A DNA stretch of 64,000 nt from Thermoplasmata archaeon. Lineage in GTDB: Archaea > Thermoplasmatota > DTKX01 > DATEUP01. Under the pieces are notes generated by a model that was not told the origin of the DNA, ran no database searches, and worked only from the letters and a program-made list of their open reading frames with translations. The stretch spans positions 17,709 to 81,708 of the forward strand of contig JBGQKI010000005.1 of NCBI GenBank assembly GCA_041499475.1, in the 5' to 3' direction. Of this stretch, positions 1 through 64,000 are shown in pieces; position 1 is the first letter of the stretch, and every line of letters starts with the position of its first letter. The position numbers and the translations under genes are program-made.

Positions 1-412
1 TGTCCAACACCGAAGGCGCAAAGGGGGCGCCGAGGAATGTGATCCCGGACCAATCGCCGTCGGCGGGAAAAACTTGGGACGAGTCGAAGTGGACGGGGGA
101 CGACGCGTTTCCTTGCACGAGGAGGCGGCCAACGATGCTCAAGTTGTCATTTGGGTCAACTCGGACAATGCACCCCGCATCAATGGTGAGCGTGTCGCCC
201 GCCGAAATGATGATCGGGTCGTGGAAGCGGTACGCGCAAGGGCCGGCAAGCGTCGTAATCGTCGGCCCGGGCGCCGCCGCGTCGAGGGTCGACATGTTGT
301 AACTATTGCCGCCGCCCGGGGTCGCGTAGGGAGCCGCCTGCGCCGTGGTTGCAAAGGCGGCAAGCGCGACCAGCGCCGCCATGCTCCCCAGGAACAGCCA
401 GCGCACCTTCAC
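1..412 (-). CDS. Secreted protein, N-terminal fragment (gene runs off the left edge)
   Basis: Absent from the ORF track because no stop lies in the window. Minus-strand translation from GTG 412 (in-frame ATG at 382) gives (M)KVRWLFLGSMAALVALAAFATTAQA-APYATPGGGNSYNMSTLDAAAPGPTITTLAGPCAYRFHDPIIISAGDTLTIDAGCIVRVDPNDNLSIVGRLLVQGNASSPVHF... This is a textbook signal peptide followed by short beta-turn repeats typical of right-handed beta-helix surface proteins. The frame stays open to nt 1. A TATA-like GAAACCCTTATGAAGG (minus strand, 441-456) lies about 30 nt upstream. Confidence 0.5.
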   Translation of the reverse strand, partial: MKVRWLFLGSMAALVALAAFATTAQAAPYATPGGGNSYNMSTLDAAAPGPTITTLAGPCAYRFHDPIIISAGDTLTIDAGCIVRVDPNDNLSIVGRLLVQGNASSPVHFDSSQVFPADGDWSGITFLGAPFAPSVLD

Positions 413-511
413 ACCTATTGCGCGGCCTTCCCCCGCGGCCTTCATAAGGGTTTCCGCGTGGGGAACGGAGCGCGGCACTCAGCGGCGGAGCGTACACTCA
501 GGGTGAAGGGT

Positions 512-531
512 GGGGGGCCGTTAGGCCCCCC
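512..531 (-). terminator. GC hairpin 25 nt downstream of the 556..4809 stop
   Basis: Perfect inverted repeat GGGGGGCC-GTTA-GGCCCCCC (512-519 / 524-531). There is no adjoining T-run, so only position suggests a terminator role. Confidence 0.3.
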
Positions 532-555
532 GAAGTTTGGCCGGGGTGATTCGGC

Positions 556-648
556 CTAAAGCGTTCTTCGGCGCCGCCCGATGGCGCCGACCACTGCGAC
601 CGCCGCAAGGGCCACCGCGGCGTACGCGCCGTCGAAGCCCGGCGAGCC
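556..648 (-). other. PGF-CTERM archaeosortase sorting signal (C-terminal 30 aa of the 556..4809 protein)
   Basis: The PGF tripeptide, a hydrophobic helix (AYAAVALAAVAVVGAIG) and a basic tail (RRRRTL) sit at the extreme C-terminus. This is the tripartite layout of the archaeal PGF-CTERM/ArtA substrate signal. Confidence 0.75.
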
Positions 649-3600
649 GATCGGGCCGCAGTTGTTGAGCTCCTGGCAGGTGGCCGTGCGCACGGTGATC
701 GAGTCGCTGTAGGTGAGCGACTCCCAGCCGTTCGCGTCCCGGACCTGGTAATAGACGGTCACTTCGCCGGCCGTCGTCCTTGCGTCAAACCTCGCGGTGT
801 CCGAGAAGGGCAGCCACGTCGACCCGTTGAAGTCGGGCGTCAGCGACAGGCGCATCTGGAGCTCTCCCGCGAAATTGTCGTTGCCTTCGAGCGAGAGGCT
901 GAGCAGCGGGTCGATCGTCGAGGAGTCCCCGCTGTTGATGATGATCGTGCCCGTGGGCGGCGTCGTGTCCATGTCGATCTCGTCGACAAAGGCCTGCGAC
1001 GGGTTCCCGTTCACATCGCGGAAGCGCACATAGACGGTCTTGCCAAGCCCGTCGTTGGCCGAGAGCTCGAAGTAGTAGCGGCCTGACGCGAACGGCTGCC
1101 ACGCGGCGCCCGGGAAGTAGAGCGACGAGGAGAACTGCACTTCGGAAACGCCGACGTTGTCCGTCGCGTTCACGACGAGCACCACGCCGCGCCCCTTGGC
1201 GAGCGTCTCCGAGTTGCAGCATCCCGGCGTGTTCGAGAGGAACTCGAGCTGGGACTGGCCGGTGTAGATGATGCTGATCGAGCCGGTCGGCGGTGTGATG
1301 TCCACGAAGAAGTTCAGCGTCACGACGGGGGCCACGAGGCTGTAGATGTCGAAGGCCCGCACGTAGAGGGTGCGCGCGCCCGACGAGGCCGGCAGGTCGT
1401 AGAGAAGGTTGCCAGGTTGGGTGTACTGCACGAAGGTGGTGAACGCCGGGTCCTCCGAGATGTCCACTTCGCGCACGCCCGACGGGTCGAACGCCTCCAC
1501 ATGGACGGTCACGCGGCTCGTGTTCACGTAGTTGATGTTGTTCCGCACGACCGAGTTCGCAAGCACCGCCGTCAAGGTGGGCGGCGTGGTGTCCACGAGG
1601 ATGTCGTCCGTGTAAACCGGCGAGAGCCAGCCCGCGAGGTCCTCCACGACAAACGACACCGTCTTGGTGCCGTCGCCGGCGGTGAGCGTCCAGCTGTGCG
1701 TCTGCGAACTCGACTGCAGGAACGGCCCCGAGGCAGGCTTCAGGTCGTACTCCGTGCCGTTTGGCGCATCGAGGCCGTTGGCGAGGTAGGCCGACGCGAG
1801 GCCCTCGCCGTCAAAGGCAAGGAACGTCACCGGCACATCCAGGCTGTTCGAATAGGCGCTGCGGTTGGCGATGTAGACTGCGCCCGAAGGCCGCTGCGTG
1901 TCGAGGATGACCGACTGGTTGATGGGGGCCGAGGCGACGCCCGAGCTGTCCATGTATCTTACCCAGACGACCTTGCGCCCGTCGCCGCCCGTAAGGAAGA
2001 AGCTCGTGTCCCCCGTGAAGGGCTTCCAGCCTTCGGGGAACGAGAGCGACTCGGAGGCCGCGTAAAACGGCACGCCGTAAGTGTCGTTCGCCTGTAGGTG
2101 GATCGCCACGGAGGTCGTTTTCGTGTACGCGTTGCCGCCGTTCAGCGTGAACGAGCCCGTCGGCGGCGTGGTGTCAAGGCGGTAGGTCACTCGGTGCAAG
2201 GCCCAAGTCGGGCCGTCGTAGGCGATGACCGCGCGCGTGTTCTCATCTTGGTTGAGGTTGAGGTTGCCCGCCGAGTACGCCGGGCCGAACCCGGGCGTCA
2301 TCCACTTGATGAGGAGAGCTGCCCAGTCGACCACCGCGTGTTGGGTGCCGCTGTGGGAGCCGATGTCGCCGATGTGCCACCAGGCAATGCCCGGGGAGCC
2401 CCAGTCGACCGACCCAAGGTCGAGCCAGCCGCGCCAGGCGTTATCGACTTCGAGTACCCAGGCGTGGAAGACATGGTTTTGCAGTTGGAACCGGATGAGC
2501 GCCTGGCCGTCCGTCATGACGACGTTTACGGGGTCGAACGTGCTCTTGGCCGTCCCGCCGATGGTCCGAACCGGCACGGTGATGGCGTTGCCGTCAAGGG
2601 CGACCGCCGCAATTCGGGCGAGGGCTCGTCCGTTCAGCGTGGCGCCGGTGTCCAGCGTAATGGCTTGGTCGGCCATGATGGTGCCCGCGAAGACCGAGGT
2701 CGTGCCTAGGGTCGCAGAAGTCCCGACCTGCCAGAAGATGTTGGCAGCCTGGGCGCCGCCGGCAAGGATGACCTGGCGGCCCGAGGTGGTGGTGAGCGTC
2801 GAGGCCATCTGGAAGATCCAGACGGCGGTGGCGTCGCCGCCGGCATCAAGGGTGAGGTCGCCCGCCGAAATCGCAAGCGAACTCGTCGACTTGTAGAGGC
2901 CCGGCGCAAGCGTTTGCCCGCCGAGGTTGCCGGCAACGGTCACGGGGCAAAGCGTGCGCCCCGCTGCGTCGTTGTAGGCCGTAGTGAGGTCGCCGATGGC
3001 GGTTGCCGCGGCGTTGTCGCCGGCGTGGGTGCCGCCTGACACGGTGCCGGGTGGGAACCCGGTGACTGCAGTGCCAGGGCTGACCCCGAGGTCGCCGGTG
3101 ACCGCCGTCGCTCCGGTGTTCGTTACTGTCGAGCCCGCGAGCACGCCGTAGGTGGCCGCCGCCCCGAGGACGACGGGAAGCTGCGCGCAGGGGTCAGCCA
3201 AGAGCGGCGAACCGGCGCCGGCTGCGCTGATGCCCCAGTAGGTCTGGACTGGGTCGGCGCTGGTGTTGGTGGCGCGCACGACGCCGATGGAGCCCGCCGG
3301 GTTCAAGCCGTCCGTTGAGACAAAGCCCGTGAGGAGCATGTTGGGGTCGCTCGCGCCGCCCGCGGCCTGAGTCGAGCCGCCAAGGACGCGCACCGCAACG
3401 ACGCCTTCCACGTTGTGCGTGTCGGCAAGCAGCCACGAGTCGTTCTTGTAGGTGACGCCGAGCGAGGAGCTTGCGGAGGCGGAGTTGAGGTCGAGTCCTT
3501 CTTGGAAGGTGGAGGCATTCGTAAGCGCCCACGAGTGGTCGTTGATCGCGCCGGGCGCGTTCGGGAAGTCGTCGAGGAAGTATGCGCCGACCTCGGTCTT

Positions 3601-4809
3601 GTAGGAGAGGTCGAAGCTGATCTTGTCCGGCCACGAAGGGGCCGCGTTGCGCGTGAGCACGATCTGGAATTGGACCCATGCGCTTGCCATCACCGAGATC
3701 TGGGTGTTGAGGGGCGCAAATGCGTATCCGCTCCAGGGACCCGTGTCGTTGGGGGCGCTCTGCCACATGACGGAGCTGATGCCATTCATCTGGCCGTCGG
3801 TGGTGTTCAGGGTGATCTGCGTCAGCCATGAGCCGTTGAAGAGTCCCGTCGGCAGCATGGCGCTCTCATAGGTGCCCCCCGAGGCATAGAGGACGGTGCC
3901 GACCTCCATGAAGTCGACATCCATGGACAGGTCGCCCTGCCAGACGCCGTAGTCGACGCCGGACCACGCCTGGTAGCCCGTGATGTTCCTGAGGTCAAGT
4001 TTCACCCTGCTGCCCAGGTTGTTCCAGCCGCCCCCGCCCACGGAGAACTCCGTGCTGATGCTGTCCGTCACACTGTTGGAAACGATGACGTGGATGGCCA
4101 CGGGCATCCCGAGGGTGACGTTAAAGAAACAGTTCGGCGCCGCCGTTAGGATGCCGTACTTGGGATCGCTGCCAAAGGTGTTGACGCAAAGCCTGCCGGT
4201 GCCGTTTCCGTCGTCCTGCATGATGAAGCCGGCGTAGGAATCGCCCCTGGGCGATGAGGCCCACCAGCCGCAGCCGAAGATGTTGCCGGAGGCGGGCATG
4301 AGGGTCGGGGTCACGCTGCAGTTGAGGTAGAGGCCCTGGTTTTGCGACAAGTTGAAGCCGGTGGTCCCGCGGATGGCGGGGGAGTCGATGCCGTTGCCAA
4401 GGTCGGTGGAGAGGGTAAGGAGGCCTCCGGCCTGGACTGCGTTGTCATTGAAATTCCACATCTCGGGGTCGGGGTTTCCGGTTCCCGAGAAGTCATCATG
4501 GTCCGTGCGGCGCAGCTGGAGCGTACCGCCGCCGCCAACGATGGTGTTCGGGTCGCGCGTCCCGGTGAGCCACTCCGTCGAGGTGTCGATGGTGACCTTG
4601 CTCGTTTCCTGACCGCTGATGTTGGCGTTCATGGGCAGGTATGGGTTGCTGATCGATGCGGTATTGGTAGGCGGCTGGACGTCATCGATCGAGATGGCGC
4701 CGAGCGTGGTTGGCGCGAGGGCCATCAGGCTTGACCCTGCGAGTAGCAGGCCCATCAAGACAGACACGGACGTTCGGCCAAAACTAGCCTTTCTGGAGAT
4801 CTTCTCCAT
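556..4809 (-). CDS. Large secreted surface protein with a DUF3494 (ice-binding-protein-like) beta-solenoid domain, five Ig-like repeats and a PGF-CTERM anchor signal
   Basis: 1417-aa ORF. Signal peptide: MEKISRKASFGRTSVSVLMGLLLAGSSLMALAPTTLGA. The central block (nt ~2575-3180) reads AATYGVLAGSTVTNTGATAVTGDLGVSPGTAVTGFPPGTVSGGTHAGDNAAATAIGDLTTAYNDAAG...LAPGLYKSTSSLAISAGDLTLDAGGDATAVWIFQMASTLTTTSGRQVILAGGAQAANIFWQVGTSATLG...TLDTGATLNGRALA, which matches the DUF3494/IBP family signature as I remember it. Five ~100-aa repeats (nt ~650-2175) each open with D(T/I)(T/Q)(P/R)P(T/S)G. The C-terminus is GSPGFDGAYAAVALAAVAVVGAIGRRRRTL. A TATA-like AAATAGGG (minus strand, 4841-4852) lies about 37 nt upstream of the ATG. 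Confidence 0.85.
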   Translation of the reverse strand: MEKISRKASFGRTSVSVLMGLLLAGSSLMALAPTTLGAISIDDVQPPTNTASISNPYLPMNANISGQETSKVTIDTSTEWLTGTRDPNTIVGGGGTLQLRRTDHDDFSGTGNPDPEMWNFNDNAVQAGGLLTLSTDLGNGIDSPAIRGTTGFNLSQNQGLYLNCSVTPTLMPASGNIFGCGWWASSPRGDSYAGFIMQDDGNGTGRLCVNTFGSDPKYGILTAAPNCFFNVTLGMPVAIHVIVSNSVTDSISTEFSVGGGGWNNLGSRVKLDLRNITGYQAWSGVDYGVWQGDLSMDVDFMEVGTVLYASGGTYESAMLPTGLFNGSWLTQITLNTTDGQMNGISSVMWQSAPNDTGPWSGYAFAPLNTQISVMASAWVQFQIVLTRNAAPSWPDKISFDLSYKTEVGAYFLDDFPNAPGAINDHSWALTNASTFQEGLDLNSASASSSLGVTYKNDSWLLADTHNVEGVVAVRVLGGSTQAAGGASDPNMLLTGFVSTDGLNPAGSIGVVRATNTSADPVQTYWGISAAGAGSPLLADPCAQLPVVLGAAATYGVLAGSTVTNTGATAVTGDLGVSPGTAVTGFPPGTVSGGTHAGDNAAATAIGDLTTAYNDAAGRTLCPVTVAGNLGGQTLAPGLYKSTSSLAISAGDLTLDAGGDATAVWIFQMASTLTTTSGRQVILAGGAQAANIFWQVGTSATLGTTSVFAGTIMADQAITLDTGATLNGRALARIAAVALDGNAITVPVRTIGGTAKSTFDPVNVVMTDGQALIRFQLQNHVFHAWVLEVDNAWRGWLDLGSVDWGSPGIAWWHIGDIGSHSGTQHAVVDWAALLIKWMTPGFGPAYSAGNLNLNQDENTRAVIAYDGPTWALHRVTYRLDTTPPTGSFTLNGGNAYTKTTSVAIHLQANDTYGVPFYAASESLSFPEGWKPFTGDTSFFLTGGDGRKVVWVRYMDSSGVASAPINQSVILDTQRPSGAVYIANRSAYSNSLDVPVTFLAFDGEGLASAYLANGLDAPNGTEYDLKPASGPFLQSSSQTHSWTLTAGDGTKTVSFVVEDLAGWLSPVYTDDILVDTTPPTLTAVLANSVVRNNINYVNTSRVTVHVEAFDPSGVREVDISEDPAFTTFVQYTQPGNLLYDLPASSGARTLYVRAFDIYSLVAPVVTLNFFVDITPPTGSISIIYTGQSQLEFLSNTPGCCNSETLAKGRGVVLVVNATDNVGVSEVQFSSSLYFPGAAWQPFASGRYYFELSANDGLGKTVYVRFRDVNGNPSQAFVDEIDMDTTPPTGTIIINSGDSSTIDPLLSLSLEGNDNFAGELQMRLSLTPDFNGSTWLPFSDTARFDARTTAGEVTVYYQVRDANGWESLTYSDSITVRTATCQELNNCGPIGSPGFDGAYAAVALAAVAVVGAIGRRRRTL

Positions 4810-4903
4810 TCTAAACCCTCTCGCGGAGGATCGAGAGCGACCCTATTTGACCGTTGTGGCAGGCGCGGCACGAGGGGGCGAGTGTTGTTCGCTCCCGGCA
4901 GAG

Positions 4904-4925
4904 GCGAATTCCCATTGGAATTCGC
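4904..4925. promoter_or_regulatory. AT-rich perfect palindrome between two minus-strand genes
   Basis: GCGAATTCC-CATT-GGAATTCGC is a 9-bp perfect stem with a 4-nt loop. It stands out against the GC-rich background. It lies about 45 nt after the stop of 4968..6107 and about 95 nt upstream of the 4809 start. It is either a terminator hairpin (no T-run) or a dyad operator. Confidence 0.3.
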
Positions 4926-4967
4926 GCGCCAGCCTTGCCGCGCGCTTGGGTCTCCGGCCCGGGAACC

Positions 4968-6107
4968 TCAGTAGAAACTCCCCTCTTCCTCGCCCTCGTC
5001 CTCGTCCTCGGCGTTGCCCGCGCCGAACTCCAGTTCCTCGCCTTCTTGGCCCTCGCCGCCGCTCGGGCGCTCGTGCTTGCCCGCTGCCGCGGCCTCGATG
5101 GCGGCCTTTGCCGTTAGCGTGACGGCGTGCCCGGCGAGGCACCGGTAGGCGAGCCGGTCGCCGGCCACACCCGTGAAGTAGGAACTCTCGCCGCATTCGA
5201 TGCATGCCACTTCGTCGCGAAGGCTGCGCGACGAGGGGATCCCAGCCGCCTGCAGCGCCTTCCCGAGGATCGGCACGTGACCTGCGCCCGCGCAGACCGG
5301 GCACTGGATTTCCTCGCCGACCGACGTCTCGCGGTCCACGGAGAGCGACACGAGCCGGTAGTACGCGCCCCGCCCCGCGCTGCGCTTCTCAAGGCGCAGC
5401 GACTCGATGAGTTTCTTGAGGGCGTAGTTGATCTGCATCGCCGTTTTGTCGGGGAACATCCGCACGAGGTCCTTGGGGCGCCACTCGCGCGCGGGGTCGG
5501 ACATCATGCGGTGGATGATCTCCTCCTCGATCGGCCGCTCGGTCGGCGGGGGCGCCTGCTCCTCGGCGCGGGGCGCAAGGCTCGCCATCTCGCTTTCGAA
5601 CCGGTCGAACGAAGCGAGCGAGTAGAACGCCGCGCGCCCCTCGGACCGCTTGACGAGGAGCTCCGATTCGAGCAGCTTCTTGAGCGCGTAGTTGACCTGC
5701 ATGGGCGACTTGCCGCGGAAGACCTGCAGCAGGTCCTTCGGCCGCCACTCTTTGCGCGGGTCCTCCTCCATCTTCTCGAGGATCTGGTCCTCAAAGGCCG
5801 ACCCGCGGGGGCGCCCGGGCCCCTCCGCTTCCTCCACCGAGCGCTTCGGCCGGCCGAGTCGCGACCCCGTGGGCATCTTGGAGGCGGCCTCCGCGGCCGG
5901 GGTCCCGGGGATGCAGTAAAACGCGGCACGCCCCTCCGAGCGGCGGACGAGCTTGCCCTCCTCGACGAGGCGCCCGAGCGCGTAACTCATCTGCGGGGGC
6001 TTCACCCAGCCCATCTCGGCAAGCAAGTCCTTGGGCCGCCATTCGCGGGCCAAGTCGCTCTGGATCTTCTCGAGCACTTTCTCTTGGAGGCTCACGGGGC
6101 GCTCCAT
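4968..6107 (-). CDS. Triple winged-helix-like repeat protein with C-terminal zinc-ribbon-like Cys/His cluster and acidic tail
   Basis: Three tandem ~60-aa units share one signature: QEKVLEKIQSDLAREWRPKDLL..MSYALGRLVEEGKLVRRSEGRAAFYCI; EDQILEKMEEDPRKEWRPKDLL..VNYALKKLLESELLVKRSEGRAAFYSL; EEEIIHRMMSDPAREWRPKDLV..INYALKKLIESLRLEKRSAGRGAYYRL. These are followed by CPVCAGAGH...CIECGESSYF...YRCLAGH (nt ~5120-5307) and then GEELEFGAGNAEDEDEGEEEGSFY. The track start 6257 adds an Arg/Pro-rich extension. ATG 6107, or GTG 6095 (leaderless relative to the TATA at 6120-6125), fits better. Confidence 0.75.
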   Translation of the reverse strand: MERPVSLQEKVLEKIQSDLAREWRPKDLLAEMGWVKPPQMSYALGRLVEEGKLVRRSEGRAAFYCIPGTPAAEAASKMPTGSRLGRPKRSVEEAEGPGRPRGSAFEDQILEKMEEDPRKEWRPKDLLQVFRGKSPMQVNYALKKLLESELLVKRSEGRAAFYSLASFDRFESEMASLAPRAEEQAPPPTERPIEEEIIHRMMSDPAREWRPKDLVRMFPDKTAMQINYALKKLIESLRLEKRSAGRGAYYRLVSLSVDRETSVGEEIQCPVCAGAGHVPILGKALQAAGIPSSRSLRDEVACIECGESSYFTGVAGDRLAYRCLAGHAVTLTAKAAIEAAAAGKHERPSGGEGQEGEELEFGAGNAEDEDEGEEEGSFY

Positions 6108-6116
6108 CCGGGGCGC

Positions 6117-6133
6117 GGGTATAAACGTTGCCC
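6117..6133 (-). promoter_or_regulatory. BRE/TATA-like box for the 4968..6107 gene
   Basis: The minus strand reads GGCAACGTTTATACCCGC (TATA 6120-6125). Its centre is about 27 nt upstream of the in-frame GTG at 6095, which fits a leaderless transcript. Confidence 0.4.
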
Positions 6134-6411
6134 GCGACGGTTTTTTTGAGGGGGCAGACCATCGCGCCGCAGGGGCTCGGCTTGGCGAAAAAGAAGCGGC
6201 CCGGCCACGCGTCCCCCGGTCCCGGCCTGCGTCCGCGCTGCCCGCTGTGCCTGTCAAGGAAAGGGTCGAGGCCGTGTCCGCGGTACGAAGCCACCATCTG
6301 CAGGGCCGACTGCCTCAAAGTGCGCAGCGTGTCGCTGTGCCCGCACGACTGCGAGTACCTTGCAGACTTGCTCGAGCGCGCGCACGCGCCGCGCGATGAC
6401 ACGATCTACCG

Positions 6412-6906
6412 CTAGTCGGCGGGCGGCACTTTGGCTCGCATCACGCTCTGCACATCGGCAAAGCCCAGCGCGTGCCACGCGGCGCGCGCGGCCTCGTCGC
6501 GCAGGTCGGCAATCAGGTCGACGCTCGCCACGCGCTTGACGGAGAACCAGCGCATCGCGTCTGCAAGCATGGCCTTCAGTCGCCCTTGCCGGCGGAACGC
6601 CGGCTCAACATACGCGCCCTCGATGAGCCCGCTGGACGGCGAAGCGGCGCCGGGGGGCGAGGGCGCCACGCGTGCGACCAAGAACGAGACCGCGCGGCGG
6701 CTTTCGTCCTCGGTGACAACGACGCGGATGCGGTCGGATTTGAGGCCCTCGTCGATGTGCTCGCGCCACATCCGGCCCGCATCAATCGCAAGCCCGTACT
6801 GCGGGTCGGCGGCCGAGTAGGCACGGCCGAGTGCGAGGTACATTTCGCTCAACCGGTCGAGGTCGCGGGGCGTTCCCGGCCGCGCGCGCGGCGGTGAGGC
6901 CGTCAT
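6412..6906 (-). CDS. GNAT-family N-acetyltransferase
   Basis: ...LIEGAYVEPAFRRQGRLKAMLADAMRWF... is an acetyl-CoA-binding motif A-like block in a ~160-aa protein. ATG 6906 overlaps the helicase stop as ATGA (6903-6906). The track start 7017 lies inside the helicase gene. Confidence 0.7.
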   Translation of the reverse strand: MTASPPRARPGTPRDLDRLSEMYLALGRAYSAADPQYGLAIDAGRMWREHIDEGLKSDRIRVVVTEDESRRAVSFLVARVAPSPPGAASPSSGLIEGAYVEPAFRRQGRLKAMLADAMRWFSVKRVASVDLIADLRDEAARAAWHALGFADVQSVMRAKVPPAD

Positions 6907-8606
6907 TCCTCGCCACCCCCCGCCCGCTGGCGTGGCGGGGCGGGCGCCTGCTCGAGAGGAAGTGTGGCGTTGGCGCCGCGGGGCGCCCACGCGCCACCGC
7001 CCTTCGCCTTCAGCCAACGCACCGTGCCCTCCGTCCGCTTTTCGCGTTCTTGGGACCAGGCGAGGTCCGCCTCGTCGCGCGTGTCGGTGGACACAAGCAC
7101 CACCACGCGGCCCGCGCCCGTCCTGCCGGCGCCGCCGCGGCGCTGGACCGCGCGGATCTCCGAGGGCACCGCCTCATAGTAGACGACCAGATCGACGCCG
7201 GGGATGTGCAAGCCCTCCTCGCCGACGCTCGTGGCGATGATCACGCGCGGCTCGCCTTTCGAAAACCCTTCAAGCACTTGCGCTTGCCGCTCTGGCGTCA
7301 TCCCCTCGCCCCCCGCGTCCGCGCGTTGCCCGATGAAAACGCCGCAAGCAAGCCCCGGACCGAGCGGCGGGGCGCGGGAAAGAGCGGCCTCGAGGGCGCG
7401 CGCGCTGTCGCGGTACTGCGTGAACACAAGGGCGCGCGCACCTGGCTTCTCGCGGAAAAGCGACCGCAGCTGGACGACGACCGCCTCGACCTTTGGGTGG
7501 GAAGTGGACGCGAGGCCCCGAGCCATGCGACGCGCCTCAGCGATAGCCGAAAGACCGGAGAGCGCGCGTTCCGCGCGCGGAGCGTCCGCACCTTGCCCCA
7601 TCCGTTCGAGGTGCCCCGACAGGGGCGCCGCGCCCTGCGCCTCGAGAAGTTCGAGGGCGTGGACGAGGATGATGGCCTCAGCATGGACCTTGAGCAGCTC
7701 GAAGTAGGCGCCCCGGTCTTGCGGGCGCCTGCGGCGCAGCGCGTCTCCGGCGGCGAGCACCTCGCGCTTTGCAAGCAGCCGCGCGGGAGTGCGCGGCAAG
7801 AGTCCAGCGGCCGTAAGCGCGTCGGCCCGCGGCTGGAGCTCCTTGGCGAGGATCTCCTGGATGTGCCGCATGGGTCCGGTAAGTTCGACCTCGACAACCT
7901 CCACGTCCAGCGTCGAAACGTACGGCCGGACATCCGGGTCGTCGCGGGTGCGCGCATCGACGCGCCGCAATCCGAGCGCGTCCATGACGGCGCTCGCCCG
8001 CCTTCGGTCGGAGCCCGGCGACGCGGTGAGCGCAAGCACGAGCGCCCCTGGCCGGTCGCGGCGCAAAGCAGCTGCAACCTCCACATAGGCGTAGGCGCCC
8101 ACCGCACGGTGCGCCTCGTCCACGACGAGCAACGAACATCGCGCAAGGCCAAGCCGACCCGCTTCGATTTCGGCGCGCACCGTCTCGGGCGTCGAGACGA
8201 CAAGCCACGCCGTCCGCAGCGCTTCAGCCCTAGCCGCGCGCGCGGTGGAGCCGGTGACCAGCGCCACGCGGGCGCTCGCCTCGTCGGAAAAAACGGCGCG
8301 GAACCCTTCGAAGAGCTGGCGCGCGAGCGGGCGCGTGGGCGCAAGCACGAGCACAAAACCGCCCGCCTGGCGAAGCCGCTCGGCGGCGACCAGGTAGGCA
8401 ATCGCGGTCTTGCCAAGGCCTGTCGGCAGCACGATGAGCGTCGAGGCCGAGAGCGCTTCCCGCGCCATCGCGGCCTGGTACGCCCTCGCCTCGACGGTAA
8501 GCGGCCGAAGGAGCGGGTGGACCACAAATCCCGCGGCCTCCTCGAAGGCGTCGGGCGCAACCGGTTTCCGCGGGCCCCCCTTGAGTTGCGCCTGCCCCCC
8601 GCCCAT
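6903..8606 (-). CDS. hef: Hef/FANCM/Mph1-family SF2 helicase (helicase-only, no nuclease domain)
   Basis: N-terminus EARAYQAAMAREALSASTLIVLPTGLGKTAIAYLVAAERL (motif I). DEAH box in LLVVDEAHRAVGAYAY. SAT-like LALTASPGS. Motif VI QRRGGAGRTG. The layout matches the N-terminal helicase half of archaeal Hef, but the 567-aa product ends in a short low-complexity tail with no ERCC4 nuclease or HhH motifs. Confidence 0.85.
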   Translation of the reverse strand: MGGGQAQLKGGPRKPVAPDAFEEAAGFVVHPLLRPLTVEARAYQAAMAREALSASTLIVLPTGLGKTAIAYLVAAERLRQAGGFVLVLAPTRPLARQLFEGFRAVFSDEASARVALVTGSTARAARAEALRTAWLVVSTPETVRAEIEAGRLGLARCSLLVVDEAHRAVGAYAYVEVAAALRRDRPGALVLALTASPGSDRRRASAVMDALGLRRVDARTRDDPDVRPYVSTLDVEVVEVELTGPMRHIQEILAKELQPRADALTAAGLLPRTPARLLAKREVLAAGDALRRRRPQDRGAYFELLKVHAEAIILVHALELLEAQGAAPLSGHLERMGQGADAPRAERALSGLSAIAEARRMARGLASTSHPKVEAVVVQLRSLFREKPGARALVFTQYRDSARALEAALSRAPPLGPGLACGVFIGQRADAGGEGMTPERQAQVLEGFSKGEPRVIIATSVGEEGLHIPGVDLVVYYEAVPSEIRAVQRRGGAGRTGAGRVVVLVSTDTRDEADLAWSQEREKRTEGTVRWLKAKGGGAWAPRGANATLPLEQAPAPPRQRAGGGEE

Positions 8607-8681
8607 CCGAACCGAAGGGCCTGATTCTCCACGGCCCTAAAGCCGGTTGCGCCCGCTCGCGAGTCGTGCGGGAACCTTCAA

Positions 8682-10022
8682 GTGGGCCGCCCCTTCATCC
8701 CCCTTGGTACCGGGAGCCCCGTGGCAAAACCTCGCGTCGCCGGCGCCGAAGGCCCCCTGCAGAAGTACCGCGAACTTGCGCTGGGCGCCGTGTTCGGGCT
8801 CCTGCTTGCCGCGCTTGCAATCCTCTTCCAGGAGGTGCGCCTCCTCGGCAGCCTCAATGTCCGCGCGCTCTCGGTGGCGACCTTCTTTGCCGCCGGCCTC
8901 GCCTTCGGCGCCATCCTCTGGGCCGGCTCCCGCCGCGAGACCGAGAGCCGCCGCGTGCAGACCGCCATCGCGTCGGTGAACACCGGCGGCGTGGTGGTCG
9001 ACGACAAGGACGGCGCAATCGTGTTCGCAAACGCCAAGTTCGCCGAGATGACCGGCGTCTCGCGCTCCGAGATCCTCGGCAAGATCTTCGCGGATGTGAT
9101 CGCGCCCGAGTCGCGCCAGCTTGCCGACGCGGAGTTCGTCCGCCGCAGGCTCGGCGCGTCCTCCGTCTATGAGACCACGCTGCGCCGCGCCGACGGCGGC
9201 GACCTCACCGTCCTCGTCTCGGCCCAGAGCCTCATGGACGGCGACAAGTACCTCGGCTCCGCGGCGTTCGTCCTCGACATCACCGCGCGCAAGCGATCCG
9301 AGCGCGAGGTCGAGCAGGCCAAGGAACTCGCCGAATTCTTCCTCGACCTCATCACGCACGACATTTCGAACGTCAACCAGGGCGTGCGGGGCTACGCGGA
9401 ACTGCTCAACTCCGTCCCGGACATGCCGGTCAACCAGCGCAAGGCCTACATCACCAAGATCCTCGGCCAGATCGACCGCGCCAACGCCCTCATCTCCAAC
9501 ATCAAGAAAATCTCTGAGCTGCGCTGGGCGTGGCGCGAGGCACCCACCGGCTCGATCGACGTCGAGGAATCGATCCGCCAGGCCATCGCCATGTCGATGT
9601 CTTCGTTTGCAAACCGCCACGTCGAGGTCTCGTTCCACAACGAGGCCGGCAGGCTCGAGGCGCGCGGCGACTACCTCGCAACCGAACTCTTCTACAACCT
9701 CCTCCACAACGCCATCAAGTATACCCCGGGCCAGAACGCCGAGGTCGATGTCCATGTGGCGCGCTCCGACCGCAGTGCGGCGGTCGTCGTGCGCGTGATC
9801 GACCACGGGCCCGGCATCCCCGACTACGCCAAGTCCTCTCTCTTCGACCGGATGAGCCCCGCCCGCGGCGAGCGGGCGCCTTCGGGGTACCACTCCGGCA
9901 CCGGGCTCACCCTCGTCCGCCTCATCTCCGACCGCTTCGGCTGGCGCGTGTGGGTCGAGGACAGCGTCCGGGGCGACCACGCCAAGGGCGCCGCCTTCTG
10001 CGTTGAAGTGCCTGCGGACTGA
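8682..10022 (+). CDS. Membrane-bound PAS-domain sensor histidine kinase
   Basis: Two N-terminal hydrophobic helices (LALGAVFGLLLAALAILF; VATFFAAGLAFGAILWAG). PAS-like block VVVDDKDGAIVFANAKFAEMTGVSRSEILGK. H-box FFLDLITHDISNVNQGVRGYAELL. HATPase boxes LLHNAIKYT, DHGPGIP, GTGLTLV. Confidence 0.85.
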   Translation: MGRPFIPLGTGSPVAKPRVAGAEGPLQKYRELALGAVFGLLLAALAILFQEVRLLGSLNVRALSVATFFAAGLAFGAILWAGSRRETESRRVQTAIASVNTGGVVVDDKDGAIVFANAKFAEMTGVSRSEILGKIFADVIAPESRQLADAEFVRRRLGASSVYETTLRRADGGDLTVLVSAQSLMDGDKYLGSAAFVLDITARKRSEREVEQAKELAEFFLDLITHDISNVNQGVRGYAELLNSVPDMPVNQRKAYITKILGQIDRANALISNIKKISELRWAWREAPTGSIDVEESIRQAIAMSMSSFANRHVEVSFHNEAGRLEARGDYLATELFYNLLHNAIKYTPGQNAEVDVHVARSDRSAAVVVRVIDHGPGIPDYAKSSLFDRMSPARGERAPSGYHSGTGLTLVRLISDRFGWRVWVEDSVRGDHAKGAAFCVEVPAD

Positions 10023-10042
10023 TCGGCCCGAGGCCCCAGTGC

Positions 10043-10058
10043 AGAGAACCCTTAAATC
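10043..10058 (+). promoter_or_regulatory. BRE/TATA-like box for 10092..10622
   Basis: AGAGAACCCTTAAATC is centred about 38 nt upstream of ATG 10092. A GAGGAG Shine-Dalgarno-like element lies at 10080-10085. Confidence 0.4.
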
Positions 10059-10091
10059 GGCCGCCCTCTTGGGGCCCTTGAGGAGCCGCCC

Positions 10092-10622
10092 ATGCCGCTC
10101 GACGATGAGGTACTCAGCGTCCTGCAGTCCGACCCCTCGCGCGAGTGGAGGCCCAAGGATGTGCACCACTCGTTTGCCGGCAAGACGCTCGTCCAGATTC
10201 AGTACGCGCTGAAGAAGCTCGTCGAAGCCGGGTCGATCTCCAAGCGCACAGTCGGTCGCGGAGTGCTCTACCGGGTCGTCGAGGAGTCGCGCCTGCCCAC
10301 GGGGATGCGCGCCTGCCCTGCCTGCTCCGGCCGCGGGACGATCCCCGTGGACCAGCTGCCGGCAGAGCGGGCCAAGCGCAAGGCGGCCTCCGACCTCCTC
10401 AAAGGCCCGCGCGAGGGGGACGGGGAGGCGCCGCTCGACCCCGCCGACCTGGTGCCGCTCGAAGTCCTGTCAGTCGAATTCGTCAACGCGGAGGTCCACG
10501 GCGAAGGGGTGTGCCAGCGCTGCAGCCGCACTTCGTACTTCACGCGCATTACCGAGGACGGGCGCGTCCTGTTTTGCTGCTCGCGCGGGCACCAGATGCT
10601 CGCGCCGGCCGCCGCCGTTTGA
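10092..10622 (+). CDS. Single winged-helix-like + zinc-ribbon-like protein (short paralog of 4968..6107)
   Basis: DEVLSVLQSDPSREWRPKDVHHSFAGKTLVQIQYALKKLVEAGSISKRTVGRGVLYRV carries the same REWRPKD...YALKKL...GRG..Y signature. It is followed by CPACSGRG...CQRCSRTSYF...FCCSRGH, collinear with the C-terminus of the 4968..6107 protein. Confidence 0.75.
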   Translation: MPLDDEVLSVLQSDPSREWRPKDVHHSFAGKTLVQIQYALKKLVEAGSISKRTVGRGVLYRVVEESRLPTGMRACPACSGRGTIPVDQLPAERAKRKAASDLLKGPREGDGEAPLDPADLVPLEVLSVEFVNAEVHGEGVCQRCSRTSYFTRITEDGRVLFCCSRGHQMLAPAAAV

Positions 10623-11408
10623 GTCGCGCGGCTCGAAGTTCATCGCCCGCGTGAAGCGCACGCCCTCGTCCTTACATGCCGCCTCGAGTGCTTCGACGAG
10701 GGCCCGTGCCCGGGATTGGCGCTGCGCCGTCCCGACGAGGCTCGTGCCGTCGATGATCGCCGCAAGCGCGCCCGGCCGCGGGTGCATCAGGTCTGCCATC
10801 ACCCCCGCCGCGCCGGCCGAGGCGGCCGCCTTGGCAATCGCGCGCAGGGCGTCTGGCTCGCCGTCGGGCAGCAGCGGCCCGGCAAACACGTACGCCCGAA
10901 CGCCGGCCTGTGCGACCGCCCGCAGCGCCTCGAATCGCGCCGCGATCGGCGGGCACGAAGGCTCCCAACGCTTGCGCTCCGCCTCGCTGCCCGTCGCAAT
11001 CGAGAACCCCACTTCGGCCCCCGGAATCTTCTGGAGCAGGTCGATGTCGCGGGTGACGAGCGGCGACTTGGTGAGCACCGAAACCGGCCAGCCGGCCCTT
11101 GCGATGACCTCCAGGCAGCGCCGGGTCACCTCGAGCTTCTTCTCGGCCGGCTGGTAGGCGTCGGTGACCGTCGACATCCCGATCACGCCGCGCTTCTTGC
11201 GCCGCAGTTCCTTGGCGAGCAAGGTGGGAATCGCCCGCTTTACGAAAATCGTTTCAGCCCAGGTCGAGCGCTCGATGCGCACCACATCGGGCGCGTAACA
11301 GTAGAGGCAGTCGAACGCGCAGCCGCGGTAAGGGTTGAGCGCCCAATCATAGCCCGCGAGCAACGAGGGCGCAAGCGCCTGGCTGACGGGAATCTCGACG
11401 ACGCCCAA
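10470..11408 (-). CDS. Radical SAM protein, COG1533/SplB-like (DNA repair photolyase family)
   Basis: NPYRGCAFDCLYCYAP is the CxxxCxxC radical-SAM cluster motif, in the context typical of SplB-like proteins. The track start (TTG 11546) overlaps the upstream membrane gene by 62 nt. TTG 11408 is the first start beyond it, but the start remains uncertain. The 3' end overlaps 10092..10622 convergently by 153 nt. Confidence 0.7.
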   Translation of the reverse strand: MGVVEIPVSQALAPSLLAGYDWALNPYRGCAFDCLYCYAPDVVRIERSTWAETIFVKRAIPTLLAKELRRKKRGVIGMSTVTDAYQPAEKKLEVTRRCLEVIARAGWPVSVLTKSPLVTRDIDLLQKIPGAEVGFSIATGSEAERKRWEPSCPPIAARFEALRAVAQAGVRAYVFAGPLLPDGEPDALRAIAKAAASAGAAGVMADLMHPRPGALAAIIDGTSLVGTAQRQSRARALVEALEAACKDEGVRFTRAMNFEPRDSNGGGRREHLVPARAAKQDAPVLGNAREVRSAAAALAHPFAVDLRVDEFD

Positions 11409-11484
11409 ACAAGGCGTCCTGCGAACCTTGCGGCTTAAGGCTTTGGGGGGGCGGGGCGAATGGGCCCTGCGCCACACCTTCCCC

Positions 11485-12081
11485 TCAGCTGGCGAACGAC
11501 GGCTTGGCCTGGATGTGCAGGACGAGCCCGATGATGGCAAGCACAAGCCCGATGGGGCCGATCAGGAGCATGCCCGGGAACGAACTGCCGATCAACGCCA
11601 TCACCGCGCCGATCGTGCCGGTCGCGTGGTTCTTGCGGCTGAAGTCCGAAGCCATCGCAATTGCCGAACCGATCACTCCGATCAGGGGGAAAATGGCCAT
11701 GACCGCCACGATGGCGCCGATACCGAACCCGCCCAACCCGCCGAAGATGGACCCCAGGGCCAGGAAGGCGATCAGGTAGAGCACGTCGCGGACGAGGCAA
11801 AGGATCCACAAAACCCCGGCGATCGACGAGGAAGTCGCATCGACCGGGGGCGCATAGGCCACCGGATAGTACGGTTGGCCGTAGTACGCCGGCGGAGCGC
11901 CGTACTGGGGCTGAGGGACGTATTGGGGCTGGGCAGGGTAGGCGTACTGCGGAGCCGGCTGGGCCGGCTGCGGGTAGGCGGTCGGGTCGTAGGTCTGCGC
12001 TTGCTGCGTCGCATACGGGTTTGGATTGGGGGACACGATGTTTTCCCTGCCACCGGCCAACGGAACTTTCCGCCTTATCAA
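11485..12081 (-). CDS. Small polytopic membrane protein with Pro/Gln/Tyr-rich N-terminus (paralog of 14435..14881)
   Basis: The N-terminal ~60 aa are low complexity (PNPYATQQAQTYDPTAYPQPAQPAPQYAYPAQPQYVPQPQYGAPPAYYGQPYYP). About 4 hydrophobic helices follow. IAGVLWIL...GGLGGFG...DFSRK...GAVMALIG aligns position-for-position with IAGVLYIL...SGLGGLG...CFMRK...GGVLALVG of 14435..14881. The start is TTG 12081 (4-nt overlap with the Nre stop) or GTG 12036. Confidence 0.6.
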   Translation of the reverse strand: MIRRKVPLAGGRENIVSPNPNPYATQQAQTYDPTAYPQPAQPAPQYAYPAQPQYVPQPQYGAPPAYYGQPYYPVAYAPPVDATSSSIAGVLWILCLVRDVLYLIAFLALGSIFGGLGGFGIGAIVAVMAIFPLIGVIGSAIAMASDFSRKNHATGTIGAVMALIGSSFPGMLLIGPIGLVLAIIGLVLHIQAKPSFAS

Positions 12082-13415
12082 TTTGACCCCGAAGGAGGGC
12101 TCGATCCCTGCGCACGCAAGCCGAACGCGTCCAGGCGCCGCTGGACCCTAAAGTCGGTGAGGATGCGGCTCTCTTTCATCCACCGCGCGACGGGGATCGC
12201 CATCACTTCCCCGACGCGCCGGAGGGCCGCCTCGACCGAGTCGAACTTGCGGGGCGGCGTCTTCAAGGCGCGGCGGACGTGCTCCCGGACATTCCAAACG
12301 CCGACCGGCAGCACGTAGCCGGGGTGCGTCTCGCGCAGGATCACCACGCCGGCCTGGCGGCGCTCCGCGGTGAGCAGCTCGTTTGCCGAGAGGCGCGCGG
12401 CATAGTAGCAGCCACCGATGGACGCGTAGGTTTTGCGCCCCGCAAAGAACTCCGCGTCGCCCATGACCGCGACCTCCGCCCCGAACGGGTTCCAGGTGGT
12501 TTCGGGGTACCATGCTTCGATGAGCTCGTAGCGCCACGAGGTCGGGAGCATCATGATTACCCACCGCGTGTCGAGGTCGTAAGTCTCGTAAATCCGGTAC
12601 TCATCGATCGTGGGCGCCTGCCGGGTCCGCTCCATCAGGCGCTCGCCGAGCATCGAATCCACGGCGGTGATCGACCAGCGCGTGGGGACGAAACGCCTCC
12701 GCCTGTGGTCTCCGAACGCCCCGACCGAGAAGGCCCGCTGCAGCTGCGACACCAGGGTGCCGTCACGGTAGAGCTCGCCAACCGCCTCTCGTGCAGGGGC
12801 GTCGGTGTCGTTGAATTTCTTCTCGAGCCGCCGGTCGAGCGGGACATTCTCGAGGTCGAAGGCCACGAGCGGCGCCGATGGGCCGAACGGCTGGACCTCG
12901 TCGTCGAGCACGACGCGCCCCGTTGGGCGCTTGCGGAACGCCGCGTCGACCACCGCCGGCCTCGACACCAGGGCGAGTTCTCGTGTGCGTTCGACAACTT
13001 TGTCGCGCGATTCGACGTCGTAAACGTTCACGTAGTGCATCCCACGGACGAGCTGCGAGCGGAACTCCACGATCTCGCTGATCGTGCGGCCCCCCCACAT
13101 CTCCGGGGTGTCGAGGATCGCCGTGTCGCCCACCACAGGGGGGACAAGCGGCCCGATCGCCACCTTGGGGTATCCGCTGCGGCCGACGAACACGGAGGGC
13201 GGCGAGGACCCCTCGATTTCTAACCTGCCGCCGATCAGCGAGGTCGTTTTCATTGCGGCATAAGCGCGCATGATCACGGGGCACGCCGGCTTGCCGCAAA
13301 GGAGCTTGGCTCCCCGGCACTGGATGCAGAGTTCCGCCGGGATCCCCGGCGGCGCCATGAACAGGTCGGATGGGATGGGTCCCGAAGGCGCAAACTCGGG
13401 GTCAAAGAGCGCCAC
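12078..13415 (-). CDS. nreA: Nre-family (DUF650/DUF651-type) archaeal DNA-repair protein, putative
   Basis: 445-aa ORF with N-terminal Cys cluster CIQCRGAKLLCGKPACP. The size and this motif resemble archaeal Nre proteins as I recall them. The CDS is confident; the family call is moderate. Confidence 0.55.
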   Translation of the reverse strand: MALFDPEFAPSGPIPSDLFMAPPGIPAELCIQCRGAKLLCGKPACPVIMRAYAAMKTTSLIGGRLEIEGSSPPSVFVGRSGYPKVAIGPLVPPVVGDTAILDTPEMWGGRTISEIVEFRSQLVRGMHYVNVYDVESRDKVVERTRELALVSRPAVVDAAFRKRPTGRVVLDDEVQPFGPSAPLVAFDLENVPLDRRLEKKFNDTDAPAREAVGELYRDGTLVSQLQRAFSVGAFGDHRRRRFVPTRWSITAVDSMLGERLMERTRQAPTIDEYRIYETYDLDTRWVIMMLPTSWRYELIEAWYPETTWNPFGAEVAVMGDAEFFAGRKTYASIGGCYYAARLSANELLTAERRQAGVVILRETHPGYVLPVGVWNVREHVRRALKTPPRKFDSVEAALRRVGEVMAIPVARWMKESRILTDFRVQRRLDAFGLRAQGSSPPSGSN

Positions 13416-13546
13416 GGCCGCTTTGACCCAGGGTGGGCAGATAAGGCTTGCAGGGGGTGGGTCGAAGGGCCCGTTTCCAATGATTTGGAGGACGCTCGCA
13501 ATCCAAGGCTACGGGGCGGGGCATCATTCGGGGCAACACACTCGTG

Positions 13547-13577
13547 CTGGCGAATGGAAAAAGAACGCCGGGGGTTC
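13547..13577 (-). terminator. Hairpin + T-run terminator after 13620..14222
   Basis: 8-bp stem CGCCGGGG / CCCCGGCG (13557-13564 / 13570-13577) with a 5-nt loop. On the minus strand it is followed by TTCTTTTTCC (13547-13556). It lies about 45 nt downstream of the stop. Confidence 0.55.
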
Positions 13578-13619
13578 GCCCCGGCGGAAGAAAGACGACC
13601 TGGGTTTGCGCTATTGGCT

Positions 13620-14222
13620 CTACATCCCCGGCGCGGCTGGTGCCGACGGCGCGGCAGCGGCCTTCAAGGCCTTCATGCCCATCATTCCGCCGACGATCAG
13701 CAGCAGGCCACCGATGAGTGAGAGCCACACACCTAGGCCTGCTCCCACCGTCACGCTCGCACCGCCCCCCGTTGTTGAGGCAAACAGCGGCGATGCCTGC
13801 ATGTACCAAAGCAAGGCCAGCAGGACGACCAAAATCCCCATCACCATGGCTACCATGGCCATCATCGGCTTCTTGAGGACCATCATGACCAGCCCGATGA
13901 TCCCGAACAGGAGAATCAGAATCGGAGCGATTCCGACCAAGAGCGGAACGCCGGCCGTGCCGTATTGGGCGGCGAGTCCCGAGATGCCGACTCCGCTGAA
14001 CCCTACGCAAATGTTTATTGAAGCAACGCCCGCGCAGACATTGATCCACGGAAGAAACGTTCCCACAAGCGCAAGCAAGCCGCCGACTATTCCTAGCATC
14101 ATCGGCATCTTGTATTTGCTCATGTCCGGCCCAGCCGCCGCCGGCATTGGCATCGGCATCGGCATTCCACCAGCCCCCATCGGGGCCCCCATCGGAGTTC
14201 CCATGTTTGTGTCCACCACCAC
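13620..14222 (-). CDS. Small polytopic membrane protein with Met/Pro/Gly-rich N-terminus
   Basis: N-terminus VVVDTNMGTPMGAPMGAGGMPMPMPMPAAAGPDMSKYKMPMM, then about 5 hydrophobic helices and an Ala/Pro tail. GTG start at 14222 (alternative ATG 14204). It has its own TATA-like box and terminator. Confidence 0.6.
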   Translation of the reverse strand: MVVDTNMGTPMGAPMGAGGMPMPMPMPAAAGPDMSKYKMPMMLGIVGGLLALVGTFLPWINVCAGVASINICVGFSGVGISGLAAQYGTAGVPLLVGIAPILILLFGIIGLVMMVLKKPMMAMVAMVMGILVVLLALLWYMQASPLFASTTGGGASVTVGAGLGVWLSLIGGLLLIVGGMMGMKALKAAAAPSAPAAPGM

Positions 14223-14261
14223 GAAGCGACTTTCGCCGCCCCTGCCGACATATTCCGCGAG

Positions 14262-14278
14262 TGAATATAAAAGAGTTC
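14262..14278 (-). promoter_or_regulatory. BRE/TATA-like box for 13620..14222
   Basis: The minus strand reads CGAACTCTTTTATATTCAC (TATA 14265-14272), centred about 46 nt upstream of GTG 14222. Confidence 0.4.
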
Positions 14279-14380
14279 GTCCAGCCGGGGCCGAATCGAT
14301 TCTGAGGCCAACGGCGTTTGCCGCGACCGCCTAATCGGCGCACGCCTGCCGGACCGCGCACGGCTCGCCGATGACGAATG

Positions 14381-14413
14381 GAAAATGAACACCGGGGCCC
14401 GCAGGCCCCGGTG
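14381..14413 (-). terminator. Hairpin + T-rich terminator after 14435..14881
   Basis: Perfect 10-bp stem CACCGGGGCC-CGCA-GGCCCCGGTG (14390-14413). On the minus strand it is followed by TTCATTTTC (14381-14389). The flanking sequence CGAATGGAAAA(T/A)GAAC(A/G)CCGGGG is shared with the 13547-13577 terminator. Confidence 0.55.
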
Positions 14414-14434
14414 TCCCCAAGGTACCCGCTCGAC

Positions 14435-14881
14435 CTACGCTGCGAACTCTTTCTTCGATAGCACCGTCAGGATGAACCCGATCAGGCCGAAGAGGAGGTG
14501 CAGGCCCACGAGCGCAAGGACCCCGCCGAGCACCGCGAGCATGAACTTCTTCCGCATGAAGCAGAAGATCGCTCCGAGAAGGCAGCCGATGACCCCGAGG
14601 GCTGCCAGGATCTCCATGATGCTGATGATGCCCGATGCAAGGCCGAAGGGCGCCCCCGTGTAGGCCCCCCCGAGCCCGCCCAAGCCACTGATTACCGATT
14701 GAGCGGCCATCAGGGCCGTGAGCCACCAGATGCCGATCAATAAGGCCAGGATGTACAGGACACCTGCTATCATCGGCTTGGCCGTATGTACAGGGCCCGG
14801 TGCCATCATTCCAGGCATCGGAGCGGTCATCATTCCAGGCTGAGGCTGAGGCATTTGCATTGGTGTCGCGATAAAACCCAC
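14435..14881 (-). CDS. Small polytopic membrane protein with Met/Pro-rich N-terminus (paralog of 11485..12081)
   Basis: N-terminus (M)GFIATPMQMPQPQPGMMTAPMPGMMAPGPVHTAKPM, then about 4 hydrophobic helices. GTG start at 14881. See the alignment noted for 11485..12081. Confidence 0.6.
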   Translation of the reverse strand: MGFIATPMQMPQPQPGMMTAPMPGMMAPGPVHTAKPMIAGVLYILALLIGIWWLTALMAAQSVISGLGGLGGAYTGAPFGLASGIISIMEILAALGVIGCLLGAIFCFMRKKFMLAVLGGVLALVGLHLLFGLIGFILTVLSKKEFAA

Positions 14882-14904
14882 CCAGGGGAAAAATGGGGAG
14901 TTGT

Positions 14905-14918
14905 CCTATAAGAATTGA
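14905..14918 (-). promoter_or_regulatory. TATA-like box for 14435..14881 (near-leaderless)
   Basis: The minus strand reads GCTCAATTCTTATAGGAC, centred about 29 nt upstream of GTG 14881. Confidence 0.4.
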
Positions 14919-15048
14919 GCGAGGCGCCCGGCCCGGGCCCATTTGGCGTTATGCGACGCGCACCGCCGCCGAATTGGCTGCCGAGTCCCCGTGCAATCCA
15001 GCACCCCTTATCGGGACTTTCGCGGCCTACCGATTCGGCCAGGATTGT

Positions 15049-15063
15049 GCCCCGAAGCGGGGC
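15049..15063 (-). terminator. GC hairpin about 40 nt downstream of the giant gene 1 stop
   Basis: GCCCCG-AAG-CGGGGC is a perfect 6-bp stem. There is no T-run. Confidence 0.3.
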
Positions 15064-15101
15064 GCGCGCGCGATCCGCACGGGCGCGGCGAACGTCCGCC
15101 C

Positions 15102-16392
15102 CTACTTCTGCTGCTCGGTCTCGCCTGCACCCGCTTCGCCCTCGCCCAGCCTGTCCACGAGCGACTTCGCCTGGATCTCGTGCTTCTTGGCCTCGTCGTA
15201 GACCTGCTCGATCTTGACGTCCGCATAGCGCTCGGCGATCATCGACACCAGCGTGTGGTTGAACTCGGCAAGCAGCCCCGTGACCGCCTTGATCGTCGAG
15301 GAGGCCGCAAAGAACTCGATCGTGTTGTCCTCGCGCACCGCCGCACGGATCACGATCTTGTAGCCCTTGACCTTCGTCTCGCCGTAGAACCACGCCTCGC
15401 CCGAGAAGGGGTTGTACGAGACGAACTCGCGGACCATGTGCACATCGTGGGACAGCACGACCGACTTGCACACATCGAAGATGTCCTTGTGCTTCACATA
15501 GGGCGGCAGCTTCGTGATCGTGTAGACCTTCGAGTCCTTCTCCTGCAGCTCGTTCTCGATGAGCCGCTTCAGCATCGCCGTGTTCGCGTGCTCCTTGGTG
15601 AAGAAGAGCGGGCAGACGACCTCGGCCTTGCGCGTCTTCATCGTGACCGACTGCAGCACGCCCTTGTAGTCGCGGAAGCGCACGATGCCGTCGATGTTGG
15701 TCTCCGTGCAGATCTGCGGGTCGAAGTAGAACGCGACCGACGACTTCTCGCCGGGGTTCAGCACGTTCAGCATCACGCGCGCGCCGCTCGTCTTGTAGCT
15801 CGCCGGCTCAATGCGCTGCAGGCGCAGGACATCCTCGTTGTAGTCGATGTCAAGGGTGACCTTCGTCACGACCGCCTCGGTGTCGTTCTTGACGCCGACC
15901 TTGAGGCGCACGAAGCCTTGGAAGAACTCGAGCTGCGAGAGCACCTTGACGTCCTTCGTGGTCGTGGCGGCAAGCACGTCCTGGCGCGTGATGCCCGAGG
16001 TGAGGGCAAGCACCGGCGCGAGGTACTGGCTGATGTCCGCGAATCGGTTCTGCTGGCCGTCCCAGGCCTCGATGATGCCCGCGTAGGCATACTCGATCTT
16101 CTCGATCGCCGTCTGGAGCTTTTCCTGGAGCTCCTTGTCCGGCTCGCCGAAGGTAATCACGGCCGCGTAGAAGTTATTGCCACGCTCGATCACGATCTGG
16201 TTTTCGCCGTAGCCCATCTTGTTGAGCTCGCCCTCGGCCGAGAACGAGTCTTTGATGAACTGGGTGACGGCCGTGAACATCGACGAGACGAGCTCGGGGT
16301 CGCCGAGCTGCTGCTGGCCGATGTCGGTCTTCGAGTAGATCATGCGGCCGTCCTGGTAGATCACGAAAAGCCCCTCAATCACGAAGGTCGCG
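15102..16392 (-). repeat. Conserved cytoplasmic-module coding block, copy 1 of 3 (dispersed direct repeat)
   Basis: Encodes ATFVIEGLFVIYQDGRMIYSK...GEAWFYGETKVKGYKIVIRA...LLAEFNHTL...GAGETEQQK. It is collinear with 22119-23415 and 35155-36440. An exact 31-nt string is shared by all three copies (15371-15401, 22394-22424, 35421-35451). Confidence 0.85.
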
Positions 16393-19300
16393 GCCTTCGC
16401 GGGCTTGACCGGCTCGATGATCGGCGGCGCGGGGCGGGCCGCGGCGGCTGCGGCGGCCACACCGGCTCCCAAGGCCACGGCGGCCGCAGCCGGCGGCAGC
16501 GACGGTTTGGCCGCGGGCACGGGCACCTGGACGACTTCGACTTGGACTTCCTCTGCGGCAAGCGCCGATGGGCGCGCGGGCGCCAAGGGGGCTGCAGGGG
16601 CCGCGGCAATGGGCACGGCCTCGTCGTCCTTCTTGCGGCGCCGCATCACGACGATGCCGACAACGCCGGCACCTAGGGCGGCAAGGAGCAGGATAAGCAG
16701 CAGCAGCGGGCTGGAGGCCACCGACGGCGACGCGGGGGCGACCACGCTGGTTTGGATCGTTTTTTGTTCGCCCTGGCCGCTCGGGTCCGTCACGCGGAGC
16801 GTGACTGTGGTCGTCCCGGCTTTGAGGCCCTTGAGGTGCAGCGTCCACACCGGCCCATCGTGGGTGACCGAGACGCCGAGCACTTGGCCGTCGCCCGAGG
16901 TCGCGAAGAAGAAGAGGTCCGGGAAGTTGTCGTCCGGGTCGGCCGCGAAATTGCTGTCCATGACCAGGGTGACCTCCTTGCCCTCGTCCACGCTGAGCGA
17001 GGCCGGGACCTTGCCAGAGGCAAACAGCGGCGGCAGGTCGGCCGCCCGCAGGCGGATCGTGTAATTCTGCCAGACTTGGATGAGACCGTCGGAGAGCTCC
17101 AGTTTCACGTTGAACACGGTGCCGTCGGCGGTGCCCGGCGGGATCTGCCAGTGCACGGTGTGAGCCGAATCCACCGTCATGCCGTCGGGCGCAGCGCCAA
17201 GCGCCACCGTGAGCTGGTCGCCGGTGTCCGGGTCGCTCACGAGCGCCGCGTAGGTGTACGATTGGCCGGGCGTGCCGTTCTGGACCGGGAACGAGTTGAA
17301 GAAGGGCGCGCGGTTCGCGGGGTTTGAAACGCGCGTGACAGTAAGGACGAAGGACGAGTCCGTGTGGGACAGCCCGTCCGAGACGCGGAACGAGATGTTG
17401 TACACGCCGTACGAGCCCGTCGTGGTCGGCCACACAATTACGCCGGCCGAGCCGATCGACATCGCGTTCGGGCCCGACAGGAGCGTCCACGTCCACGTGT
17501 CGCCGGTATCGCTGTCCACGAGCGTTGGCGCCCACTCGTAGTTGTCTCCAGCGTGGATCGTCGTGATCGGCGTCCCCGTGATCGCCGGGACATCGTTGAC
17601 GCGCAGCGGGATGGTGAGGAGCGCCTCGTTGCCCGTCGTGTCGAAAACATGGAGGGTGAGCGAGTAAGTGCCCGGCGCGATGAATTGGAACGAGAATTGC
17701 GCGCTCCGGATCACCTGAGGCGTTCCGTAGGTAAACCGCCATTCGAACACGAGCGCGCCGGGGACGTTGTCCGTCGAGCCTGATGCATTGAGCGTGACCG
17801 TGTCGCCCTCGTTGAACGGCCCGGGGCCGCCGGTGACGCTGATGGCGGGCGGGGTCACATCGAGCGCCCGGAGGGTGTGCTCAAGGGTCGCCATGTTCCC
17901 CGTGCGGTCGTAGACGCTCAGCGTGATGTTGTACGCGCCGGGCTCCGCGGGCGTGAAGTCCGTGACCATCCCAGAGAGCGACCATGGGCCGCCCGGGCCG
18001 TCGATGTTCCAGTCGAAAGTGCCGTTGGTGCCGCCGTCCCAATAGGCGTCGTTGTCGGTAGATCCCGAAGCGTCGAGCGTGATGCGCGCGTCCTCGTTGA
18101 CCGTCGCATTGACGCTGAAGGCGGGGACGGGGTTCGTGGTGTCTTCCACCCAAAGCGTGAAGTTGACCGAGTTCGCGTTGCCCGCGCGGTCCGTCACGAC
18201 GAGGTTGATATTGTACCCGCCCGGGGTGTCGAAGGTGTAGGAGGGGCTCGACCCGGTGAGCGTCACCAGTGCAAGCCACCTCGCCGGGTCGAAGTTCCAC
18301 TGGATGTTGGGGAGCGGGTCGAGCTCGGCAATGAGGTTGCCCGCAAAGGTGTAGGGCACATCTTCGTTGACGAAGAACTCGACAAACGCGGAGAGGTCGG
18401 GCGCGCTGGAGTCGACCCAGAAGTCCCAGGATACGACCGTGACGTGGCCGGCCTCGTCGTACGCCGAAACATTGAGCGTGTAGTGGCCATCGGCGAACGC
18501 GGTCGTGTCGACGATCCAGCTGCCGCTGATGTTGGTGAGGTTGCCGGTGTATGACCAGCCGCCGCCGACCTCGCTTGCCGCGTACACCACCCTTGTCAGG
18601 TTGAAGTCGTCCGAGGCGGTGTAGGTCACCTGCGTCCCGGGGAGCGTGTAGTTCAAAATCGGCGAGGTCCGCATAAGGGAGGGTGCGGAGCCGTCGATGT
18701 AGAATTTCCAGGTGTACGTCGCGCTGTTGTTCAGCGAGTCGTTCGCGAAGAACACGATCGTGTGATTGCCGGGCCCGAGCCCGAGGAAGCCGGTGTCAAT
18801 CGCCCAGGGCAGCGTCGTGTTGAGGAACGGCGTGCCGTCCACGGTGTAGCGCCACGCGAACAGGTGCGGGTCGCTCACATTGGCGCGGATGACCACGCCA
18901 GCCTGGAGCGCCGGGAACCCGAGCGCCGGCACACTCGAGAAGACGGGCGCCGTCGAGTCGAACTCGAAGGAGAAGGTGCGCACCACCGTCGGCACGGCAA
19001 GCGTGGCGTCGAGGATCGTGTTGTCCTTCGCGGTGATCGTGATGTTGTGCCACCCGTCCGCCCACCCCGTCGTATTGATGTCGTGCGGGTAGGTGAGCGC
19101 GCCCGTCACGGTCGTCTTGTCGTCAAAGAAACTCACCGTGTCGAAGAAGTTCGAGACGGAGAAGTTGAGGACCGTGCCCGCGCGGACCAGCGACCTGTCG
19201 GGCGGGCTGGTGAGCGCGACCGCCGGGGGCCACGGGTCCATTAGCGCGTAGTTGTCGTTCTTGCCGCCGCCGATCGGGTAGACGGGCGCGTCCTTGATCC

Positions 19301-21881
19301 CGTCGTGGCCGACGAGGACGTTCTGGCCAGGGCCCGTCTTTTCATCCACAAACCCTCCGGCCGCGTACGCATAATAGTTGCCGGCCGCCGGGTAGCCCCC
19401 GTCCCAGGTGCCATATCCGTTCGTGTTGGAGACCGCGCCCCCGTAGAAGTTATTGTGGACCACGGTGATCGCATAGCAGCCCGTGTCCACATAGAACGAG
19501 GTCGTCGAAAGCGAGACATAGGTCGAGTTGTAGGTTCGGTAGTTGGGCGAGCTGATGAGGTACGCGCCCCTCGGCGAGCCCGCGGCGAAGGAGCCGTTGC
19601 GCACCGTCACATTGTCCGAGCTGTCGAGGTACAAGCCCTCCGCCGCCGGGTTCATCGCCGTGACGTTCGAGTAGAGCACGTACTGCGAATAGTAGTTGTA
19701 AAAGCCCTGCGAGGTCGAATTCAGCGACAGGATGTCGAAGTAGCTTACGTTGTTGGAAGATTGGGTGAAATAGCCGCCCCCAATGGCGAGCGACCGGGTC
19801 ACCCGGACGAATGATGAGCCGTCCACCGAAAACGCGTTCCAGAGGATGCTCGGCATCCCTATGTTCGACAGGTTTACGAATTGGCTGTTGTAAATGTACG
19901 CCCCCTGGCCGATATTATGGCCAATGAAGGTGTCCAGCGTGACGTTGTTCGAGGCGGCCAAATAAAATCCATATCCGCCGCCGATCTGGCCATACACGTC
20001 GAGCCCGCTTACGTTCACGTCCCGCACCGTGTCCAAATACAGGCCCTGGTTGAGGTTCTGCGCGATCCCCGTGGCATTGGAGATTACGATGCCCTTGGTA
20101 CCCACGAAGCGCAACGGGGTATCGGCGGTCACCCACACGTCCCGGACCGTGATATTTGCCGACCGGGAAGCCTGGATGGCCACCGCGTTGTAGGTGGACT
20201 CGTTGATGCCCGAGACCAAGATGTTGGACGAATTGAAGATGAAGACGAGCGCGGCCGTCGAGGGCACGCTCACATTGGTCGTGTTGGAGACGAAGTAGAC
20301 CGGCTTGCCATCCGCGGTGTTGTCCGAGGTGATGTTTTGCCACGTGCTGGGGCCGTCAAGGTTGTCAATGTACCAGTTGATCGGGCGGCTCGTGTTGACG
20401 AAGGTGTTGTTGGAGATTTGGTAAAACTCGCCTGTAATGGAAATTCCCGTGTAGGCGACATCCTCGAATCGGTTGTTTGCAAACACCGGGCCGTACTGGT
20501 ACGACCACAAGCTCATCCCGTACTGCACCCGGTAGAAGGTGCAGCCGTCGAATACGTTGCCTACACCCCCGTACAGGATCACCGCAGAGTCGCTGAGATT
20601 GGAGAAGGTTACGCCCTGGACGTGGGCTGAGCCGAGGCTGTCGATAAAGAGCCCTTCGACGGAACCGTTGACGGTGCCGCCTGTCCAGTTGAGCAGGCCG
20701 TTCGTGTGGACGGCGTACCCGCCCGAGATGTTGCTGAGGCTGGTGTTGACAAGCGTCAGCAGCCACGTGCCCCCCAGCGCGAAATAAATCCCGTCGTTGG
20801 GCGTATCGGCAAAGGTGGAGTTGGTGATCGTGAGGTGCTGGCCGTAGGTCCACTGGACGGGCAAGGAGACGTTCCGGAACGCTCCCCCGTTGAGGTACAT
20901 CAGCATGGAAGCGCCCGACTGGGGCCCAAGGCCGGTGCCCGTATCGGTCACGTTCAGGCCGTCGAAGACAACCGTCCCGCCCGTGGTCGAATAGAAGGCC
21001 GTCGTCACGTTGTGAATCGTAAAGTTGCGGAAGGTCGTGAGCGTGTCGTACACGGCCCACCAGACTCCGTACGTCGCGTTCTCGATGAAGACGTTTTTCA
21101 GCGTGCTGTTTCCGGCGCTGAGAAAGTAATAAAGGGCGGCGCGGGAGGCGCTCGACCCGTAGAGACTTACGTTCGCAACGCGGGCGCCCGGGCCGCCGAG
21201 GATCAGCTTCCAGGTCGTGGTAGCGCTCGATGTATTGACCTGGAGGCCATCGATGCTGATCCCTGTCCCCAGCGAGTAGAACCCGTCCTGGGAGTTCGTG
21301 ATGTTCACGCCACGGACGTTGAGGCCACTCTGAAGGCAAAGGCACCCGAAGCTGTTGTTGCCTTGCAGCCTCAGGTCGACGAGGGCGGCGCGCGCCCCGG
21401 TCTGGGCGTCCATCCCATAATTTGTGCCTACGAGCGTCATGCTGCTGATGTTGATGTCGGAGCCGCGCAGCGCGAACGGGGCGTTAACCAGCAGGCCGTA
21501 AACGATGACTCCCTTTTGCGATTCTCCCACGAGCGAGATGCCGTTCGCGCTGATGGTCCAGTTGGCTTGGTAGGTGCCGTTGTAGATCTTCACAATGTCC
21601 CCGGAGGTGAGCGGGAGCAGCTCGACTTCGAGGATGGTCTTGAACTGGCAGTTCGCAAGGGATGTCGCGGGGTAGTCGTCGTCCACCTCGATGTACCGCA
21701 GCGGGCAGTTGCTCTGGCCCCAGCCGGCCGAAGCGGGCGTCGAGAAGGCGGCAAGTGCGGCGATCGCGATCAGAAGAATCGCCGATGCAAGGCCGAGGCG
21801 AAAGGCCATCCGCGCGCGACTGTTTTGCGACCTTTGAGAGGCTTTCGAACTTGCGGCGCGAGCGCTGTGCTGGCCAGTCAT
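15102..21881 (-). CDS. Giant type-I membrane surface protein 1 (beta-helix + 3 Ig-like repeats + PKD/cadherin-like stalk + TM + conserved cytoplasmic module)
   Basis: 2259-aa ORF. The N-terminus is basic and then hydrophobic (MAFRLGLASAILLIAIAALAAFSTPASAG). About 800 aa are PbH1-type beta-helix turns, including STWQNITSDNTADGKPVYFVSNTTNVSVPSTAALVFIFNSSN. Three 85-95-aa Ig-like repeats follow PWPP (nt 18400-19236). PKD-like motifs are present (TLDASGSTDND, TLNASGSTDN), as are two cadherin-like He_PIG-type units (..AAPDGMTVDSAHTVHWQIP..). The TM helix is SPLLLLILLLAALGAGVVGIVVM followed by RRRKKD (nt ~16646-16710). The C-terminal ~430-aa module is shared with the next two genes. ATG 21881 has a GAGGGG element 8 nt upstream. 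Confidence 0.9.
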   Translation of the reverse strand: MTGQHSARAASSKASQRSQNSRARMAFRLGLASAILLIAIAALAAFSTPASAGWGQSNCPLRYIEVDDDYPATSLANCQFKTILEVELLPLTSGDIVKIYNGTYQANWTISANGISLVGESQKGVIVYGLLVNAPFALRGSDINISSMTLVGTNYGMDAQTGARAALVDLRLQGNNSFGCLCLQSGLNVRGVNITNSQDGFYSLGTGISIDGLQVNTSSATTTWKLILGGPGARVANVSLYGSSASRAALYYFLSAGNSTLKNVFIENATYGVWWAVYDTLTTFRNFTIHNVTTAFYSTTGGTVVFDGLNVTDTGTGLGPQSGASMLMYLNGGAFRNVSLPVQWTYGQHLTITNSTFADTPNDGIYFALGGTWLLTLVNTSLSNISGGYAVHTNGLLNWTGGTVNGSVEGLFIDSLGSAHVQGVTFSNLSDSAVILYGGVGNVFDGCTFYRVQYGMSLWSYQYGPVFANNRFEDVAYTGISITGEFYQISNNTFVNTSRPINWYIDNLDGPSTWQNITSDNTADGKPVYFVSNTTNVSVPSTAALVFIFNSSNILVSGINESTYNAVAIQASRSANITVRDVWVTADTPLRFVGTKGIVISNATGIAQNLNQGLYLDTVRDVNVSGLDVYGQIGGGYGFYLAASNNVTLDTFIGHNIGQGAYIYNSQFVNLSNIGMPSILWNAFSVDGSSFVRVTRSLAIGGGYFTQSSNNVSYFDILSLNSTSQGFYNYYSQYVLYSNVTAMNPAAEGLYLDSSDNVTVRNGSFAAGSPRGAYLISSPNYRTYNSTYVSLSTTSFYVDTGCYAITVVHNNFYGGAVSNTNGYGTWDGGYPAAGNYYAYAAGGFVDEKTGPGQNVLVGHDGIKDAPVYPIGGGKNDNYALMDPWPPAVALTSPPDRSLVRAGTVLNFSVSNFFDTVSFFDDKTTVTGALTYPHDINTTGWADGWHNITITAKDNTILDATLAVPTVVRTFSFEFDSTAPVFSSVPALGFPALQAGVVIRANVSDPHLFAWRYTVDGTPFLNTTLPWAIDTGFLGLGPGNHTIVFFANDSLNNSATYTWKFYIDGSAPSLMRTSPILNYTLPGTQVTYTASDDFNLTRVVYAASEVGGGWSYTGNLTNISGSWIVDTTAFADGHYTLNVSAYDEAGHVTVVSWDFWVDSSAPDLSAFVEFFVNEDVPYTFAGNLIAELDPLPNIQWNFDPARWLALVTLTGSSPSYTFDTPGGYNINLVVTDRAGNANSVNFTLWVEDTTNPVPAFSVNATVNEDARITLDASGSTDNDAYWDGGTNGTFDWNIDGPGGPWSLSGMVTDFTPAEPGAYNITLSVYDRTGNMATLEHTLRALDVTPPAISVTGGPGPFNEGDTVTLNASGSTDNVPGALVFEWRFTYGTPQVIRSAQFSFQFIAPGTYSLTLHVFDTTGNEALLTIPLRVNDVPAITGTPITTIHAGDNYEWAPTLVDSDTGDTWTWTLLSGPNAMSIGSAGVIVWPTTTGSYGVYNISFRVSDGLSHTDSSFVLTVTRVSNPANRAPFFNSFPVQNGTPGQSYTYAALVSDPDTGDQLTVALGAAPDGMTVDSAHTVHWQIPPGTADGTVFNVKLELSDGLIQVWQNYTIRLRAADLPPLFASGKVPASLSVDEGKEVTLVMDSNFAADPDDNFPDLFFFATSGDGQVLGVSVTHDGPVWTLHLKGLKAGTTTVTLRVTDPSGQGEQKTIQTSVVAPASPSVASSPLLLLILLLAALGAGVVGIVVMRRRKKDDEAVPIAAAPAAPLAPARPSALAAEEVQVEVVQVPVPAAKPSLPPAAAAVALGAGVAAAAAAARPAPPIIEPVKPAKAATFVIEGLFVIYQDGRMIYSKTDIGQQQLGDPELVSSMFTAVTQFIKDSFSAEGELNKMGYGENQIVIERGNNFYAAVITFGEPDKELQEKLQTAIEKIEYAYAGIIEAWDGQQNRFADISQYLAPVLALTSGITRQDVLAATTTKDVKVLSQLEFFQGFVRLKVGVKNDTEAVVTKVTLDIDYNEDVLRLQRIEPASYKTSGARVMLNVLNPGEKSSVAFYFDPQICTETNIDGIVRFRDYKGVLQSVTMKTRKAEVVCPLFFTKEHANTAMLKRLIENELQEKDSKVYTITKLPPYVKHKDIFDVCKSVVLSHDVHMVREFVSYNPFSGEAWFYGETKVKGYKIVIRAAVREDNTIEFFAASSTIKAVTGLLAEFNHTLVSMIAERYADVKIEQVYDEAKKHEIQAKSLVDRLGEGEAGAGETEQQK
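18400..19236 (-). repeat. 3 x ~85-95-aa Ig-like coding repeats (gene 1)
   Basis: Units are delimited by ...FDSTAP / ...IDGSAP / ...VDSSAP and begin right after YALMDPWPP. This is the same family as the 17- and 27-copy arrays in genes 2 and 3. Confidence 0.75.
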
Positions 21882-21940
21882 GATGAACTACCCCTCTTCA
21901 GGAGGACTCCGTGAGAAGTCCGGTAGGCCGCTGAACATGA

Positions 21941-21958
21941 CCTTATATAATAACTTCG
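21941..21958 (-). promoter_or_regulatory. BRE/TATA box for giant gene 1
   Basis: The minus strand reads GTCGAAGTTATTATATAAGG (TATA 21943-21953). It is the most AT-rich spot in the 237-nt spacer, about 65 nt upstream of ATG 21881. Confidence 0.5.
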
Positions 21959-22118
21959 ACGGGGGTTTCGCCCGCGGCCACGGTCGTTGGCGCGTTACGC
22001 GCCGCACAGAACGCCGAAGTCTGGCACTGAACCTGGCTGTCTAGGGGCCGCCATCGGAAGGACGAAACGCCCCGGCCAGCGCGGTTTCGAGTGGGCACCC
22101 AAGCGTGGAAACTTGGCG

Positions 22119-23415
22119 CTACCGCGGCTCTTGCTCCGTCTCGCCGCCGTCGAGCTCCGACTGGCCCATCTTCCCCATAAGCGACTTCTTTTGGATGTCC
22201 TGCTTGATCTCCTCGCCAAACTCGGACTTCAACTTCATCGTCGCGTACTTGCGCCCAATGAGCGAGTTCAGGGTGTGGTTGAATTCCGCAAGTAGCCCCG
22301 TGATCGCCCGGATCTGGGTCGAGGCCGCGAAGAACTCGAGCTTCGATCCGTCCGCGATCACCGAGGCTCGGATGACGATCTTGTAGCCCTTCACCTTCGT
22401 CTCGCCGTAGAACCACGCCTCGCCGTGGTAGGGCTCCTCGACGACGAAGTCGCGCACGAGGTGCACGTCATGGCCGAGCACCACTTCCTTTGCAAGCGAG
22501 AAGACCTCCGCCCACTTCACACCCTCGGGCAGCTGCGTGACCGTGTAAACCTTCGAGTCGCGCTGGTCGAGCTCGCCCTCGACGAGGCGCTTCAACATCG
22601 CCGTGTTGGCGTGCTCCTTGGTGAAGAAGATCGGGCACACGACTTCGGCCTTGCGCGTCTTCATCGAGATGGAGTGGACCGCACCCTTGGCGTCGCGGTA
22701 CCGCCCGACCCCGTCGATCTGCGACTCGGTGCAGATCTGGGGGTCGAAGTAGTAGGCGACCGAGACCTTCTCGCCCGGGTTGAGGACGCCCAACTGGACT
22801 TCGCTGCCCTGGAACTTGTAGGTGTCCGGCTCGATGTGGTGCAGGCGCAGGACATCTTCGTTGAAGTCGATCGAAACCGTGACCTTCGTGATGACGCTCT
22901 CCGTGTCGTTCTTCACGCCGCACTTGAGGCGCACGAAGCCCTGGAAGAATTCGAGCTCCGAGGGCATCTTGACGACCTTCTCGGTGAGCGCGGCCTTGAC
23001 GTCCTCCCGCGATCGCCCGGCGGTGAGCGCGAAGAAGGGCTCCACGTACTGGTCGATGGCCTCAAGCGAGGTCGTCGAGCCGTCCCAGTCCTCGATGATC
23101 CCGGCGTAGGCGTTTTCGATCGTGCGGATCGTCTCGCGCATCGCCTCCGAGAACTCGTCGGTGGGCTCGCCGTAAATGATCGCCGCCATGAAGATCGAGG
23201 TGCCGCGCTCCATAAGGATCGTGTTCTCGCCAAAGCCGAGGCGGTTCAGTTCCCCTTGCGCCTGGAACGAGTCCTTGATGAAGGACTGGACGGCGGAGAA
23301 CATCGAGGACACGAGTTCGGGGTCCTCGAGCTTGACGTCGCCCGCGTCGAGCTTTGAGAAGACCATTCGCCCGTCGCTGTAGATGATGAGCGCCCCTTCG
23401 ATCACGTAAGTGTCC
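22119..23415 (-). repeat. Conserved cytoplasmic-module coding block, copy 2 of 3
   Basis: Encodes DTYVIEGALIIYSDGRMVFSK...GEAWFYGETKVKGYKIVIRA...LLAEFNHTL...DGGETEQEPR. Confidence 0.85.
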
Positions 23416-26400
23416 TTGCGCTTCTCGGCGCCGGCGGCCAAGGGCGCTTGCTGGATGATCACGCGCTCGGTGGGGGCCTTGGAGGCCGTCTCGAGCGCGC
23501 TGCGCGCAACTTCGCCGGCCGCACGCGAACGGCGCAGCGACACCGCAAGGCCGACGGCGCCCACCGCGCCGCCGGCGAGGAGGAGCAGGAGCATCCAGAG
23601 CGGGAAGCCTGGGGGCGCCGCGCGCTCCTTCACCGCCGCATTCACGGTGACGGTTGCGTTCTCGGACTTGGCGTTCGACGGGTCGCGCGCGACGAGGTTG
23701 AAGGTAACCGTGCCCGTTCCGGTGACGTTGAACACGAGCCATGTGTTCACTCCGTCGAACTCCACCTTCCATCCAAGGATCGTGGGCACCTTTGCCCGGA
23801 CCTGCAAGTCGCTGTCGTTCATCACGAAGGTGAGGTTCGTGTCCACGTCGTCGCGGTCGTGCCAGTAGTCGCTCACCTTGACCCGCACGACGTCGCCCTG
23901 GGTAACATCGTTGATCGTCAAGAGCGCGATGTAATTGGGCACCGCATCGGGCGGGTTCCTGAAGCGGACCGTGAATTCCTGCGTCGACGATTGCTTGCCG
24001 TCGTAGGCCGTGATTGTCACGGGCACCAGGCGCTCGAACACCTCAAGGCCTTCGGGTTGCCACGGGGGCATCCACGAGAGCCGGCCTGTGCCGGAGTCGT
24101 ACGAATAGCCGTCCAGGCCCGAAATCACGATGGTGATGTTGTCGCCGTCCTGGTCGTGGACCTTGATATCGTAGAGGTACGGCGTGCGGACGCGTGCGTC
24201 TGTCGGGGGCTCCGAGTCGAAGACGGGTTTGTGGTTGCCCGCAAGGACTGCAGGGTCGACAACATATACGGTGAACTGCCGCAGCACCGTCGTTAGGCCG
24301 TCGCTGATCCCCACCGTCACGGAGTAGTTCCCGGCAGATCCCGCCCCGGGCGTCCACACGATCGACCCGCCGGCGATGGTCATGCCAGGCGGGCCATCCA
24401 CGATCGAGTAGGTGACCGAGGCGTTCTCCGGGTCGGTTGCATTGGGGGTCCAAACCCACGGGTCAGTCGTGGCCACCTCGGCGGGGGGTTGCGTGCCAAT
24501 CGTGGGGGGTTCGTTGACGGTCAGGTGCGAGACAATCTTGTTCCAGTTGCCCGACGCGTCGGTGACATTGAGTTCGACGGTAACCGTCTCGCCGCGCAGC
24601 CCTACATAACTCGACGAGCGAGCGATGTCCGAGCCGGTGCGCGTCGCATTGTGGAATGTCCACACGTAGGTCCAGTTTGCGACGGTGTAGCGTGGGTCGT
24701 TGTCCGTGACATTTGCCGTGAAGAGCGCCGGGATGAGTACATCGACGACGGTGGGTCCAATCAGCGTGACCTCCGGCGGCGTGATGTCCCTTACATTGAC
24801 GACCACGTACCCCACCGCCGAGTTGTTCTGCGGGTCGGTAACCGTGACCGAGATGTTGTAGAGGCCCGGCGTCGTGAAAATCCAGGTGATATTTGGCCCA
24901 AAGCTCGTGAGGTTTGCCGCCGGCGAGCGCCAGGTCCAGTTGAGCGTGCCGTTGCCGTTGTCGATCGAGGTCTGGTTGATGTTGACGGGCGTGTCCTCGT
25001 CGACGTTATAGAAGGTGACCGGCAGCGAGAGCGACGGCGGCGTAATGTCGAAGATCGTGATGTTGAAGATCGTGCGGTTCGCGTTGCCGGCGGGGTCGGT
25101 CACGACGATGTCGATCGCGTACTGGCCCGGGTCCGTGAACGTCCATGTCGTGTTCTGGCCGTACACGCTCGTAAGGACCTGGAGCCGCGAAGCCGGGTCG
25201 AACTGCCAGGTGTAGTTCAGTTCGCTTGCAAGGGCCGTGAAGTCGCTCGCCGACCCGTTGAAGGCGAACGGCGTGTCCTCGTTTCCGCCGTACGCCATCG
25301 GGAAGGTCGAGGGCAGCTGCGGGGCCGTATTGTCGAGCAGGACGAAGCGCGTAACCTCGTTCTGGTTGCCCGCCGCATCGACGGCGCGGAACACGAAGTC
25401 ATAGTCGAGGTTGTCCTCGCCCTCCGTGGTGAACGTGAAGGTGAAGCGGCCCGAGCCGTCGTCGGTCAAAGCGACCGGCACGCCCCGCAGGAAGAGGACC
25501 GCCGTGTACGTCGAGGTCTCCCCACTCACGCGGAACACAATCGGCACGCCGCGCTTGATGTAATGGACGGCGGACAAAAGCGTGAGCGAATCGATCGCCG
25601 GCGGCGTGCTATCGATCGTGATGTTCGTGCGCAGCTGCACGCCGTTTCCCGCGAAGTCCACCGCCTGGATCACGTAATCGTAGAACCCGTCGGCCCAGCC
25701 CGTCGTGTTGAGCGTGAAGTTCGCCACAAACGGCGAGAACGACGGCGTGCCCGCGACCTTCCACTCCGCGCGCTGCAAGTTCGCTTCGGTGATCGTGAAC
25801 GTCCAAGGCTTCCCTGCCTGGACGGTGGACCCGCCCACCGGGTTTACCGTGATCCGGGGCGCCGTCTTGTCGACGCGGAAGACCGAGGTGAGCTGCTGCG
25901 CATTTCCCGCCGCGTCCGTGGCTGTAATCATGAACGTGTGCAGGCCGTCGGTCAGGTTCGTCGAGTTGTAGTCGTAGCCGGCAAAGAGCGTGAGGGGCGC
26001 CCCGTCGAGCGTGACGTTGACGACGCTGAGGTGGGCGTCGGTCACCGCGAAGTCGATCAGCACGCCGCCGGCAAGCCAAGTGTTGTTCGCCGGCGAGAGC
26101 AACTGCACCTGCGGCGGCGTTGAGTCGACCGTGAAGTTGAAGAGCCGCGCAACCGAGTTGCCGGCAAGGTCGGCCGCGAACAGCGTGATGTTGTAGTTGC
26201 GGTCGAAGTAGCCTGTCGTGTTGATCTGGAACGGCGCCCCCATCACGACGTCAGAGGTGCCGTTGTTGTACGATACGTTTCGCAGGTTGGCGTCGCTGAT
26301 CGTCCATAGGAGCAGCGTCCCGGCCCGGACCACCGACCCGTTCGCGGGGGTTACGAGCGTGATGCTCGGGACCGTCGAGTCGATGACCATACTGAAGTTC

Positions 26401-29400
26401 ATCCAGGCCTCGTTGCCCGCCTGGTCCGTCGCGTGAACCGAGATGGTGTAGTTCGCGTCGGGCCAGCCCGCCGTCGAGATGTCGAAGGGCGCAAGCAGCG
26501 CGAAGGGGCCGCTTCCGTTGGCGTAGGTGACCGCGCTGAGGTTCGTGTCCACCACCGTGAGGTCGATGGTCGTCCCGGCCACGACGACCGCGCCCGCCGT
26601 GGGCGAGTTCAAGGTGATCGTCGGGGGCGTCGAGTCGATGACGATCTGAGCCGCAACTGCCTTCGAATTGCCGGCAAGGTCCGTCGCGCGCACGGTCACG
26701 GTGTAGGTCCCGTCGGCCCACGACGTGGTCACGATGTCGTAGGGCGACGCCAGGGTCGCCGGGGTGCCGCCGTTGTCCCACACCACTGTGTTGAGGTTCG
26801 CGTCAGCCACGGCAAAGTCGAGCGTGGCGCCTGCCTTCACCGTCGCCCCGCTCGCCGGCGAGGCGAGGGTAACGGTGGGCGGCGTCGAATCAACGGTGAA
26901 GCCGTACGTCGCCGACTTCAAATTCCCGGCCAAGTCCGTCGCGTTCAGGCGCAGCGTGTAAACGCCGTCGGACCACCCCGTCGTATTGATGTCGAAGGGC
27001 GAGACAAGCAAAGTCGGCGTCCCGCCGGTCGTCCAGTTGACGGCCGCCAGGTTCGCGTCCGCGACCGAGAGGTCGATGGTGGTCCCGGCCGGGATGTACG
27101 CGTTGTTCGCGGGCGAATTCAGCGTGATCGACGGGGGGTTCGAGTCGACGGTGAAGGTGTAGCTTGAAAACCGGCGGTTGCCCGCAAGGTCGGTCGCGTT
27201 CACGCGGAGTGTATAGACGCCGTCAGCCCAACCCGTCGTGCTGATGTCGAAGGGTGAGGCGAGCGCGGTGGGCGCACCCGCCACCGTCCAATTCACCGTG
27301 TTGAGGTTTGTGTCGCTAACGCTCAGGTCGATCGTCGCGCCCGCCACGATGTAGGACCCGTTCGACGGCGAGTTCAACGCAATCGAAGGCGCCGTCGAAT
27401 CGACGGTGAAGGTGAAGCTCGAGAAGCGCAGGTTCCCCGCCGAGTCGGTCGCGTTCACACGCACCGTGTAGACGCCGTCAGCCCACCCGACCGTGCTGAT
27501 GTCGAAGGGCGTCACGAGCGCCGTGGGCGCTCCGCCCGTCGTCCAGTTCACCCCATTCAGGTTGCCGTCGGTGACCGCCAGGTCGATCGTCGTGCCCGCC
27601 GTGATATACGAATTGTTCGCGGGCGAGTTCAGCACAATCACCGGCGGGCCGCCGTCAACCGTGAAGGTGAAGGTCGAAAAACGCAAATTGCCCGCAAGGT
27701 CCGTCGCGTTCACTCGCACGGTGTACACGCCGTCAGCCCACCCCGTCGTGCTGATGTCGAACGGCGAGGCCAGCGCCGTCGGGGCCCCGCCCGTCGTCCA
27801 ATTCACCGTGTTCAAGTTCGTGTCGGCCACGGAGAGGTCGACCGTCGTGCCCGGCGTGATGAACGAGTTGTTCGTAGGCGAGTTCAGCGTCACCGCAGGC
27901 GGCGTCGAGTCGACCGTGAAGGTGTAGCTCGAGAAGCGCAGGTTCCCTGCAAGGTCGGTCGCGTTCACCCGCACGGTGTAAGCGCCGTCCAACCAGCCGG
28001 TCGTGGAAATGTCCCAGGGGGAAGCAAGGGCCGCCGGAGCGCCACCCGCCGTCCAGTTCGCCGCATTGAGGTTCGCGTCGCCAACAGTCAGATCGATGGT
28101 CGTGCCCGCGGGGATGTAGGAGTTGTTCGCGGGCGAATTCAACGTAATTGCCGGCGGGCTGCCGTCCACCGTGAAGGTGAAACTCGAAAACCGCAAATTG
28201 CCCGCCAGGTCCGTCGCGTTCACCCGCACGGTGTACACGCCATCCGCCCACCCCGTCGTGCTGATGTCGAACGGCGAGGCCAGCGCCGTCGGGGCCCCCG
28301 CCGTCGTCCAATTCACGGTGTTCAGGTTTGCGTCGGAGGCCGCGAGGTCGATCGTCGTCCCCGGCGTGATGTACGAATTGTTGGACGGCGAGTTTAGCGT
28401 GATCGTGGGCGCGATGGAATCGATCTTGACAAAGAGGTTACGGGTCGCCGTGTGGCCGAGCACGTCCGTCGCGTTGACCGTGACCGTGTAGTTGCCGTCC
28501 AACCACCCCGCCGTCGAGACATCGAAGGGGGACGCGAGCGCGTTCGTGGCCGAGCCGTTCGTCCAGGTCGCGCCGGACAGGTGCGCGTCGGTGACCGCGA
28601 AGTCGAGCGTCGTCCCAGGCGAGATGAACGTGTTGTTCGCCGGCGAAACGACGACGATCGAGGGCGCGGTGAAGTCGACCTCGAAGTGGAACAGGCGGAC
28701 CGCGACATTGCCCGAAGTGTCGTTCGCGCGGATCGTTACATTGTAGGACCCGTCCGCCCAACCGGAGGTCGAGATGTCGTATGGCGAACTGAACGCGTTT
28801 GCGCCCGACCCGTTGTCCCAGGTGGCGCCCGCGAGGTTTGAGTCCGACACATCGAAGTCGAGTGTCTGGCCCGGCTCGAATACGGAGTTGTTGAGTGGCG
28901 AGTTCAGCGTGATCGTGGGCGCTGTCGCGTCGATCGTGAAAGTGAACACGCGTGTCGTCGAAAGTCCCCCGGTGTCGTTGGCCAACACCGTGATGTTGAA
29001 CGTCGCGCTGCCCCACCCCGCAGTCGAGATGTCCCAGGGAGCGCTAAGCGGGTTTGGGCCCGAGCCGTTGTCCCAATTCACGCTCGACAGGTGCACGTCC
29101 GAGACCGTGAGGTCGATCGTGGTGCCCACTGCGATGAACGAGTTGTTCGCGGGCGAGTTCAGCGTGATCACGGGCGGGGTCGAGTCAAGTTTGAAGAGGA
29201 ACCTGCTCGAGGCGTTGTTGCCTGCCGTGTCCCACGCCGCGATCGTGATGTTGTAGTCGCCCTCCGCCCACCCCGCCGTCGAGATGTCCCATGGCGCCGT
29301 GAGCGGGTTGAACCCCGACCCGTTGTTCCAGGTTACGTTAGCAACCAGGTGCGCGTCGGCCACGGTGAAATTGAGCTGCGTGCCCACCGCGTAGGTCCCG

Positions 29401-32400
29401 CCCACCGTCGGGCCGTCCGCGGTGATCGTGGGGGACGTCGAGTCGATCACAAACAGGAACCACGGCTGTTGCGTGTAGCCGGTCGAGTCGTTGGCCCATA
29501 TCTGGACGAAGAGGTCTCCGTCAGCAAAGCCCCCCGTCGAGATGTCGAACGGGGTCGTGAGGTTCGTCGTCGTGCCGTTGTTGAGCGCGACCTGCACCGT
29601 GTCGAAGTAGAACGAGATGTTGAAGTCGAGCGTCGCCCCGGCACGGAAGACCGTCCCGTTCGCGGGGCCCACAAGCGTCACATACGGGGGCCAAGGCTCG
29701 CTCAGCGGGTAGCTGTCAACGCGCCCGTAGGGGAGGACGAGCGAGGTGTCGTTGATGCCGTCGGGCCCCGCCGTGCTCTGGGACGCGCCCTTGTAGAGGT
29801 CCGTGTGGGTGGTGTTCGACCAGTAGTTGCCCCCCGACGGGTACCCGTTGTGGAAAGCGTTCGAGGTCCCGATGTCGTACATCGAATTGTTGGCCGTGAA
29901 GAAGTTGTTGTGGTAGAAGAGGTTGAAGTCCGCGCTCGAGGAGAGGTAAATCGTCCAGGTCGAATTGGAGATCGTGCCGTCCTGGAACGTGTTGGAATCG
30001 GCGGAAGACAGGTAGTAGGCGTAGTATTGGAAGCGCAAGGTGTTCCCGCGGACCGTGTTCGCGTTCGAAGAGCTAAGCTCGATGGCGACGCTGCTGGAGT
30101 TGGTGATGTTGTTGTTCTCAACGACGCTCGAATACGTGTAGTAGAGTGTGACCGCGGAGTAGTAGCCGCCGTTGTTCATGCGGTTGCCCGAGACGAGGTC
30201 CCGATTGGCCTGGTCGCCGCTGTTGCCGCCCAAGTAGATTCCATAATAGAGTGAGGAGAGGATGGTGTTCCCCACGATCCGCACATCGTCGGTGGCCTCC
30301 GTGTAGATCCCCATGTACCCCTGGGAATCGAACAGGCTGCCCGTGATGTTCACGTACTGAGACCGGTACTCGAGGTAGACGCCGTAGTAGTTCCGGAAGA
30401 ACGTGGAGTTCGTGATGTTCAGCCGTGTGCTGAGGTAGGCGTAGAGGCCATATTGCGTTGCGTTCGAGAGGTACACCCCACTGATGGTCGCCCGCGTGTT
30501 GTTGGAGAGGTAAATGCCGTAGGCCGTTGCGTTTGCTGTAATGTTGACGACGCGATTGTCGGCCCCCCAAGTCAGGGCCGCCCCCATGTGCGAGCCATTC
30601 GAGGCCGAGTCGCGCGCCGTCGAGTTGAACGCCTTCACGAAGAGGGTGTCGTAGTAGTTTTGGCTCATGAGCGTCGTCGAGCCAAGGTCCATCGAGGTGC
30701 AGTTTACGGCGACGATCCAGCCGGCCGGCCCCCGGAACGTCACGCCCGTCGCGTTGACATAGTAGCGCACCGGGCCCCCGTTGATCGTGTTGTCCGACGT
30801 CCATGTGTGCATGAACAGGGTCTCATCGGTCACGGGGTCGGGCGATGAGAAGATGACGGCGTACGGCTGGGAGCCCGTGAGGTTGAAGATTGAATTGTTG
30901 CTGAAGGTCCAGTAGCGCGACTCCTGGAAGTAGACCCCGTAGTGCGTGTGCGTCACGACGTTGTCCGTGACCGTGATGAAGGATGAGTAGCTCCCGTAGA
31001 GCGCGTAGTCGGTGCCGTTGGTGAACATGTTCCTCGCCACGGTGACGCCCGTGGTGCTGTAGAGGTAGACGCCTTCCTGACCGCTGCCATTGATCAGGTT
31101 GTCCGCGATGAGGCCAGCGCCGACGCTATAGAGGTAGACCGAATGGTAGTTCGTGCGGTGCATCGTGTTGTTCGCGATGCGCCCGACGCCCGTGGAAGGG
31201 CCGCCACCCTGGATATACACGTGGTAATAGTAGTCGTCCGAAAAGCTCGCGTGCTCCGCGCGCGTGCCCGCGTACGCATAGCTGTAGATGCCGTAATAGG
31301 CCCCGCCGTACGATCCCCCGTCGACCCCGTTGTCGAACGCGGTTGCCGCGCTCATGTAGACGTCCTCGGTGAACCCCGAGATGTTCGAAGATACCGTGTT
31401 GTTGCGCGCAAACGCGTCGAACTGGACGCCGGCGTCCGAATAGGGCGTGTCGGGGGTAAAGTTGCCCCCCTGGACCCGGTTCCAGTCGGAATAGGCGAAG
31501 GAGGCGCCGCCCGCGCTGTTCTTCCAGACCGTGAGGTCGGCGAAGGTGTTGTTGTTGCTCAAGTAGCTCACCAAACCCCATTCGTTTTGGCTGAGGTTGG
31601 TGCTTGAGAAGGTGGACCAGTTGGTTGCAAGGAGGAAAATCCCGCCCTGTCCGCGCGAGATGGGGTTCGTGGCCGTAATGTTGAGGCCGCTCGAGTTCGT
31701 CGCGATGATGAGCCCCGCGCTGCCGGTGAACGAGACCCCCGTGGCGTTCACGAAGAACCGGATCGGGTAGCCGTTGGCCGTGTTCGATGTGTCCACATCG
31801 TGCATCCCGTAGCCGATGTCGGTTATGGGCACCGAGAAGACGAGCCGGATCGGGGCCGTCTGGTTCGTGATGTTGTTGCCGCGCAGCGTCCAGAACTTGG
31901 AGTTCTCGATGCGGATGCCCGCGCTCGCGCCCCCCGCATTGGCGATCGTGTTGTCGATAAGGACTCGGTAGTCGGAGAAGTAGCCCTCGATGCCGCCGGA
32001 AACCATCCCGTAGATCCGGTTCCGTGCAACGACCCCGCCTTGGCCGTTGTAGAGATAGATGCCGTAGTCCGCGCCGCTAAGGACATTGTCCTCGATGAGG
32101 CCGCGCCCGCAGAAGTAGCAGTAGATGTCGTAGTAGTAGGCCTGCCCCATCGTGTTGTTCGAGATGCGGTAGTCTTGCGTTTGCGGCGAGCTCGTGTAGC
32201 CAAGGTAGACCTGGTAGTAGTAGCTGAAATTCATCGTGTTGCCCATGACCCAAGGTCCAAAGAATTGGTAAGAGTATACCTCGTAGTAGCTGTCGTTCAG
32301 CGTTGAATTGAGGACCCGCAGGTTGGCGGTGCCATATTGAGCCTGGATGCACGTGCTGAACTGCATGCAGTCCCCGGATTCGAAGGTGAGGTTGTTTGAT

Positions 32401-34790
32401 CCGCTGTCCACGTCGAGCCCGATGTCGGCCCTGTAGGTGTCCGGTCGAAGGGTAGCCCGCAGGACCGTATTCCAGTCGCTTCCCCAGTAATACATCCCGC
32501 CGGCGGTGTTCAACGCAAAACGCGAGTCCGAGACGGTATTGCGCGCACTTAGCCAAGCCTCGAAGCCCCAGGTATTCCCCGTCGCATTCACAGTGCTCAT
32601 GGTCGAATCGTTGACGCCGACGAGCAGGACCCCCGCCTGGTTGCGCGCGAGGGACGACGTCGAGGTGACGGAGAGGTTGCTCGAGTTGTCGACGACGATC
32701 CAGCCGTACGACCCGGTAAAGGTCCCGGAGCTCGCGTTCACGATCCAGAGCGGGGGAAGGCCGTTGAACGTGTTCGAGGCGTCGACGTCGTGGTTTGCCC
32801 AGCGCACCTGGATGGAGGCATCGAGCGAGAGAGCGACCGGTTGGGTCTGGTTGGGGATATTGTTCGAGCGCAGCGTCCAATAGGAGTCGCGATAGAGGAA
32901 AATTCCTTCGTTCGTGGAGTTCGTGAGCGTGTTGCCCGAAACGACCCAATAGTCGGAGTTGTCGCCGCGGATCCCCGAGTCGTGGGACGCGTTGATCACG
33001 TTGTTTTGGATCACGAGCCCGTTGACCGAGGCCCCGTAGATGGCGGTGCTCGAGTCGTTGATGCTGTTGTTCTCGATGAGCGCTCCAGCGTGGCCGTAGA
33101 GGTAGACCGCGTAGTAGTAAGTCGTGTGGTTGAAGGTGTTGTTGTGGATCCATGTGCGGTTGAGCGGCGCGGTGGCCGAGGAGAAGTACCCGTAGACGGC
33201 GTAGTAATAGACCCCGGTGAAGGTTGAGCCGCTGACGACGAAGGAAGCGGCGTAGTTTGCGTAGACGCCGTAATAGGGGCCGTTGACCGACGACCCCGAG
33301 AGGCGGTTGCCTTCGGTGTCCGTGCCGAAGTAGAAGCATGTGTTCCAGCCGGAGCACGACACGTTGGCAAAGGTGTTGAAGTGCGAGCCCGAACCCGCGC
33401 GCACGTCGACCGCGTACCCGTAGAGGGAAGTGTTGCGCCAGGTGCCGCCGTCGAAGAGGTTGTAGGAGGAGGCGTAGAGGTAGATGCCGCCGTACCAGGA
33501 CGGCGCGCGCATGTACGTCTGCGAGAAGTTCGCGAAGGTGTTGTTGTTCGACCGCTCGATGACAAAGTTCCAGCCGTTGCCCGACGAGTTGATGTCCCGG
33601 ATAGTTGAGGAGTTCGTGAAGAGGATGAACACCCCGTCGTCGAGGCCGGAGATCGTCGTGTTCACGGTCACGTTGACGCCGGTCGAGTTGACGACCGCGA
33701 GGAACGACGCGGGGCCCGAGAAGGAGCCGCCCGTCGCGTTCACGATGTACACGATGGGGACGCCGCGGATGGTGTTGCTCGTGTCGATGTCGTGCTGGAA
33801 GTAGGCGAGCACGGCCGGCGAGTTGTAGTAGAAGTACAGGGGCGAGCTCGTCGTGTTGATCAGCACGTTGCGCCAGCGCCAGCCGGTGGAGAGGCCGCCG
33901 AAGTCGAACCCTCCGTAGGAGCCTGCCTCAAGCGTGACATTGTCGAGGCTGCAGGAGTGGGTGTCATAGGAGTAAAAGGCCCAGTTCGCCGTGGCGCGGA
34001 TGGAGCCATTGTCAAACGAGCTATCCGAGAGCGTGCTGTAAATGTACACGCCGCCGTAGTTGCCTGTGGTGTTGATCCGGAAATTGGAGAAGTGCAAGTC
34101 CGCGGAGTTCTGGAGCCAAATGGCGGCCCGGCCGGTGCTCGTGAGCGTGAGGTTGGAGGCCCACGCCCCGCTGACCAGGTAGAAGTAGAGGCCGTCGTAG
34201 CTCGTGGTCGTGGTCACCGAGATCGACCACATGTGGATGTTGTAGAGGGGGTTGCCCACAAAGTCAAATCCGCCGTAGCCGCAGCTCGACGCGTCGATGT
34301 CGTGCATGATCCAGTCGTGGGCCTGGCGCAGGTAGATGCAGTCATAGTTGACTTGGGTGACCGTGATGTTGTCCAAGGTGCCGTTGTGGTAGCCGGCGTC
34401 GATGTACACTCCGTAGATGCCGTGCGTCAAGGTGAGGTTCTGCAAGACGACGTGGTGCCCCTGCACGGTGAAGACGGAGTTGCCAAGCGACTGGCGGTCG
34501 ATGACGACCCCGCTTCGGCTTTCGCCCTGGACCGTCACATAATTCTTGGACAGGGTGACGTTCTCGTGGTACGTCCCGTTATGGATGATCACGGTGTCAT
34601 TCGCCGCCGCGTCGTAGAGCCCCTTTTGCACCGTCATCCATTGGTGCAGTGTCGCGTTGTCCGAAGAGTACAAGGCGTCGACGTTGATCGTCGTCGCCGT
34701 CGCGCCCAATGAGAGGAAGGCGAGCGCACCAAAGGCAAGCAACGCCCCGCCGGCCAGGAGAATCAGCGGCCGGCCCCGCTCTGCCGACAT
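22119..34790 (-). CDS. Giant type-I membrane surface protein 2 (4 beta-helix super-modules + 17 Ig-like repeats + stalk + TM + conserved cytoplasmic module)
   Basis: The ORF is open from 34877 (TTG). ATG 34790 (MSAERGRPLILLAGGALLAFGALAFLSLGATA, preceded by GGGGGGAAGCGAAGG) is the likelier start, giving about 4223 aa. The beta-helix region spans nt ~29700-34700 with four recurrences of a DxDxSNT(x)NG(x)P(I/V)..(V/I)NA(T/S)G.(S/T)F(T/S)G motif. 17 x 85-aa repeats span nt 25322-29690. Then come 3 PKD-like + 2 cadherin-like + 1 Ig-like domain. The TM helix is FPLWMLLLLLAGGAVGAVGLAVSL followed by RRSR (nt ~23538-23608). The cytoplasmic module spans 22119-23415. Confidence 0.9.
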   Translation of the reverse strand: MSAERGRPLILLAGGALLAFGALAFLSLGATATTINVDALYSSDNATLHQWMTVQKGLYDAAANDTVIIHNGTYHENVTLSKNYVTVQGESRSGVVIDRQSLGNSVFTVQGHHVVLQNLTLTHGIYGVYIDAGYHNGTLDNITVTQVNYDCIYLRQAHDWIMHDIDASSCGYGGFDFVGNPLYNIHMWSISVTTTTSYDGLYFYLVSGAWASNLTLTSTGRAAIWLQNSADLHFSNFRINTTGNYGGVYIYSTLSDSSFDNGSIRATANWAFYSYDTHSCSLDNVTLEAGSYGGFDFGGLSTGWRWRNVLINTTSSPLYFYYNSPAVLAYFQHDIDTSNTIRGVPIVYIVNATGGSFSGPASFLAVVNSTGVNVTVNTTISGLDDGVFILFTNSSTIRDINSSGNGWNFVIERSNNNTFANFSQTYMRAPSWYGGIYLYASSYNLFDGGTWRNTSLYGYAVDVRAGSGSHFNTFANVSCSGWNTCFYFGTDTEGNRLSGSSVNGPYYGVYANYAASFVVSGSTFTGVYYYAVYGYFSSATAPLNRTWIHNNTFNHTTYYYAVYLYGHAGALIENNSINDSSTAIYGASVNGLVIQNNVINASHDSGIRGDNSDYWVVSGNTLTNSTNEGIFLYRDSYWTLRSNNIPNQTQPVALSLDASIQVRWANHDVDASNTFNGLPPLWIVNASSGTFTGSYGWIVVDNSSNLSVTSTSSLARNQAGVLLVGVNDSTMSTVNATGNTWGFEAWLSARNTVSDSRFALNTAGGMYYWGSDWNTVLRATLRPDTYRADIGLDVDSGSNNLTFESGDCMQFSTCIQAQYGTANLRVLNSTLNDSYYEVYSYQFFGPWVMGNTMNFSYYYQVYLGYTSSPQTQDYRISNNTMGQAYYYDIYCYFCGRGLIEDNVLSGADYGIYLYNGQGGVVARNRIYGMVSGGIEGYFSDYRVLIDNTIANAGGASAGIRIENSKFWTLRGNNITNQTAPIRLVFSVPITDIGYGMHDVDTSNTANGYPIRFFVNATGVSFTGSAGLIIATNSSGLNITATNPISRGQGGIFLLATNWSTFSSTNLSQNEWGLVSYLSNNNTFADLTVWKNSAGGASFAYSDWNRVQGGNFTPDTPYSDAGVQFDAFARNNTVSSNISGFTEDVYMSAATAFDNGVDGGSYGGAYYGIYSYAYAGTRAEHASFSDDYYYHVYIQGGGPSTGVGRIANNTMHRTNYHSVYLYSVGAGLIADNLINGSGQEGVYLYSTTGVTVARNMFTNGTDYALYGSYSSFITVTDNVVTHTHYGVYFQESRYWTFSNNSIFNLTGSQPYAVIFSSPDPVTDETLFMHTWTSDNTINGGPVRYYVNATGVTFRGPAGWIVAVNCTSMDLGSTTLMSQNYYDTLFVKAFNSTARDSASNGSHMGAALTWGADNRVVNITANATAYGIYLSNNTRATISGVYLSNATQYGLYAYLSTRLNITNSTFFRNYYGVYLEYRSQYVNITGSLFDSQGYMGIYTEATDDVRIVGNTILSSLYYGIYLGGNSGDQANRDLVSGNRMNNGGYYSAVTLYYTYSSVVENNNITNSSSVAIELSSSNANTVRGNTLRFQYYAYYLSSADSNTFQDGTISNSTWTIYLSSSADFNLFYHNNFFTANNSMYDIGTSNAFHNGYPSGGNYWSNTTHTDLYKGASQSTAGPDGINDTSLVLPYGRVDSYPLSEPWPPYVTLVGPANGTVFRAGATLDFNISFYFDTVQVALNNGTTTNLTTPFDISTGGFADGDLFVQIWANDSTGYTQQPWFLFVIDSTSPTITADGPTVGGTYAVGTQLNFTVADAHLVANVTWNNGSGFNPLTAPWDISTAGWAEGDYNITIAAWDTAGNNASSRFLFKLDSTPPVITLNSPANNSFIAVGTTIDLTVSDVHLSSVNWDNGSGPNPLSAPWDISTAGWGSATFNITVLANDTGGLSTTRVFTFTIDATAPTITLNSPLNNSVFEPGQTLDFDVSDSNLAGATWDNGSGANAFSSPYDISTSGWADGSYNVTIRANDTSGNVAVRLFHFEVDFTAPSIVVVSPANNTFISPGTTLDFAVTDAHLSGATWTNGSATNALASPFDVSTAGWLDGNYTVTVNATDVLGHTATRNLFVKIDSIAPTITLNSPSNNSYITPGTTIDLAASDANLNTVNWTTAGAPTALASPFDISTTGWADGVYTVRVNATDLAGNLRFSSFTFTVDGSPPAITLNSPANNSYIPAGTTIDLTVGDANLNAANWTAGGAPAALASPWDISTTGWLDGAYTVRVNATDLAGNLRFSSYTFTVDSTPPAVTLNSPTNNSFITPGTTVDLSVADTNLNTVNWTTGGAPTALASPFDISTTGWADGVYTVRVNATDLAGNLRFSTFTFTVDGGPPVIVLNSPANNSYITAGTTIDLAVTDGNLNGVNWTTGGAPTALVTPFDISTVGWADGVYTVRVNATDSAGNLRFSSFTFTVDSTAPSIALNSPSNGSYIVAGATIDLSVSDTNLNTVNWTVAGAPTALASPFDISTTGWADGVYTLRVNATDLAGNRRFSSYTFTVDSNPPSITLNSPANNAYIPAGTTIDLSVADANLAAVNWTTGGTPTLLVSPFDINTTGWSDGVYTLRLNATDLAGNLKSATYGFTVDSTPPTVTLASPASGATVKAGATLDFAVADANLNTVVWDNGGTPATLASPYDIVTTSWADGTYTVTVRATDLAGNSKAVAAQIVIDSTPPTITLNSPTAGAVVVAGTTIDLTVVDTNLSAVTYANGSGPFALLAPFDISTAGWPDANYTISVHATDQAGNEAWMNFSMVIDSTVPSITLVTPANGSVVRAGTLLLWTISDANLRNVSYNNGTSDVVMGAPFQINTTGYFDRNYNITLFAADLAGNSVARLFNFTVDSTPPQVQLLSPANNTWLAGGVLIDFAVTDAHLSVVNVTLDGAPLTLFAGYDYNSTNLTDGLHTFMITATDAAGNAQQLTSVFRVDKTAPRITVNPVGGSTVQAGKPWTFTITEANLQRAEWKVAGTPSFSPFVANFTLNTTGWADGFYDYVIQAVDFAGNGVQLRTNITIDSTPPAIDSLTLLSAVHYIKRGVPIVFRVSGETSTYTAVLFLRGVPVALTDDGSGRFTFTFTTEGEDNLDYDFVFRAVDAAGNQNEVTRFVLLDNTAPQLPSTFPMAYGGNEDTPFAFNGSASDFTALASELNYTWQFDPASRLQVLTSVYGQNTTWTFTDPGQYAIDIVVTDPAGNANRTIFNITIFDITPPSLSLPVTFYNVDEDTPVNINQTSIDNGNGTLNWTWRSPAANLTSFGPNITWIFTTPGLYNISVTVTDPQNNSAVGYVVVNVRDITPPEVTLIGPTVVDVLIPALFTANVTDNDPRYTVANWTYVWTFHNATRTGSDIARSSSYVGLRGETVTVELNVTDASGNWNKIVSHLTVNEPPTIGTQPPAEVATTDPWVWTPNATDPENASVTYSIVDGPPGMTIAGGSIVWTPGAGSAGNYSVTVGISDGLTTVLRQFTVYVVDPAVLAGNHKPVFDSEPPTDARVRTPYLYDIKVHDQDGDNITIVISGLDGYSYDSGTGRLSWMPPWQPEGLEVFERLVPVTITAYDGKQSSTQEFTVRFRNPPDAVPNYIALLTINDVTQGDVVRVKVSDYWHDRDDVDTNLTFVMNDSDLQVRAKVPTILGWKVEFDGVNTWLVFNVTGTGTVTFNLVARDPSNAKSENATVTVNAAVKERAAPPGFPLWMLLLLLAGGAVGAVGLAVSLRRSRAAGEVARSALETASKAPTERVIIQQAPLAAGAEKRKDTYVIEGALIIYSDGRMVFSKLDAGDVKLEDPELVSSMFSAVQSFIKDSFQAQGELNRLGFGENTILMERGTSIFMAAIIYGEPTDEFSEAMRETIRTIENAYAGIIEDWDGSTTSLEAIDQYVEPFFALTAGRSREDVKAALTEKVVKMPSELEFFQGFVRLKCGVKNDTESVITKVTVSIDFNEDVLRLHHIEPDTYKFQGSEVQLGVLNPGEKVSVAYYFDPQICTESQIDGVGRYRDAKGAVHSISMKTRKAEVVCPIFFTKEHANTAMLKRLVEGELDQRDSKVYTVTQLPEGVKWAEVFSLAKEVVLGHDVHLVRDFVVEEPYHGEAWFYGETKVKGYKIVIRASVIADGSKLEFFAASTQIRAITGLLAEFNHTLNSLIGRKYATMKLKSEFGEEIKQDIQKKSLMGKMGQSELDGGETEQEPR
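25322..29690 (-). repeat. Tandem array of 17 x ~255-bp (85-aa) Ig-like coding repeats (gene 2)
   Basis: The unit consensus is (T/S)ITLNSPANNSxIxxGTTIDLxVxDxNLxxVNWTxGGAPTALASPFDISTTGWADGVYTVRVNATDLAGNLRFSxFTFTVD(S/G)xPP. I counted 17 D-x-x-x-P boundaries between PWPPYVTLVGP and LLDNTAPQLPS. The central copies (~26885-28415) are near-identical. Confidence 0.85.
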
Positions 34791-34883
34791 CCTTCGCTTC
34801 CCCCCGGTGAGCACAGCCTGGATCGCGAGGCAATATGGGGAATTGCCTGGCCATCCAGAATATGGCGGCCACCCCAAGCACGT

Positions 34884-34898
34884 CTAATATACGTTTCG
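34884..34898 (-). promoter_or_regulatory. BRE/TATA-like box for giant gene 2
   Basis: The minus strand reads CGAAACGTATATTAGACG, about 95 nt upstream of ATG 34790. A second candidate (CCCCATATTGCC, 34829-34840) lies about 45 nt upstream, so the true promoter is ambiguous. Confidence 0.35.
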
Positions 34899-34963
34899 AG
34901 CGGGCACCGCGCCAGGAAAAGGTCGTTAAGGCGGCTTCGCCCCGCCCATTTTCGGTTTTTCGC

Positions 34964-35018
34964 AAAAGGTGGGAGAAGGCCCACCCCGGCTCGCCGCGGC
35001 CTTGCTGGCCACAAAAAA
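34964..35018 (-). terminator. T6 run and hairpin+TTTT downstream of the giant gene 3 stop
   Basis: On the minus strand the stop TGA (35034-35032) is followed 14 nt later by TTTTTT (35018-35013). Next comes the hairpin GGTGGG-CCTTCT-CCCACC (34985-34968), immediately followed by TTTT (34967-34964). Oligo-T tracts are the usual archaeal termination signal. Confidence 0.55.
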
Positions 35019-35031
35019 GGGGTCCGCCTGC

Positions 35032-38000
35032 TCAGAGGCCGCCGCCGCCTTTGCCCTCGTCGTCGGGCTCGGGGGTGTCGCGATCGCCCTTGGCGCCGCC
35101 GTCACCCTTGGGCTCGATGGCCGGAGGCAAAGGAGCCCCGGAGGCGCCCTCGCCCGCCTGCTCCGTCTCGCCGCCGGCAAGGTCCGCGCTCGACATCGTC
35201 GACATCAAGGTCCGCTTCTCGATCTCGGCCTTCGCCTGGCTGTCGAAGATCTGCGCGATCTTGAGGTCGCTGTACTTCTCGATGACCATCGAGTTCAGCG
35301 TGTGGTTGAATTCCGCCAGCAGCCCCGTGATCGCCTTCATGTTCGTGGAGGCCGCGAAGAACTCGATCGCGTTGGTCTCCTCGATCACCGTCGCGCGGAT
35401 GACGATCTTGTAACCCTTGACCTTCGTCTCGCCGTAGAACCACGCCTCGCCGTGGAACGGGTTGTACTTGGTGAACTCGCGCACCATCTGGACGTCGTGC
35501 GCGTTCACGACGCTCTTGATGAGGTCGAAGACGTCCTTGTGCTTGATGTACGGCGGGATCTTCTGGATCTCGAAGACCTTCGAGTCCTTCTCGCCAAGCT
35601 CGGCCTCCACGAGGCGCTTGAGCATCGCCGTGTTGGCGTGCTCCTTCGTGAAGAAGAGCGGGCACACGACCTCCGCCTTGCGCGTCTTCATCGCAACCGT
35701 GTAGAGGACCCCCGAAGCGTCGCGGTAGCGGCAGACTCCGTCGATCTGCGACTCCGTGCAGATCTGCGGGTCGAAGTAGTACGCGACCGACGACTTCTCG
35801 CCGGGGTTCAGCACGCCGAGCAGCACCTTCGCCCCCGCAGTGCGGTAGGCCGCAGGCTCCACGCGCGCGAGCCGCAGGACGTCTTCGTTGTACTCGATGT
35901 CGACCGTCGCCTTCGTGATCACGGAGGGTGTGTTGTTCTTGATCCCGCACTTGAGGCGGACGAAGCCCTGGAAGAACTCGAGTTCCGACAGCATGAGCAC
36001 TTCCTGCTTTGTCGTGGCAAGCTGCACTTCGCGGCGCGTGATGCCGGCGGTGAGCGAGGTGATGCCCACGAGCTTCACCTCCATGTCCGAGAAGTGGTCC
36101 ATCATCCCGTCCCACTCCTCGATCATGCCGGCGTAGGAGAGCTCAAGGTTCTCAATGGCCGCCTTCATCTGGTCGTGGAATTCCTGGTCGGGCTCGCCGT
36201 AGACGATTGCGGCCATGAAGACACTGCGCCCGCGCTCGATGATGATCTGGTTGTCGCCATAGCCCATCTTGTTCAGCTCGCCCTCAGACTGGAACGAGTC
36301 CTTGATGAACGAGGTCACGGCGGTGAACATCGACGAGACAAGCTCGGGGTCCTCGAACTTCGCCTGGCCCATGTCCGTCTTGGCGTAGAGCATCCGGCCG
36401 TCCTTGTAGATGACAAAGAGGCCTTCGATCGTGTAGGTGATCTTCTTCTCGGCCGGGCCGGCCGCGAGGGCGGCAGCCGCGCTTGCAGCCGCGGCGGCTT
36501 GGCCCGTGAGGACGACCGTGCCGGCCTCGCCGGCGATGGTGGGCGCCGCGACCCCCGAGACGATCTGGGCTTTGGCCGCGGCCGCACCCTCGCGCCGCTT
36601 CTTGTTGCGCCCACGGACGAGGAGGAAGAAGCCGGCGGTGCCGGCTGCCACCGCAAGGCCAAGGAGCGGAAGGAGGCCGATGGTGCCCTCGCTGCCTGCC
36701 GGGCTGCCGGGCGGGGCCGTCACCCGGACGGTGATGTCGCGCGTCGCGTTCCCGCCGGAGGCGTCAGAGACCTTGATCCGCACCGTGGCGTTCCCGACCT
36801 GCAACCCGGCCACCACGAGGTCCGCCCCGGCCGAGGTCTTCTCGACCCGCGCGGAGGCCACCGACGAACTCACGAAGGTCACCTCATAGAGCAGGCCGGA
36901 AACGGCGTCGTCCTGGTCCTGGACGTGGAGCTCCAGGTGTTCGATGATCTGCTGGTCCTTCTCGACGGCGAGGGACGCCCACGCTTGCGGGCCGTCGATC
37001 GTTGGGGCGTGGTTTCCGCCCGGCCGCCAGCGGATGGTGTAATTCTGATAAACGGTGTTGTACCCGTCCCAGACCGACACGTTGACCGTCCAAGTTTGCT
37101 GCGGGCTCAACGAGGTCACGCCGTGGACCCATGTGATCAGGCCCGTCACGCGGTCGATGCTCATGCCCGCGGGGTACACCACCAGCGCGTAGTACAGGAC
37201 GTCGTTGCTCGGGTCTTCCGCATTCACATCGTAGGTGTACATCACGCTCGGCAGGACTTCCTGGACGGGCGTCGACTTGATTTCGGGCGGCAGGTTCGTC
37301 GCGCTCGGCGGCAGCGACACATTCGCGGCCGTGACGATCGTGGTGGTCGCCCACCCGTCCGACAAGGTGAGGTTCCAGTCCTTGGGGCCATACCCGGTCG
37401 GAGTCCACCGGATGTGCACAACGCGGGGCGCGGTTAGCGTTTGGGTCACGGCCCATGGTGTCGAGGCAAACGAGATGTTGATCGAGTCCCCGGCGTCGCT
37501 GTCGGCGACCACCAGGTCGAGGTCGTAAGTTGTGCCCGAGACCATGGCCTGGGGTAGCGCCGTCTGGAGGGCCGGGACGTCATTGATGTACACGGCGAAC
37601 TCGCGCGAGGCCGCATTTCCCGAGGAGTCCCGCGCGGTGAGGTTCACGACGAACGCCCCCGGCAGCGGGAAGATGTGGTGAGCGCTTGACCCGGTGAGCG
37701 TGTCGACCGTTGACCCGGCCGCCTTCACCAACCATGTGTACGTGATGAGCGACACGTTCTCGAGGTCGTTGTCGCTGACCACCGACGCGTCAAAGGTGAG
37801 GTTGTCGCCCGCGTTGGCGCGCCCCGCGATGCTGACGCCCGAAAGGACCGGGGCCGTCCGGTCGCGGACGCGCACGACCACCGAACTCGCGTTCGAGAGA
37901 CCTGCCGGGTCGACGACCGTAAGCCGGACGGTGTACAGGCCGGGGTTTGCAAACACATGCGTAAGGTCGAGGCAGGGGTAGAGCGCCCCCACGCCGGAGG

Positions 38001-41000
38001 ACGGGAGCGGGAAGTTTACCGAAGCGCCGGCGGAGTCAACGATGTCGTATGAAGCGCCGCCGCAGTTGGAGGTGTTGCGCAGGAACAAGTAGTCGTTGTC
38101 GCGGCTCAGGTCGCCCACGAACGCGACCGATGTGTCCTCATCAACGGTCGCATTCACAAGCAGGGAAACCGTGGGCGGCGTGGCGTCCGCGATGTGCACG
38201 CTGTAAGTGCGCGCGTCGGAGTTGCCGGCAAGGTCGGTGATCGCAAGGGTGTACGCGTAATCGCCTGGGTCGGCCCACCTATAGGTCGGCATCGAACCGG
38301 TGCGCTGGTCGAGCGCAAGCGGGCCCGCGCGCGTGGAGAACGTCCACAAGAAACTCCCGGGGGGCAAGGGATTCGGGCCGTCCGAGGCCGACGACGCGTC
38401 GAGCGTGATGTCGCGGTCCTCGTCGTATGTCTGGTTGAGGGGCAGGGCGCTCACGGAGGGCAAGCTCGGTTTGCTGCTGTCGATCACGATCGTGATGTTC
38501 GTGTCCACGCGGTGACCGGCGGGGTCGCGCACGATGAAGTGCACGAGGTACCTGCCGTCGGGCCATGATGTGGTGTCGACCGAACGCGGCATCCCCGTGC
38601 CGTTCGCCGCAAGGAGGGCCCCGCCGTCGCGCTGCCAGGTAACGTTGATCGCGTTGTTGTCCGTGGCCGTAATGTTGAGGAGCGTGCCGCGGGGCACATG
38701 GGCCCCGTCCGCGGGGTCGGTCACCGCGATTACCGGGTCGAGCGAGTCGATTGCAAAGGCGAAGTCGCGCGTGGTCAGGTGGCCCGCGCGGTCGAACGCC
38801 TCCACATGGAGCGTGTGCGAGGACTCGCCAAGGCCCGCCGTGGAGAGCGAATAGTTCTGGGCGGAGCCGTTCACGCCGGCCGCCGCGTCGATGTAGGCGT
38901 GCGACCAAAGCAGGTTCAGGTCGAAGAGCGTCCCGCTGAGCACCGTCCCGTTCGAGAAGTAGGTGTTCTCCCAAGCCACGGCATTGACCACGGGCGCCAC
39001 GCTGTCGAGCGTGAAGCTGAACCAGCGCGTGACGGAGTTGCCCGCCCGGTCGGTCGCGACCACCGTGAAGGTGTACGCGCCGTCGGGCCAGGCAGACACG
39101 TTAATCGCAAAGGGCGCCGCAAGGGGCGTGGGTGCCGCGCCGGTTGTCCAGGTCGCGGTGGAAAGGGCGGCTTCGATGACGTCAAATTGCACCGTCGTGA
39201 AATTGCGCTGGTCAAAGTAGCTGTTGTTGGTCTGCGTGGTCGCGTTGAGCTGGATGATGGGCTTCGTCGAGTCCACCCAGAAGCGGTAGTAACGCAGGCG
39301 CACGTTGCCGGCCAAGTCGCTTGCCCGGACGGTGATGTTGTACGAGTTGTCTGCCCAGCCGGCCGTGGGGATCTCCCACTGCGTTGCAAATGCCTGCGGG
39401 CCAGCGCCGTTTGCTTCCCAAGAAGTCTGGTCGAGGTTCGCGTCGGAGATCGTGAGGTTGACGACCGTGCCGGCGACGATGTACGTGTCATTCGTCGGCC
39501 CGTTGAGGTTTAACGTGGGCAGCGTCGAGTCGATCGTGAAGTGGAAAAAGCGCGTCTTCACGTTAGAGGCGAGGTCGGCCGCCGACACCGTGAGATTGCG
39601 CGGGCCGTCCGGCCAGCCCCCCGTCGAGATGTTCCAGTTGGTCGCAAACGGCTGGGCGCCCGATCCGTCGTCCCAGGTCGCGGTGTTGAGGTTCGTGTCG
39701 CTGATCGTGAAGTTGATGAGGACGCCCGCCTCGAACACGGAGTTGTTCGAGGGCGCGAGCAGGTTCAGCACGGGGAAGATGGAGTCGATCGTGAAATGGA
39801 AGATGCGCGTCTTCACGTTGGAAGCGAGGTCGTCTGCGGTGACCGTGATGTTGACCGGGCCCTCCGCCCAACCGGTCGTCGAGATGGTCCACTGTGCGGC
39901 AAAGCTCTGGGCGCCGGTGCCGTCGTCCCACGTGGCAGTGTCGAGGTTCGTGTCCGTGATGCTGAGGTTCAGCAGCGTGCCGGACGGAATGTAAGAGTTG
40001 TTCGTGGGCGAGCTCAGCGTCACCGACGGAACGGCTGAGTCGATCGTGAGGTGGAAGGTCCGCGAGCGCAGGTTGCCCGCCAAATCGGTCGCGTCGACGC
40101 TGATGTTGATGGGGCCGTCCGCCCAGCCGACCGTCGAGATATTCCACTGGGTGGCGAACGTCGTCCCGCCCCCGCCGTTGTCCCACGTGGCGGTGTTGAG
40201 GTTCGTGTCGCTGATCGAGAAATTGAGCTGCACGCCGGGGCGGATGAACGAGTTGTTCGAGGGCGAGAGCAAGGAGACCGTCGGCAGCACCGAATCGAAA
40301 GTGAAATGGAACACGCGGATGCGCTGGAGCGACACTGCGTCGGTGGCGGTCACGGTGATGTTCGTCGGTCCGTCGGGCCAGCCTGAAGTCACGATATCGA
40401 AGGGCGAAGCCAGCGCGTTCGGGCCGGAGCCGTTGTCCCAGGTGACCGTGAGCGTGGTCAGGTCCGTGACCAAAAGGTCAAGCGTGGCGCCCGCGCGGAT
40501 GTAGGAGTTGTTCGAGGGCGAGAGCAAAGTGACCGTGGGGGGGGTCGTGTCGAAGGTGTACCGCAGGACGACGGTGCGCACGTTGCCCGCAAGGTCGGTG
40601 GCGATCACCGTGACGTTGTAGACGCCGTCGGCCCATCCGCTCGTGCTGATGTCAAAGGGCGACGCGAGCGTGTTGGCCCCGCTCCCGTTGTTCCAGGTAG
40701 CGCCCTGGAAATTCGCGTCGGTCACCGTTAGGTCGATCGTGGTGCCCGCGAGGATGATGGAGTTGTTCGAGGGCGTCACCACGCTGATCGTCGGGGGCGT
40801 CGCATCGAAGACGAAGTGGAAGGTGGCGGCGCGCGTGTTGCCGGCCCGGTCGGTGGCCGTGACGGTCACATTCTTGGGGCCCTCCGGCCAGCCGACGGTC
40901 GACACATCAAAGGGCGAGGGCAGCGCGTTGGCTCCCGACCCGTTGTTCCACGACACGGTGTTCAGGTAGAGGTCGGAGGCGTCGAAGTCCAAGTCCGTCC

Positions 41001-44000
41001 CTGGCGTGATGACCGAATTGTTGGCCGGGAAGTTCAACCCGACGATCGGCGCCGTCGAGTCCATCGTGAAGTGGAACGACGCGGAGCGCGAATTGCCCGC
41101 AAGGTCCACGGCGGTGACGGTGACCGTGACCGAGCCATCGGCCCAGGACGCGGTGGAGATGTCGAACGGCGGGGAAAAGGAAACCGCGCCCGAACCGTTG
41201 TTCCAGGTGCTCGTGTTGAGGTTGGGCTCGACGACGGTGAAGTCAAGGACCGTCCCGGCGCTGATCACCGAGTCGTTGGCAGGCGAGGTAAGCGTGATGT
41301 TGGGGGGCGTCGAGTCGATAATGACCCGGAACACGTCCGTGCGGGCGTTGCCGGCAAGGTCGGTGGCGGTGACCGTGATGTTGAACGGCCCGTTGGCCCA
41401 GCCCGTCGTGTTGATGTCGAAGGGCGAAGGCAGCGCATTGGCCCCCGAGCTGTTGTTCCAGGTCGCGCCGGAGAAGTGCGCGTCGGTGACGCTTAGGTCG
41501 ATGGTGGTCCCGGCGACAACGACCGAATTGTTGGAGGGGCTCACCAGCGAGATGACGGGCGGCGTCGAATCGAAGGTGAAGGCGAACGTCGAGACGCGGA
41601 GGTTGCCCGCCGCGTCGGTCGCGTTCACCGTCACGGTCACCGTGCCCTCGGCCCAGCCGGTCGTGTTGATGTCGAAGGGAGAGGGGAGCGTGTTGGGGCC
41701 GCTGCCGTTGTTCCACAGGGCGCTCGCCACCCCGTTGGCGTCCGCAACCGTGAAGTCGATCGCGGTGGCGGGCCGGATGACCGAATTGTTGGCGGGCGCG
41801 ACGAGCGTGATCGTGGGTGCGGTGGAGTCAAGCGTCCAGTGGAACAGCTGCGTGGCCGCGTTGCCAGCCGGGTCGACCGCCGACACCGTGACGTCAAAGG
41901 CGCCGTCGGCCCAGCCCGCCGTGGCCACATCGAAGGGCGAGGCGAGGGCGAAGGGGCCCGACCCGTTCGTCCAGTTGGCCGCCGCAACGCCATTGGCGTC
42001 GCTGATCGCGAAGTCGAGCGCCGTGCCGGCACGGATGACCGTGCTGTTGGCCGGGGAGTTGAGGGATATCGTTGGGCGCGTGCTATCCAACGTGAACTGG
42101 AAGCTCACGGCGCGCGAGTTCCCGGCGGCGTCCGTCGCCGTGACCGTCACCGTGGTCGAGCCGTCGGGCCAGTTCGCGGTGCTCACATCGAAGGGCGAGG
42201 TGAGCGCATTCGACCCGCTCCCGTTGTTCCATGTCGCGGAGGCGAAGTTCGCGTCGGTCACAGTGAAGTCGAGCGTCGTGTTCGCGCGGATGACCGAGTT
42301 GTTCGCGGGCGCGCCCAGCGTGACGGTCGGCGCCGTGGAGTCGAAGATGAATCGGACAACAACCGTCCGGCTGTTGCCCGCTTGGTCCGTCGCAATGACC
42401 GTGATGTTGGTCGACCCGTCGGGCCAGCCGGGGGTGGCAAGGTCGTACGGGGACGCAAGGCCAAGCGCGCCCGACCCGTTGTTGCGGGTGACCGCCGCGA
42501 GGTTGGCGTCGTTCACCGAAAACGAAATGGTCGTCCCGGCGGCGATGACCGAGTTGTTCGAGGGCGCGGTCAGCGAGACGGTGGGCGCCGTGCCGTCGAT
42601 CGTGAAGTGGAAGAGGCGCGACTGCACATTGCCGGCTACATCGGTGGCGACCACAATCACGTCGACGCCGCCGTCGGTCCAGGCCGCGGTCGAGACATCG
42701 AACGGCGAGCCCAGCGCGACCGGCCCCGTGCCGTTGTCCCGCGTCACCGAGAACGAGTGGGCGTCGCTGACGTTGAAGTCGAGCGTGGTCCCCGGCGCGA
42801 TGACGGAGTTGTTCGATGGTGTCCCGAGCGTGATGGCGGGCGGCGTCGAGTCGACCGTGAAGTGGAAGGTGGCTGCGCCTGAATTGCCGGCAAGGTCGAA
42901 CGCCGTGACCGTGATGTTGACCTCGCCGTCGGCCCATCCCGTGCTGTCGACCTTGTAGGGAGCCGTGAGGGTCACGTTGCCCCCGCCGATGTTGTAGCGG
43001 GCGCTTGCAAAGTTGAGTTCCGTGAAGGAGAACGACAGCTGGACGCCCGCGCTGATGACCGTGTTGTTCGACGGCGAGACCAGCAGCACCACGGGCGCCG
43101 TCGAGTCGATCACGAAGTGGAAGATCACGGAAACGGTGTGGCTGGAGTTGTCCGTCGCGTTGATCGTCACGTTGATGTGACCGTCGCTCCAGCCCGTCGT
43201 TGAAACGTCGTAGGGCGCGGCGAGGGTGGCCGGGGCCGATCCGTTACTCCAGGTGGTCGTGTTTAGGTCGTTGTCGACGACCGAAAAGTCGAGCGTCGTG
43301 CCGGGGCGGATAACCGAGTTGTTGGACGGCGTGACCAGGATTACGGCCGGGAACGAGTTGTCGATGGTGAAGCTGAACGCGCGGGAGGCGGTGTTGCCCG
43401 CCGCGTCGGTGGCGTTCACGGCGACGGTGATGTTGCCCGCGGCCCAGCCGGTCGTGTCGATGTCAAACGGCGAAGACAGCGCGTTTGGCGAAGAGCCGTT
43501 GTTCCACGAGGCGTTCGTGAAGTGCAGGTCGGTGACCGACAGGTCGATGAGCGTGCCCGAGCCGAAAGTCGTCCCGTTGGCGGGCTGGTTCAGCGTGATC
43601 GTGGGCGGGGCCGAATCGACGGAGACCACCACGATGATCGAGCGCACATTCCCCGCAAGGTCGGTTGCCGTTACCGTGATGGAGAATTGGTTGTCTGCCC
43701 AAGCCGTGGTGCTGACATCGAAAGGCGTTGTCAGCGAGTTGTTGCCGCTGCCGTTGTTCCAGGTGGCGTTGTTCAAGTTCGTGTCGGTGACGGTGAAGTC
43801 AAGCACCGCGCCCGGGAGCACGACCGAGTTGTTCGCCGGGCTCGAGAGTACGACGCTCGGGGGCGTCGAGTCGAAAACGAAGCGGAAGACGGAGGTCCTG
43901 GAGTTGCCGGCGGCGTCGAGCGCGATGAGCGTGATGTTCGTCGACCCGTCGGGCCAGCCGGGGGTGGGGATGTCGAAGGGCGATCCAAGGGTCACGGCAC

Positions 44001-47000
44001 CGCTACCATTGTTCCAGGTGACCGTGGAGAGGTGCGTGTCGGACACCGATAGGTCGATGAGACGGCCGGCGGGAATCACGGAGTTGTTCGCCGGCGAGTT
44101 GAGCGTGATGGTTGCCAAGGTGGAGTCCATCACGAAATTGAACGAACGCGTCCTCGCGTTGCCCGCGGTGTCCGTGGCGACGATGACCACCGTCACTGAC
44201 CCGTCCGCCCACGCGGTCGTCGAGACGTTGTAAGGCGCGCCAAGCGCGTTGGAACCGGAGCCGTTGTTCCAGGTGGCCGTGAACGCGTTCGCGTCCGTGA
44301 TGGCAAAAGAGAGCGTTGTGCCCCCCGCGATGACGGAGTTGTTCGCGGGCGAGGCGAGCGAGACCGTGGGGGCCGTGCTGTCGAAGGTGAAGCTGAACGT
44401 CGAAGTCCTGTTGTTGCCGGCAAGGTCGAAGGCGCGCACCGTGACCGTCGTGAGGCCGTCGGCGAACCCCGCGGTCGAGATGTCGAACGGCGCGGCGATC
44501 GCGTTCCACGTGGAGCCGGTCGTCCAACTCGCATTCTGGAAGTTCGTGTCGCTGACCGACAAGTCGACCGTGGTGCCCGCCGCGACCACGGAATTGTTGG
44601 CGGGCGTGTTCAGCGTGATGGTGGGGAGCGTCGAGTCGAAGGTGAAGGTGAACACGCGCGCGGTGCGCCGGCCGAGCACATCGATTCCAACGACGGTGAT
44701 GTCCGTGGGGCCGTCCGCGAAACCTGTCGAATCGACATCAAAGGGCGCGGAGAGAGATGTCCATACAAGCCCCTTCAGCCAACTCGCGTTCTGGAAGTGC
44801 GCGTCAACGATGTTGAAGTCGAGCGTAGTGCCGGCTCGGATCACGGAATTGTTCGACGGAGTCAACAGTGACACCACGGGCGGATTGCCGTCGATGCCGT
44901 AGCTGCGCGTCACATTCGCGCTGTTGCCTGCTGTGTCCCAGGCCGTCACGAACACCGTGTAGTCGCCGTCCGGCCAGCTGGCGGTCGTGAGGTTGAACCA
45001 CGCCCCCGACTGGTTCCATACGCTCATCGTTCCGTTCCCGTTGTTCCACGTCGCATTGAACGCGACGTGGAGGTCGTTGACAAAGAAGGGGAGCTCGGTG
45101 CCCGCGGCGTAGGTGCCATTGGCGAGCATCCCCGAAAATGTGGGGCCCGTGGTGTCGATCGCGATCACGAAGAATTCGCTGTCGCCCGCCGGGGTGAGGT
45201 CGGTCGCGTTCACCCAAATCACGTGAGCCCCTTCCGACCACCCCGTGGTGTTGATCTGGAACGGCGCCGCGAAGGCAACCGCCGACGCGTTGTCGATCGA
45301 GTACTTCACGGTGTCAAAGTAGAGCGAGACATTGAATTGCAGGACCGCGCCGGGCCGCACCGCGCTCTGGTTCGCCGGGGATTCGAGGCGGACGCGCGGC
45401 GGCCACGGGTCGACCAGCGGGTACGGGTCGTTGCGCGTGGGGGTCGCCGCGTAGGGGTTGTCCACGATGCCGTCGCCGCCCGCTGTCGCCTGGAGCGCCC
45501 CGCTCTTGATGTCGGGAGATGTCCACGTCGACCACCAATTGCCACCCCAGGGGTAAGCGCGGAACCAGGTGACGACGTCGTACGAGTCGTAGGGCGCGCC
45601 GTACCCTCCGCCGTAGCTCAGGTTGAAATTGTTGTGGTAGGCCGTGACATTTTGCACGTAGGAGGAACCGATGTAGATTGTCGCATAGGAGTAGGGGCCA
45701 TACGTGTTGTTGGACACCGTCACATTCGAGACCGTGCTCGACGGGTCGTAACCGTAAAGCTGGACGGAGTACGAGGTGTACGACAAGGTGTTGTTCTCCA
45801 CCACGAACCCGTCGTTGTACCCGCTCGCCACGAGCACCGAGCCCGTCGAGGTGTAGTTCGTGAGGTCGCCGGCGGTGAGGTTGCGGATGGTGACGTTCGT
45901 CGAGTAATACGCGCTGAAGATGGTGTAGGCGCGCGGAATCACCGAGTCAAGCAGCGACAGGTTGGCGCTCGAATCGCTGTAGACGAGGTCGTACACGCAA
46001 CACGTCGTGACATTGAGCGTGAGGTTGCGCATGGTCACATTCTGCGACTGGATCGCGTGCACGCCGTAGTACCCGGTGTCGAAGGTGATGCTGCTCACGT
46101 TGACGAAGCGCGACCCGAAGAGCAGGACTCCGTCGCCCGCCTCGGAGATCGTGAGCCCGCTTGCGGTCCCGCTCGTCACGTTGGCGAAAATCACCATCGC
46201 GCTGCTTGCCGGCGCGCTGACGTTCGTCGCGTTGATCCGGTAGAAGATCGGCCGGCCCTCGATCGTGTTGTTCGCGGGGATCGTATGGTTAAAGTGGGAG
46301 AGGTAATAGCCTGAAATTTGGACTGACCCCCAATTGGAGAGGAAGCTGTTGTTCCAAACCACATCCCCCGAACTCCAGTCCAGCGTAAGGCCAATGTACG
46401 AGCCGTTGGTGAACCGGCTGTTCGTGATGTTCGAGACGTCGGTCCCGGAGAGGTAGAGGCCGTTGCCGGTGTTGTTGAACGAGCTGTTGTCGACCGTGAT
46501 CGACCGCGAGTAGTACACCTGCATCCCGCTGTAAAGCGAGCCGTTCATCACGTCGCGCACGGCGGTTAGGTTGGTGCCGTACCAGAACTGGGACCCATAC
46601 TCACCGCCATTCACGCGCGAATCGGTAAGCGTCGAGTTGACCGCGTACTCGGCGAGCAGCCCGTAGAAGGAGGAGCTGATGGCGACATTGATTACGTTGA
46701 TTCCCGTGCACTGGAACAGCCGGATGCCGTGCCACTCGTGGTCGATGGTGACCCCGGAGACGAGGTAGTTCGTCGTGTTCGCAAGGATTGCAAGTCCGGC
46801 GCCCGTGGGGACCGTCCCCCCGCTTGCGTTGACGAGGTAATAGACGGGTTTCCCGTTCACCGTGTTCGTCGTGTTGACCCGGTGGTAGAACTGCTCGATG
46901 GAGTACGCCTCAAGGTGGAAATTGTAGGTATTGCCCGACAGCGCATTCGAGTCGAGCGTGAGGTAGGAGACGTATTCGATGTAGAACCCGTTGAGGCCGT

Positions 47001-49908
47001 TCGTCACGGTGTTGCCGTTGAAGGTCGAGCTCAGGTGGCCGCTGTTAACGTAGATCCCGTTGTTGGCCGTGCCGTTGACGATGTTCGATGCAACGAGCGC
47101 CCCACGGCCGCCTGAAAGGTGGATGCCGTCGTTGCCCCCCTGGATGTTGTTTCCACTGACGGTGAGGTTGATTGAATTGAGGAGGTTAATGGCGCTGCTC
47201 TGCGCGTTGGTGATGGAGTTGGTTGAAACCGTCACGTTCGTGCAGGTATCCAAGTGGATGGCCTGGTCGAAGATGTCGCGCAGCGTGTTGCCCGTAACCG
47301 TCGAGTTGTCGACGAAGGACAGCCAGATGCCTTCGGTCGTGTTGTTGATTTGGTTGCCCGAGACCGTCACGTTCACCATGGGGTCGAGGAAAAAGCCGTA
47401 CGAGAAGCCGGTGATGTTGTTCCCCTGCAGAAGGAGGCGCGACTGCAGGCCCTCCACCTGCACCGCCTTGTCCGCGTTGCCCGCTGCGCCGGTGAACCGG
47501 CTCGATGTGATGGTGAGGTTCCCGGAAGAGACGTCGCGCACTTGGAGCCCCCAGTACCCTAGACCCGAGAAGGTAGCGTTTCTAAGGAGCGTGTTCCAGG
47601 TGCTGCCGTCGAGGTAAAACCCGTAAGAAAAGTTACCGTACGTCGAATTCGTGAAATTGAGGTCCGACCCGTTGTAGAAGTAGGCCGCCTGGCTCCCGCC
47701 CGGAGCCCCCGTGGCGTTGATGCGGTTGAAGGTCGAGCCTGTGGTGGTTTCGAAGTACCCGAACTGGTAGATCCCCGTGACCGTAATGTTGTCGAAGAAC
47801 AAGCCGCTTGCAGTATAGACCTCGGAGAAGTACTGGCAACCGATCACGCAGGTCGAGGTCACATTCACGACGCTAAGCGAGCCCATCGAGTACAGTCCGA
47901 GCGACTCGTAGGTGATGTTGAGCCACGTGCCGTTGATGAGGACGATCTCCGAGGAGGTGTCCACCTGGAATTGGTATGCCGAGTTGTTGGTGGTCGACTG
48001 GAGGACGGTGACGCGCTGCGACTGCGTGATGTACAACCCCCAATTCGAGCCGTTGAACACGACGTTCGAGAACGTCACGTTAAACGAGAAGGCCACCTCC
48101 GAGGCATAATTCGATGAATTGGCCGCCGCCAAATACGCGGAAGTTACGTTCGTGACGTTGGTGAGCAAGACCCACGAGAGGTTCGTCGCCACCGCGAAAC
48201 CGGAGGCGTTGAGGTAGGAGCGCAGGAGCCGCCCCTCCCAGTAGTTGTCGGCCGTGATCGTCCACTGGAAGTCGGCGAGCGTGCTGCCCCCCACGGAGAG
48301 CGGCCCTGTCGAATTGGTGATCACATTCAGCGAGGCGCGGCCATACTTGGAGCTGTAGAAGCTGTAACCGCCGTAGCTGTCGTTGAGCGTGTTGTTTTGG
48401 ATGAGTGCGTAGTCCGAAGAGTAGAGGTTCCCGCCGACCGCGTGTTGGCCCGTGTTGTTGAGAACCCGCGCTCCGGCGACCGACTGGAATTGGAAGCCGT
48501 ACGCGAAGTAGTAGGGCGGCAGTCCGGAAGGCCCGGCGGTGGACGAGTTCTGAAGGGTAACGTTGGCGCTGTTCTGGACGTAGACGGCTGTCCCGTAGCC
48601 GGTGAAGTTGACTCCCGTGAGCGTGAGGTTCGTGGTCGAGTAGGCCCACACGGCGTAGACGTAGTAGAACACGCCCGGCGTGGTGCTGGCCGTGAGGCCG
48701 GCGAGCGCGAGGTTGTTGACGCGGATTAGCTCGACGGCGTAGCCTGCATGGGAGATGTTTTCTGCGGGGATGGAGAGGTTCGTGACGTTGGACGCAAAGA
48801 TCCAACCGGCGCCCGAGGGGACGGTGATGCCCGTCGTGTTGGTGTAGTAGTAGACGGCCTTGCCTTCCGCTAGGTCCGAGCTGGCCACGTTGTGGCCGTA
48901 GTAGGTGCCCGAGGTATCGGAGGCGGGCTGGACCGCGTAATCGGAGCTGCAGTTCCAGACGTCGTTGGAGCTCAGTGTTTCGCTGACGCTGTAGTAAATC
49001 TGGACGCCCGAGCCGCTCATGTTGTCGATGCGGTTGGACGTGACGGTTGAGTTGTGGTCTGAATCGAGGTACACACCATACCCGTTCGCGCTCGAATTGC
49101 CAACGTGGTTTCGGTCGACGACCGTCGCCAGCGTGTTCGTGAGGAAAATGCCGTAGTGGGAGAGGCTGACATTCCCATCCCGGACGATCGCCGTCGTCGT
49201 CCGGTCGAGGTAGGCCCCGTAGTAATTGCCGATGAAGGTGTTGTTCATGGCCGTCAGGTTTGCGCCGCGGCTCGCGTAGATGCCGGCGTTAAGGTAGCCG
49301 CTCTGGTTTCCGAAGTAGCACGCCGACACCGTGACATTGTTGGCCAGGTTGACGAACACCCCGCGCGTATTGGCCTCGAAGGTGAGCGAGTCGATGTTGA
49401 GGTTGCTCACGGGGGAGGATATCTGGACGCCGTAGGTTGCGCCGGTGACCGTGAAGGAGGAGAGGTTCACGTTGTTGGAGAGGATGTTCAGCCCGTTGCC
49501 CAAAGGCGGGTCGATGACGGTGCTGTTCCTGGAGTCCCCTACGATATTGAGCGTCTTGTTGACCGTGACGCTCTCGGCGTAGGTCCCCGAATAGATGTAG
49601 ATCGTGTCGCCGTTGCTCGCGTTATTGATGGCGCGTTGGATCGTGGTCCACTGGTTGAGGCCCGCGTTGTCGGCGCTGTAGCTGTCGTCGACGAAGCGGA
49701 TGGTCGCGCCTTCCGAAAGGTGCGGCGAAGCGGCAAGGACGAACGCGAAGAGCAGCGTACCGAGGATGAAGAGTCGGAGCGCCCTCGCGCTGCGGCTCGA
49801 CACCAGCGCCCCGCGAGTCCTCGGCTCGGCGGCTACGCTTGGCGTAGTGTATTGTCGAAACGACACTGACGGCCCCCCAGAAACGGGCGGTCTAAAGTTG
49901 TGCCCCAT
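35032..49908 (-). CDS. Giant type-I membrane surface protein 3 (beta-helix super-modules + 27 Ig-like repeats + stalk + TM + conserved cytoplasmic module + Gly/acidic tail)
   Basis: The ORF is open from 50253, but the first ~115 codons are Arg-rich and overlap the divergent sdh anchor gene. ATG 49908 sits inside a TATA-like box, so GTG 49866 or GTG 49803 (M-SSRSARALRLFILGTLLFAFVLAASPHLSEG) may be the real start. That gives about 4920-4960 aa. The beta-helix region spans nt ~45400-49700, with NTVNGKPVYYLVNASGGTVPTGAGLAILANTTN and NNTIEGRPIFYRINATNVSAPASSAMVIFANVTS. 27 x 85-aa repeats span nt 38467-45398. Then come 3 PKD-like + 2 cadherin-like + 1 Ig-like domain. The TM helix is IGLLPLLGLAVAAGTAGFFLLV followed by RGRNKKRRE (nt ~36616-36681). 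The cytoplasmic module spans 35155-36440. An extra tail AGEGASGAPLPPAIEPKGDGGAKGDRDTPEPDDEGKGGGGL follows. Confidence 0.9.
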   Translation of the reverse strand: MGHNFRPPVSGGPSVSFRQYTTPSVAAEPRTRGALVSSRSARALRLFILGTLLFAFVLAASPHLSEGATIRFVDDSYSADNAGLNQWTTIQRAINNASNGDTIYIYSGTYAESVTVNKTLNIVGDSRNSTVIDPPLGNGLNILSNNVNLSSFTVTGATYGVQISSPVSNLNIDSLTFEANTRGVFVNLANNVTVSACYFGNQSGYLNAGIYASRGANLTAMNNTFIGNYYGAYLDRTTTAIVRDGNVSLSHYGIFLTNTLATVVDRNHVGNSSANGYGVYLDSDHNSTVTSNRIDNMSGSGVQIYYSVSETLSSNDVWNCSSDYAVQPASDTSGTYYGHNVASSDLAEGKAVYYYTNTTGITVPSGAGWIFASNVTNLSIPAENISHAGYAVELIRVNNLALAGLTASTTPGVFYYVYAVWAYSTTNLTLTGVNFTGYGTAVYVQNSANVTLQNSSTAGPSGLPPYYFAYGFQFQSVAGARVLNNTGQHAVGGNLYSSDYALIQNNTLNDSYGGYSFYSSKYGRASLNVITNSTGPLSVGGSTLADFQWTITADNYWEGRLLRSYLNASGFAVATNLSWVLLTNVTNVTSAYLAAANSSNYASEVAFSFNVTFSNVVFNGSNWGLYITQSQRVTVLQSTTNNSAYQFQVDTSSEIVLINGTWLNITYESLGLYSMGSLSVVNVTSTCVIGCQYFSEVYTASGLFFDNITVTGIYQFGYFETTTGSTFNRINATGAPGGSQAAYFYNGSDLNFTNSTYGNFSYGFYLDGSTWNTLLRNATFSGLGYWGLQVRDVSSGNLTITSSRFTGAAGNADKAVQVEGLQSRLLLQGNNITGFSYGFFLDPMVNVTVSGNQINNTTEGIWLSFVDNSTVTGNTLRDIFDQAIHLDTCTNVTVSTNSITNAQSSAINLLNSINLTVSGNNIQGGNDGIHLSGGRGALVASNIVNGTANNGIYVNSGHLSSTFNGNTVTNGLNGFYIEYVSYLTLDSNALSGNTYNFHLEAYSIEQFYHRVNTTNTVNGKPVYYLVNASGGTVPTGAGLAILANTTNYLVSGVTIDHEWHGIRLFQCTGINVINVAISSSFYGLLAEYAVNSTLTDSRVNGGEYGSQFWYGTNLTAVRDVMNGSLYSGMQVYYSRSITVDNSSFNNTGNGLYLSGTDVSNITNSRFTNGSYIGLTLDWSSGDVVWNNSFLSNWGSVQISGYYLSHFNHTIPANNTIEGRPIFYRINATNVSAPASSAMVIFANVTSGTASGLTISEAGDGVLLFGSRFVNVSSITFDTGYYGVHAIQSQNVTMRNLTLNVTTCCVYDLVYSDSSANLSLLDSVIPRAYTIFSAYYSTNVTIRNLTAGDLTNYTSTGSVLVASGYNDGFVVENNTLSYTSYSVQLYGYDPSSTVSNVTVSNNTYGPYSYATIYIGSSYVQNVTAYHNNFNLSYGGGYGAPYDSYDVVTWFRAYPWGGNWWSTWTSPDIKSGALQATAGGDGIVDNPYAATPTRNDPYPLVDPWPPRVRLESPANQSAVRPGAVLQFNVSLYFDTVKYSIDNASAVAFAAPFQINTTGWSEGAHVIWVNATDLTPAGDSEFFVIAIDTTGPTFSGMLANGTYAAGTELPFFVNDLHVAFNATWNNGNGTMSVWNQSGAWFNLTTASWPDGDYTVFVTAWDTAGNSANVTRSYGIDGNPPVVSLLTPSNNSVIRAGTTLDFNIVDAHFQNASWLKGLVWTSLSAPFDVDSTGFADGPTDITVVGIDVLGRRTARVFTFTFDSTLPTITLNTPANNSVVAAGTTVDLSVSDTNFQNASWTTGSTWNAIAAPFDISTAGFADGLTTVTVRAFDLAGNNRTSTFSFTFDSTAPTVSLASPANNSVIAGGTTLSFAITDANAFTATWNNGSGSNALGAPYNVSTTAWADGSVTVVIVATDTAGNARTRSFNFVMDSTLATITLNSPANNSVIPAGRLIDLSVSDTHLSTVTWNNGSGAVTLGSPFDIPTPGWPDGSTNITLIALDAAGNSRTSVFRFVFDSTPPSVVLSSPANNSVVLPGAVLDFTVTDTNLNNATWNNGSGNNSLTTPFDVSTTAWADNQFSITVTATDLAGNVRSIIVVVSVDSAPPTITLNQPANGTTFGSGTLIDLSVTDLHFTNASWNNGSSPNALSSPFDIDTTGWAAGNITVAVNATDAAGNTASRAFSFTIDNSFPAVILVTPSNNSVIRPGTTLDFSVVDNDLNTTTWSNGSAPATLAAPYDVSTTGWSDGHINVTINATDNSSHTVSVIFHFVIDSTAPVVLLVSPSNNTVISAGVQLSFSFTELNFASARYNIGGGNVTLTAPYKVDSTGWADGEVNITVTAFDLAGNSGAATFHFTVDSTPPAITLGTPSNNSVIAPGTTLDFNVSDAHSFSVTRDNGTGPVALGSPFDVSTAAWTDGGVDVIVVATDVAGNVQSRLFHFTIDGTAPTVSLTAPSNNSVIAAGTTISFSVNDANLAAVTRNNGSGALGLASPYDLATPGWPDGSTNITVIATDQAGNSRTVVVRFIFDSTAPTVTLGAPANNSVIRANTTLDFTVTDANFASATWNNGSGSNALTSPFDVSTANWPDGSTTVTVTATDAAGNSRAVSFQFTLDSTRPTISLNSPANSTVIRAGTALDFAISDANGVAAANWTNGSGPFALASPFDVATAGWADGAFDVTVSAVDPAGNAATQLFHWTLDSTAPTITLVAPANNSVIRPATAIDFTVADANGVASALWNNGSGPNTLPSPFDINTTGWAEGTVTVTVNATDAAGNLRVSTFAFTFDSTPPVISLVSPSNNSVVVAGTTIDLSVTDAHFSGATWNNSSGANALPSPFDINTTGWANGPFNITVTATDLAGNARTDVFRVIIDSTPPNITLTSPANDSVISAGTVLDFTVVEPNLNTSTWNNGSGAVSFSPPFDISTASWADGSVTVTVTAVDLAGNSRSASFHFTMDSTAPIVGLNFPANNSVITPGTDLDFDASDLYLNTVSWNNGSGANALPSPFDVSTVGWPEGPKNVTVTATDRAGNTRAATFHFVFDATPPTISVVTPSNNSIILAGTTIDLTVTDANFQGATWNNGSGANTLASPFDISTSGWADGVYNVTVIATDLAGNVRTVVLRYTFDTTPPTVTLLSPSNNSYIRAGATLDLLVTDLTTLTVTWDNGSGPNALASPFDIVTSGWPDGPTNITVTATDAVSLQRIRVFHFTFDSVLPTVSLLSPSNNSFIRPGVQLNFSISDTNLNTATWDNGGGGTTFATQWNISTVGWADGPINISVDATDLAGNLRSRTFHLTIDSAVPSVTLSSPTNNSYIPSGTLLNLSITDTNLDTATWDDGTGAQSFAAQWTISTTGWAEGPVNITVTADDLASNVKTRIFHFTIDSIFPVLNLLAPSNNSVFEAGVLINFTISDTNLNTATWDDGSGAQPFATNWNISTGGWPDGPRNLTVSAADLASNVKTRFFHFTIDSTLPTLNLNGPTNDTYIVAGTVVNLTISDANLDQTSWEANGAGPQAFATQWEIPTAGWADNSYNITVRASDLAGNVRLRYYRFWVDSTKPIIQLNATTQTNNSYFDQRNFTTVQFDVIEAALSTATWTTGAAPTPLAAPFAINVSAWPDGAYTFTVVATDRAGNSVTRWFSFTLDSVAPVVNAVAWENTYFSNGTVLSGTLFDLNLLWSHAYIDAAAGVNGSAQNYSLSTAGLGESSHTLHVEAFDRAGHLTTRDFAFAIDSLDPVIAVTDPADGAHVPRGTLLNITATDNNAINVTWQRDGGALLAANGTGMPRSVDTTSWPDGRYLVHFIVRDPAGHRVDTNITIVIDSSKPSLPSVSALPLNQTYDEDRDITLDASSASDGPNPLPPGSFLWTFSTRAGPLALDQRTGSMPTYRWADPGDYAYTLAITDLAGNSDARTYSVHIADATPPTVSLLVNATVDEDTSVAFVGDLSRDNDYLFLRNTSNCGGASYDIVDSAGASVNFPLPSSGVGALYPCLDLTHVFANPGLYTVRLTVVDPAGLSNASSVVVRVRDRTAPVLSGVSIAGRANAGDNLTFDASVVSDNDLENVSLITYTWLVKAAGSTVDTLTGSSAHHIFPLPGAFVVNLTARDSSGNAASREFAVYINDVPALQTALPQAMVSGTTYDLDLVVADSDAGDSINISFASTPWAVTQTLTAPRVVHIRWTPTGYGPKDWNLTLSDGWATTTIVTAANVSLPPSATNLPPEIKSTPVQEVLPSVMYTYDVNAEDPSNDVLYYALVVYPAGMSIDRVTGLITWVHGVTSLSPQQTWTVNVSVWDGYNTVYQNYTIRWRPGGNHAPTIDGPQAWASLAVEKDQQIIEHLELHVQDQDDAVSGLLYEVTFVSSSVASARVEKTSAGADLVVAGLQVGNATVRIKVSDASGGNATRDITVRVTAPPGSPAGSEGTIGLLPLLGLAVAAGTAGFFLLVRGRNKKRREGAAAAKAQIVSGVAAPTIAGEAGTVVLTGQAAAAASAAAALAAGPAEKKITYTIEGLFVIYKDGRMLYAKTDMGQAKFEDPELVSSMFTAVTSFIKDSFQSEGELNKMGYGDNQIIIERGRSVFMAAIVYGEPDQEFHDQMKAAIENLELSYAGMIEEWDGMMDHFSDMEVKLVGITSLTAGITRREVQLATTKQEVLMLSELEFFQGFVRLKCGIKNNTPSVITKATVDIEYNEDVLRLARVEPAAYRTAGAKVLLGVLNPGEKSSVAYYFDPQICTESQIDGVCRYRDASGVLYTVAMKTRKAEVVCPLFFTKEHANTAMLKRLVEAELGEKDSKVFEIQKIPPYIKHKDVFDLIKSVVNAHDVQMVREFTKYNPFHGEAWFYGETKVKGYKIVIRATVIEETNAIEFFAASTNMKAITGLLAEFNHTLNSMVIEKYSDLKIAQIFDSQAKAEIEKRTLMSTMSSADLAGGETEQAGEGASGAPLPPAIEPKGDGGAKGDRDTPEPDDEGKGGGGL
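35155..36440 (-). repeat. Conserved cytoplasmic-module coding block, copy 3 of 3
   Basis: Encodes ITYTIEGLFVIYKDGRMLYAK...GEAWFYGETKVKGYKIVIRA...LLAEFNHTL...AGGETEQ. Confidence 0.85.
38467..45398 (-). repeat. Tandem array of 27 x ~257-bp (85-aa) Ig-like coding repeats (gene 3)
   Basis: I counted 27 units between PWPPRVRLESP and IVIDSSKPSLPS. A typical unit is TITLNSPANNSVIPAGRLIDLSVSDTHLSTVTWNNGSGAVTLGSPFDIPTPGWPDGSTNITLIALDAAGNSRTSVFRFVFDSTPP. The copies are more diverged from each other than those in gene 2. Confidence 0.85.
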
Positions 49909-49920
49909 ATAAGGGTTCCC
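49905..49920 (-). promoter_or_regulatory. BRE/TATA-like box for giant gene 3
   Basis: The minus strand reads GGGAACCCTTATATGGGGCA. It is similar to GAAACCCTTATGAAGG (441-456) and, on the plus strand, AGAACCCTTAAATC (10045-10058). Its centre is about 44 nt upstream of GTG 49866. Confidence 0.4.
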
Positions 49921-50170
49921 GAAGGCCGCCGCGAAGCGGGTACTGTGGCTCGGCCGACGAAAAGCGCCGTGTCCAACGCGTTTTCCTATGGAAGCGCTCC
50001 CGTTTTTCGCGCGGGCCGGTAAGGAGTTGATCCGACTTCGCCCTGCCTTCACCCGGTCACCTCGCGAAAGGCCGATCGGGACTCTCGCGGCCCCGCGCGC
50101 CTTGCCCGCCGCGCAACTGCGGCGCACCGCTTGGCTTGAATTCTGCGGCCGCGCCGCGCCCCCCTTGAGT

Positions 50171-50182
50171 AAACTCTTAAGA
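50171..50182 (+). promoter_or_regulatory. TATA-like box for the sdh operon (leaderless geometry)
   Basis: AAACTCTTAAGA is centred about 28 nt upstream of GTG 50205. Confidence 0.4.
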
Positions 50183-50204
50183 CGGTCGAGAACGCTCCAA
50201 AGGC

Positions 50205-51143
50205 GTGGCCACAGCGGCTCCGACCCTCGACACGCGCGGCTTTGGCCGGACAACGCGCCTCGACAACTGGTGGGTCCCCGTGGCCCTCCAGTTTGCCGGG
50301 TTCACGGCGGCCATCGCGTACTCCACTTGGGCCGCGTTCCAGGGCTCCCACTTCCAAAAAGACCCGTACCTCTCCCCGTTCTATTCGCCCACCGTCATCC
50401 TCTCGCTCAATTTCTGGCCTTTCAACACGAGCCTGCTTGCCGGGCTCTTCGTCCCCGTCTCCCCCGCGCTCGTCATTTTGCCGTTCCCCCTTGGATTCCG
50501 CTTGACTTGCTACTACTACCGCAAGATGTACTACCGTACCTACTTCCTCGAACCGCCCGCTTGCGCCGTGGGCGAACTTGGCAAGACCGAGATCTACAGC
50601 GGCGAGACGCGCTTCCCGTTTATCCTGCTCAACCTCCACCGCTACTTCCTCTACGCCGCGCTCGTAATCCTCGTCATCCTCACCTACGACACCGTCGTCG
50701 CCTTCAACTTCGGCGGCTGGTTCGGCGTCGGCCTTGGCACCCTCGTGCTCGCCACCAACGTCGTGACCCTCGGGCTCTACACCTTCTCGTGCCACTCGCT
50801 GCGCCACCTCGTCGGCGGCAAGATCGACTGCTTCTCGTGCGCAAGGTTTGGCGCCCAGCGACACAAGGCTTGGTCCATCGTCACGAAGCTCAACAAGCAC
50901 CACATGGCGTTCGCTTGGATCTCGCTCGGGGGCGTCTGCTTCGCCGACTTTTACGTCCGTCTCGTCGCGGGGGGGGTCCCGGGCCTTTCCTTCGTCGACC
51001 CCTCGGTGCGGCTCTTCCCGCTGAGCGCCATCACGCCCCTGATGTGGGCCGCTGTTCTGGTGCTCGCCGCGGCGCTGCCGGCCGCGTGGTACTTCGTGGC
51101 CCGGCGGCGCAGGACCGCGGCCGCCGCTGCGGTGAGCGCGTGA
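50205..51143 (+). CDS. Succinate dehydrogenase/fumarate reductase membrane anchor, single large cytochrome-b-like subunit (putative)
   Basis: 312-aa protein with 5-6 hydrophobic helices and conserved-looking His residues (LHRY, CHSLRHL, KHHMAF). It sits immediately upstream of sdhA (8-nt gap). The anchor-flavoprotein-FeS gene order is that of single-anchor SQR operons. The call rests on context plus topology. Confidence 0.55.
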   Translation: MATAAPTLDTRGFGRTTRLDNWWVPVALQFAGFTAAIAYSTWAAFQGSHFQKDPYLSPFYSPTVILSLNFWPFNTSLLAGLFVPVSPALVILPFPLGFRLTCYYYRKMYYRTYFLEPPACAVGELGKTEIYSGETRFPFILLNLHRYFLYAALVILVILTYDTVVAFNFGGWFGVGLGTLVLATNVVTLGLYTFSCHSLRHLVGGKIDCFSCARFGAQRHKAWSIVTKLNKHHMAFAWISLGGVCFADFYVRLVAGGVPGLSFVDPSVRLFPLSAITPLMWAAVLVLAAALPAAWYFVARRRRTAAAAAVSA

Positions 51144-51150
51144 AGGGGGC

Positions 51151-52983
51151 GTGCAGGGGTTGGCCGACTTCGAGAAGCACGAGCACGACGTCCTCGTCAT
51201 CGGCGCCGGCGGCGCCGGGCTGCGCGCGGCGCTCGAGGCGCGCGCCGAGGGCGCAAGCGTGGCGCTCGTGTGCAAGTCGCTGCTTGGAAAGGCGCACACG
51301 GTCATGGCCGAGGGCGGCGTGGCCGCCTCCCTTGGCAATGTCGAACCCAAGGACAACTGGCAGGTGCACTTCCGCGACACGATGCGCGGCGGCAAGATGC
51401 TGAACAACTGGCGCATGGCCCAGCTGCACGCGCAGGAGGCCCCGGAGTGCGTCCACGAACTTGAAGCGTGGGGGGCCCTCTTCGACCGGACGCCCGACGG
51501 GCGGATCCTCCAGCGCAACTTCGGCGGACACACCTACCCGCGCCTTGCCCACGTCGGCGACCGCACCGGGCTTGAGATGATCCGGACGCTGCAGGACCGC
51601 GTCATCCACAGCGGCGCGAAGGTGTTCATGGAATGCACGATCTTCCGCCTGCTCACCGCGCAGGGCCGCGTAGTCGGCGCCGTCGGCTATTGGCGGGAGT
51701 CGGGGCGCCCCGTCCTCTTCCGCGCGAAGGCGACCGTGCTTGCCACCGGCGGCATCGGCAAGGCGTGGCGCATCACGAGCAATTCGTGGGAGTACACCGG
51801 CGACGGCCACGCCATGGCCTATGAGGCGGGCGCCGACCTCCTCGACATGGAGTTCGTCCAGTTCCACCCCACAGGGATGGTCTGGCCGCCCTCCGTGCGC
51901 GGCACGCTCATCACGGAAGGCGTGCGCGGCGAGGGCGGCGTCCTCAAAAACAGCAAGGGCGAACGGTTCATGTTCCGCTACGTCCCCGAGATGAACAAAG
52001 GGGAATTCGCCGAGTCCGAAGAAGAGACGCGCGAGTGGCTGCGCCAGACGGAGCTCAACCAGGCCGGCAAGCTCAAGGACGTGACGGCCCGGCGGCCCCC
52101 CGAGTTGCTCACGCGCGATGTGGTGGCCAAGGCCATCAACCGCGAAGTGAAGGAGGGCCGGGGCACGCCCCACTCCGGAGTGTACCTCGACATCCACACG
52201 CAGCGCACCGCGCAGGAGATCATGCGGAAACTGCCGTCGATGTACCACCAGTTCAAGGAGCTCGCCGAGGTGGACATCACGCGCGAGCCGATGGAGGTCG
52301 GCCCCACCTGCCACTACGTGATGGGGGGCGTGCGCGTCGATGCCGACACCGCGGCCGCCACGATGCCGGGCCTCTTCGCGGCGGGCGAGGCCGCTGCCGG
52401 GATGCACGGCGCCAACCGGCTTGGCGGCAACTCGCTCTCGGACCTGCTCGTGTTTGGCAGGCGGGCCGGGCGATTCGCGGCGCGCGCGGCCAAGGAATTT
52501 GCGCTGCTGCCCGAGCCCGACGCCGCGCAACTCGACGCGTTCGTCCAGCAGATGGGGGCGCCCCTCGACCGTTCCGACGGTGAGAACCCCTTCGCGCTCC
52601 ACCAAGCGCTCCAAGACATCATGGAGGCCCGCGTCGGAATCATCCGCAACAAGGTCGACCTCGAAAAGGGCCTTGGCGAGCTCAAGGCGCTTACCAAACG
52701 CGCGGCCAATACCAAGGCCGAGGGCGGGCGCACTTTCAACCCCGGGTGGCACATGGCGCTCGACCTGGACTCCATGCTGGTCGTGGCCGAGGCCTGCGCG
52801 CGCGCAGCGCTTGCCCGCGAAGAGAGCCGCGGCGGCCACACGCGCGAGGACTTCCCCGACCCGCGCCCCGAGTTCGCGCTCTTCAACCACGTCGTTTCCA
52901 AGGGCAAGGAAGGCATGGCCGTCCGCCGAGAACCCGCGATCCCGCTCACCGCCGAACTCAAGGTCCTCATCGGAGGCAAGTGA
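51151..52983 (+). CDS. sdhA: Succinate dehydrogenase/fumarate reductase flavoprotein subunit
   Basis: HDVLVIGAGGAGLRAALEA (FAD Rossmann). SLLGKAHTVMAEGG (covalent-FAD His region). FVQFHPTG. TEGVRGEGG. CHYVMGGV. GMHGANRLGGNSL. ESRGGHTRED. GTG start preceded by GAAGGGGG. Confidence 0.95.
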   Translation: MQGLADFEKHEHDVLVIGAGGAGLRAALEARAEGASVALVCKSLLGKAHTVMAEGGVAASLGNVEPKDNWQVHFRDTMRGGKMLNNWRMAQLHAQEAPECVHELEAWGALFDRTPDGRILQRNFGGHTYPRLAHVGDRTGLEMIRTLQDRVIHSGAKVFMECTIFRLLTAQGRVVGAVGYWRESGRPVLFRAKATVLATGGIGKAWRITSNSWEYTGDGHAMAYEAGADLLDMEFVQFHPTGMVWPPSVRGTLITEGVRGEGGVLKNSKGERFMFRYVPEMNKGEFAESEEETREWLRQTELNQAGKLKDVTARRPPELLTRDVVAKAINREVKEGRGTPHSGVYLDIHTQRTAQEIMRKLPSMYHQFKELAEVDITREPMEVGPTCHYVMGGVRVDADTAAATMPGLFAAGEAAAGMHGANRLGGNSLSDLLVFGRRAGRFAARAAKEFALLPEPDAAQLDAFVQQMGAPLDRSDGENPFALHQALQDIMEARVGIIRNKVDLEKGLGELKALTKRAANTKAEGGRTFNPGWHMALDLDSMLVVAEACARAALAREESRGGHTREDFPDPRPEFALFNHVVSKGKEGMAVRREPAIPLTAELKVLIGGK

Positions 52984-53769
52984 ATGGGCGAGACGCCCAC
53001 CGCGGGCAGCGCGACGCTGCGCATCTGGCGCGGCACGCCCGTGCACGGCGAGTTCAAGGAGTACGATGTGGATCTCGACCCCGGGATGGTCGTGCTTGAC
53101 GCGGTGCTCAAGGTGCAGGCCGAGCAGTCGGGCGACCTCGCCGTCCGCTGGAACTGCAAGGCCGGCAAGTGCGGATCCTGCAGCGCCGAGGTCAACGGCC
53201 AGCCGAAGCTCATGTGCATGACGCGGATGTCCAGCCTGCCCCAGGGACGGCCCATCACCGTCGAGCCGATGAAGTCGTTCACCCTGGTGAAAGACCTCGT
53301 CACCGACGTCTCCTGGAACTACGAAGTCGACCGCAAGATCCCGCCATTCAAGCCGAAAGCGCCCGAGAAGGACGGCACTTGGCGGATGTCGCAGATCGAT
53401 GTCGACCGCGGCCAGGAGTTCCGCAAGTGCATCCAGTGCTTCCTCTGCCAGGACGTCTGCCATGTGATCCGGAACCACGAGCAGAAGGCGCACTTTGCGG
53501 GGCCCGCGTTCTTCGTCAAACTCGCGTACCTCGAGACGCACCCGCTCGATGTGGAGGACCGCCGCCCGCTCATCCGCGAGACTTCCGGGGTGGGCTTCTG
53601 CAACATAACGAAGTGCTGCACGGAGGTCTGCCCCGAGCACATCAAGATCACCGACAACGCGATCATCCCGCTCAAGGAGCGCGTGGCCGACGAATACTTC
53701 GACCCCATCGGCAAGTGGCTCGAGCGGTTGCGCGCCGACCGCGAGGAGCGGCGCCGCTTGAAGCACTGA
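52984..53769 (+). CDS. sdhB: Succinate dehydrogenase/fumarate reductase iron-sulfur subunit
   Basis: WNCKAGKCGSCSAEVNG (2Fe-2S). CIQCFLCQDVC (4Fe-4S). CNITKCCTEVCPEHI (3Fe-4S). The ATG directly abuts the sdhA stop. Confidence 0.95.
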   Translation: MGETPTAGSATLRIWRGTPVHGEFKEYDVDLDPGMVVLDAVLKVQAEQSGDLAVRWNCKAGKCGSCSAEVNGQPKLMCMTRMSSLPQGRPITVEPMKSFTLVKDLVTDVSWNYEVDRKIPPFKPKAPEKDGTWRMSQIDVDRGQEFRKCIQCFLCQDVCHVIRNHEQKAHFAGPAFFVKLAYLETHPLDVEDRRPLIRETSGVGFCNITKCCTEVCPEHIKITDNAIIPLKERVADEYFDPIGKWLERLRADREERRRLKH

Positions 53770-53776
53770 CCTCCGC

Positions 53777-54646
53777 TCAGCGGCCCACCGCTGCCACGAC
53801 CGCGACCTCCGCCGCGAGCATCAGGACCAGCGCGTAGGCCGTCTGCAAGGAGCCTTCCACCGCGCTCTTGCGGGCACTCCAGCAGACGGCGGCCGCCGCC
53901 AAGACCGGGGCCACGCTGAAGAGCGGGGTCAACGCCACGAACGCCGGGAGCGCGGCCCACGCAGCGAGCCCAGCGAGGGTGAGCGCAAGACCCGTTCGAA
54001 CCGCCACGCGCGCCCCGAGTACGACGGGCAGCGTGCGCTTGCCGATGGCAGCGTCGTCGGCAAGGTCAATCGCGTCCGCGCGCACTTTGGTGCCCACGAG
54101 CGCGGTGACCAGCGGGACCAGGATGAACGCAAGGGACCGGTCCAGGCGCCCGCCGGCCGCGAGGTAGGCGGCCAAGAACACCGCCGCCGCGCCCATCGGG
54201 TAGCCGAGGGTGACGCCAAGGAGGGTCTTGTCGAGCACGACGGAATACGCCAACGCAAGCGCTAGCGCCCCCGCCAGGAGGCCGGCCACGGCCGGCCCGC
54301 CTTGCGCCGCGGCGGGCGCCCCCAAGAGCGCGCACGCAGCGGCCGCGGCCGCGATGATCGGCGGGTAACTGCCCTCCTCGAGCAAACCGGTCGAATCGCG
54401 GAAAGCGAGCGGCAGGCTGGTGGGCGTCCGGTCCCCCCGCCCGAACACATCGACGTAAGTGTCCGTGAGGTGCGCCGCGTAGAGGCCGAAGAACACACAG
54501 CCGAGCAGCGAAAGCTCCGCCTGCGAAAGCGTGTGCAGGTTCCCTTTCGCCCACGCGAAGCCGAGCAGCGCCGCCAAGAGCGCGCCCGCCATGGGCAGGA
54601 CACGGACCTCAAACAAAAGTCCCGCCCCGGCCCGCCCGACCTTCAT
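53777..54646 (-). CDS. UbiA-superfamily prenyltransferase (membrane)
   Basis: Polytopic membrane protein with Asp-rich motifs AAHLTDTYVDVFG and ADAIDLADDAAIGKRTLPVVLG. The track start 54772 precedes the likely promoter (54727-54739). ATG 54646 (MKVGRAG...) or 54592 is more plausible. The substrate is unknown. Confidence 0.65.
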   Translation of the reverse strand: MKVGRAGAGLLFEVRVLPMAGALLAALLGFAWAKGNLHTLSQAELSLLGCVFFGLYAAHLTDTYVDVFGRGDRTPTSLPLAFRDSTGLLEEGSYPPIIAAAAAACALLGAPAAAQGGPAVAGLLAGALALALAYSVVLDKTLLGVTLGYPMGAAAVFLAAYLAAGGRLDRSLAFILVPLVTALVGTKVRADAIDLADDAAIGKRTLPVVLGARVAVRTGLALTLAGLAAWAALPAFVALTPLFSVAPVLAAAAVCWSARKSAVEGSLQTAYALVLMLAAEVAVVAAVGR

Positions 54647-54726
54647 GCGCGCGCGCACCGCCGGCGCGGTACAAGGGCGCTTCTGCTCATCGCTCGAAAG
54701 CGAGACACGTCCTGCCTGGAACGATG

Positions 54727-54739
54727 TTTCATATATCCC
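54727..54739. promoter_or_regulatory. TATA-like box in the divergent UbiA / fixC spacer
   Basis: TTTCATATATCCC is the only AT-rich element between the two divergent genes. It lies about 85 nt upstream of fixC GTG 54822 and about 85 nt upstream of ATG 54646. Confidence 0.35.
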
Positions 54740-54821
54740 GCTCCCAATCGGAGACGCTGGCCAGCATACCATCCGAAGGGTCGATGCGCCTCTGGCCTAT
54801 CGGGGTGATTCTGTGGCCGAA

Positions 54822-56390
54822 AAGTTCCCTGGAATCTGCGTCATCGGCGGCGGGATGTGCGGCAATGCCGCGGCCCTCAAACTCGTCCGCGAAGGAATCC
54901 CCGTGACGCTCATCGACCGCGGCAGCCCGATCGGGACGAAGAACATCTCCGGCGGCATCCTGTGGGGCCGCGACCTCGAAGAAGTCCTCCCGCGCTTCTG
55001 GGAGGACATGCCTTACGAACGCTCCATCACCTCCAAGCGCATCTCGTTGCTCACCGACAAGTCCGGGTTCACCGTCGAGTACAAGAACACCGAGTGGCGC
55101 CACCCGCCCTACGCCGGGTTCTCCGTGCTGCGCGCCCGCGTCGACAAGTGGCTCGCCTCCAAGATCCCCGAAGTCGCCGCCGAGCACAACGTGCCCGATG
55201 TCAACGTCATCGAGGGCGTCCTCGTCGAAGGGTTCACCTACGACGACCGCGGCCACCTCGACGGCATCCTGCAGGGCGGTGAGGAGATGAAATTCGACGC
55301 GTACATGCTCTGCGACGGCGCGAACTCAAGGCTCCTCGACGAGACGCCCCTCGTCTCGAAAGAGCAGCGCGCGCTCAAAAAGGGCTCGCGCAAATACAAG
55401 ATGGCCCACCAGGAGTGGGGCGCCAAGGTCATTATCCAACTCGACGAGAAGACCATCGAAGACCGCTTCAACCTCATGCCGGGTGACGGAGTCGCCAACG
55501 AAATGGTGCTCGGCTTCCTCCCCAAGGGCATCCGCGCGGGCGGCTTCATGTACAGCAACAAGGACACCATCTCGCTCGGCGTCATGCTCGCCATGGAGTC
55601 GGCGTGGCGCCGCGAGTTCTACTTCCGCGATGCGCTCGACCAGTACGTCCGCCACCCCTACATCCAGCCCTTCGTCCTTGGCGGCATGGAGGTCGAGTAC
55701 TCGACCCACTGGGCACCCATCGGCGGCATCAATTGGATGCCCAAACTCTACGATGACCGCCTCCTCGTCGGCGGCGACACGGCCCAGATGCTCCTCGCCA
55801 CCGGCCTCAACATCGAAGGAATGAATTACGCCATCAAGTCCGGCCTGCTCGCGGGCCAAACCTTCGCCGACGCCTGGAAAGGGGGCAAGAACTTCTCGGC
55901 CGCCGCCCTCTCAGCCTACGAGCGCCGCCTCTGGAATTCGTATGTCCTCCAGGACCTCGCCCAGTTCCGCAACATTGACCACATCACCGGCAACGCCCGG
56001 CTCTTCTACGAGTACCCGCGCCTCATCGAGAGCATCTTCACCAAGATCGTGTGGCCGACCGGCCAGCCCAAAAAGACCTTCGGCGAAAACATCGGCCTCA
56101 CCGTCCTCAACTCGGGGATCGCGCCGCAGCTCATCGGCGACGGCGCCAAGGCCGCACTCTCCGAACTCATCCCCGCCGCCATCAACCGCGCCCCCTTCGT
56201 CGGCCCCCTGCTCACCAAGGCGCTCGTCGAGCGGCGCAAACAGAAGGCCCTGCGCCAGCTGTACCACGAAATGCAAAAGGAGGAGGCCGAGCGCGCGATG
56301 CGCGCGATCGAGGACAAGGCCGTGCAGGCGCCGGCCGTCGCGGCCGCCCCTCACGCCCACGCTGCCGAAGCCGGAGGTGGCCACGGATGA
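54822..56390 (+). CDS. fixC: Electron-transfer-flavoprotein:quinone oxidoreductase FixC-type flavoprotein
   Basis: (V)AEKFPGICVIGGGMCGNAAALKLVREGIPVTLIDRG is an FAD-binding GxGxxG fold. The remainder is collinear with FixC/ETF-QO-like proteins and is followed by fixX. GTG 54822 is preceded by GGGGTGA. Upstream codons of the track ORF (from 54531) overlap the UbiA gene region. The ~90-aa Lys/Glu/Ala-rich C-terminal extension is longer than I expect for FixC. Confidence 0.85.
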   Translation, partial: KFPGICVIGGGMCGNAAALKLVREGIPVTLIDRGSPIGTKNISGGILWGRDLEEVLPRFWEDMPYERSITSKRISLLTDKSGFTVEYKNTEWRHPPYAGFSVLRARVDKWLASKIPEVAAEHNVPDVNVIEGVLVEGFTYDDRGHLDGILQGGEEMKFDAYMLCDGANSRLLDETPLVSKEQRALKKGSRKYKMAHQEWGAKVIIQLDEKTIEDRFNLMPGDGVANEMVLGFLPKGIRAGGFMYSNKDTISLGVMLAMESAWRREFYFRDALDQYVRHPYIQPFVLGGMEVEYSTHWAPIGGINWMPKLYDDRLLVGGDTAQMLLATGLNIEGMNYAIKSGLLAGQTFADAWKGGKNFSAAALSAYERRLWNSYVLQDLAQFRNIDHITGNARLFYEYPRLIESIFTKIVWPTGQPKKTFGENIGLTVLNSGIAPQLIGDGAKAALSELIPAAINRAPFVGPLLTKALVERRKQKALRQLYHEMQKEEAERAMRAIEDKAVQAPAVAAAPHAHAAEAGGGHG

Positions 56391-56698
56391 CGCCCGTCCC
56401 TGTAAAAGGCCAGCCCGTCGAAATCATGGAGCGCGTCGGCGAGACCGCGTTCAACATCGACCAGAACCGCCCGCACATTGTCGTCGACACCGACATCTGC
56501 AGGCGCTGCCCGCACCAAATGTGCCAGTTCGGCTGCCCGACCCAGTGCTACAAAGCCGACGAGGCCGACCGCAAGGTCATGCACTTCAACTACGAGGGAT
56601 GTGTCGAGTGTGGGACCTGCGACGTGCTCTGCGACCAGGGAGCGGTGACTTGGAACATGCCGCGCGGCGGCTTCGGCGTGACCTACAAGTACGGGTAA
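56387..56698 (+). CDS. fixX: FixX-type ferredoxin-like protein
   Basis: MTPVPVKGQPVEIMERVGETAFNIDQNRPHIVVDTDICRRCPHQMCQFGCPTQCYK...GCVECGTCDVLCDQGAVTWNMPRGGFGVTYKYG is a typical FixX. The ATG overlaps the fixC stop as ATGA (56387-56390). Confidence 0.85.
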   Translation: MTPVPVKGQPVEIMERVGETAFNIDQNRPHIVVDTDICRRCPHQMCQFGCPTQCYKADEADRKVMHFNYEGCVECGTCDVLCDQGAVTWNMPRGGFGVTYKYG

Positions 56699-56822
56699 GC
56701 CCGGCGCATTTTCCGCAGCCCAGGTTACCATATTTCACAGTATCAGCTTGGATTCTCCAGGCTCAACCTTCAAGAGGGCGCTCCCCGTGGGAGCCTCGAC
56801 TGGATCTGGAGGTCGGGGTTGC

Positions 56823-57263
56823 ATGCAAGGGAAGAGGGGGAGGGTGGAGGTCCGCCAGCCGCTCGGGCGCGCGGCGTTCCAAGCGCACTTTGCCAAGATT
56901 TCGAGGAACATTGTCGTGGGGCAGGACAACCCGGAGACGCGGGAGGTCGCCCACGCGATCGCGCGGGCGCGGCAATGGGCGGAGTCGGGCGACTACCTTG
57001 CGGCGTTGCACGCAATCGGCGGGCTTGAGGTGACGATGGCGCGGCCGACGGACGGCGCGGGGCCGAACAGGGTGAGTGGGGCGGATGTGGAGGAGGCGCT
57101 TGGGGCGTTGCGGCGCGAGGTGGAGCGGGTTGGGGAAGTGGAGGGGGCGGTGGAGGCGGCGCAATTGTGGGAGGCGGCGCGCCAAGAAGTGATCCGCGGC
57201 TCGTGGGAGGCGGCGATGGCGTTGGTGGAAGAGGCGCGCCAGTGGCTGGGCCGCGGGAAATGA
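56823..57263 (+). CDS. Hypothetical Ala/Glu/Arg/Gly-rich helical protein (weak call)
   Basis: An ATG 56823 ORF of 146 aa with no recognisable motif. The opposite-strand ORFs are Arg/Pro-rich shadows, which favours the plus strand. The coding strand is strikingly G-rich. Confidence 0.3.
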   Translation: MQGKRGRVEVRQPLGRAAFQAHFAKISRNIVVGQDNPETREVAHAIARARQWAESGDYLAALHAIGGLEVTMARPTDGAGPNRVSGADVEEALGALRREVERVGEVEGAVEAAQLWEAARQEVIRGSWEAAMALVEEARQWLGRGK

Positions 57264-57273
57264 GGGGCCGTTT

Positions 57274-58227
57274 TCAGGCGCGGTGGCGGGCCGCTGCGGC
57301 CTTGAGGGCCGGGATGAACTTGTAGAGGTCGGCGACCACGCCGAGGTCGCAGGCCTTGAAGATAGGGGCGTTCGCGTCCGAGTTGACGGAGATGATTGTC
57401 TCCGAGTCGCGGATGCCGGCGATGTGCTGGATTTGGCCGGAGATGCCGAAGGTCATGTAGACTTTGGGGCGGACTTTGTGGCCCGAGAGGCCGACCCAGT
57501 GGTCTTCGGTCATCCACGCGAGGTCGGTGGCGAGGGGCCGGGAGCAGCCAACTTCGGCGCCGAGCGATTTGGCGAGGTCCTCGATGAGGGCGAGGTCCTC
57601 CTTCTTCTTGAAGCCGCGGCCGGCGGACATGATAAAGGGCGCGTCCTCGATTCGGATTCCGCCTTTCGACTTCTCGGTGACCTCGACGACCTCCGGGGCG
57701 CGCGTCGTGGGGATGACTTTCAGCTCGCGCGAGGGCGACACGGCGCCCGCGGGGGCGGGCAACGGGTGCGCGCGGGGCGGGACGGTAATGACGACGGGCA
57801 CCGCCTTGACGCGCACGACTTGGAGGGCATTGCCCGACAGGAAGGTGCGCTCGATGGTGAGCTCGCCCCCCGGAGCGGCCAAGATCCGCTGGGCCTCCGA
57901 GACACAGCCGGCCTTGAGTCTGGCGGCAAGCCGCCCGGCGAGGTCCTTACCGTTTCGCGTGGCGCCGATGAGGATGACCGAAGCCTTGAGGTCGTTGACG
58001 GCGGCCGCAAGGGCGTCGGCGAAGCGCTCCGCGGTGAACTCGTCGAGGCCGGGTCCGGTGATATGGACGACCTCGGAAGCGCCGTGGCGTGCAAGCTCGG
58101 GCGGGACGCTTGAACCGACCCACGACGCCACGACCTTGGCGTTCAGGATGGAGGCGACCGGCGCGGCCGCGGTCTGAAGTTCGAGCGCCGTCCGCTCGTT
58201 TTCGGAGAAGGTGAGGACGGCGGCCAT
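57274..58227 (-). CDS. etfA: Electron transfer flavoprotein alpha subunit
   Basis: The C-terminal FAD-binding region contains RPLATDLAWMTEDHWVGLSGHKVRPKVYMTFGISGQIQHIAGI. ATG 58227 lies 5 nt after the etfB stop. The track start TTG 58248 overlaps etfB. Confidence 0.9.
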   Translation of the reverse strand: MAAVLTFSENERTALELQTAAAPVASILNAKVVASWVGSSVPPELARHGASEVVHITGPGLDEFTAERFADALAAAVNDLKASVILIGATRNGKDLAGRLAARLKAGCVSEAQRILAAPGGELTIERTFLSGNALQVVRVKAVPVVITVPPRAHPLPAPAGAVSPSRELKVIPTTRAPEVVEVTEKSKGGIRIEDAPFIMSAGRGFKKKEDLALIEDLAKSLGAEVGCSRPLATDLAWMTEDHWVGLSGHKVRPKVYMTFGISGQIQHIAGIRDSETIISVNSDANAPIFKACDLGVVADLYKFIPALKAAAARHRA

Positions 58228-58231
58228 GGGG

Positions 58232-59029
58232 TCAGCGCCCCCCTGCAAGGACGCCCTTGCGGACGAGTTCCTGCGCGACGGCTTCTGCAGCCTCTTCGAC
58301 GGTCTTGTCCTTCAGGACGACGAGTTTGCGCGACATGGTCTGGGGGCGGATCTCGACCTGTCGCACGGCGACCTTGTCGGCGGCAATCACGGCATCGGGC
58401 ACGGCGAGGTCGGCGGCCTTCCAGGTGGTCTGCGGCTTCTTCTTCGCGTTCATGATTGCCATGAGGTTTGGCAGGCGCGGCTGGTTCGCGTCCTTCACGA
58501 CGGCCACCAAGGCCGGCAGGGCTGCACGCACCTTCACGACCTTGTCGCCAAGTTCGCGCGTGGCAACGACCGCCTTGTCGGCAAGCTCGATGGACTTGGC
58601 GAAGGTGATCTGGGGCATCCCGAGCAGTTCCGCCACGCGCGGGCCGATCTGGCTCTGGTAGGCGTCGGTGGAGGCCTCGCCGCAGAGCACGATGTCGATG
58701 GCGCCGATCTTGCGGGCGGCGGCCGCGAGCAATTCCGAGGTCGCAAGCGCGTCGAGCTGGTCGTGCGGCTGGGAAACGATGAACGCCTTGTCGGCGCCGA
58801 TGGCAAGCGCCTCGTTGACGGTCTCGCTCACCTTGGCGCCGCCAAGCGAGAGCACGATGACCTCGCTGCCCGCGGCTTTCTCTTTGAGCTTGACGGCGGC
58901 CTCGAGGGCGTTCTTGTCGGCGTCGGACATCTTGGCAGGAATCTGGGCGAAATTGGGCGCCTTGCCGCCCTCGAAGCGCACTTGCGAGACATCGACGACC
59001 TGCTTCACGAGCACCAGAATCTTGACCAT
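58232..59029 (-). CDS. etfB: Electron transfer flavoprotein beta subunit
   Basis: MVKILVLVKQVVDVSQVRF...VIVLSLGG...ELLGMPQITFA are typical EtfB/FixA N-terminal and signature regions. Confidence 0.9.
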   Translation of the reverse strand: MVKILVLVKQVVDVSQVRFEGGKAPNFAQIPAKMSDADKNALEAAVKLKEKAAGSEVIVLSLGGAKVSETVNEALAIGADKAFIVSQPHDQLDALATSELLAAAARKIGAIDIVLCGEASTDAYQSQIGPRVAELLGMPQITFAKSIELADKAVVATRELGDKVVKVRAALPALVAVVKDANQPRLPNLMAIMNAKKKPQTTWKAADLAVPDAVIAADKVAVRQVEIRPQTMSRKLVVLKDKTVEEAAEAVAQELVRKGVLAGGR

Positions 59030-59069
59030 CGCGGTTCACCCAAGAGGACTTAACGCGCCAACAGGATGA

Positions 59070-59088
59070 GGGTATAAAGCGGTTTTCA
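59070..59088 (-). promoter_or_regulatory. BRE/TATA box for etfBA
   Basis: The minus strand reads GAAAACCGCTTTATACCC (TATA 59073-59078), about 46 nt upstream of ATG 59029. The same TTTATACCC core occurs at 6117-6125. Confidence 0.45.
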
Positions 59089-59212
59089 AGGCGCGTTGCG
59101 AAGGAGCGCGAAGGCGAGCGCAGCGCGCGAAAGTTTAATGCGGTTTCGGCTTCCCTTGTCGCCGGGGGCAAAAGCGCTGCAGCCGTCTGAAGGGGTAAGG
59201 TGGCTTCTCCAG

Positions 59213-59527
59213 ATGTCCCGCGAGATGTCGCTTGAAACGCAGATGTGGGAACTGTTCGCCTCGACCTGGAAGGCGATGGGGTTCGCCTTCGACGGGAATC
59301 TGCGGCGCCGGACCGGTACCCACGGCCGGATGCTCTCCGGGTTCTACGAGGAGGTCCGCCAGCAGCTCGTGCCCAAGGGCAACGCCATCTCGGAGACCGA
59401 CTTGAAACGTTGGACGGCGAAATTCGACCGCCTGCAAAGGACGCACGGGCAGCCGATGAGGGCGCTGCGGCGGGAGCGCGACCGCTTCGTGAAGGATTTC
59501 AAGGCGGGCGGGCCCGACCTCGACTGA
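59213..59527 (+). CDS. Hypothetical small protein
   Basis: MSREMSLETQMWELFASTWKAMGFAFDGNL...RDRFVKDFKAGGPDLD. ATG 59213 is preceded by GGTAAGGTGG. The track start TTG 59096 and ATG 59138 add an Arg-rich extension. No motif recognised. Confidence 0.35.
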   Translation: MSREMSLETQMWELFASTWKAMGFAFDGNLRRRTGTHGRMLSGFYEEVRQQLVPKGNAISETDLKRWTAKFDRLQRTHGQPMRALRRERDRFVKDFKAGGPDLD

Positions 59528-59532
59528 GCGCT

Positions 59533-60732
59533 TTACTTGTAGGGCACGAACTCCTTGCCGAGCAGTTCCTTCCCGATGATGATTCTCATGATGTGCAGCG
59601 CGCCCTCGGCGCCCACGTTGTACGACACGACGCCCCGAAGCCCCATCTCGAGCTCGTAGTCGCGGCTGTAGCCGGCCGCGCCGAACCACTGCATGACGGC
59701 GCGGTAGATGTCGAGGGCGACGGGGGGCGCGACGAGCTTGCCGATGGCGACGGTGCGCGCAAGCTCCGACTCGTTGACGGGCCGGCCGGCCGCGCGCTCG
59801 TCCTGCATCCACGCGCCCTTCAGCACTTCGAGCTTGGCCTGGTCGAGCCGCGCGTAGAGGTCGGCGAGCTCGAACTGGACGCCCTCCCATTTGCCGAGGG
59901 GCTGGCCGAACGCCCGGCGCTCGCGCAGGTAGTCGACGGCGGTGTCGATCCCGCGCTCGCCGGCGCCGATGCAGGCGGCCGAGACGAGGATGCGTGCGAC
60001 GGAGAAGCCGTCCATCGCGCAGTGGAAACCTTCGAGGAGGTCGCCGAGCGCGTGGTAGCGCGGCACTTTCACGTTGTCGTAGACGACCGTGCAGGTCGAG
60101 ATGCCCATGCGGCCCATGTTGTGGATCTTGTGGACGGAGACGCCGGGTGCCCCGGCCGGCACATAGACGAAGGCCATGCCGCGCGTGCCCTTGGACTCGT
60201 CGACCTTGGCAAGGACGAGGTGGCCTCCGCCGCGCTTGGCGGCCTCAGTGGCGCCCGAGATGAACATCTTCTCGCCCTTGATGATGAGGTGGTCGCCGTC
60301 CACGCGTGCGGTCGTCTTCATCGCGCCGAGGTCCGAGCCGCCGCCGGCCTCCGTCGTTGCGATGCCGAGGAACCATTCGCCGGTGGCCACGCGGGGCAGA
60401 ACTTCCTTTTTGCAGCGCTCGGTGCCGTACTTGGCAAGCACCGCCGACCAACCAGCGCACAGGAGGTAGTAGACCGCGGTGGCCATCGAGATGTCCCCGC
60501 GGCCGATTTCGATGGCGGCAAGGGTGGCCTGCGTGACCGTGGCGCCGGGCCCGCCGTATTCCTTCGGGATCGTGATACCGATGAGCCCAAGCGCCCCCAT
60601 CTCGCGGAGCACCTCAACCGGGATCTCGGCCTTGTCGTCGATCTCGCGCGCGCGCTTGGCAAGGACGCGCATGGCAAATTCGTTGACGCTGCGCTGGAAG
60701 AGTTGCTCCTCTGGCGTGAGGCGGAAATCCAT
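59533..60732 (-). CDS. Acyl-CoA dehydrogenase
   Basis: MDFRLTPEEQLFQRSVNEFA...GIATTEAGGGSDLGAMKTTA...KMFISGA...QWFGAAGYSRDYELEMGLRGV has the canonical ACAD layout and motifs. Confidence 0.9.
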   Translation of the reverse strand: MDFRLTPEEQLFQRSVNEFAMRVLAKRAREIDDKAEIPVEVLREMGALGLIGITIPKEYGGPGATVTQATLAAIEIGRGDISMATAVYYLLCAGWSAVLAKYGTERCKKEVLPRVATGEWFLGIATTEAGGGSDLGAMKTTARVDGDHLIIKGEKMFISGATEAAKRGGGHLVLAKVDESKGTRGMAFVYVPAGAPGVSVHKIHNMGRMGISTCTVVYDNVKVPRYHALGDLLEGFHCAMDGFSVARILVSAACIGAGERGIDTAVDYLRERRAFGQPLGKWEGVQFELADLYARLDQAKLEVLKGAWMQDERAAGRPVNESELARTVAIGKLVAPPVALDIYRAVMQWFGAAGYSRDYELEMGLRGVVSYNVGAEGALHIMRIIIGKELLGKEFVPYK

Positions 60733-60776
60733 CGTGACCGGCTCCTCGAACCGTCCGTTGCGTGAATAACCTTTGG

Positions 60777-61508
60777 TCAGAGCGGAGAGGCTTCAGGCAG
60801 GCGCAGGCGGACGAATCCGGCCTCATCGCCGTGGGCGGGGACGATTTCGAAGGCGCCGCCCGCGCGCTCGCAGAGCACGCGCACGAAAGCGAGCCCGAGG
60901 CCGGCGCCGGAAACCGACCCGGCCTGGCTGAAGCGGCGCGCGGCGTAGGTTTCCGACCCCTTGGCAAACCCCTTGCCGTTGTCCCGCAGGACGATGACGA
61001 CCGACCCGCCTTGCGATTGCGCCTCGGCGGCGACCTTGGCCTTTCCACCTGTCCGCTGGAAGCGGATGGCGTTGTCGAAGAGGTGGGTGAACGCGTTCGT
61101 CACGAACTTGCCGCCCTTGACCCGGCGCTCCCAGCCGTCGCCGGCCTTGTCGATCTCGAGGGCGGCCCCGTCGTTCAGGTCCTGCGCGCGCGCCTTGGCC
61201 TCGGCCGCCACCTTGGAGAGCGGCTCGCTTGCAAGGGCCGCGACATCGGTGGCGCACAGCTCGTTGAGTGCCTTCAGGTGCGGCGTGAAGCGCGAGGCGC
61301 GGTGGGTGAGCTGCTTGGCGGTCTGGAGGTACTTCGCTCGTGCCTCGGGAGGCTGCTTCGGGTCCATCGCGAGGTCGATGTAGGAAAGGGCGCCGTGGCA
61401 CATGTTGTTGATGTCGTGGGCGATGAGCTCGAGCATCCTGTCGGTCGAAAGCCACTCGAGGCTTTCGCGGGGCGGCGGGGGGGAAGGGGAATCTGCCATC
61501 GGCCGCAC
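60777..61508 (-). CDS. Short soluble histidine kinase (HisKA-like + HATPase, no sensor domain)
   Basis: H-box-like ELIAHDINNMCHGALSYIDLA. HATPase boxes LFDNAIRF, DNGKGF, GAGLGLAFV. It has no TM or PAS segment. Start GTG 61508 or ATG 61499. Confidence 0.7.
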   Translation of the reverse strand: MRPMADSPSPPPPRESLEWLSTDRMLELIAHDINNMCHGALSYIDLAMDPKQPPEARAKYLQTAKQLTHRASRFTPHLKALNELCATDVAALASEPLSKVAAEAKARAQDLNDGAALEIDKAGDGWERRVKGGKFVTNAFTHLFDNAIRFQRTGGKAKVAAEAQSQGGSVVIVLRDNGKGFAKGSETYAARRFSQAGSVSGAGLGLAFVRVLCERAGGAFEIVPAHGDEAGFVRLRLPEASPL

Positions 61509-61607
61509 CGATGAAACGGCGAGCCCGACGGGCGTAGATGAGCCTTTTCACCGCGCGGGCCGGTTCGATGGCGCCACCCCAATGCTTTTGGCAGGCCGGG
61601 GCACTAC

Positions 61608-62570
61608 GTGCCGGAGGGAAAGCGGTTGTTTGAAAAGATCAGCGTGATTGGTGCGGGCAATGTTGGCGCCACACTGGCCCAGCGCCTTGCCGAGAAGCAG
61701 TTCGCGCGCGAAGTGGCGATGGTCGACATCATCCCGGGCCTTCCGCAGGGCAAAGCGCTCGACATGTGGCAGTCGGGGCCGATCGAGGGGTTCGACACGC
61801 GCGTCACGGGCGCGACGGACTTTGCCCTCATCAAGGGGTCCGACCTCGTGGTGGTGACCTCGGGGGTACCGCGCCAGCCCGGCCAGTCGCGCTCCGACTT
61901 GCTCGGCGTGAACGCGAAGATCATCAAGGACGTGGCTGCGAAGGTCAAGGCGATGGCGCCAACCGCGATCGTCGTGATGGTCACGAACCCGCTCGATGTG
62001 ATGGCGTACCTGGCGCTAAAGACGACGGGGTTTCCAAAGGGGCGGCTGCTCGGGATGGCCGGCGTGCTCGACACCGCGCGCTACCGGACCTTCATCCACG
62101 AGGCCACGGGGACCTCGATGAAGGACATCACGGCCTTCGTGCTCGGCGGCCACGGCGATTCGATGGTCCCGCTGCCCTCGTACACGCAGGTCGCGGGGCG
62201 GCCACTCTCGGAGGTGCTGCCGGCGGACAAAGTCGAGGCGCTCGTCAAGCGCACGCGCGACGGGGGCGCCGAGATCGTGAAACTCCTGCAGAAGGGGTCG
62301 GCGTACTACGCGCCATCAGCGGCGGTGGCCGAGATGGTCGACGCAATCGTCAAGGACCGCAAGCGCATCCTCCCGTGCAGCGCCTACCTGGAAGGCGAAT
62401 ACGGACTCAACGGTGTTTACCTCGGCGTGCCGGCAGTGCTCGGCCGGGGCGGTGTGGAGAAGGTCGTGGAGCTCAACCTCCAGCCGGCGGAGCTCGAGGC
62501 GCTACGGCGGTCGGGCGCCGAAGTCGCCAAGGACATCGACGAACTGCGGAAGCAAGGCTTCGTGAGTTAG
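61608..62570 (+). CDS. mdh: Malate dehydrogenase (LDH-like, NAD-dependent)
   Basis: KISVIGAGNVGATLA (Rossmann). VVVTSGVPRQPGQSRSDLL (substrate Arg region). VMVTNPLD. LGGHGDSMVP (catalytic His). Start GTG 61608 or TTG 61626. Confidence 0.9.
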   Translation: MPEGKRLFEKISVIGAGNVGATLAQRLAEKQFAREVAMVDIIPGLPQGKALDMWQSGPIEGFDTRVTGATDFALIKGSDLVVVTSGVPRQPGQSRSDLLGVNAKIIKDVAAKVKAMAPTAIVVMVTNPLDVMAYLALKTTGFPKGRLLGMAGVLDTARYRTFIHEATGTSMKDITAFVLGGHGDSMVPLPSYTQVAGRPLSEVLPADKVEALVKRTRDGGAEIVKLLQKGSAYYAPSAAVAEMVDAIVKDRKRILPCSAYLEGEYGLNGVYLGVPAVLGRGGVEKVVELNLQPAELEALRRSGAEVAKDIDELRKQGFVS

Positions 62571-62594
62571 GTTGGCTTCCGGGGGGGACTTGCG

Positions 62595-62942
62595 TTGCCG
62601 CGTAAGGTCGCGATGGACCCGGTCGCGGTCGACGCCTTCGTCCAGTTCCGCGACGAGGCGTTCTACGCATCGAAGATCTTCGACTCGGAGCAGATGCGGA
62701 TCGTCGCCTTCTGTTTCAAACCGGGCCAAGAGATGGAGGAAGTGCGTGTGAAGCCCTCCGTGCTGCTCTACGCCAGTCAAGGCGAGGGCTACTTCACCGT
62801 GGGAAAGAGGGAGCACCCCGTGAAGCCCGGGCAGTTCGTGGTGGTGGCGCCCAATGAAGCGCACGGGGTGCGGGCGGGGAAGCGCGAGCCGTTTGTGGCG
62901 CTCGTGGTCATCGCGCCGAGCCCCACGGCCCTGCTTGAATGA
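62595..62942 (+). CDS. Cupin-domain protein
   Basis: ~115-aa beta-rich protein with a cupin-like spacing: PGQEMEEVRVKPSVLLYASQGEGYFTVG...VKPGQFVVVAPNEAHGV. Confidence 0.55.
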   Translation: MPRKVAMDPVAVDAFVQFRDEAFYASKIFDSEQMRIVAFCFKPGQEMEEVRVKPSVLLYASQGEGYFTVGKREHPVKPGQFVVVAPNEAHGVRAGKREPFVALVVIAPSPTALLE

Positions 62943-62952
62943 GCGGGGAGCG

Positions 62953-64000
62953 CTAGATCACGAATCGTTCGTACTCCACTTGGCGCTGCTTGGCGCTAAT
63001 CTGCGAAACCTCGAAGCGCCCACCGCCGTAGAGCTCGGCCTGCGAGCGCCCTGCGAAGAGCGATGCCGCGATTCGGCCGAGCGCGTCGGCTTTCATGATC
63101 CCAGAGCCGCTGTCGCCCGACACGACGATGCAGTCGGCGTTCTCGAAGGCGACCGGCGTGCGGTCGGAGGTCTGGTAAACGTAGTGCCCCGCCCAGGAAT
63201 TGTTCGGCGTCAGGCCGTCGAACTGGGGGAGGTACTTGCGGAGCACCTGGTGGACGCCGTACTCCCAGAAGCCGGCCTCCGGCTGCGGGTCTTCCTCGAA
63301 GGAGAACGCGCGCCCGAGGTCGTCCGAGCAGCCGATCCACGCGGCGTCCTCTGCCGTGTCGGGCTTGAGGTAGATGCCGTTCTTCGGGAAGATGAGGACG
63401 GGCAGTTGCTTCTTTCCGGCGAACGGGTAGTGGATGAGGTCGTGCACGGACGGGCTCTTGAAAGTGAAGAGCTGACGCTTGCGCGGCTGCGTGGTGGGGT
63501 CGATTCCCACGGGGTCGGTGAGTTGGCGAACCCACGCTCCGGCTGCCACGAGCGTCTTCTTGGCCCGGATCTTGCCGGCGTCGGTGACCGCTCCCGCGAC
63601 CCGCGGGTCCTGCCATGGGTAGGGCTCTCCGGGCAAGTCCATCGGGCCGCTGGCCCCCTCGAGCAGCAGCGAGCGCACTGCCGTGTTGTACAGCGTGGCG
63701 CCGCCGTGGCGCAGGAAGTCGCGCTCGTAGACTTGGGTGAGCAAGTCCGGCTCGATCTGGCCGCACTTGGCGCCAAACAGACCGAAGTCGATGTCCTTGA
63801 GCTTCAGCAGGGCCGCCTCTTCGTCGGCGCCGAACCTCGTTTTGAGCCCCGGGATGCGGGAAAGTTCGCGCTCGTCGAAGAGCTCGACCTCGATGCGGTG
63901 TTCCTTTAGGCGCGCGATGGCGTCCTTGTTCTGCTCGTAGCCGGCGGCGTCCATCAGCCACAGGTAGCCGTAGAGCTTCAGCCCGACCTCTTCGCGGCGC
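62953..64000 (-). CDS. FAD-dependent oxidoreductase (DAO family), C-terminal part; N-terminus beyond the right edge
   Basis: ...VVSGDSGSGIMKADALGRIAASL... is a DAO-family C-terminal FAD-contact region. The frame stays open upstream of the track Met (63954) to nt 64000 (..RREEVGLKLYGYLWLMD..), and no N-terminal GxGxxG is present. The gene is therefore truncated by the window. Confidence 0.7.
   Translation of the reverse strand, partial: RREEVGLKLYGYLWLMDAAGYEQNKDAIARLKEHRIEVELFDERELSRIPGLKTRFGADEEAALLKLKDIDFGLFGAKCGQIEPDLLTQVYERDFLRHGGATLYNTAVRSLLLEGASGPMDLPGEPYPWQDPRVAGAVTDAGKIRAKKTLVAAGAWVRQLTDPVGIDPTTQPRKRQLFTFKSPSVHDLIHYPFAGKKQLPVLIFPKNGIYLKPDTAEDAAWIGCSDDLGRAFSFEEDPQPEAGFWEYGVHQVLRKYLPQFDGLTPNNSWAGHYVYQTSDRTPVAFENADCIVVSGDSGSGIMKADALGRIAASLFAGRSQAELYGGGRFEVSQISAKQRQVEYERFVI

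Follow-up and report, generated by a model that had tools for sequence, protein, structure and literature searches.

The window (the whole stretch of DNA analysed, 64,000 nucleotides) is dominated by three giant open reading frames, here called A, B and C, which lie head to tail on the minus strand as the original prediction had stated and the ORF coordinates bear out. Its flanks encode Nre, helicase, radical SAM, SDH, ETF and similar proteins. The locus is laid out as follows:

1-445, minus strand: N-terminal part of a probable further (fourth) member of the family, truncated at the left end of the window (blastx)
15102-21881, minus strand: gene A, an ORF of 2259 aa with the part order signal, beta-helix head, three Ig repeats, stalk, TM helix, linker and cytoplasmic module (ORF and Pfam)
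21882-22118, minus strand: B/A spacer, 237 nt, with a TATA-like TTATATAA at 21950-21943, upstream of A
22119-34790, minus strand: gene B, 4223 aa counted from the ATG at 34790
34791-35031, minus strand: C/B spacer, 241 nt, with a TATA-like TATATTA at 34891-34885, upstream of B
35032-49908, minus strand: gene C, 4958 aa from the candidate ATG at 49908

The reading frame of gene B is open further, to a TTG at 34877 (ORF 22119-34877), and that of gene C is open to 50253, with GTG 49866 and GTG 49803 as other candidate starts; the TATA-like CTTATATG overlaps the candidate ATG of gene C at 49908. Both spacers have the lengths originally claimed and contain the TATA-like boxes, and the C/B spacer also carries a T-run at 35018-35013, after the stop of gene C. 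Judged from the TATA-like boxes, three separate transcription units are plausible. A 16-nt motif common to both spacers (GGTGCCCRCTCGAAAC) was dropped, because it is absent from all fetched loci, orthologous ones included. The translation of positions 1-445 shares 40% identity, over 143 aa, with the N-terminal end of L039_4142_11119, a 2325-aa protein with the same cytoplasmic module. Three further ORFs (8637-10169, 13402-14361 and 14331-14942) were set aside as probable high-GC shadow ORFs, their translations being Arg/Gly/Pro-rich, low in information and devoid of Pfam matches. A homologue of ORF 14331-14942 recurs in syntenic loci, despite its shadow-ORF appearance.

Orthologues of A were found at loci L001, L002 and L005, those of B at L003, L005 and L006, and C-type genes at L003 and L004. 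In L003, C is followed by B, and in L006, B by A; L005 and L002 read B-A-Nre and L001 reads A-Nre, all at 70-90% nucleotide identity. The genes hold long 255-nt repeat arrays and the window is metagenome-type sequence, as judged from its nearest relatives, both of which might suggest an artefact of assembly or annotation, i.e., one repeat-rich gene split in three, or collapsed conserved 3' ends; however, the 255-nt units match at only 72-73% in DNA, the module-coding DNA of A, B and C is only 72-76% identical, and the same C-B-A gene order is kept across independent Thermoplasmata MAGs, and therefore such an artefact is ruled out by divergence and synteny, with a practically negligible residual probability.

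Pfam searches with A, B and C returned Beta_helix/NosD, Big_13, PKD/PKD_4, He_PIG and Big_9 matches in the order originally proposed, and together with the sequence they confirm a common order of parts in all three proteins. The N-terminal and extracellular features are:

21741-21797, minus strand: N-terminal hydrophobic signal/anchor of A, aa 29-47, hydropathy peak 2.42
19230-21701, minus strand: beta-helix head of A, aa 61-884 (Pfam Beta_helix/NosD)
18411-19229, minus strand: three 85-aa Ig-like (Big_13-type) repeats of A, aa 885-1157 (repeat HMM)
16704-18410, minus strand: stalk of A with PKD, He_PIG and Big_9 domains, aa 1158-1726 (Pfam)
25332-29690, minus strand: array of 16-17 85-aa Ig repeats of B, aa 1701-3153 (repeat HMM, TRF)
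38479-45402, minus strand: array of 27 85-aa Ig repeats of C, aa 1503-3810 (repeat HMM)

The signal of A has a basic stretch on its N-terminal side and TPASA|G on its C-terminal side, and B and C likewise start with an N-terminal hydrophobic signal according to hydropathy and sequence. Copy numbers of 3, 17 and 27 had been predicted for the Ig-like repeat, and the repeat HMM, with a strict period of 85 aa, recovered 3 strong copies from A and 27 from C, and from B 16 copies together with 1-2 degenerate ones; in B, TRF detected a period of 255 nt with 73% matches. Matches to Pfam YEATS, HYR, GspA_SrpA and Y_Y_Y within the arrays were read as summed weak matches to the Ig-like repeats rather than as real domains. 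Over about 570 aa, the three stalks align collinearly at 26-29% identity. For these, 3 PKD-like domains, 2 He_PIG domains and 1 Ig-like domain had been proposed, and while the kinds and the order of the domains hold, their exact count is only approximated by Pfam.

Downstream of the stalk, each protein has one strong TM helix:

16647-16703, minus strand: TM helix of A, aa 1727-1745, followed by RRRKKD (hydropathy 2.98)
16404-16646, minus strand: Ala/Pro-rich cytoplasmic linker of A, aa 1746-1826 (sequence)
23535-23591, minus strand: TM helix of B, aa 3734-3752, followed by RRSR (hydropathy)
36616-36672, minus strand: TM helix of C, aa 4413-4431, followed by RGRNKKRRE (hydropathy)

Hydropathy and sequence thus agree with the predicted succession of signal, single TM helix, basic stop-transfer and Ala/Pro linker, and the features of a type-I single-pass protein (signal, one TM helix, positive residues C-terminal to it) are present in A, B and C. 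N-X-S/T sequons occur in the ectodomains at 2.3-2.5 times the shuffle expectation (z about 8-14), whereas in the tail they are at shuffle expectation and ten times sparser than in the ectodomains; from this distribution, the ectodomains look N-glycosylated. Among 131 family members with the full module and more than 120 aa upstream of it, 113 have a TM helix just upstream of the module. Full-length module homologues with neither TM helix nor signal exist (P0043, P0037), as do inverted homologues, in which an N-terminal module precedes a TM helix and an FGE-sulfatase domain (eight proteins, among them P0067). The positive-inside rule, the sequon asymmetry and these soluble and inverted architectures agree with the proposed placement of the module inside and the ectodomain outside the cell, and a cytoplasmic module is supported on these grounds. 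That A, B and C are paralogous giant membrane proteins of type I, encoded by an uncultured Thermoplasmata archaeon and apparently exposed at its surface, is largely established by these results.

In their ectodomains, the proteins resemble other giant prokaryotic adhesins, which have the same make-up of Beta_helix/NosD, Big_13, PKD and He_PIG domains and likewise show variable repeat numbers, tandem genes and fast-evolving distal parts. Such adhesins are anchored by PGF-CTERM/archaeosortase, the S-layer, a lipid or a short TM tail; unlike them, A, B and C carry a conserved cytoplasmic region of about 500 aa after the TM helix. A PGF motif with a TM helix and a short basic tail was not found at the extreme C-terminus of A, B or C, and anchoring of the PGF-CTERM or S-layer type is ruled out by the 470-530 residues that follow the TM helix. 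For comparison, an ordinary PGF-CTERM-type ending, ...SPGFDGAYAAVALAAVAVVGAIGRRRRTL, is seen in the nearby gene 556-4809.

Most of the post-TM region is taken up by the conserved module:

15105-16403, minus strand: whole conserved module of A, 433 aa, 61-66% identical to the modules of B and C
22122-23420, minus strand: module of B, its last 433 aa (A/B/C identity)
35155-36453, minus strand: module of C, aa 4486-4918 (A/B/C identity)
35035-35154, minus strand: tail of C after the module, 40 aa, Gly/Pro/acidic (sequence)

The C-terminal segment of about 430 aa had been described as far better conserved than the ectodomains, and indeed the 61-66% identity between the modules of the paralogues compares with 26-30% for the heads and 26-29% for the stalks. 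The same gradient is seen between orthologues, with 86-88% identity in the module, 49-62% in the repeats, 43-54% in the stalk and 28-46% in the head, which in A is the fastest-evolving part. Since the tip evolves fastest and the tail slowest, the heads would be the parts on which selection by the environment or by viruses probably acts. Conserved columns include the invariant motifs DPxIC and VVCP, within a domain modelled as a beta-sandwich, and the motifs EAWFYG and TGLLAEL of the platform that follows it, with the invariant Trp of EAWFYG on a platform strand; furthermore, many family members share a flexible conserved C-terminal tail, LLxDKYxExE..AGETEQ.

With respect to sequence, the module belongs to no named family, as had been proposed: in Pfam (E<=10), the sole match was a sub-threshold one of the beta-sandwich to Cohesin (E 0.0016), and NCBIfam, PADLOC and the PDB sequences (the last searched with a single sequence and with a profile) gave no match. 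The module is no orphan in its predicted fold, as AlphaFold2 (pLDDT 89.4, pTM 0.70) and Foldseek divide it into a longin-like part and appendage-like parts:

16071-16388, minus strand: module domain 1 of A, longin-like, module residues 6-111 (AlphaFold2, Foldseek)
15621-15950, minus strand: module domain 2 of A, Ig-like beta-sandwich, module residues 152-261 (AlphaFold2, appendage matches)
15228-15581, minus strand: module domain 3 of A, helix-grip (TBP-like) platform, module residues 275-392 (AlphaFold2)

Domain 1 has the order beta-beta-alpha-beta-beta-beta-alpha, as do the sigma/mu and zeta-COP longins, and its block pLDDT ranges from 52 to 96, being lowest in residues 31-60. Foldseek matched it to AP sigma and zeta-COP longins (4p6z_S, 9ddt_B, 5mc7_A, 3tjz_C) with target-normalised TM-scores of 0.44-0.55; it differs from them in being fused in cis to the appendage-like unit and tethered to the membrane. 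Used alone as a profile query, the longin-like part returned only nine short fragments, and no match of the module to Pfam Longin, Clat_adaptor_s or Robl_LC7 was found. The platform has the strand and helix order S1-H1-S2-S5-H2. The best PDB matches were the appendages of gamma-COP (9qpq_H, 7e-10; 1pzd, 2e-8) and of AP2 (alpha, 1b9k, 2e-8; beta2, 1e42, 2.6e-8), with probability 1.0 and alignments of about 250 columns spanning both subdomains. Superposition with both subdomains gave target-normalised TM-scores of 0.30-0.41, i.e., below 0.5, at an rmsd of 12-15 A, and adaptin TM-scores were 0.2-0.4 overall; these low values are due to a different orientation of the subdomains. For the platform modelled alone (pLDDT 88.7), Foldseek gave no PDB match at E<=1e-3, and 1pzd came 11th (E 6.8e-3), outranked by CENP-N, spermine synthase and aIF2alpha, yet with a TMq of 0.41 (118 columns, rmsd 4.3 A), higher than that of any other match. 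In the models, the platform by itself shows no clear preference for adaptins, CENP-N and aIF2alpha fitting about as well as gamma-COP. Pfam hmmscan (E<=10) gave no match to Alpha_adaptinC2, Alpha_adaptin_C, B2-adapt-app_C or Coatomer_g_Cpla, and the family profile found no adaptin among PDB sequences, so the likeness to adaptins is limited to the fold level.

Taken as a whole, the module is predicted to comprise a longin-like domain, a beta-sandwich and a helix-grip platform, like an appendage plus a sigma/zeta-type longin. AP2 and COPI appendages likewise consist of a beta-sandwich followed by a helix-grip platform in one chain, and likewise terminate a flexible linker on the cytoplasmic side of a membrane. 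The eukaryotic appendage sits on a HEAT-repeat trunk within a heterotetramer, whereas A, B and C have no HEAT or alpha-solenoid trunk and place the appendage-like unit after a TM helix, an Ala/Pro linker and the longin-like domain in the same chain. In eukaryotes, appendages recognise short peptide motifs (DPF/FxDxF/WxxF) in accessory proteins by means of conserved aromatic residues of platform and sandwich, and longin domains regulate GTPases and serve as platforms on which small GTPases bind and coats assemble.

The combination of a variable ectodomain with a constant intracellular cassette, first noted for the three genes, holds across a large family. The module is matched by 6145 representative proteins at E<=1e-3 and by 488 at E<=1e-30; the top 150 members are mostly 0.8-4.9 kaa long with a C-terminal module, and individual MAGs encode at least 7-8 paralogues, often in tandem. 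Stand-alone Ig+platform proteins (P0033-type) are 53-57% identical to the matching part of A. In other members, the module or its Ig+platform part lies directly upstream of CHAT protease domains (P0058, P0082, P0195) or is fused to Zn-ribbon domains, both cytoplasmic-type partners. The family extends to proteins of Methanosarcinales and Methanoperedens, some with Zn-ribbons, and stand-alone copies in Methanomethylovorans and another archaeon adjoin FGE-sulfatase genes. When all ORFs of 47 genomic loci were clustered, after removal of antisense shadow ORFs, no conserved partner gene emerged beyond the local synteny of close relatives, and the sole recurring neighbour or fusion was the FGE-sulfatase domain in the methanogen and Methanoperedens relatives. 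None of seven additional neighbourhoods, those of homologues that are stand-alone, soluble or fused to Zn-ribbons, contained an ESCRT, GTPase or cytoskeletal gene, and neither these nor the 47 loci placed Vps4, ESCRT-III, SPFH, cytoskeletal, small GTPase or kinase genes beside family members.

Makarova et al. (2024, PMC11188069) described "adaptin appendage regions" of the Ig+TBP kind from archaeal ESCRT neighbourhoods, one of which is connected by a TM linker to a GOLD domain of extracellular type, as well as Asgard proteins that combine Vps28-C, an appendage and a longin. The assumption in the original prediction that archaeal surface proteins lack large conserved cytoplasmic domains was therefore too strong. 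The Meth_adaptin and Halo_adaptin examples (WP_013898571.1, WP_013898578.1; PMC11188069), compared with our module by description only, likewise contain an Ig+TBP-fold region; however, they adjoin Vps4, ESCRT-III and SPFH/GOLD genes, as no module member examined does, whereas the module forms the tail of giant surface proteins with many paralogues. The Zn-ribbon members from Methanosarcinales are no more than suggestive of a kinship with these adaptins. The fusion of Thermoplasmata surface proteins to an appendage-like module appears to be undescribed so far. Integrins and cadherins, too, are type-I proteins with large modular ectodomains and a cytoplasmic part expected to bind intracellular proteins; they show no homology to A, B and C, and their tails are short, unstructured and bind separate adaptors, whereas A, B and C carry folded adaptor-like domains in the same chain.

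We consider it about an even chance that these are giant surface proteins whose adaptor-like tail acts as a cis-linked interaction hub. The beta-helix head, of the carbohydrate-binding or adhesin type, would sit atop an Ig-repeat spacer and the PKD/He_PIG stalk, and 3, 17 or 27 repeats would, as a rough estimate, set the heads at three heights above the membrane. Domain counts would give, again roughly, a tiered coat of fibres some 30-130 nm high, perhaps with a density beneath the membrane. The tail would serve as a protein-interaction hub, so that paralogues with any ectodomain could offer one docking surface to shared cytoplasmic machinery or to each other; such machinery may position, cluster, retain or sort the proteins and anchor the long ectodomains mechanically. 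By analogy, the roles of eukaryotic appendages and longins would point the same way.

The CHAT fusions and the FGE-sulfatase association fit signalling at least as well as scaffolding. In the sense of the outside-in coupling of the original prediction, A, B and C could be transmembrane receptors in which ligand or load alters the clustering or conformation of the tails and, via the longin domain, switches on a caspase-like CHAT protease or a small GTPase, a reading that we regard as rather unlikely. The position of the module, or of Ig+platform, directly before CHAT domains (P0058, P0082, P0195), its cytoplasmic place relative to a TM helix bearing an extracellular FGE-sulfatase domain (P0067) and the stand-alone copies beside FGE-sulfatase genes follow the "sensor-TM-module" and "module-effector" logic typical of signalling parts, and the regulation of GTPases by eukaryotic longins is consistent with it. 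However, the surroundings of A, B, C and their orthologues contained no gene for a kinase, a GTPase, a CHAT protein or another effector, and we found no recognisable enzymatic or nucleotide-binding motif in the module (Pfam, NCBIfam) and no PADLOC defence-system model matching it. Furthermore, a single-pass TM helix followed by a disordered Ala/Pro linker of 40-80 aa is a poor relay of conformation, and therefore a signal would pass by clustering only.

It is unlikely, too, that the tails are a lineage-specific device for self-assembly that bind each other as a sub-membrane lattice holding the coat, the adaptin likeness reflecting convergence of two common folds, the Ig sandwich and the helix-grip. 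The conserved flexible C-terminal tail of many members, an acidic peptide that might dock on a neighbouring platform, is consistent with such a lattice, with which soluble modules (P0043, P0037) and P0033-type proteins could co-assemble; the missing adaptin sequence signal, the lack of a clear adaptin preference in the platform, the sub-threshold Cohesin match and the lack of a separate partner gene would fit as well. Against convergence, the best PDB matches of the two-subdomain unit are consistently appendages (probability 1.0, E down to 7e-10), and the adjoining longin domain repeats a combination reported for Asgard archaea (PMC11188069).

Less probable still is the reading that takes the tail as a true relative of the eukaryotic coat-adaptor longin and appendage, working as a cargo-borne adaptor. 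Each giant protein would then bring its own adaptor, which would recruit ESCRT-III/Vps4 or another coat and so route its carrier to membrane domains, protrusions or extracellular vesicles. If it were true, this would be a prokaryotic cargo-adaptor system outside the Asgard archaea, and building blocks of vesicle coats would exist in Thermoplasmata, where published work inferred their loss: Thermoplasmata are described as having retained a minimal ESCRT and lost adaptin-like components (PMC11188069).

If the preferred reading, a giant surface protein with a cis-linked interaction hub, holds, the cell surface of a widespread uncultured archaeal lineage would consist of interchangeable giant ectodomains on one conserved intracellular module. 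This would define a large family of thousands of sequences that has neither a Pfam nor an NCBIfam entry, would provide a second archaeal context, non-Asgard and not linked to ESCRT, for appendage-like and longin domains, and would require the published inference of component loss in Thermoplasmata to be qualified. A soluble, well-folded domain of 430 aa would furthermore offer access to whatever lies beneath the archaeal membrane, be it a sorting machinery, a signalling partner or a cortical scaffold. Our analysis suggests that these archaea couple a variable cell surface to a single shared machinery inside the cell.

The original prediction of three head-to-tail minus-strand genes, A, B and C, was borne out by the ORF coordinates, and both spacer lengths were reproduced, with stop-to-next-start gaps of 237 nt (B/A) and 241 nt (C/B). 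The repeat numbers claimed for their products (3, 17 and 27) were likewise recovered with an HMM built on one 85-aa unit.

Genes A, B and C, with first-ATG starts and repeat copies by repeat HMM
A, ORF 15102-21881, (-), ATG 21881: 2259 aa; 3 strong copies, residues 885-1157
B, ORF 22119-34877, (-), ATG 34790: 4223 aa; 16 strong and 1-2 degenerate copies, residues 1701-3153
C, ORF 35032-50253, (-), ATG 49908: 4958 aa; 27 copies, residues 1503-3810

It is plausible that the three genes are separate transcription units. In a window of ~65% G+C, each spacer contains an A/T-rich TATA-like element in otherwise G+C-rich surroundings (TTATATAA, 62 nt 5' of the A ATG, and TATATTA, ~95 nt 5' of the B ATG), and a T-run is present after the C stop. 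Upstream of C, the sole TATA-like element, CTTATATG, overlaps ATG 49908, and the C start may therefore be GTG 49866 or GTG 49803. A 16-nt motif common to both spacers, GGTGCCCRCTCGAAAC (window 22084-22099 and 34893-34908, minus strand), was absent from every other locus compared, orthologous loci included, and is thus probably without general significance.

An assembly artefact as the origin of A, B and C is ruled out by the divergence of the DNA encoding their conserved C-terminal module (mutually just 72-76% identical) and by the same gene order in independent MAGs. SMAG_U8344 carries C then B (locus L003), B then A (L006) and A then Nre, the gene adjoining A (L001), while two further Thermoplasmata MAGs encode B, A, then Nre (L005 and L002), these loci being 70-90% identical to the window in nucleotide sequence. 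The predicted feature is real and was well described.

In all three proteins, Pfam places Beta_helix/NosD domains in the N-terminal third or half (the head), followed by Big_13-type Ig repeats and then by PKD/PKD_4, He_PIG and Big_9 domains (the stalk). The repeat period is exactly 85 aa, and the 255-nt DNA units match one another at just 72-73%. Each N-terminus is basic with a hydrophobic signal, and one strong TM helix near the C-terminus precedes a basic stretch (RRRKKD in A, RRSR in B, RGRNKKRRE in C), an Ala/Pro-rich linker and the module, or tail. Pairwise identity is 61-66% over the last ~430 residues, compared with 26-29% for stalks and 26-30% for heads, which supports the claim of a variable ectodomain joined to a constant C-terminal cassette.

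The module had been described as belonging to no named family, and indeed neither NCBIfam, PDB sequences (single sequence and profile) nor PADLOC gave a match, while the sole Pfam match at E<=10 was a sub-threshold Cohesin on the beta-sandwich. Judging by its confident AlphaFold2 model, built from a 71-sequence alignment (pLDDT 89.4, pTM 0.70), the module is nonetheless not a fold orphan.

Domains of the module in the AlphaFold2 model
Residues 6-111: domain 1, beta-beta-alpha-beta-beta-beta-alpha, longin-like
Residues 152-261: domain 2, beta-sandwich
Residues 275-392: domain 3 (platform), a helix, then S1-H1-S2-S3-S4-S5-H2, which we take to be the strand/helix order of a TBP/helix-grip domain

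Foldseek returned 59 PDB matches at E<=1e-3, led by the gamma-COP appendage (9qpq_H, 7.2e-10; 1pzd, 2e-8) and including the AP2 alpha (1b9k, 2.1e-8) and beta2 (1e42, 2.6e-8) appendages, with alignments of ~250 columns spanning both subdomains. Mu-adaptins (longin plus beta-rich domain) ranked next, and small longin subunits were also matched (AP1 sigma, AP1 sigma3 and zeta-COP; TM normalised to target 0.44-0.55). The appendage matches had TM-scores of just 0.2-0.4 and an rmsd of 12-15 A, so the orientation of the subdomains differs. No PDB structure matched the platform-only model (pLDDT 88.7, pTM 0.83) at E<=1e-3; gamma-COP ranked below CENP-N, the spermine-synthase N-domain and aIF2alpha, yet its entry 1pzd gave the highest TMq (0.41; 118 columns at an rmsd of 4.3 A). 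With these limits, and because the same two folds occur in the same order, we term this unit appendage-like; on these models, common descent with adaptin/COP appendages is plausible.

The module was claimed to lie inside the cell, and four independent indications agree with a predicted cytoplasmic location. First, the signal peptide, single TM helix and basic cluster C-terminal to it imply N-out/C-in by the charge rule. Second, the ectodomains have 3.5-4.5 N-X-S/T sequons per 100 aa, 2.3-2.5x the shuffle expectation (z ~8-14), and the tails have 0.4 per 100 aa, in line with expectation. Third, the homologues P0043 and P0037 are full-length modules lacking signal and TM, with a clear intergenic region upstream, and in eight proteins the module without its longin-like domain (Ig+platform) forms the N-terminal part, ahead of a TM helix, as in P0067, where an FGE-sulfatase domain comes after the helix. 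Finally, CHAT protease and Zn-ribbon domains are found fused to the module. There are thus strong indications that A, B and C are giant type-I surface proteins, and they are probably N-glycosylated. Family-wide, two beta-sandwich cysteines show little or no variation (those of DPxIC and VVCP, at residues 232 and 264 of the A module); they belong to a predicted cytoplasmic domain and may have a metal-binding, redox or structural role. After the platform, the extreme C-termini (e.g., window 15105-15180) form a flexible low-pLDDT segment with an acidic motif, roughly LLxDKYxExE..AGETEQ, that recurs in A, B, C and many homologues, possibly as a short linear motif that a partner recognises or that docks in trans.

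A search with the A module found 68 clusters, all metagenomic, the named ones being Thermoplasmatota plus one Methanoperedenaceae protein. A profile search of 1.84 billion representative proteins retrieved 6145 at E<=1e-3 (488 at E<=1e-30), of which the best 150 mostly measure 0.8-2.3 kaa, the longest reaching 4.9 kaa, and end in the module. Among ~240 family proteins surveyed, 113 had a full C-terminal module with >120 aa upstream and a TM helix just before it, and 72 were short, with the Ig+platform part only. In GTDB species genomes, 47/47 loci lie in uncultured Thermoplasmata-type MAGs, several of which hold 7-8 or more paralogues, with frequent tandem pairs. The Ig+platform part alone reaches Methanoperedens, Methanosarcinales, Methanomethylovorans and Methanoregula, in short proteins, some with Zn-ribbons.

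Family ectodomains are diverse (He_PIG, PKD, fn3 and Big domains). Identity to orthologues is 86-88% in the module, 49-62% in the repeats, 43-54% in the stalk and 28-46% in the head; evolution is fastest at the distal tip and slowest in the cytoplasmic tail. The data strongly indicate a fast-evolving head of adhesin or carbohydrate-binding type on a variable-length spacer and, equally, a folded, strongly constrained cytoplasmic tail common to many paralogues.

The window flanks are housekeeping genes (Nre, DEAD helicase, radical SAM, succinate dehydrogenase flavoprotein, UbiA, ETF, acyl-CoA dehydrogenase, malate dehydrogenase). The following features were also observed.

Further features of the window
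1-445, (-): apparent start of a fourth giant surface-protein gene running off the left edge (ATG 445 or GTG 418; MKAAGEGRAIGVKVRWLFLGSMAALVALAAF...); 143 aa align at 40% identity with the N-terminal part of a module-bearing protein of 2325 aa at syntenic locus L039
556-4809, (-): 1417-aa protein, Pfam Ice_binding (E 1.6e-65), ending in a PGF-CTERM-like sorting signal, ...SPGFDGAYAAVALAAVAVVGAIGRRRRTL
4968-6257, (-): 429 aa, with a winged-helix-like repeat in three tandem copies (EWRPKDLL...NYALKKL...KRSEGRAAFY) and a C-terminus that is Cys-rich and Zn-ribbon-like; weak Pfam matches alone (DsrD, PaaX, Rpc34, HTH_HVO_0163); kept in syntenic loci L001, L002 and L039
8637-10169, 13402-14361 and 14331-14942, (-): long ORFs with Arg/Gly/Pro/Ala-rich translations and no Pfam matches, probably non-coding shadow ORFs of high-GC sequence

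The sorting signal implies that an archaeal surface protein with ordinary anchoring is encoded in this region too, and the probable shadow ORFs leave ~1.2 kb 3' of A (especially 13416-14330) without a confident gene.

Across 47 loci compared after removal of shadow ORFs, no gene family tracks the module except where close relatives are syntenic, and seven further neighbourhoods contained no Vps4, ESCRT-III, SPFH, small GTPase or cytoskeletal genes. The sole recurring associations are fused CHAT domains and FGE-sulfatase domains, the latter joined to the Ig+platform part via a coiled coil and TM helix (P0067) or adjacent (L048 4491-10639; L057 9001-10340), in Methanoperedenaceae, Methanomethylovorans and another archaeon. 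In a subfamily comprising P0058, P0082 and P0195, the module or Ig+platform part lies directly upstream of the CHAT (caspase-like) domain, which in P0195 matches the PADLOC model BovA. In several Thermoplasmata MAGs, a stand-alone Ig+platform protein of 311 aa (P0033-type) is encoded at one conserved locus, and a conserved 168-aa ORF without a Pfam match, 4 nt 3' of its gene (L050 10001-11446; L051 7131-8576), could encode a partner.

Archaeal Ig+TBP 'adaptin appendage regions' were described in ESCRT neighbourhoods by Makarova et al. 2024, one of them linked to a GOLD domain via a TM linker; the authors also described Asgard proteins with Vps28-C, appendage and longin domains, and Thermoplasmata were inferred to retain a minimal ESCRT alone and to have lost adaptin-like components (PMC11188069); adaptor-complex domains in Asgard archaea were reported by Eme et al. 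2023 (PMC10307638). Whereas the published regions lie in ESCRT neighbourhoods, the Thermoplasmata module family was without ESCRT context at the loci examined. In the literature searched on adaptin, appendage and longin domains in archaea or Thermoplasmata, we found no paper that covers this family or reports giant surface proteins fused to it. Both the ectodomain type and the tail's fold class are known; new here are the way the two are combined, the lineage, the absence of ESCRT context and how far the family has expanded.

As to function, the main rival to a tail acting as an interaction hub is true signalling via ligand-induced clustering, for which the 'sensor-TM-module' and 'module-CHAT' architectures speak and under which A, B and C would be receptors with an outside-in function. 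Second comes the reading that the tails merely self-assemble and that their likeness to adaptins is convergent. From the conservation pattern, the expansion of paralogues with interchangeable ectodomains and what the most similar folds are known to do, we infer the hub role, appendages being peptide-motif hubs (PMC3597702; PMC11188069) and longin domains GTPase and coat platforms (PMC11188069). As a cis-linked hub, the tail would equip every paralogue with the same docking surface, to be bound by a shared cytoplasmic machinery or by other tails, whereby all paralogues would be positioned, clustered, retained or sorted alike and mechanically anchored.

Follow-up and report, generated by a model that had tools for sequence, protein, structure and literature searches.

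A predicted longin and appendage-like module at the C-termini of giant surface proteins in Thermoplasmatota

The stretch of DNA analysed here, which we call the window, comprises 64,000 nucleotides from a Thermoplasmata archaeon (GCA_041499475.1, JBGQKI010000005.1:17709-81708). It is archaeal sequence with a GC content of 65% and contains an Nre gene. About 35 kb of it are spanned by three tandem genes on the minus strand (gA, gB and gC), which encode proteins of 2259, 4252 and 5073 aa (Table 1). All three proteins end in copies of the same module, whose nearest relatives in a one-genome-per-species scan come from Thermoplasmata/Thermoplasmatota genome bins. Besides Nre, the window encodes an ice-binding-like surface protein, a helicase, PAS-histidine kinases, a radical-SAM enzyme, SdhAB, UbiA, ETF, an acyl-CoA dehydrogenase and a malate dehydrogenase. 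A further open reading frame of 911 aa (51034–53766, minus strand) is spurious judging by its GC3, and the real genes at this position are SdhA/B on the plus strand. This open reading frame has no similarity to the KaiC-like ATPase of 904–919 aa that is encoded beside stand-alone forms of the module, so we dropped the KaiC-like link.

Table 1. The giant genes, their membrane helices, linkers and modules, and the parts of the gB module, in window positions. Residue numbers of module parts refer to the gB module.
Feature	Position	Strand	Size or residues	Description	Basis
gA	15102–21881	minus	2259 aa		ORF, Pfam
gA module	15105–16391	minus			coordinates
gA linker	16392–16643	minus	84 aa		coordinates
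gA TM helix	16644–16706	minus			hydropathy scan
gB	22119–34877	minus	4252 aa	signal/anchor, beta-helix (NosD) repeats, ~20 Ig-like (Big_13) repeats, PKD, He_PIG, TM helix, module	ORF, Pfam
gB module, in frame	22122–23414	minus	431 residues	stop codon at 22119–22121	
Tail	22122–22244	minus	391–431	short strand, two helices, acidic end KSLMGKM...GGETEQ	AF2
Junction and alpha/beta platform	22245–22640	minus	259–390	VVCP[IL]FFT, then a-b-a-b-b-b-b-a: H271–281, E284–294, H301–313, E318–325, E330–339, E345–353, E358–365, H368–389	AF2, Foldseek
Ig-like beta-sandwich	22641–22967	minus	150–258	~10 strands; FFQGFVRLK...YYFDPQIC...	AF2, Foldseek
Helical longin extension and connector	22974–23105	minus	104–147	H114–117, H120–131, H136–147	AF2
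Longin core	23106–23414	minus	1–103	E3–12, E17–22, H32–51, E58–61, E64–70, E74–82, H86–102	AF2 models, Foldseek
gB juxtamembrane linker	23415–23534	minus	40 aa	flexible	
gB TM helix	23535–23606	minus	aa 3758–3781 of gB	FPLWMLLLLLAGGAVGAVGLAVSL, then RRSR	hydropathy scan
gC	35032–50253	minus	5073 aa		
gC module	35035–36441	minus			coordinates
gC linker	36442–36615	minus	58 aa		coordinates
gC TM helix	36616–36681	minus			hydropathy scan

Each giant protein starts with a hydrophobic anchor. The ectodomains consist of right-handed beta-helix/NosD domains, many Ig-like (Big_13) repeats, PKD and He_PIG domains (Pfam). A single hydrophobic helix lies towards the C-terminus of each protein and is followed by RRRKK, RRSR or RGRNKKRR. 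Since positive residues follow the TM helix, the C-terminus of gB is expected to be cytoplasmic. N-X-S/T sequons occur 3.4 to 4.4 times per 100 aa in the ectodomains (4.1 in gB) and only twice in total in each module, an approximately 8-fold depletion. Furthermore, stand-alone homologues of the sandwich and platform carry neither a TM helix nor a signal peptide. From the positive-inside residues, the sequon depletion and the TM-less homologues together, we infer that the module is cytoplasmic, tethered by a linker that is rich in Ala and Pro and not conserved. The giant proteins themselves look like heavily glycosylated, adhesin-like surface proteins built from beta-helices and Ig repeats. Identity between the three proteins is 26–41% in the ectodomains and 61–66% in the modules. 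Hence, by this comparison, the module is under strong purifying selection.

The first-pass annotation had described three copies of a cytoplasmic module with three sub-regions: a roadblock- or longin-like domain, an all-beta Ig-like sandwich and an alpha/beta region. All peptides it quoted occur in the translation of the gB module. With tblastn, the window contains these three copies and no others, and their similarity is far higher than chance would give. The start it gave for this copy (23415) is one base out of the codon frame, and the ends of the other two copies have shifted to those in Table 1. The copy in gC is longer at its C-terminus than first described, with about 40 additional residues rich in Gly, Asp and Pro that extend down to 35035. 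All three sub-domains are visible, at the proposed sizes, in an AF2 model of the whole module computed from a 57-sequence alignment (mean pLDDT 89.3, pTM 0.69; pLDDT mostly above 90 in the sandwich and platform). The sandwich and the alpha/beta region were both predicted as proposed, and only the last residues of the tail are disordered in the model. All structural evidence on the module is predicted.

Conservation is uneven along the module. The most conserved stretch is the junction between sandwich and platform with a mean identity of 81%. The platform carries GEAWFYGETKVKG and ITGLLAE, and the GEAWFYGxTKVK hairpin and the start of the ITGLLAE helix are also among the best-conserved parts. 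Mean identity is 50–52% in the sandwich and platform, which together we refer to as the appendage part, and 39% in the longin part. The helical extension (32%) is lower, and lower still is only the tail (23%). We rejected the GGETEQ end of the tail as a family-wide motif: it is found in 12 of the 65 top database representatives with an exact CPxFFT, all of the closest clade. The tail of the wider family has a consensus of approximately [RK]xL[LM][IL][DE], followed by acidic residues. Invariant in the module are Cys260-Pro261, Asp286, Glu332, Trp334 and Tyr336. The family has its own invariant hairpin residues, E332, W334, Y336, T339 and K342. We suggest the GEAWFYGxTKVK hairpin as a candidate binding surface.

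One could also argue that these invariant residues form an active site or ligand site, and that we misread as a cytoplasmic scaffold what is an enzyme, a signalling output domain or an extracellular domain. Our topology is, after all, inferred from sequence. An extracellular position would have to be reconciled with the positive-inside residues, the sequon depletion and the soluble stand-alone homologues without signal peptides. As for an enzyme, Walker A, NKxD, HRD and CxxC motifs are absent from all three copies, the module matches no enzyme family in Pfam or NCBIfam, and there are no nucleotide-binding, kinase or metal motifs. The fold matches described below are all to non-catalytic domains. 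We consider a misreading of this kind very improbable. The earlier statement that P-loop and kinase motifs are missing is borne out by the motif scan and both family databases. The reading of the module as a probable interaction platform, and not an enzyme, agrees with every test we ran.

For the N-terminal domain the structural model favours one of the two families first proposed. The roadblock fold (a-bb-a-bbb) has an N-terminal helix and the longin fold has none. The predicted topology of our domain is bb-a-bbb-a with C-terminal helices and without an N-terminal helix, and a separate AF2 model of residues 1–148 has a pLDDT of 84.4 and a pTM of 0.78. When this domain is searched against the PDB with Foldseek, ranks 1 to 16 are taken by AP-1/2/3/4 sigma, zeta-COP and mu N-terminal domains (TM 0.52–0.69, rmsd down to 3.2 Å), among them 6owo_S (TM 0.65/0.68) and 9ddt_B (TMt 0.68, rmsd 3.2 Å). 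Asgard Roadblock2 (9jq8) ranks 17th with a TMt of 0.46–0.49, and the longins of Fuzzy/Inturned, Mon1-Ccz1 and TRAPP come below it. In Pfam, the domain does not match PF01217 (Clat_adaptor_s). Below threshold there are matches to Fuz_longin_1 in one of 57 members (E 0.042) and to Robl_LC7 in four of 57 (best E 0.013). We therefore rejected a Roadblock/LC7 (PF03259) identity, given the missing helix, the 17th rank and the sub-threshold Pfam scores. In the predicted structure the N-terminal domain best matches a longin domain of the adaptor small-chain type rather than a roadblock domain. The structure prediction suggested as a check thus returned the longin and the sandwich that had been proposed, and did not favour the roadblock alternative.

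The first-pass annotation had also compared the layout, speculatively, to eukaryotic adaptors with mu-homology or appendage domains. Of this comparison the appendage half stands, with predicted structures behind it and weak sequence support. The 13 best PDB matches of the module in Foldseek are the COPI-gamma, AP-2 alpha and AP-2 beta2 appendages (E 4e-10 to 3e-8, prob 1.0), which align over 244–256 columns and cover both sub-domains. The best single match is the COPI-gamma appendage 1pzd (E 4.3e-10); the beta2 appendage is matched as 1e42. Normalised to the appendage targets, TM is 0.34–0.42 with an rmsd of 13–15 Å, so that about one sub-domain superposes at a time. Because of these values the two sub-domains appear to be packed otherwise than in adaptin ears. 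The mu-homology half of the comparison did not hold. Mu-chain matches reach an E of 4e-8 or weaker, combine longin and beta regions with an rmsd above 20 Å, and rank under the appendages. The mu-homology domain is all-beta with two sub-domains, and we rejected it because the C-terminal half of the module has an alpha/beta platform with three helices. Later in the Foldseek results come AP-2, AP-1 and AP-3 mu chains, BBS7 and BBS1, AP-1 sigma, TRAP-beta and cohesin.

Searches of Pfam, NCBIfam and PDB sequences with the module and its profile return nothing significant. In particular, neither the three copies of the window nor any of the 57 members matches PF02883 or PF09066/PF02296/PF08752 above threshold. 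Below threshold, the sandwich matches Cohesin in 14 of 57 members, and a pair of Asgard relatives match Alpha_adaptinC2 (PF02883) with E values of 0.0011 and 0.0053. We also compared profiles directly with hhalign, using 30 archaeal appendage sequences and 36 metazoan beta-adaptin ears; the beta2-appendage query was verified against 2iv8_A and 439 homologues were collected. The two profiles align colinearly over 189 columns that span both sub-domains, with a score of 32.1 (P=0.0018) and a probability of only 14.6%. All 32 controls (2 reversed and 30 column-shuffled profiles) score lower, between 9.4 and 21.4, over at most 53 columns. W841 and Y888, the ligand residues of beta2, have no conserved counterparts in this low-confidence alignment. 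The signal exceeds noise, is weak, and does not by itself prove homology to the ears.

The module belongs to a large family. A word-indexed search finds 54 database homologues, all unannotated, with E values down to 1e-233. When 1.84 billion cluster representatives are searched with the profile, 5447 match at E<=1e-3, of which 454 reach E<=1e-30. These 454 strong matches represent clusters at 50% identity and are a lower bound for the family. The module nearly always lies at the extreme C-terminus of proteins of 600–4900 aa; among the top 140 representatives the median length is 1416 aa and the maximum 4911. A TM-like segment is found no more than 300 aa upstream in 56 of the 65 top representatives with an exact CPxFFT, with a median linker of 37 aa. 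The one-genome-per-species scan gives 59 loci, among which the complete module is confined to Thermoplasmata/Thermoplasmatota bins, a few of them labelled 'Methanobacteriota' or 'uncultured archaeon'. Single genome bins can contain five to eight paralogous loci.

The appendage part extends further. Residues of approximately 139–383 (sandwich and platform) have relatives with 29–35% identity in Loki-/Promethearchaeota, Hel- and Hermodarchaeota, and there are also relatives in Thorarchaeota. The junction, the GEAWFYGxTKVK hairpin and ITGLLAE are common to these Asgard relatives as well. On this sequence evidence the appendage part is homologous to the Asgard family. The Asgard proteins end in a CPxC...CxxC Zn-ribbon, and their N-termini vary: multi-pass membrane or coiled-coil regions, SBBP propellers with a TM helix, NosD beta-helices, and TPR, PCI, SPFH or thioredoxin domains. 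In two of them, L056 and P0208, the N-terminal partner is a Ras-family GTPase. The stand-alone proteins (280–310 aa) consist of sandwich, platform and tail only. We found no longin domain in these or in the Asgard relatives; an apparent longin extension in L051 is just a helical region.

The Ras fusions bring up another explanation, namely that the module is chiefly a regulator or effector of a GTPase. Its longin domain would then form a GEF or GAP platform as in Mon1-Ccz1 or Fuzzy/Inturned (CPLANE), the giant receptors would switch a Ras-like GTPase on extracellular contact, and sandwich and platform would be the specificity element. The longin part does match Mon1-Ccz1, Fuzzy/Inturned, TRAPP and Asgard Roadblock2. 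In Hermodarchaeota, L056 joins the appendage to a Ras domain (Ras E 4e-29), as does the P0208 fusion. In L013 a Ras-family gene (L013:2110-2712, Pfam Ras 1e-36) lies divergently, 270 bp from a module gene of 1428 aa; in the related L057 one lies about 3 kb from the module gene, and in the Asgard locus L067 one adjoins it. Ras-like GTPases are our best lead for a partner. The neighbouring genes come from two probably orthologous Thermoplasmata loci and a single Asgard locus, and may be coincidental. Given the large number of small GTPases in Asgard genomes, a neighbouring position there carries little weight. The first-pass annotation had proposed Ras-like and roadblock proteins as candidate partners, and within the window there is no gene for either. 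GTPase and roadblock genes are also absent beside the stand-alone forms. ESCRT genes were found neither in the window, nor near stand-alone Thermoplasmatota forms, nor in four Asgard contexts, and no other trafficking genes lie in the window or beside the stand-alone forms. A regulator built around its longin would also be difficult to reconcile with a longin part that is less conserved than the appendage part and is missing from stand-alone and Asgard forms. We think it quite unlikely that GTPase regulation is the chief role of the module.

Appendage-like regions have been reported in archaea before. Makarova et al. (mBio 2024, PMC10936438) describe archaeal 'adaptin appendage regions' with an Ig and a TBP-like fold as arCOG15284, with an HHpred probability of 98 to AP-2 beta (2IV8_A) and COPI beta (5NZR_B). 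Among the proteins they present is one with a Zn-ribbon. Another is a membrane protein of the type GOLD-TM-appendage, encoded in ESCRT loci of Methanosalsum, and in Asgard archaea they describe proteins that join Vps28-C, appendage and longin domain. The members come from Methanosarcinales, one Archaeoglobales bin and Asgard genomes, with no Thermoplasmata among them, and putative ESCRT-0 analogues are stated to be lost in Thermoplasmata. A function as cargo or ESCRT adaptors was proposed (all PMC10936438). In addition, all five AP Pfam domains occur in Asgard archaea, unfused to one another (Eme et al. 2023, PMC10307638). The appendage part of our module probably belongs to arCOG15284, because its Asgard relatives share the Zn-ribbon and one of them (L049) belongs to Lokiarchaeota CR_4, a genome represented six times among the listed members. 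We found no published account of the Thermoplasmatota architecture in the literature.

This probable sister family bears on the question of whether the likeness to adaptors is analogy only. The module could be a lineage-specific, membrane-proximal scaffold that, for example, ties the surface layer to part of a cytoskeleton or membrane skeleton. Its Ig sandwich, its TBP-like alpha/beta domain and its bb-a-bbb-a domain would then resemble adaptor parts because such folds are widespread, without shared ancestry or action. Such a scaffold would explain why no known family matches above threshold, why the hhalign probability is so low and why the sub-domains are arranged unlike those of adaptin ears. 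It would also fit the matches to generic Ig domains (TRAP-beta, cohesin, FXIII) and the absence of trafficking genes nearby. However, two independent fold searches specifically gave the appendage pair and the sigma-type longin, respectively, as best matches, hhalign aligned both sub-domains colinearly with a score above 32 of 32 controls, and arCOG15284 itself reaches an HHpred probability of 98 to AP-2 beta and COPI beta (PMC10936438). Analogy alone therefore seems to us fairly unlikely.

Taken together, the module is probably a cytoplasmic, non-enzymatic hub that is attached to its own cargo and consists of a sigma/mu-type longin, an appendage-like pair and a helical, acidic tail. The two components of this reading differ in strength. 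The assignment of the predicted folds (longin, sandwich, platform) is very likely correct; the function as a hub is a tentative suggestion. If it is such a hub, the appendage part may, like eukaryotic ears, bind short motifs in soluble partners, and the longin part may do what is usual for longin domains and dimerise or dock a small Ras-like GTPase. A surface protein would then carry its own adaptor and through it be connected to machinery in the cytoplasm by which it is sorted, clustered, positioned or turned over. The likeliest candidates for this machinery would be ESCRT-III/Vps4 or a GTPase switch. A stronger version holds that the module is a true homologue of the sigma and ear blocks of AP and COPI, with both blocks in one polypeptide that sits directly on its cargo, a 'cargo-borne proto-adaptor' that sorts or internalises giant adhesins or buds vesicles together with a Ras-like GTPase and/or ESCRT-III/Vps4. 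We put little weight on this version.

Adaptor complexes are a hallmark of eukaryotic machinery. Until now, their ears and longins could be followed back to Asgard archaea and to a small number of ESCRT loci in methanogens. Elements of this kind are thus not new for archaea. Three aspects seem to be new here: how abundant the element is in Thermoplasmatota, that a sigma-like longin and an ear-like region are fused in cis, and that the fusion forms the tail of giant, glycosylated surface proteins encoded away from ESCRT loci. Our results widen the known range of adaptor building blocks and make an ancestral role as receptor-attached interaction hubs plausible. If the proto-adaptor reading were true, functional adaptor-type machinery would have existed in archaea other than Asgard, at a time when coats had not yet arisen. 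In practice, the soluble modules of about 430 aa and the stand-alone forms of 280–310 aa could be used for expression, crystallisation and partner screens. They also provide a function-related handle on giant archaeal adhesin-like proteins that are otherwise unannotated.

How does the module compare with known systems? Closest in archaea are the arCOG15284 proteins, which like the module have appendage-like regions of Ig and TBP fold. The C-terminal Zn-ribbon of the module's Asgard relatives resembles that of the arCOG15284 protein WP_013898571.1, and arCOG15284 already has a membrane-anchored version (GOLD-TM-appendage) as well as combinations of longin and appendage. In contrast to these proteins, those in the window have no Zn-ribbon and no Vps28-C, carry ectodomains of two to five thousand aa and lie outside ESCRT neighbourhoods. 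The N-terminal domain resembles the longins of AP sigma1–4, zeta-COP and the mu/delta N-termini, its closest fold matches, in the bb-a-bbb-a topology with C-terminal helices. Unlike the small chains of AP and coatomer, it shares its polypeptide with an appendage-like region and lacks a Clat_adaptor_s match. We know of no single eukaryotic adaptor subunit in which longin and appendage are joined in cis. The BBSome subunits BBS1/2/7/9 contain the same pair of domains (GAE and platform; Foldseek E 1e-7 to 2e-5), with weaker matches than the adaptin ears, and there, unlike in the module, the pair follows beta-propellers in soluble, coat-like subunits. In eukaryotes, ears act as hubs without being enzymes. 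Those of AP-2 alpha and beta2 and COPI gamma (1b9k, 1e42/2iv8, 1pzd) have the same order of Ig-like sandwich and a-b-a-b-b-b-b-a platform as the predicted module, which differs from them in its packing (TMt 0.34–0.42) and in matching no Pfam family above threshold. Both the ears and the module hang on a flexible linker. The ears are attached by a hinge to an alpha-solenoid trunk, whereas the module is attached by its linker of 40–84 aa to the TM helix of the presumed cargo, in an archaeon with, to our knowledge, no known coat.

A Ras-family GTPase domain and the appendage-like region (sandwich plus platform) occur together within single proteins. In the Hermodarchaeota locus L056 and in protein P0208, one chain joins a coiled-coil region and this GTPase domain to the appendage-like region, with a Zn-ribbon at the C-terminus. 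The G1 motif of the Ras-family domain in these fusions reads GDGGVGRT, with Arg replacing the usual Lys. Separate small GTPases of the same family are encoded at loci L013 and L057, where the surrounding genes encode surface proteins with 'WANRY'-type repeats; the module is present on one of these surface proteins.

Coordinates of the features discussed (within the window, or within the named locus).
Feature	Position	Strand	Details
Fourth large surface-type protein, 1417 aa	window 556-4809	-	Pfam Ice_binding, E 1.6e-65, residues 556-744
Small multi-pass membrane protein, 200 aa	window 13620-14222	-	Met/Gly/Pro/Ala-rich
Small multi-pass membrane protein, 148 aa	window 14435-14881	-	Met/Gly/Pro/Ala-rich
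Ig-like repeat array, gB	window 24500-31500	-	Big_13
Ig-like repeat array, gC	window 38000-46000	-	Big_13
Ras-family small GTPase, 201 aa	L013:2110-2712	-	Thermoplasmata bin; polybasic C-terminal end KKKGKFGR
Ras-family small GTPase, 208 aa	L057:3482-4105	-	Thermoplasmata bin; polybasic C-terminal end QKKKGLFKK
GTPase-appendage fusion	L056:40-2598	+	Hermodarchaeota
Tandem appendage-Zn-ribbon paralogues	L068:4448-9157	+	Promethearchaeota
Stand-alone neighbourhood	L001:10001-14908		

The Asgard appendage-Zn-ribbon family also includes two tandem paralogues of 787 and 718 aa at L068. A gelsolin-domain gene lies near this pair; at L066, a distinct locus, an actin gene is found about 4 kb away. A 984 aa homologue on contig CAZURA010000268.1 (3.1 kb) comes from a bin labelled 'uncultured Bacteroides sp.'; the contig is probably archaeal and assigned to the wrong bin, and the homologue would then not be a bacterial family member.

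Genes for the stand-alone forms, consisting of sandwich, platform and tail, share a neighbourhood at L001, L002, L003 and L064. The appendage gene follows an RNA_binding (PF01877) gene and is itself followed by an Ala/Arg-rich ORF of 160-168 aa and another of 216 aa, then by genes for a KaiC-like ATPase of 904-919 aa and, last, deoxyhypusine synthase. This conservation may reflect nothing more than close kinship of the bins.

In the window, long Ig-like arrays make up much of the ectodomains of the giant surface proteins gB and gC (Pfam Big_13, E 1e-70). The repeat unit of about 95 aa has the consensus ...TITLNSPANNS.I..GTTIDL.V.D.NL....W..G......L.SPFDIST.GW.DG.Y.V.V.ATD.AGN..., and because of these arrays the opposite strand contains many long spurious ORFs with high GC3. 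The Ice_binding surface-type protein lacks the C-terminal module. The two small membrane-protein genes adjoin the downstream side of the giant-gene array, and neither product matches a Pfam family.

Within the last 25 residues of many family members (e.g., P0063, P0074, P0088 and P0094) there is an E/D-x-R-x-L-L-I/L-D/E-like motif followed by acidic residues. In eukaryotes, acidic dileucine signals are read by the sigma-alpha hemicomplex. The family motif resembles such a signal on paper, and we regard the likeness as a curiosity only.

Follow-up and report, generated by a model that had tools for sequence, protein, structure and literature searches.

The stretch of DNA analysed here (the window, 64,000 nt) contains a giant gene, gene A, in which a segment of about 255 bp is repeated 17 times in tandem. 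The array raises the question of whether its copies arose recently, so that their assembled number would be uncertain, or whether they are long-established domains of a protein, and what such a protein would be. The features that bear on this question are collected in Table 1.

Table 1. Positions in the window of gene A, its parts, and the repeat arrays of two paralogous genes
Feature	Position	Strand	Evidence
Gene A, giant type-I membrane surface protein	22119..34877	minus	ORF list, translation
Signal peptide / N-terminal hydrophobic segment, then several right-handed beta-helix (NosD / Beta_helix) modules; distal head	29703..34790	minus	
Stalk, 17 tandem 85-aa Ig-like (Big_13-type) domains	25362..29702	minus	unit table, HMM, Pfam, AlphaFold, Foldseek
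Core units 6-11	26895..28424	minus	TRF, identity matrices, unit trees, positional best-hit table
Unit 6 codons 37-85, one arm of the 6/8 tract, 53-nt repeat at 28246-28298	28170..28316	minus	
Unit 8 codons 37-85, other arm of the 6/8 tract, 53-nt repeat at 27736-27788	27660..27806	minus	
Membrane-proximal PKD + He_PIG/Big_9 Ig-like domains	23601..25361	minus	Pfam
Single transmembrane helix (LWMLLLLLAGGAVGAVGLAV), then RRSR	23541..23600	minus	translation read directly
Conserved cytoplasmic tail, common to paralogues B and C	22122..23540	minus	near-identical tails in P0001, P0002, P0003
Paralogue B array, 27 units of the same 85-aa domain (gene 35032-50253)	38497..45414	minus	HMM domain table, unit list, pair statistics
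Paralogue C array, 3 units of the same domain (gene 15102-21881)	18444..19241	minus	HMM domain table, unit list

The open reading frame of gene A has 4252 aa; the ATG at 34790 is the probable start and gives a product of 4223 aa, to which the database protein P0004 is 100% identical. Plus-strand open reading frames over the array (e.g. 24489-26123, 26433-27167 and 29091-30254) were dismissed as artefacts of high GC, since in orthologues it is the minus-strand frame that is conserved, with a dN/dS of about 0.2 (0.18-0.20). The array units form a rod that has a beta-helix head on one side and, on the other, PKD domains followed by a membrane helix and a cytoplasmic tail. The head matches Pfam NosD (236 bits) and Beta_helix (218 bits) as well as NCBIfam para_beta_helix, and residues 3199-3537 match Pfam PKD, PKD_4, He_PIG and Big_9. 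The transmembrane helix spans residues 3760-3779 and is followed by a tail of about 470 aa, which is the more unusual part of gene A and its paralogues. N-X-S/T sequons are in excess in the head (73 observed, 34 expected) and in the array (57, against 25.6 +/- 4 in shuffles), and their density, about 4 per 100 aa outside, drops to 0.43 per 100 aa beyond the helix, where the tail has two. In the array units, conserved sequons lie at positions 15, 38 and 69.

As the initial annotation had stated, the array consists of 17 head-to-tail units of 85 aa (two of 86 aa), at residues 1726-3172 of P0001. A hidden Markov model built from the units found 16 of them at E<1e-13, unit 17 being marginal (E 0.18). 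The 34-aa string reported as occurring verbatim in two units was recovered twice, at residue 2198 and at residue 2368, and three further units have it with 2-4 changes; likewise, the exact 53-nt string reported at an offset of 510 nt is present at both sites, where shuffles would lead one to expect none. The outer units had been described as progressively diverged, and identity to the core indeed drops towards both ends of the array. However, the six central units (units 6-11), described as nearly identical, have protein identities of only 68-84% and DNA identities of 67-86%; the outer units are 21-53% identical in protein. This core is the only part of the array that is repetitive in DNA, and the only part that varies in copy number among species. 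Tandem Repeats Finder, which had been proposed as a check, reported 5.7 copies with a period of 255 and 73% matches at 26934-28394. Among 60-nt segments compared at multiples of 255 nt, 90% identity was reached only in a single patch, at offset 510. Within gene A, no exact repeat of 28 nt or more exists besides the 53-mer.

The similarity of the core units had been taken as the product of recent duplication or homogenisation, with a copy number polymorphic in present strains and an assembled count of 17 that may be collapsed or inflated. The 53-nt repeat and the 94%-identical tract around it, as well as the different copy numbers found among species of the genus, are consistent with this proposal. 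However, dS between core units ranges from 0.4 to 1.7, and their silent sites are at the codon-usage baseline: at positions with the same amino acid, the proportion with the same codon is 0.57 for core pairs, 0.61 for outer units and 0.55 for the units of paralogue B. Recent common ancestry as the source of the core similarity was thus rejected by the silent-site test, save for the tract shared by units 6 and 8. In the core units dN/dS is 0.09-0.30. The three unit pairs with the lowest dS in this genome are all separated by two positions (lag 2), and the lag-2 dS within the array (0.62-0.70) is comparable to the divergence from the nearest sequenced species (dS 0.38-0.72).

The unit 6/8 tract is the youngest signal of similarity in the array. 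Its two arms differ at nine positions in about 147 nt, whereas the flanks are about 76% identical, and its dS is 0.205, against 0.86-1.05 for units 6/10 and 8/10 over these codons. There are five silent differences in the tract and 17-20 in comparable pairs, and the 53-nt run has a permutation p of 0.005. The tract was probably produced by gene conversion.

A risk to the assembly had also been raised, and on sequence grounds this risk is low. There is no repeated k-mer of at least 54 nt in 15102-50253, the region of the three giant genes, and therefore short-read collapse is unlikely; furthermore, the reading frame and the 85-aa period are intact within a 110-kb contig. For another species, two independent assemblies (ENA P0008 and JGI L002) agree over the whole array, with 17 units. 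It is true that a collapsed assembly would hide extra copies that are truly identical, and that the NCBI MAG contig of a relative ends within the core, which indicates that arrays of this gene family sometimes fragment in assemblies. With a unique segment from the head end as query, scans of metagenomes and genomes found a single other species (L002/L003, 64% identity). The metagenome scan, which may omit records of this or a very near genome, yielded no contig of the same species, and the contig search found no other contig encoding the exact gene A protein. The core divergence, with silent sites at the baseline, the lack of long exact repeats, the intact frame and period, and a count of exactly 17 units in three of the five species, at 53-63% protein identity, make a recent expansion with an unreliable count highly improbable. 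Since the copies are old and well diverged in DNA, the array is better regarded as the ordinary stalk of a putative adhesin that poses little risk to assembly.

Orthologues from five species of the same genus have 15, 17, 17, 17 and 19 units. The first five and the last six units are orthologous position for position across the genus; the core units are not, and between the conserved flanks there are 4, 6, 6-7 or 8 of them, depending on the species. The expansion claimed in the initial annotation therefore stands over evolutionary time, in that units 6-11 form a gene-specific clade and the counts of the orthologues differ in the core only, but it does not stand as a recent event. One may ask instead whether the array has been static, with a core under stronger purifying selection and with no duplication, loss or conversion since the genus arose. 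The low dN/dS of the core and the equal divergence of silent sites in core and outer units would agree with such stasis. However, the number of core units differs by species, the unit tree contains species-specific sister pairs at positions i and i+2 with starred support and a species-specific clade in P0007, and silent differences in the unit 6/8 tract are far fewer than in comparable pairs. We therefore consider a static array very improbable indeed. The most similar pair of units is at lag 2 in four of the five species (in P0005 the best pair is at lag 1), and thus, as judged from five species with three distinct copy numbers, the core apparently turns over in steps of two units.

Our preferred reading, to which we assign a probability of roughly three in four, is that the array of gene A is an old stalk of Ig-like domains in a giant surface protein, with a recombining core and a conversion tract between units 6 and 8. 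In an uncultured soil Thermoplasmata archaeon, the 4.3-kb repeat would encode, as the extender of a giant surface protein that is N-glycosylated and crosses the membrane once, seventeen Ig-like beta-sandwich domains connected through short xDSTxP linkers. An Ig-like domain is about 3-4.5 nm long, and the predicted length of the rod would thus be about 55-75 nm. Such a rod may keep several beta-helix modules, which are probably glycan-binding, away from the membrane; by analogy, the protein may function as an adhesin. We infer that unequal recombination adds copies to, and removes them from, a central block, four to eight units in size, with an apparent step of two units (510 nt), and that gene conversion occasionally patches this block. 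The last change of copy number in this genome would date from around the time when the nearest sequenced species split off, the conversion tract of about 147 nt in units 6 and 8 being the only younger trace. The repeat thus looks alarming in protein sequence but is safe in DNA: purifying selection has maintained the similarity of the core domains, whereas their silent sites have become saturated, and thus the count of 17 copies can be trusted for annotation. With its fixed orthologous edges and recombining centre, the array is a clean archaeal example of the evolution of an Ig stalk.

The fold of the units was examined with an AlphaFold2 model of units 7-9 (pLDDT 96.9), which consists of three seven-stranded beta-sandwiches. 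Foldseek matched it with a probability of 1.00 to domains of SiiE (BIg), LapA, MpIBP and GhpA, and the best superpositions over all three domains were with SiiE BIg50-52 (2yn5, TM 0.55-0.61), the GhpA neck and the LapA/MpIBP extenders. In Pfam, the whole protein matches Big_13 (PF19077, a bacterial Ig-like family of the E-set clan) with 234.8 bits over 10 stretches; unit 8 alone, with 27.3 bits, lies slightly above the gathering cut-off of 27 bits, and the edge units 1 and 17 lie below it. The closest solved relative of the units is BIg50-52 of Salmonella SiiE, although the sequence identity is only about 20%. A phmmer search of the PDB with units 7-9 alone gave no match, and SiiE was reached by profile only: the unit profile matches 2yn3 at E 1e-7, with the ATD-AGN and xDSTxP motifs aligned, the ATD and xDST of the units falling on ASD and IDST of SiiE. 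Of three Asp in each unit, two (D2 and D72) do not vary at all, and the third, D31, is retained in 90% or more of aligned unit triples. In SiiE, the type I Ca2+ site is formed at the domain interface by three Asp, one in the linker of unit n-1 and two in unit n (PMC5466336). According to the alignment, D2, D31 and D72 would correspond to these three Asp. Thus, the three conserved Asp of each unit probably bind Ca2+ and may stiffen the junctions as in SiiE. In cell-wall-less-type archaea, SiiE-type extender domains whose Ca2+-site Asp are conserved in sequence are thus found in type-I membrane proteins.

An alternative possibility could be that the units are themselves ligand-binding modules (multivalent, lectin-like or matrix-binding) rather than a passive spacer, and that the core is kept alike by a repeated ligand. 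This would account for the strong conservation of the core protein despite saturated silent sites, and Foldseek also matches surface glycan-binding proteins such as B. ovatus SGBP-B, with a poor TM of 0.19-0.28. However, the best relatives in both structure and sequence are the extender domains of SiiE, LapA, MpIBP and GhpA; the conserved residues are those of the linker, the putative Ca2+-site Asp and the core hydrophobics, with no obvious pocket; and the dense N-glycosylation sequons would cover the surface. A ligand-binding role of the units is accordingly quite doubtful, and the stalk remains our preferred function for them.

The array of paralogue B is older and more diverged than that of gene A (median amino acid identity 46%). 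A further, speculative and rather unlikely, extension of the stalk reading is that the core is a dedicated module that tunes length only in steps of two domains, and that the paralogues with 3, 17 and 27 tandem domains hold distinct beta-helix heads out to three fixed distances, each on the same adaptor-like cytoplasmic tail. Such proteins would constitute an archaeal 'periscope' system with a link to outside-in signalling or trafficking.

Among known systems, the BIg extenders of SiiE (PDB 2yn3/2yn5; PMC6272769, PMC5466336) are likewise tandem Ig-like beta-sandwiches of about 85-100 aa that form a rod and account for most of a giant surface protein's length; they share with the gene A units the ASD/ATD-AGN and IDST linker motifs and, as far as the alignment indicates, the three Asp of the type I Ca2+ site. 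However, SiiE is bacterial, secreted by a type I secretion system (T1SS) and without a membrane anchor, whereas the gene A protein is archaeal and has an N-terminal signal segment, a C-terminal transmembrane helix, a large cytoplasmic tail and about four sequons per 100 aa. With its signal segment, helix and tail, it falls outside the RTX/T1SS class of giant adhesins (SiiE, LapA, MpIBP), and protein-family searches gave no match to RTX or T1SS families in it.

Periscope Proteins (SasG/Aap, Rib, Sgo_0707 SHIRT, Esp and CdrA) have stalks that are defined by highly identical repeats and by strain-level variation in length (PMC8201768). Similarly to gene A, tandem domains build a rod-like stalk that carries a binding region at the N-terminus outwards, and relatives differ in the number of domains (PMC8201768); the reach of the stalk is therefore tunable. 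Unlike these bacterial proteins, the array of gene A is archaeal, its variation is seen between species only, and its repeats are not highly identical, given the levels in the core and outer units reported above. The adhesin-like proteins (ALPs) found in Methanobrevibacter smithii as well as in Methanosphaera stadtmanae (PMC11532034) combine a right-handed beta-helix, repeats of Ig-like 'archaeal Big' domains and an anchor in the membrane, and gene A has the same elements (NosD/Beta_helix, Big_13 and a transmembrane helix), although the resemblance is architectural only. The ALPs are far smaller, mostly have an N-terminal transmembrane anchor and lack a conserved cytoplasmic module (PMC11532034); furthermore, their ABD domains were reported to lie outside Pfam coverage (PMC11532034), whereas the gene A units score as Big_13. 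Finally, BAP and BLP of Acinetobacter baumannii contain arrays of Ig-like modules of 80-110 aa that differ in type and number from isolate to isolate and are enclosed by conserved end regions (PMC4647330). In BAP, the variation is among strains of a single species, and short-read assembly often fails on the repeats (PMC4647330), whereas the units of gene A have diverged enough to be assembled uniquely.

The initial annotation had read the array in gene A, a giant surface-protein gene with adjoining paralogues B and C, as having a near-identical core, a recent expansion and an assembly risk; the repeat is real and biologically sensible, but this reading is largely not borne out. The gene A protein was cut at the recurring xDSTxP motif, which delimits 17 consecutive units of 85 aa each (two of 86) at residues 1726-3172 (window 25362-29702). 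A profile HMM made from these units detects 16 of the 17 at E<1e-13, unit 17 being marginal (E 0.18), and finds 27 units in paralogue B and 3 in paralogue C. The exact 53-nt string occurs at both positions reported previously (27736-27788 and 28246-28298), and shuffles yield none; similarly, the 34-aa string occurs unchanged at residues 2198 and 2368, although its copies in three more units differ by 2-4 residues, rather than 2-3. In the gene A ORF, translation from the ATG at 34790 yields the 4223-aa protein on record as P0004; the G+C content of the region is 60-66%, and hence there are many spurious plus-strand ORFs.

Features of genes A, B and C and of related sequences (window coordinates unless stated)
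Feature	Location	Strand	Description
Paralogue C	15102-21881		2259 aa; head-to-tail neighbour of gene A
Gene A ORF	22119-34877	minus	4252 codons, TTG start; contains the repeat array
Paralogue B	35032-50253		5073 aa; head-to-tail neighbour of gene A
Gene A protein	N-terminus		hydrophobic signal segment
Gene A protein	after signal segment		~1,650 aa of NosD/Beta_helix modules
Gene A protein	after beta-helix modules		17-unit array
Gene A protein	C-terminal of array		PKD and He_PIG domains
Gene A protein	residues 3760-3779		single TM helix, then RRSR
Gene A protein	C-terminal tail		~470 aa; nearly identical across A, B and C
Exact tail matches between paralogues	15364-15401 / 35414-35451; 22393-22428 / 35420-35455; 15731-15765 / 35781-35815
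Exact repeats in paralogue B	39680-39707 / 40190-40217		510 nt
Exact repeats in paralogue B	42410-42437 / 43940-43967		1530 nt
Duplication in L002	L002:12110-12330		gene nt 9644-9864 of the orthologue at L002:2467-15267
Sister pairs at i/i+2 in unit tree	O7_07+09, O6_09+11, O6_10+12, O8_07+09, O8_08+10

The six central units (6-11; 26895-28424), described as nearly identical, share 68-84% of protein and only 67-86% of DNA sequence, and Tandem Repeats Finder picks up no more than 5.7 copies, with 73% matches. The outer units are indeed more diverged, with protein identity down to 21-53%. Among the core units, dS (Nei-Gojobori) is 0.40-1.72 and dN/dS is 0.09-0.30. Where two core units encode an identical residue, the codon is also shared 57% of the time, compared with 61% for the outer units, 59% for core versus outer units and 55% for core units versus paralogue B, and thus silent sites in the core are already at the codon-usage baseline. 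The likeness of the core units in protein sequence is therefore kept by purifying selection and is no sign of youth.

Units 6 and 8 are the one exception to this saturation. Over codons 37-85 (27660-27806 and 28170-28316), 9 of 147 nt differ, with 5 silent differences in 47 same-residue codons (dS 0.205), whereas the same codons carry 20 silent differences in the pair 6/10 (dS 1.05) and 17 in the pair 8/10 (dS 0.86), and codons 1-36 of units 6 and 8 have a dS of 0.76. Given 36 mismatches in 255 nt, the 53-nt run has a permutation p of 0.005. This mosaic looks like a gene-conversion tract.

Orthologues of the gene A head were found only within the genus, in three of four other genomes, and in none of 36 others sampled in the phylum. 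We compared five species by counting units between the PWPP and PMAYGG landmarks, and found 17 in this genome, 15 in P0005 (from contig L001), 19 in P0006, and 17 each in P0007 and P0008 (the L002 species). Units 1-5 and the last six match best at the corresponding position in every species, whereas best matches of core units are not position-for-position. In the unit tree, the flanking units group by position in well-supported clades. The core units fall into a single clade, within which sister pairs specific to one species are spaced i/i+2, and the core of P0007 is a species-specific clade. In four of the five species, the two units most alike are two positions apart (lag 2); in this genome, dS is lowest for three lag-2 pairs (6/8, 8/10 and 7/9); and copy numbers differ by two units. 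In this small sample of five species, these results point to turnover of the core by unequal recombination in 510-nt steps within a fixed frame. Thus, duplication and homogenisation within the array and copy-number differences hold between species (15-19 units), but a recent expansion is not supported: dS of lag-2 pairs within the array (0.62-0.70) is similar to the divergence of gene A from the nearest species, L001 (0.38 in the head, 0.72 after the array). The array thus last changed its copy number at about the time of the split from that species; the unit 6/8 tract (dS 0.2) alone is younger.

Paralogue B, too, contains short exact repeats, offset by whole units (510 nt, two units; 1530 nt, six units), and its orthologue P0010 has 28 HMM-detected units versus 27, so that this array also turns over. 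In L001, the C orthologue still lies downstream of the gene A orthologue, and two small opposite-strand genes stand upstream in place of paralogue B (L001:1-3043); therefore, the three-gene tandem is not conserved across the genus. Exact 28-38-nt matches join the 3' (cytoplasmic-tail) ends of genes A, B and C, and the DNA of the tails is far more conserved than that of the ectodomains, possibly owing to conversion between paralogues.

As for the assembly, no k-mer of at least 54 nt is repeated in genes A, B and C (15102-50253), and within gene A nothing of 28 nt or longer is exactly repeated apart from the 53-mer; thus every unit junction is unique at ordinary read lengths and at a de Bruijn k of at least 55. 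The array sits in the middle of a 110,926-nt contig with reading frame and period intact. As judged from the sequence, the suspected risk is low. Perfectly identical extra copies might hypothetically have been collapsed, but nothing in the sequence suggests so. For one other species in the genus, independent ENA and JGI assemblies (P0008 and contig L002) agree over the whole 17-unit array. A third assembly of that species, NCBI MAG contig L003 ("Thermoplasmatota archaeon isolate SMAG_U8344"), ends inside unit ~9.7, which hints that assemblies of this gene family fragment in the core. The contig end (L003:11105, gene nt 7308) has no long exact repeat, and L003 differs from L002 at 6 positions in 7.3 kb. 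Just past the Ig array, L002 has a perfect tandem duplication of 108 nt (an exact repeat of 113 nt, adding 36 residues). It is absent from the otherwise near-identical P0008 and reflects either length variation at the strain level or an error of assembly.

In Pfam, the array falls in Big_13 with a score of 234.8 bits; one core unit alone reaches 27.3 bits, where the cut-off is 27. Units 7-9 were modelled with AlphaFold2 on the basis of 35 aligned triples of units taken from A and B, and the model predicts three seven-stranded beta-sandwiches with xDSTxP as linker (mean pLDDT 96.9). In Foldseek, the best three-domain superposition was with SiiE BIg50-52 (2yn5, TM 0.55-0.61); the neck region of GhpA, a grappling-hook protein, and the extender repeats found in LapA-type and MpIBP adhesins came next. 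The unit profile also reaches SiiE by sequence (2yn3, E 1e-7), aligning ATD-AGN with ASD-AAGN and xDSTxP with IDST. At each SiiE domain interface, a type I Ca2+ site of three Asp, one ending domain n-1 and two in domain n, stiffens the rod (PMC5466336). Among the aligned unit triples, D2 and D72 never vary and at least 90% retain D31; these residues correspond to the three Asp of that site, and it is thus reasonable to infer from the sequence that Ca2+ stiffens the unit junctions.

N-X-S/T sequons occur at about twice the shuffled expectation in each extramembrane part of the gene A protein; in the array there are 57, where 25.6 +/- 4 would be expected, and sites recur at positions 15, 38 and 69 of the unit. 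Outside the membrane there are 154 sequons (window 23601-34790), versus 2 in the cytoplasmic tail (22122-23540), and the ectodomain has almost no Lys, Glu or Cys. The combined share of Lys and Glu is 1-2% for the head and the Ig array, rises to 4.6% across the PKD region and reaches 17% in the tail. The Lys/Glu and sequon contrast across the membrane is a sharp compositional mark of topology; together with the scarcity of Cys in the ectodomain, it supports a type-I orientation with a probably heavily N-glycosylated exterior. The array would then be the stalk that keeps the beta-helix modules at a distance from the membrane. An Ig-like domain is ~3-4.5 nm long, and thus 17 units would span some 55-75 nm; the stalks of the 3-unit C and 27-unit B would be correspondingly shorter and longer.

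Compared with known systems, the gene A protein does not belong to the RTX/T1SS adhesins: it is anchored in the membrane, has a cytoplasmic tail and lacks a secretion signal. The between-species length variation of the array recalls that of Periscope Proteins (PMC8201768), but it falls outside their definition because its repeats are not highly identical. In function and structure, the array belongs with the extender arrays of SiiE, LapA/MpIBP and BAP, and the protein as a whole resembles the beta-helix plus Big-domain architecture of the adhesin-like proteins of gut methanogens (PMC11532034).
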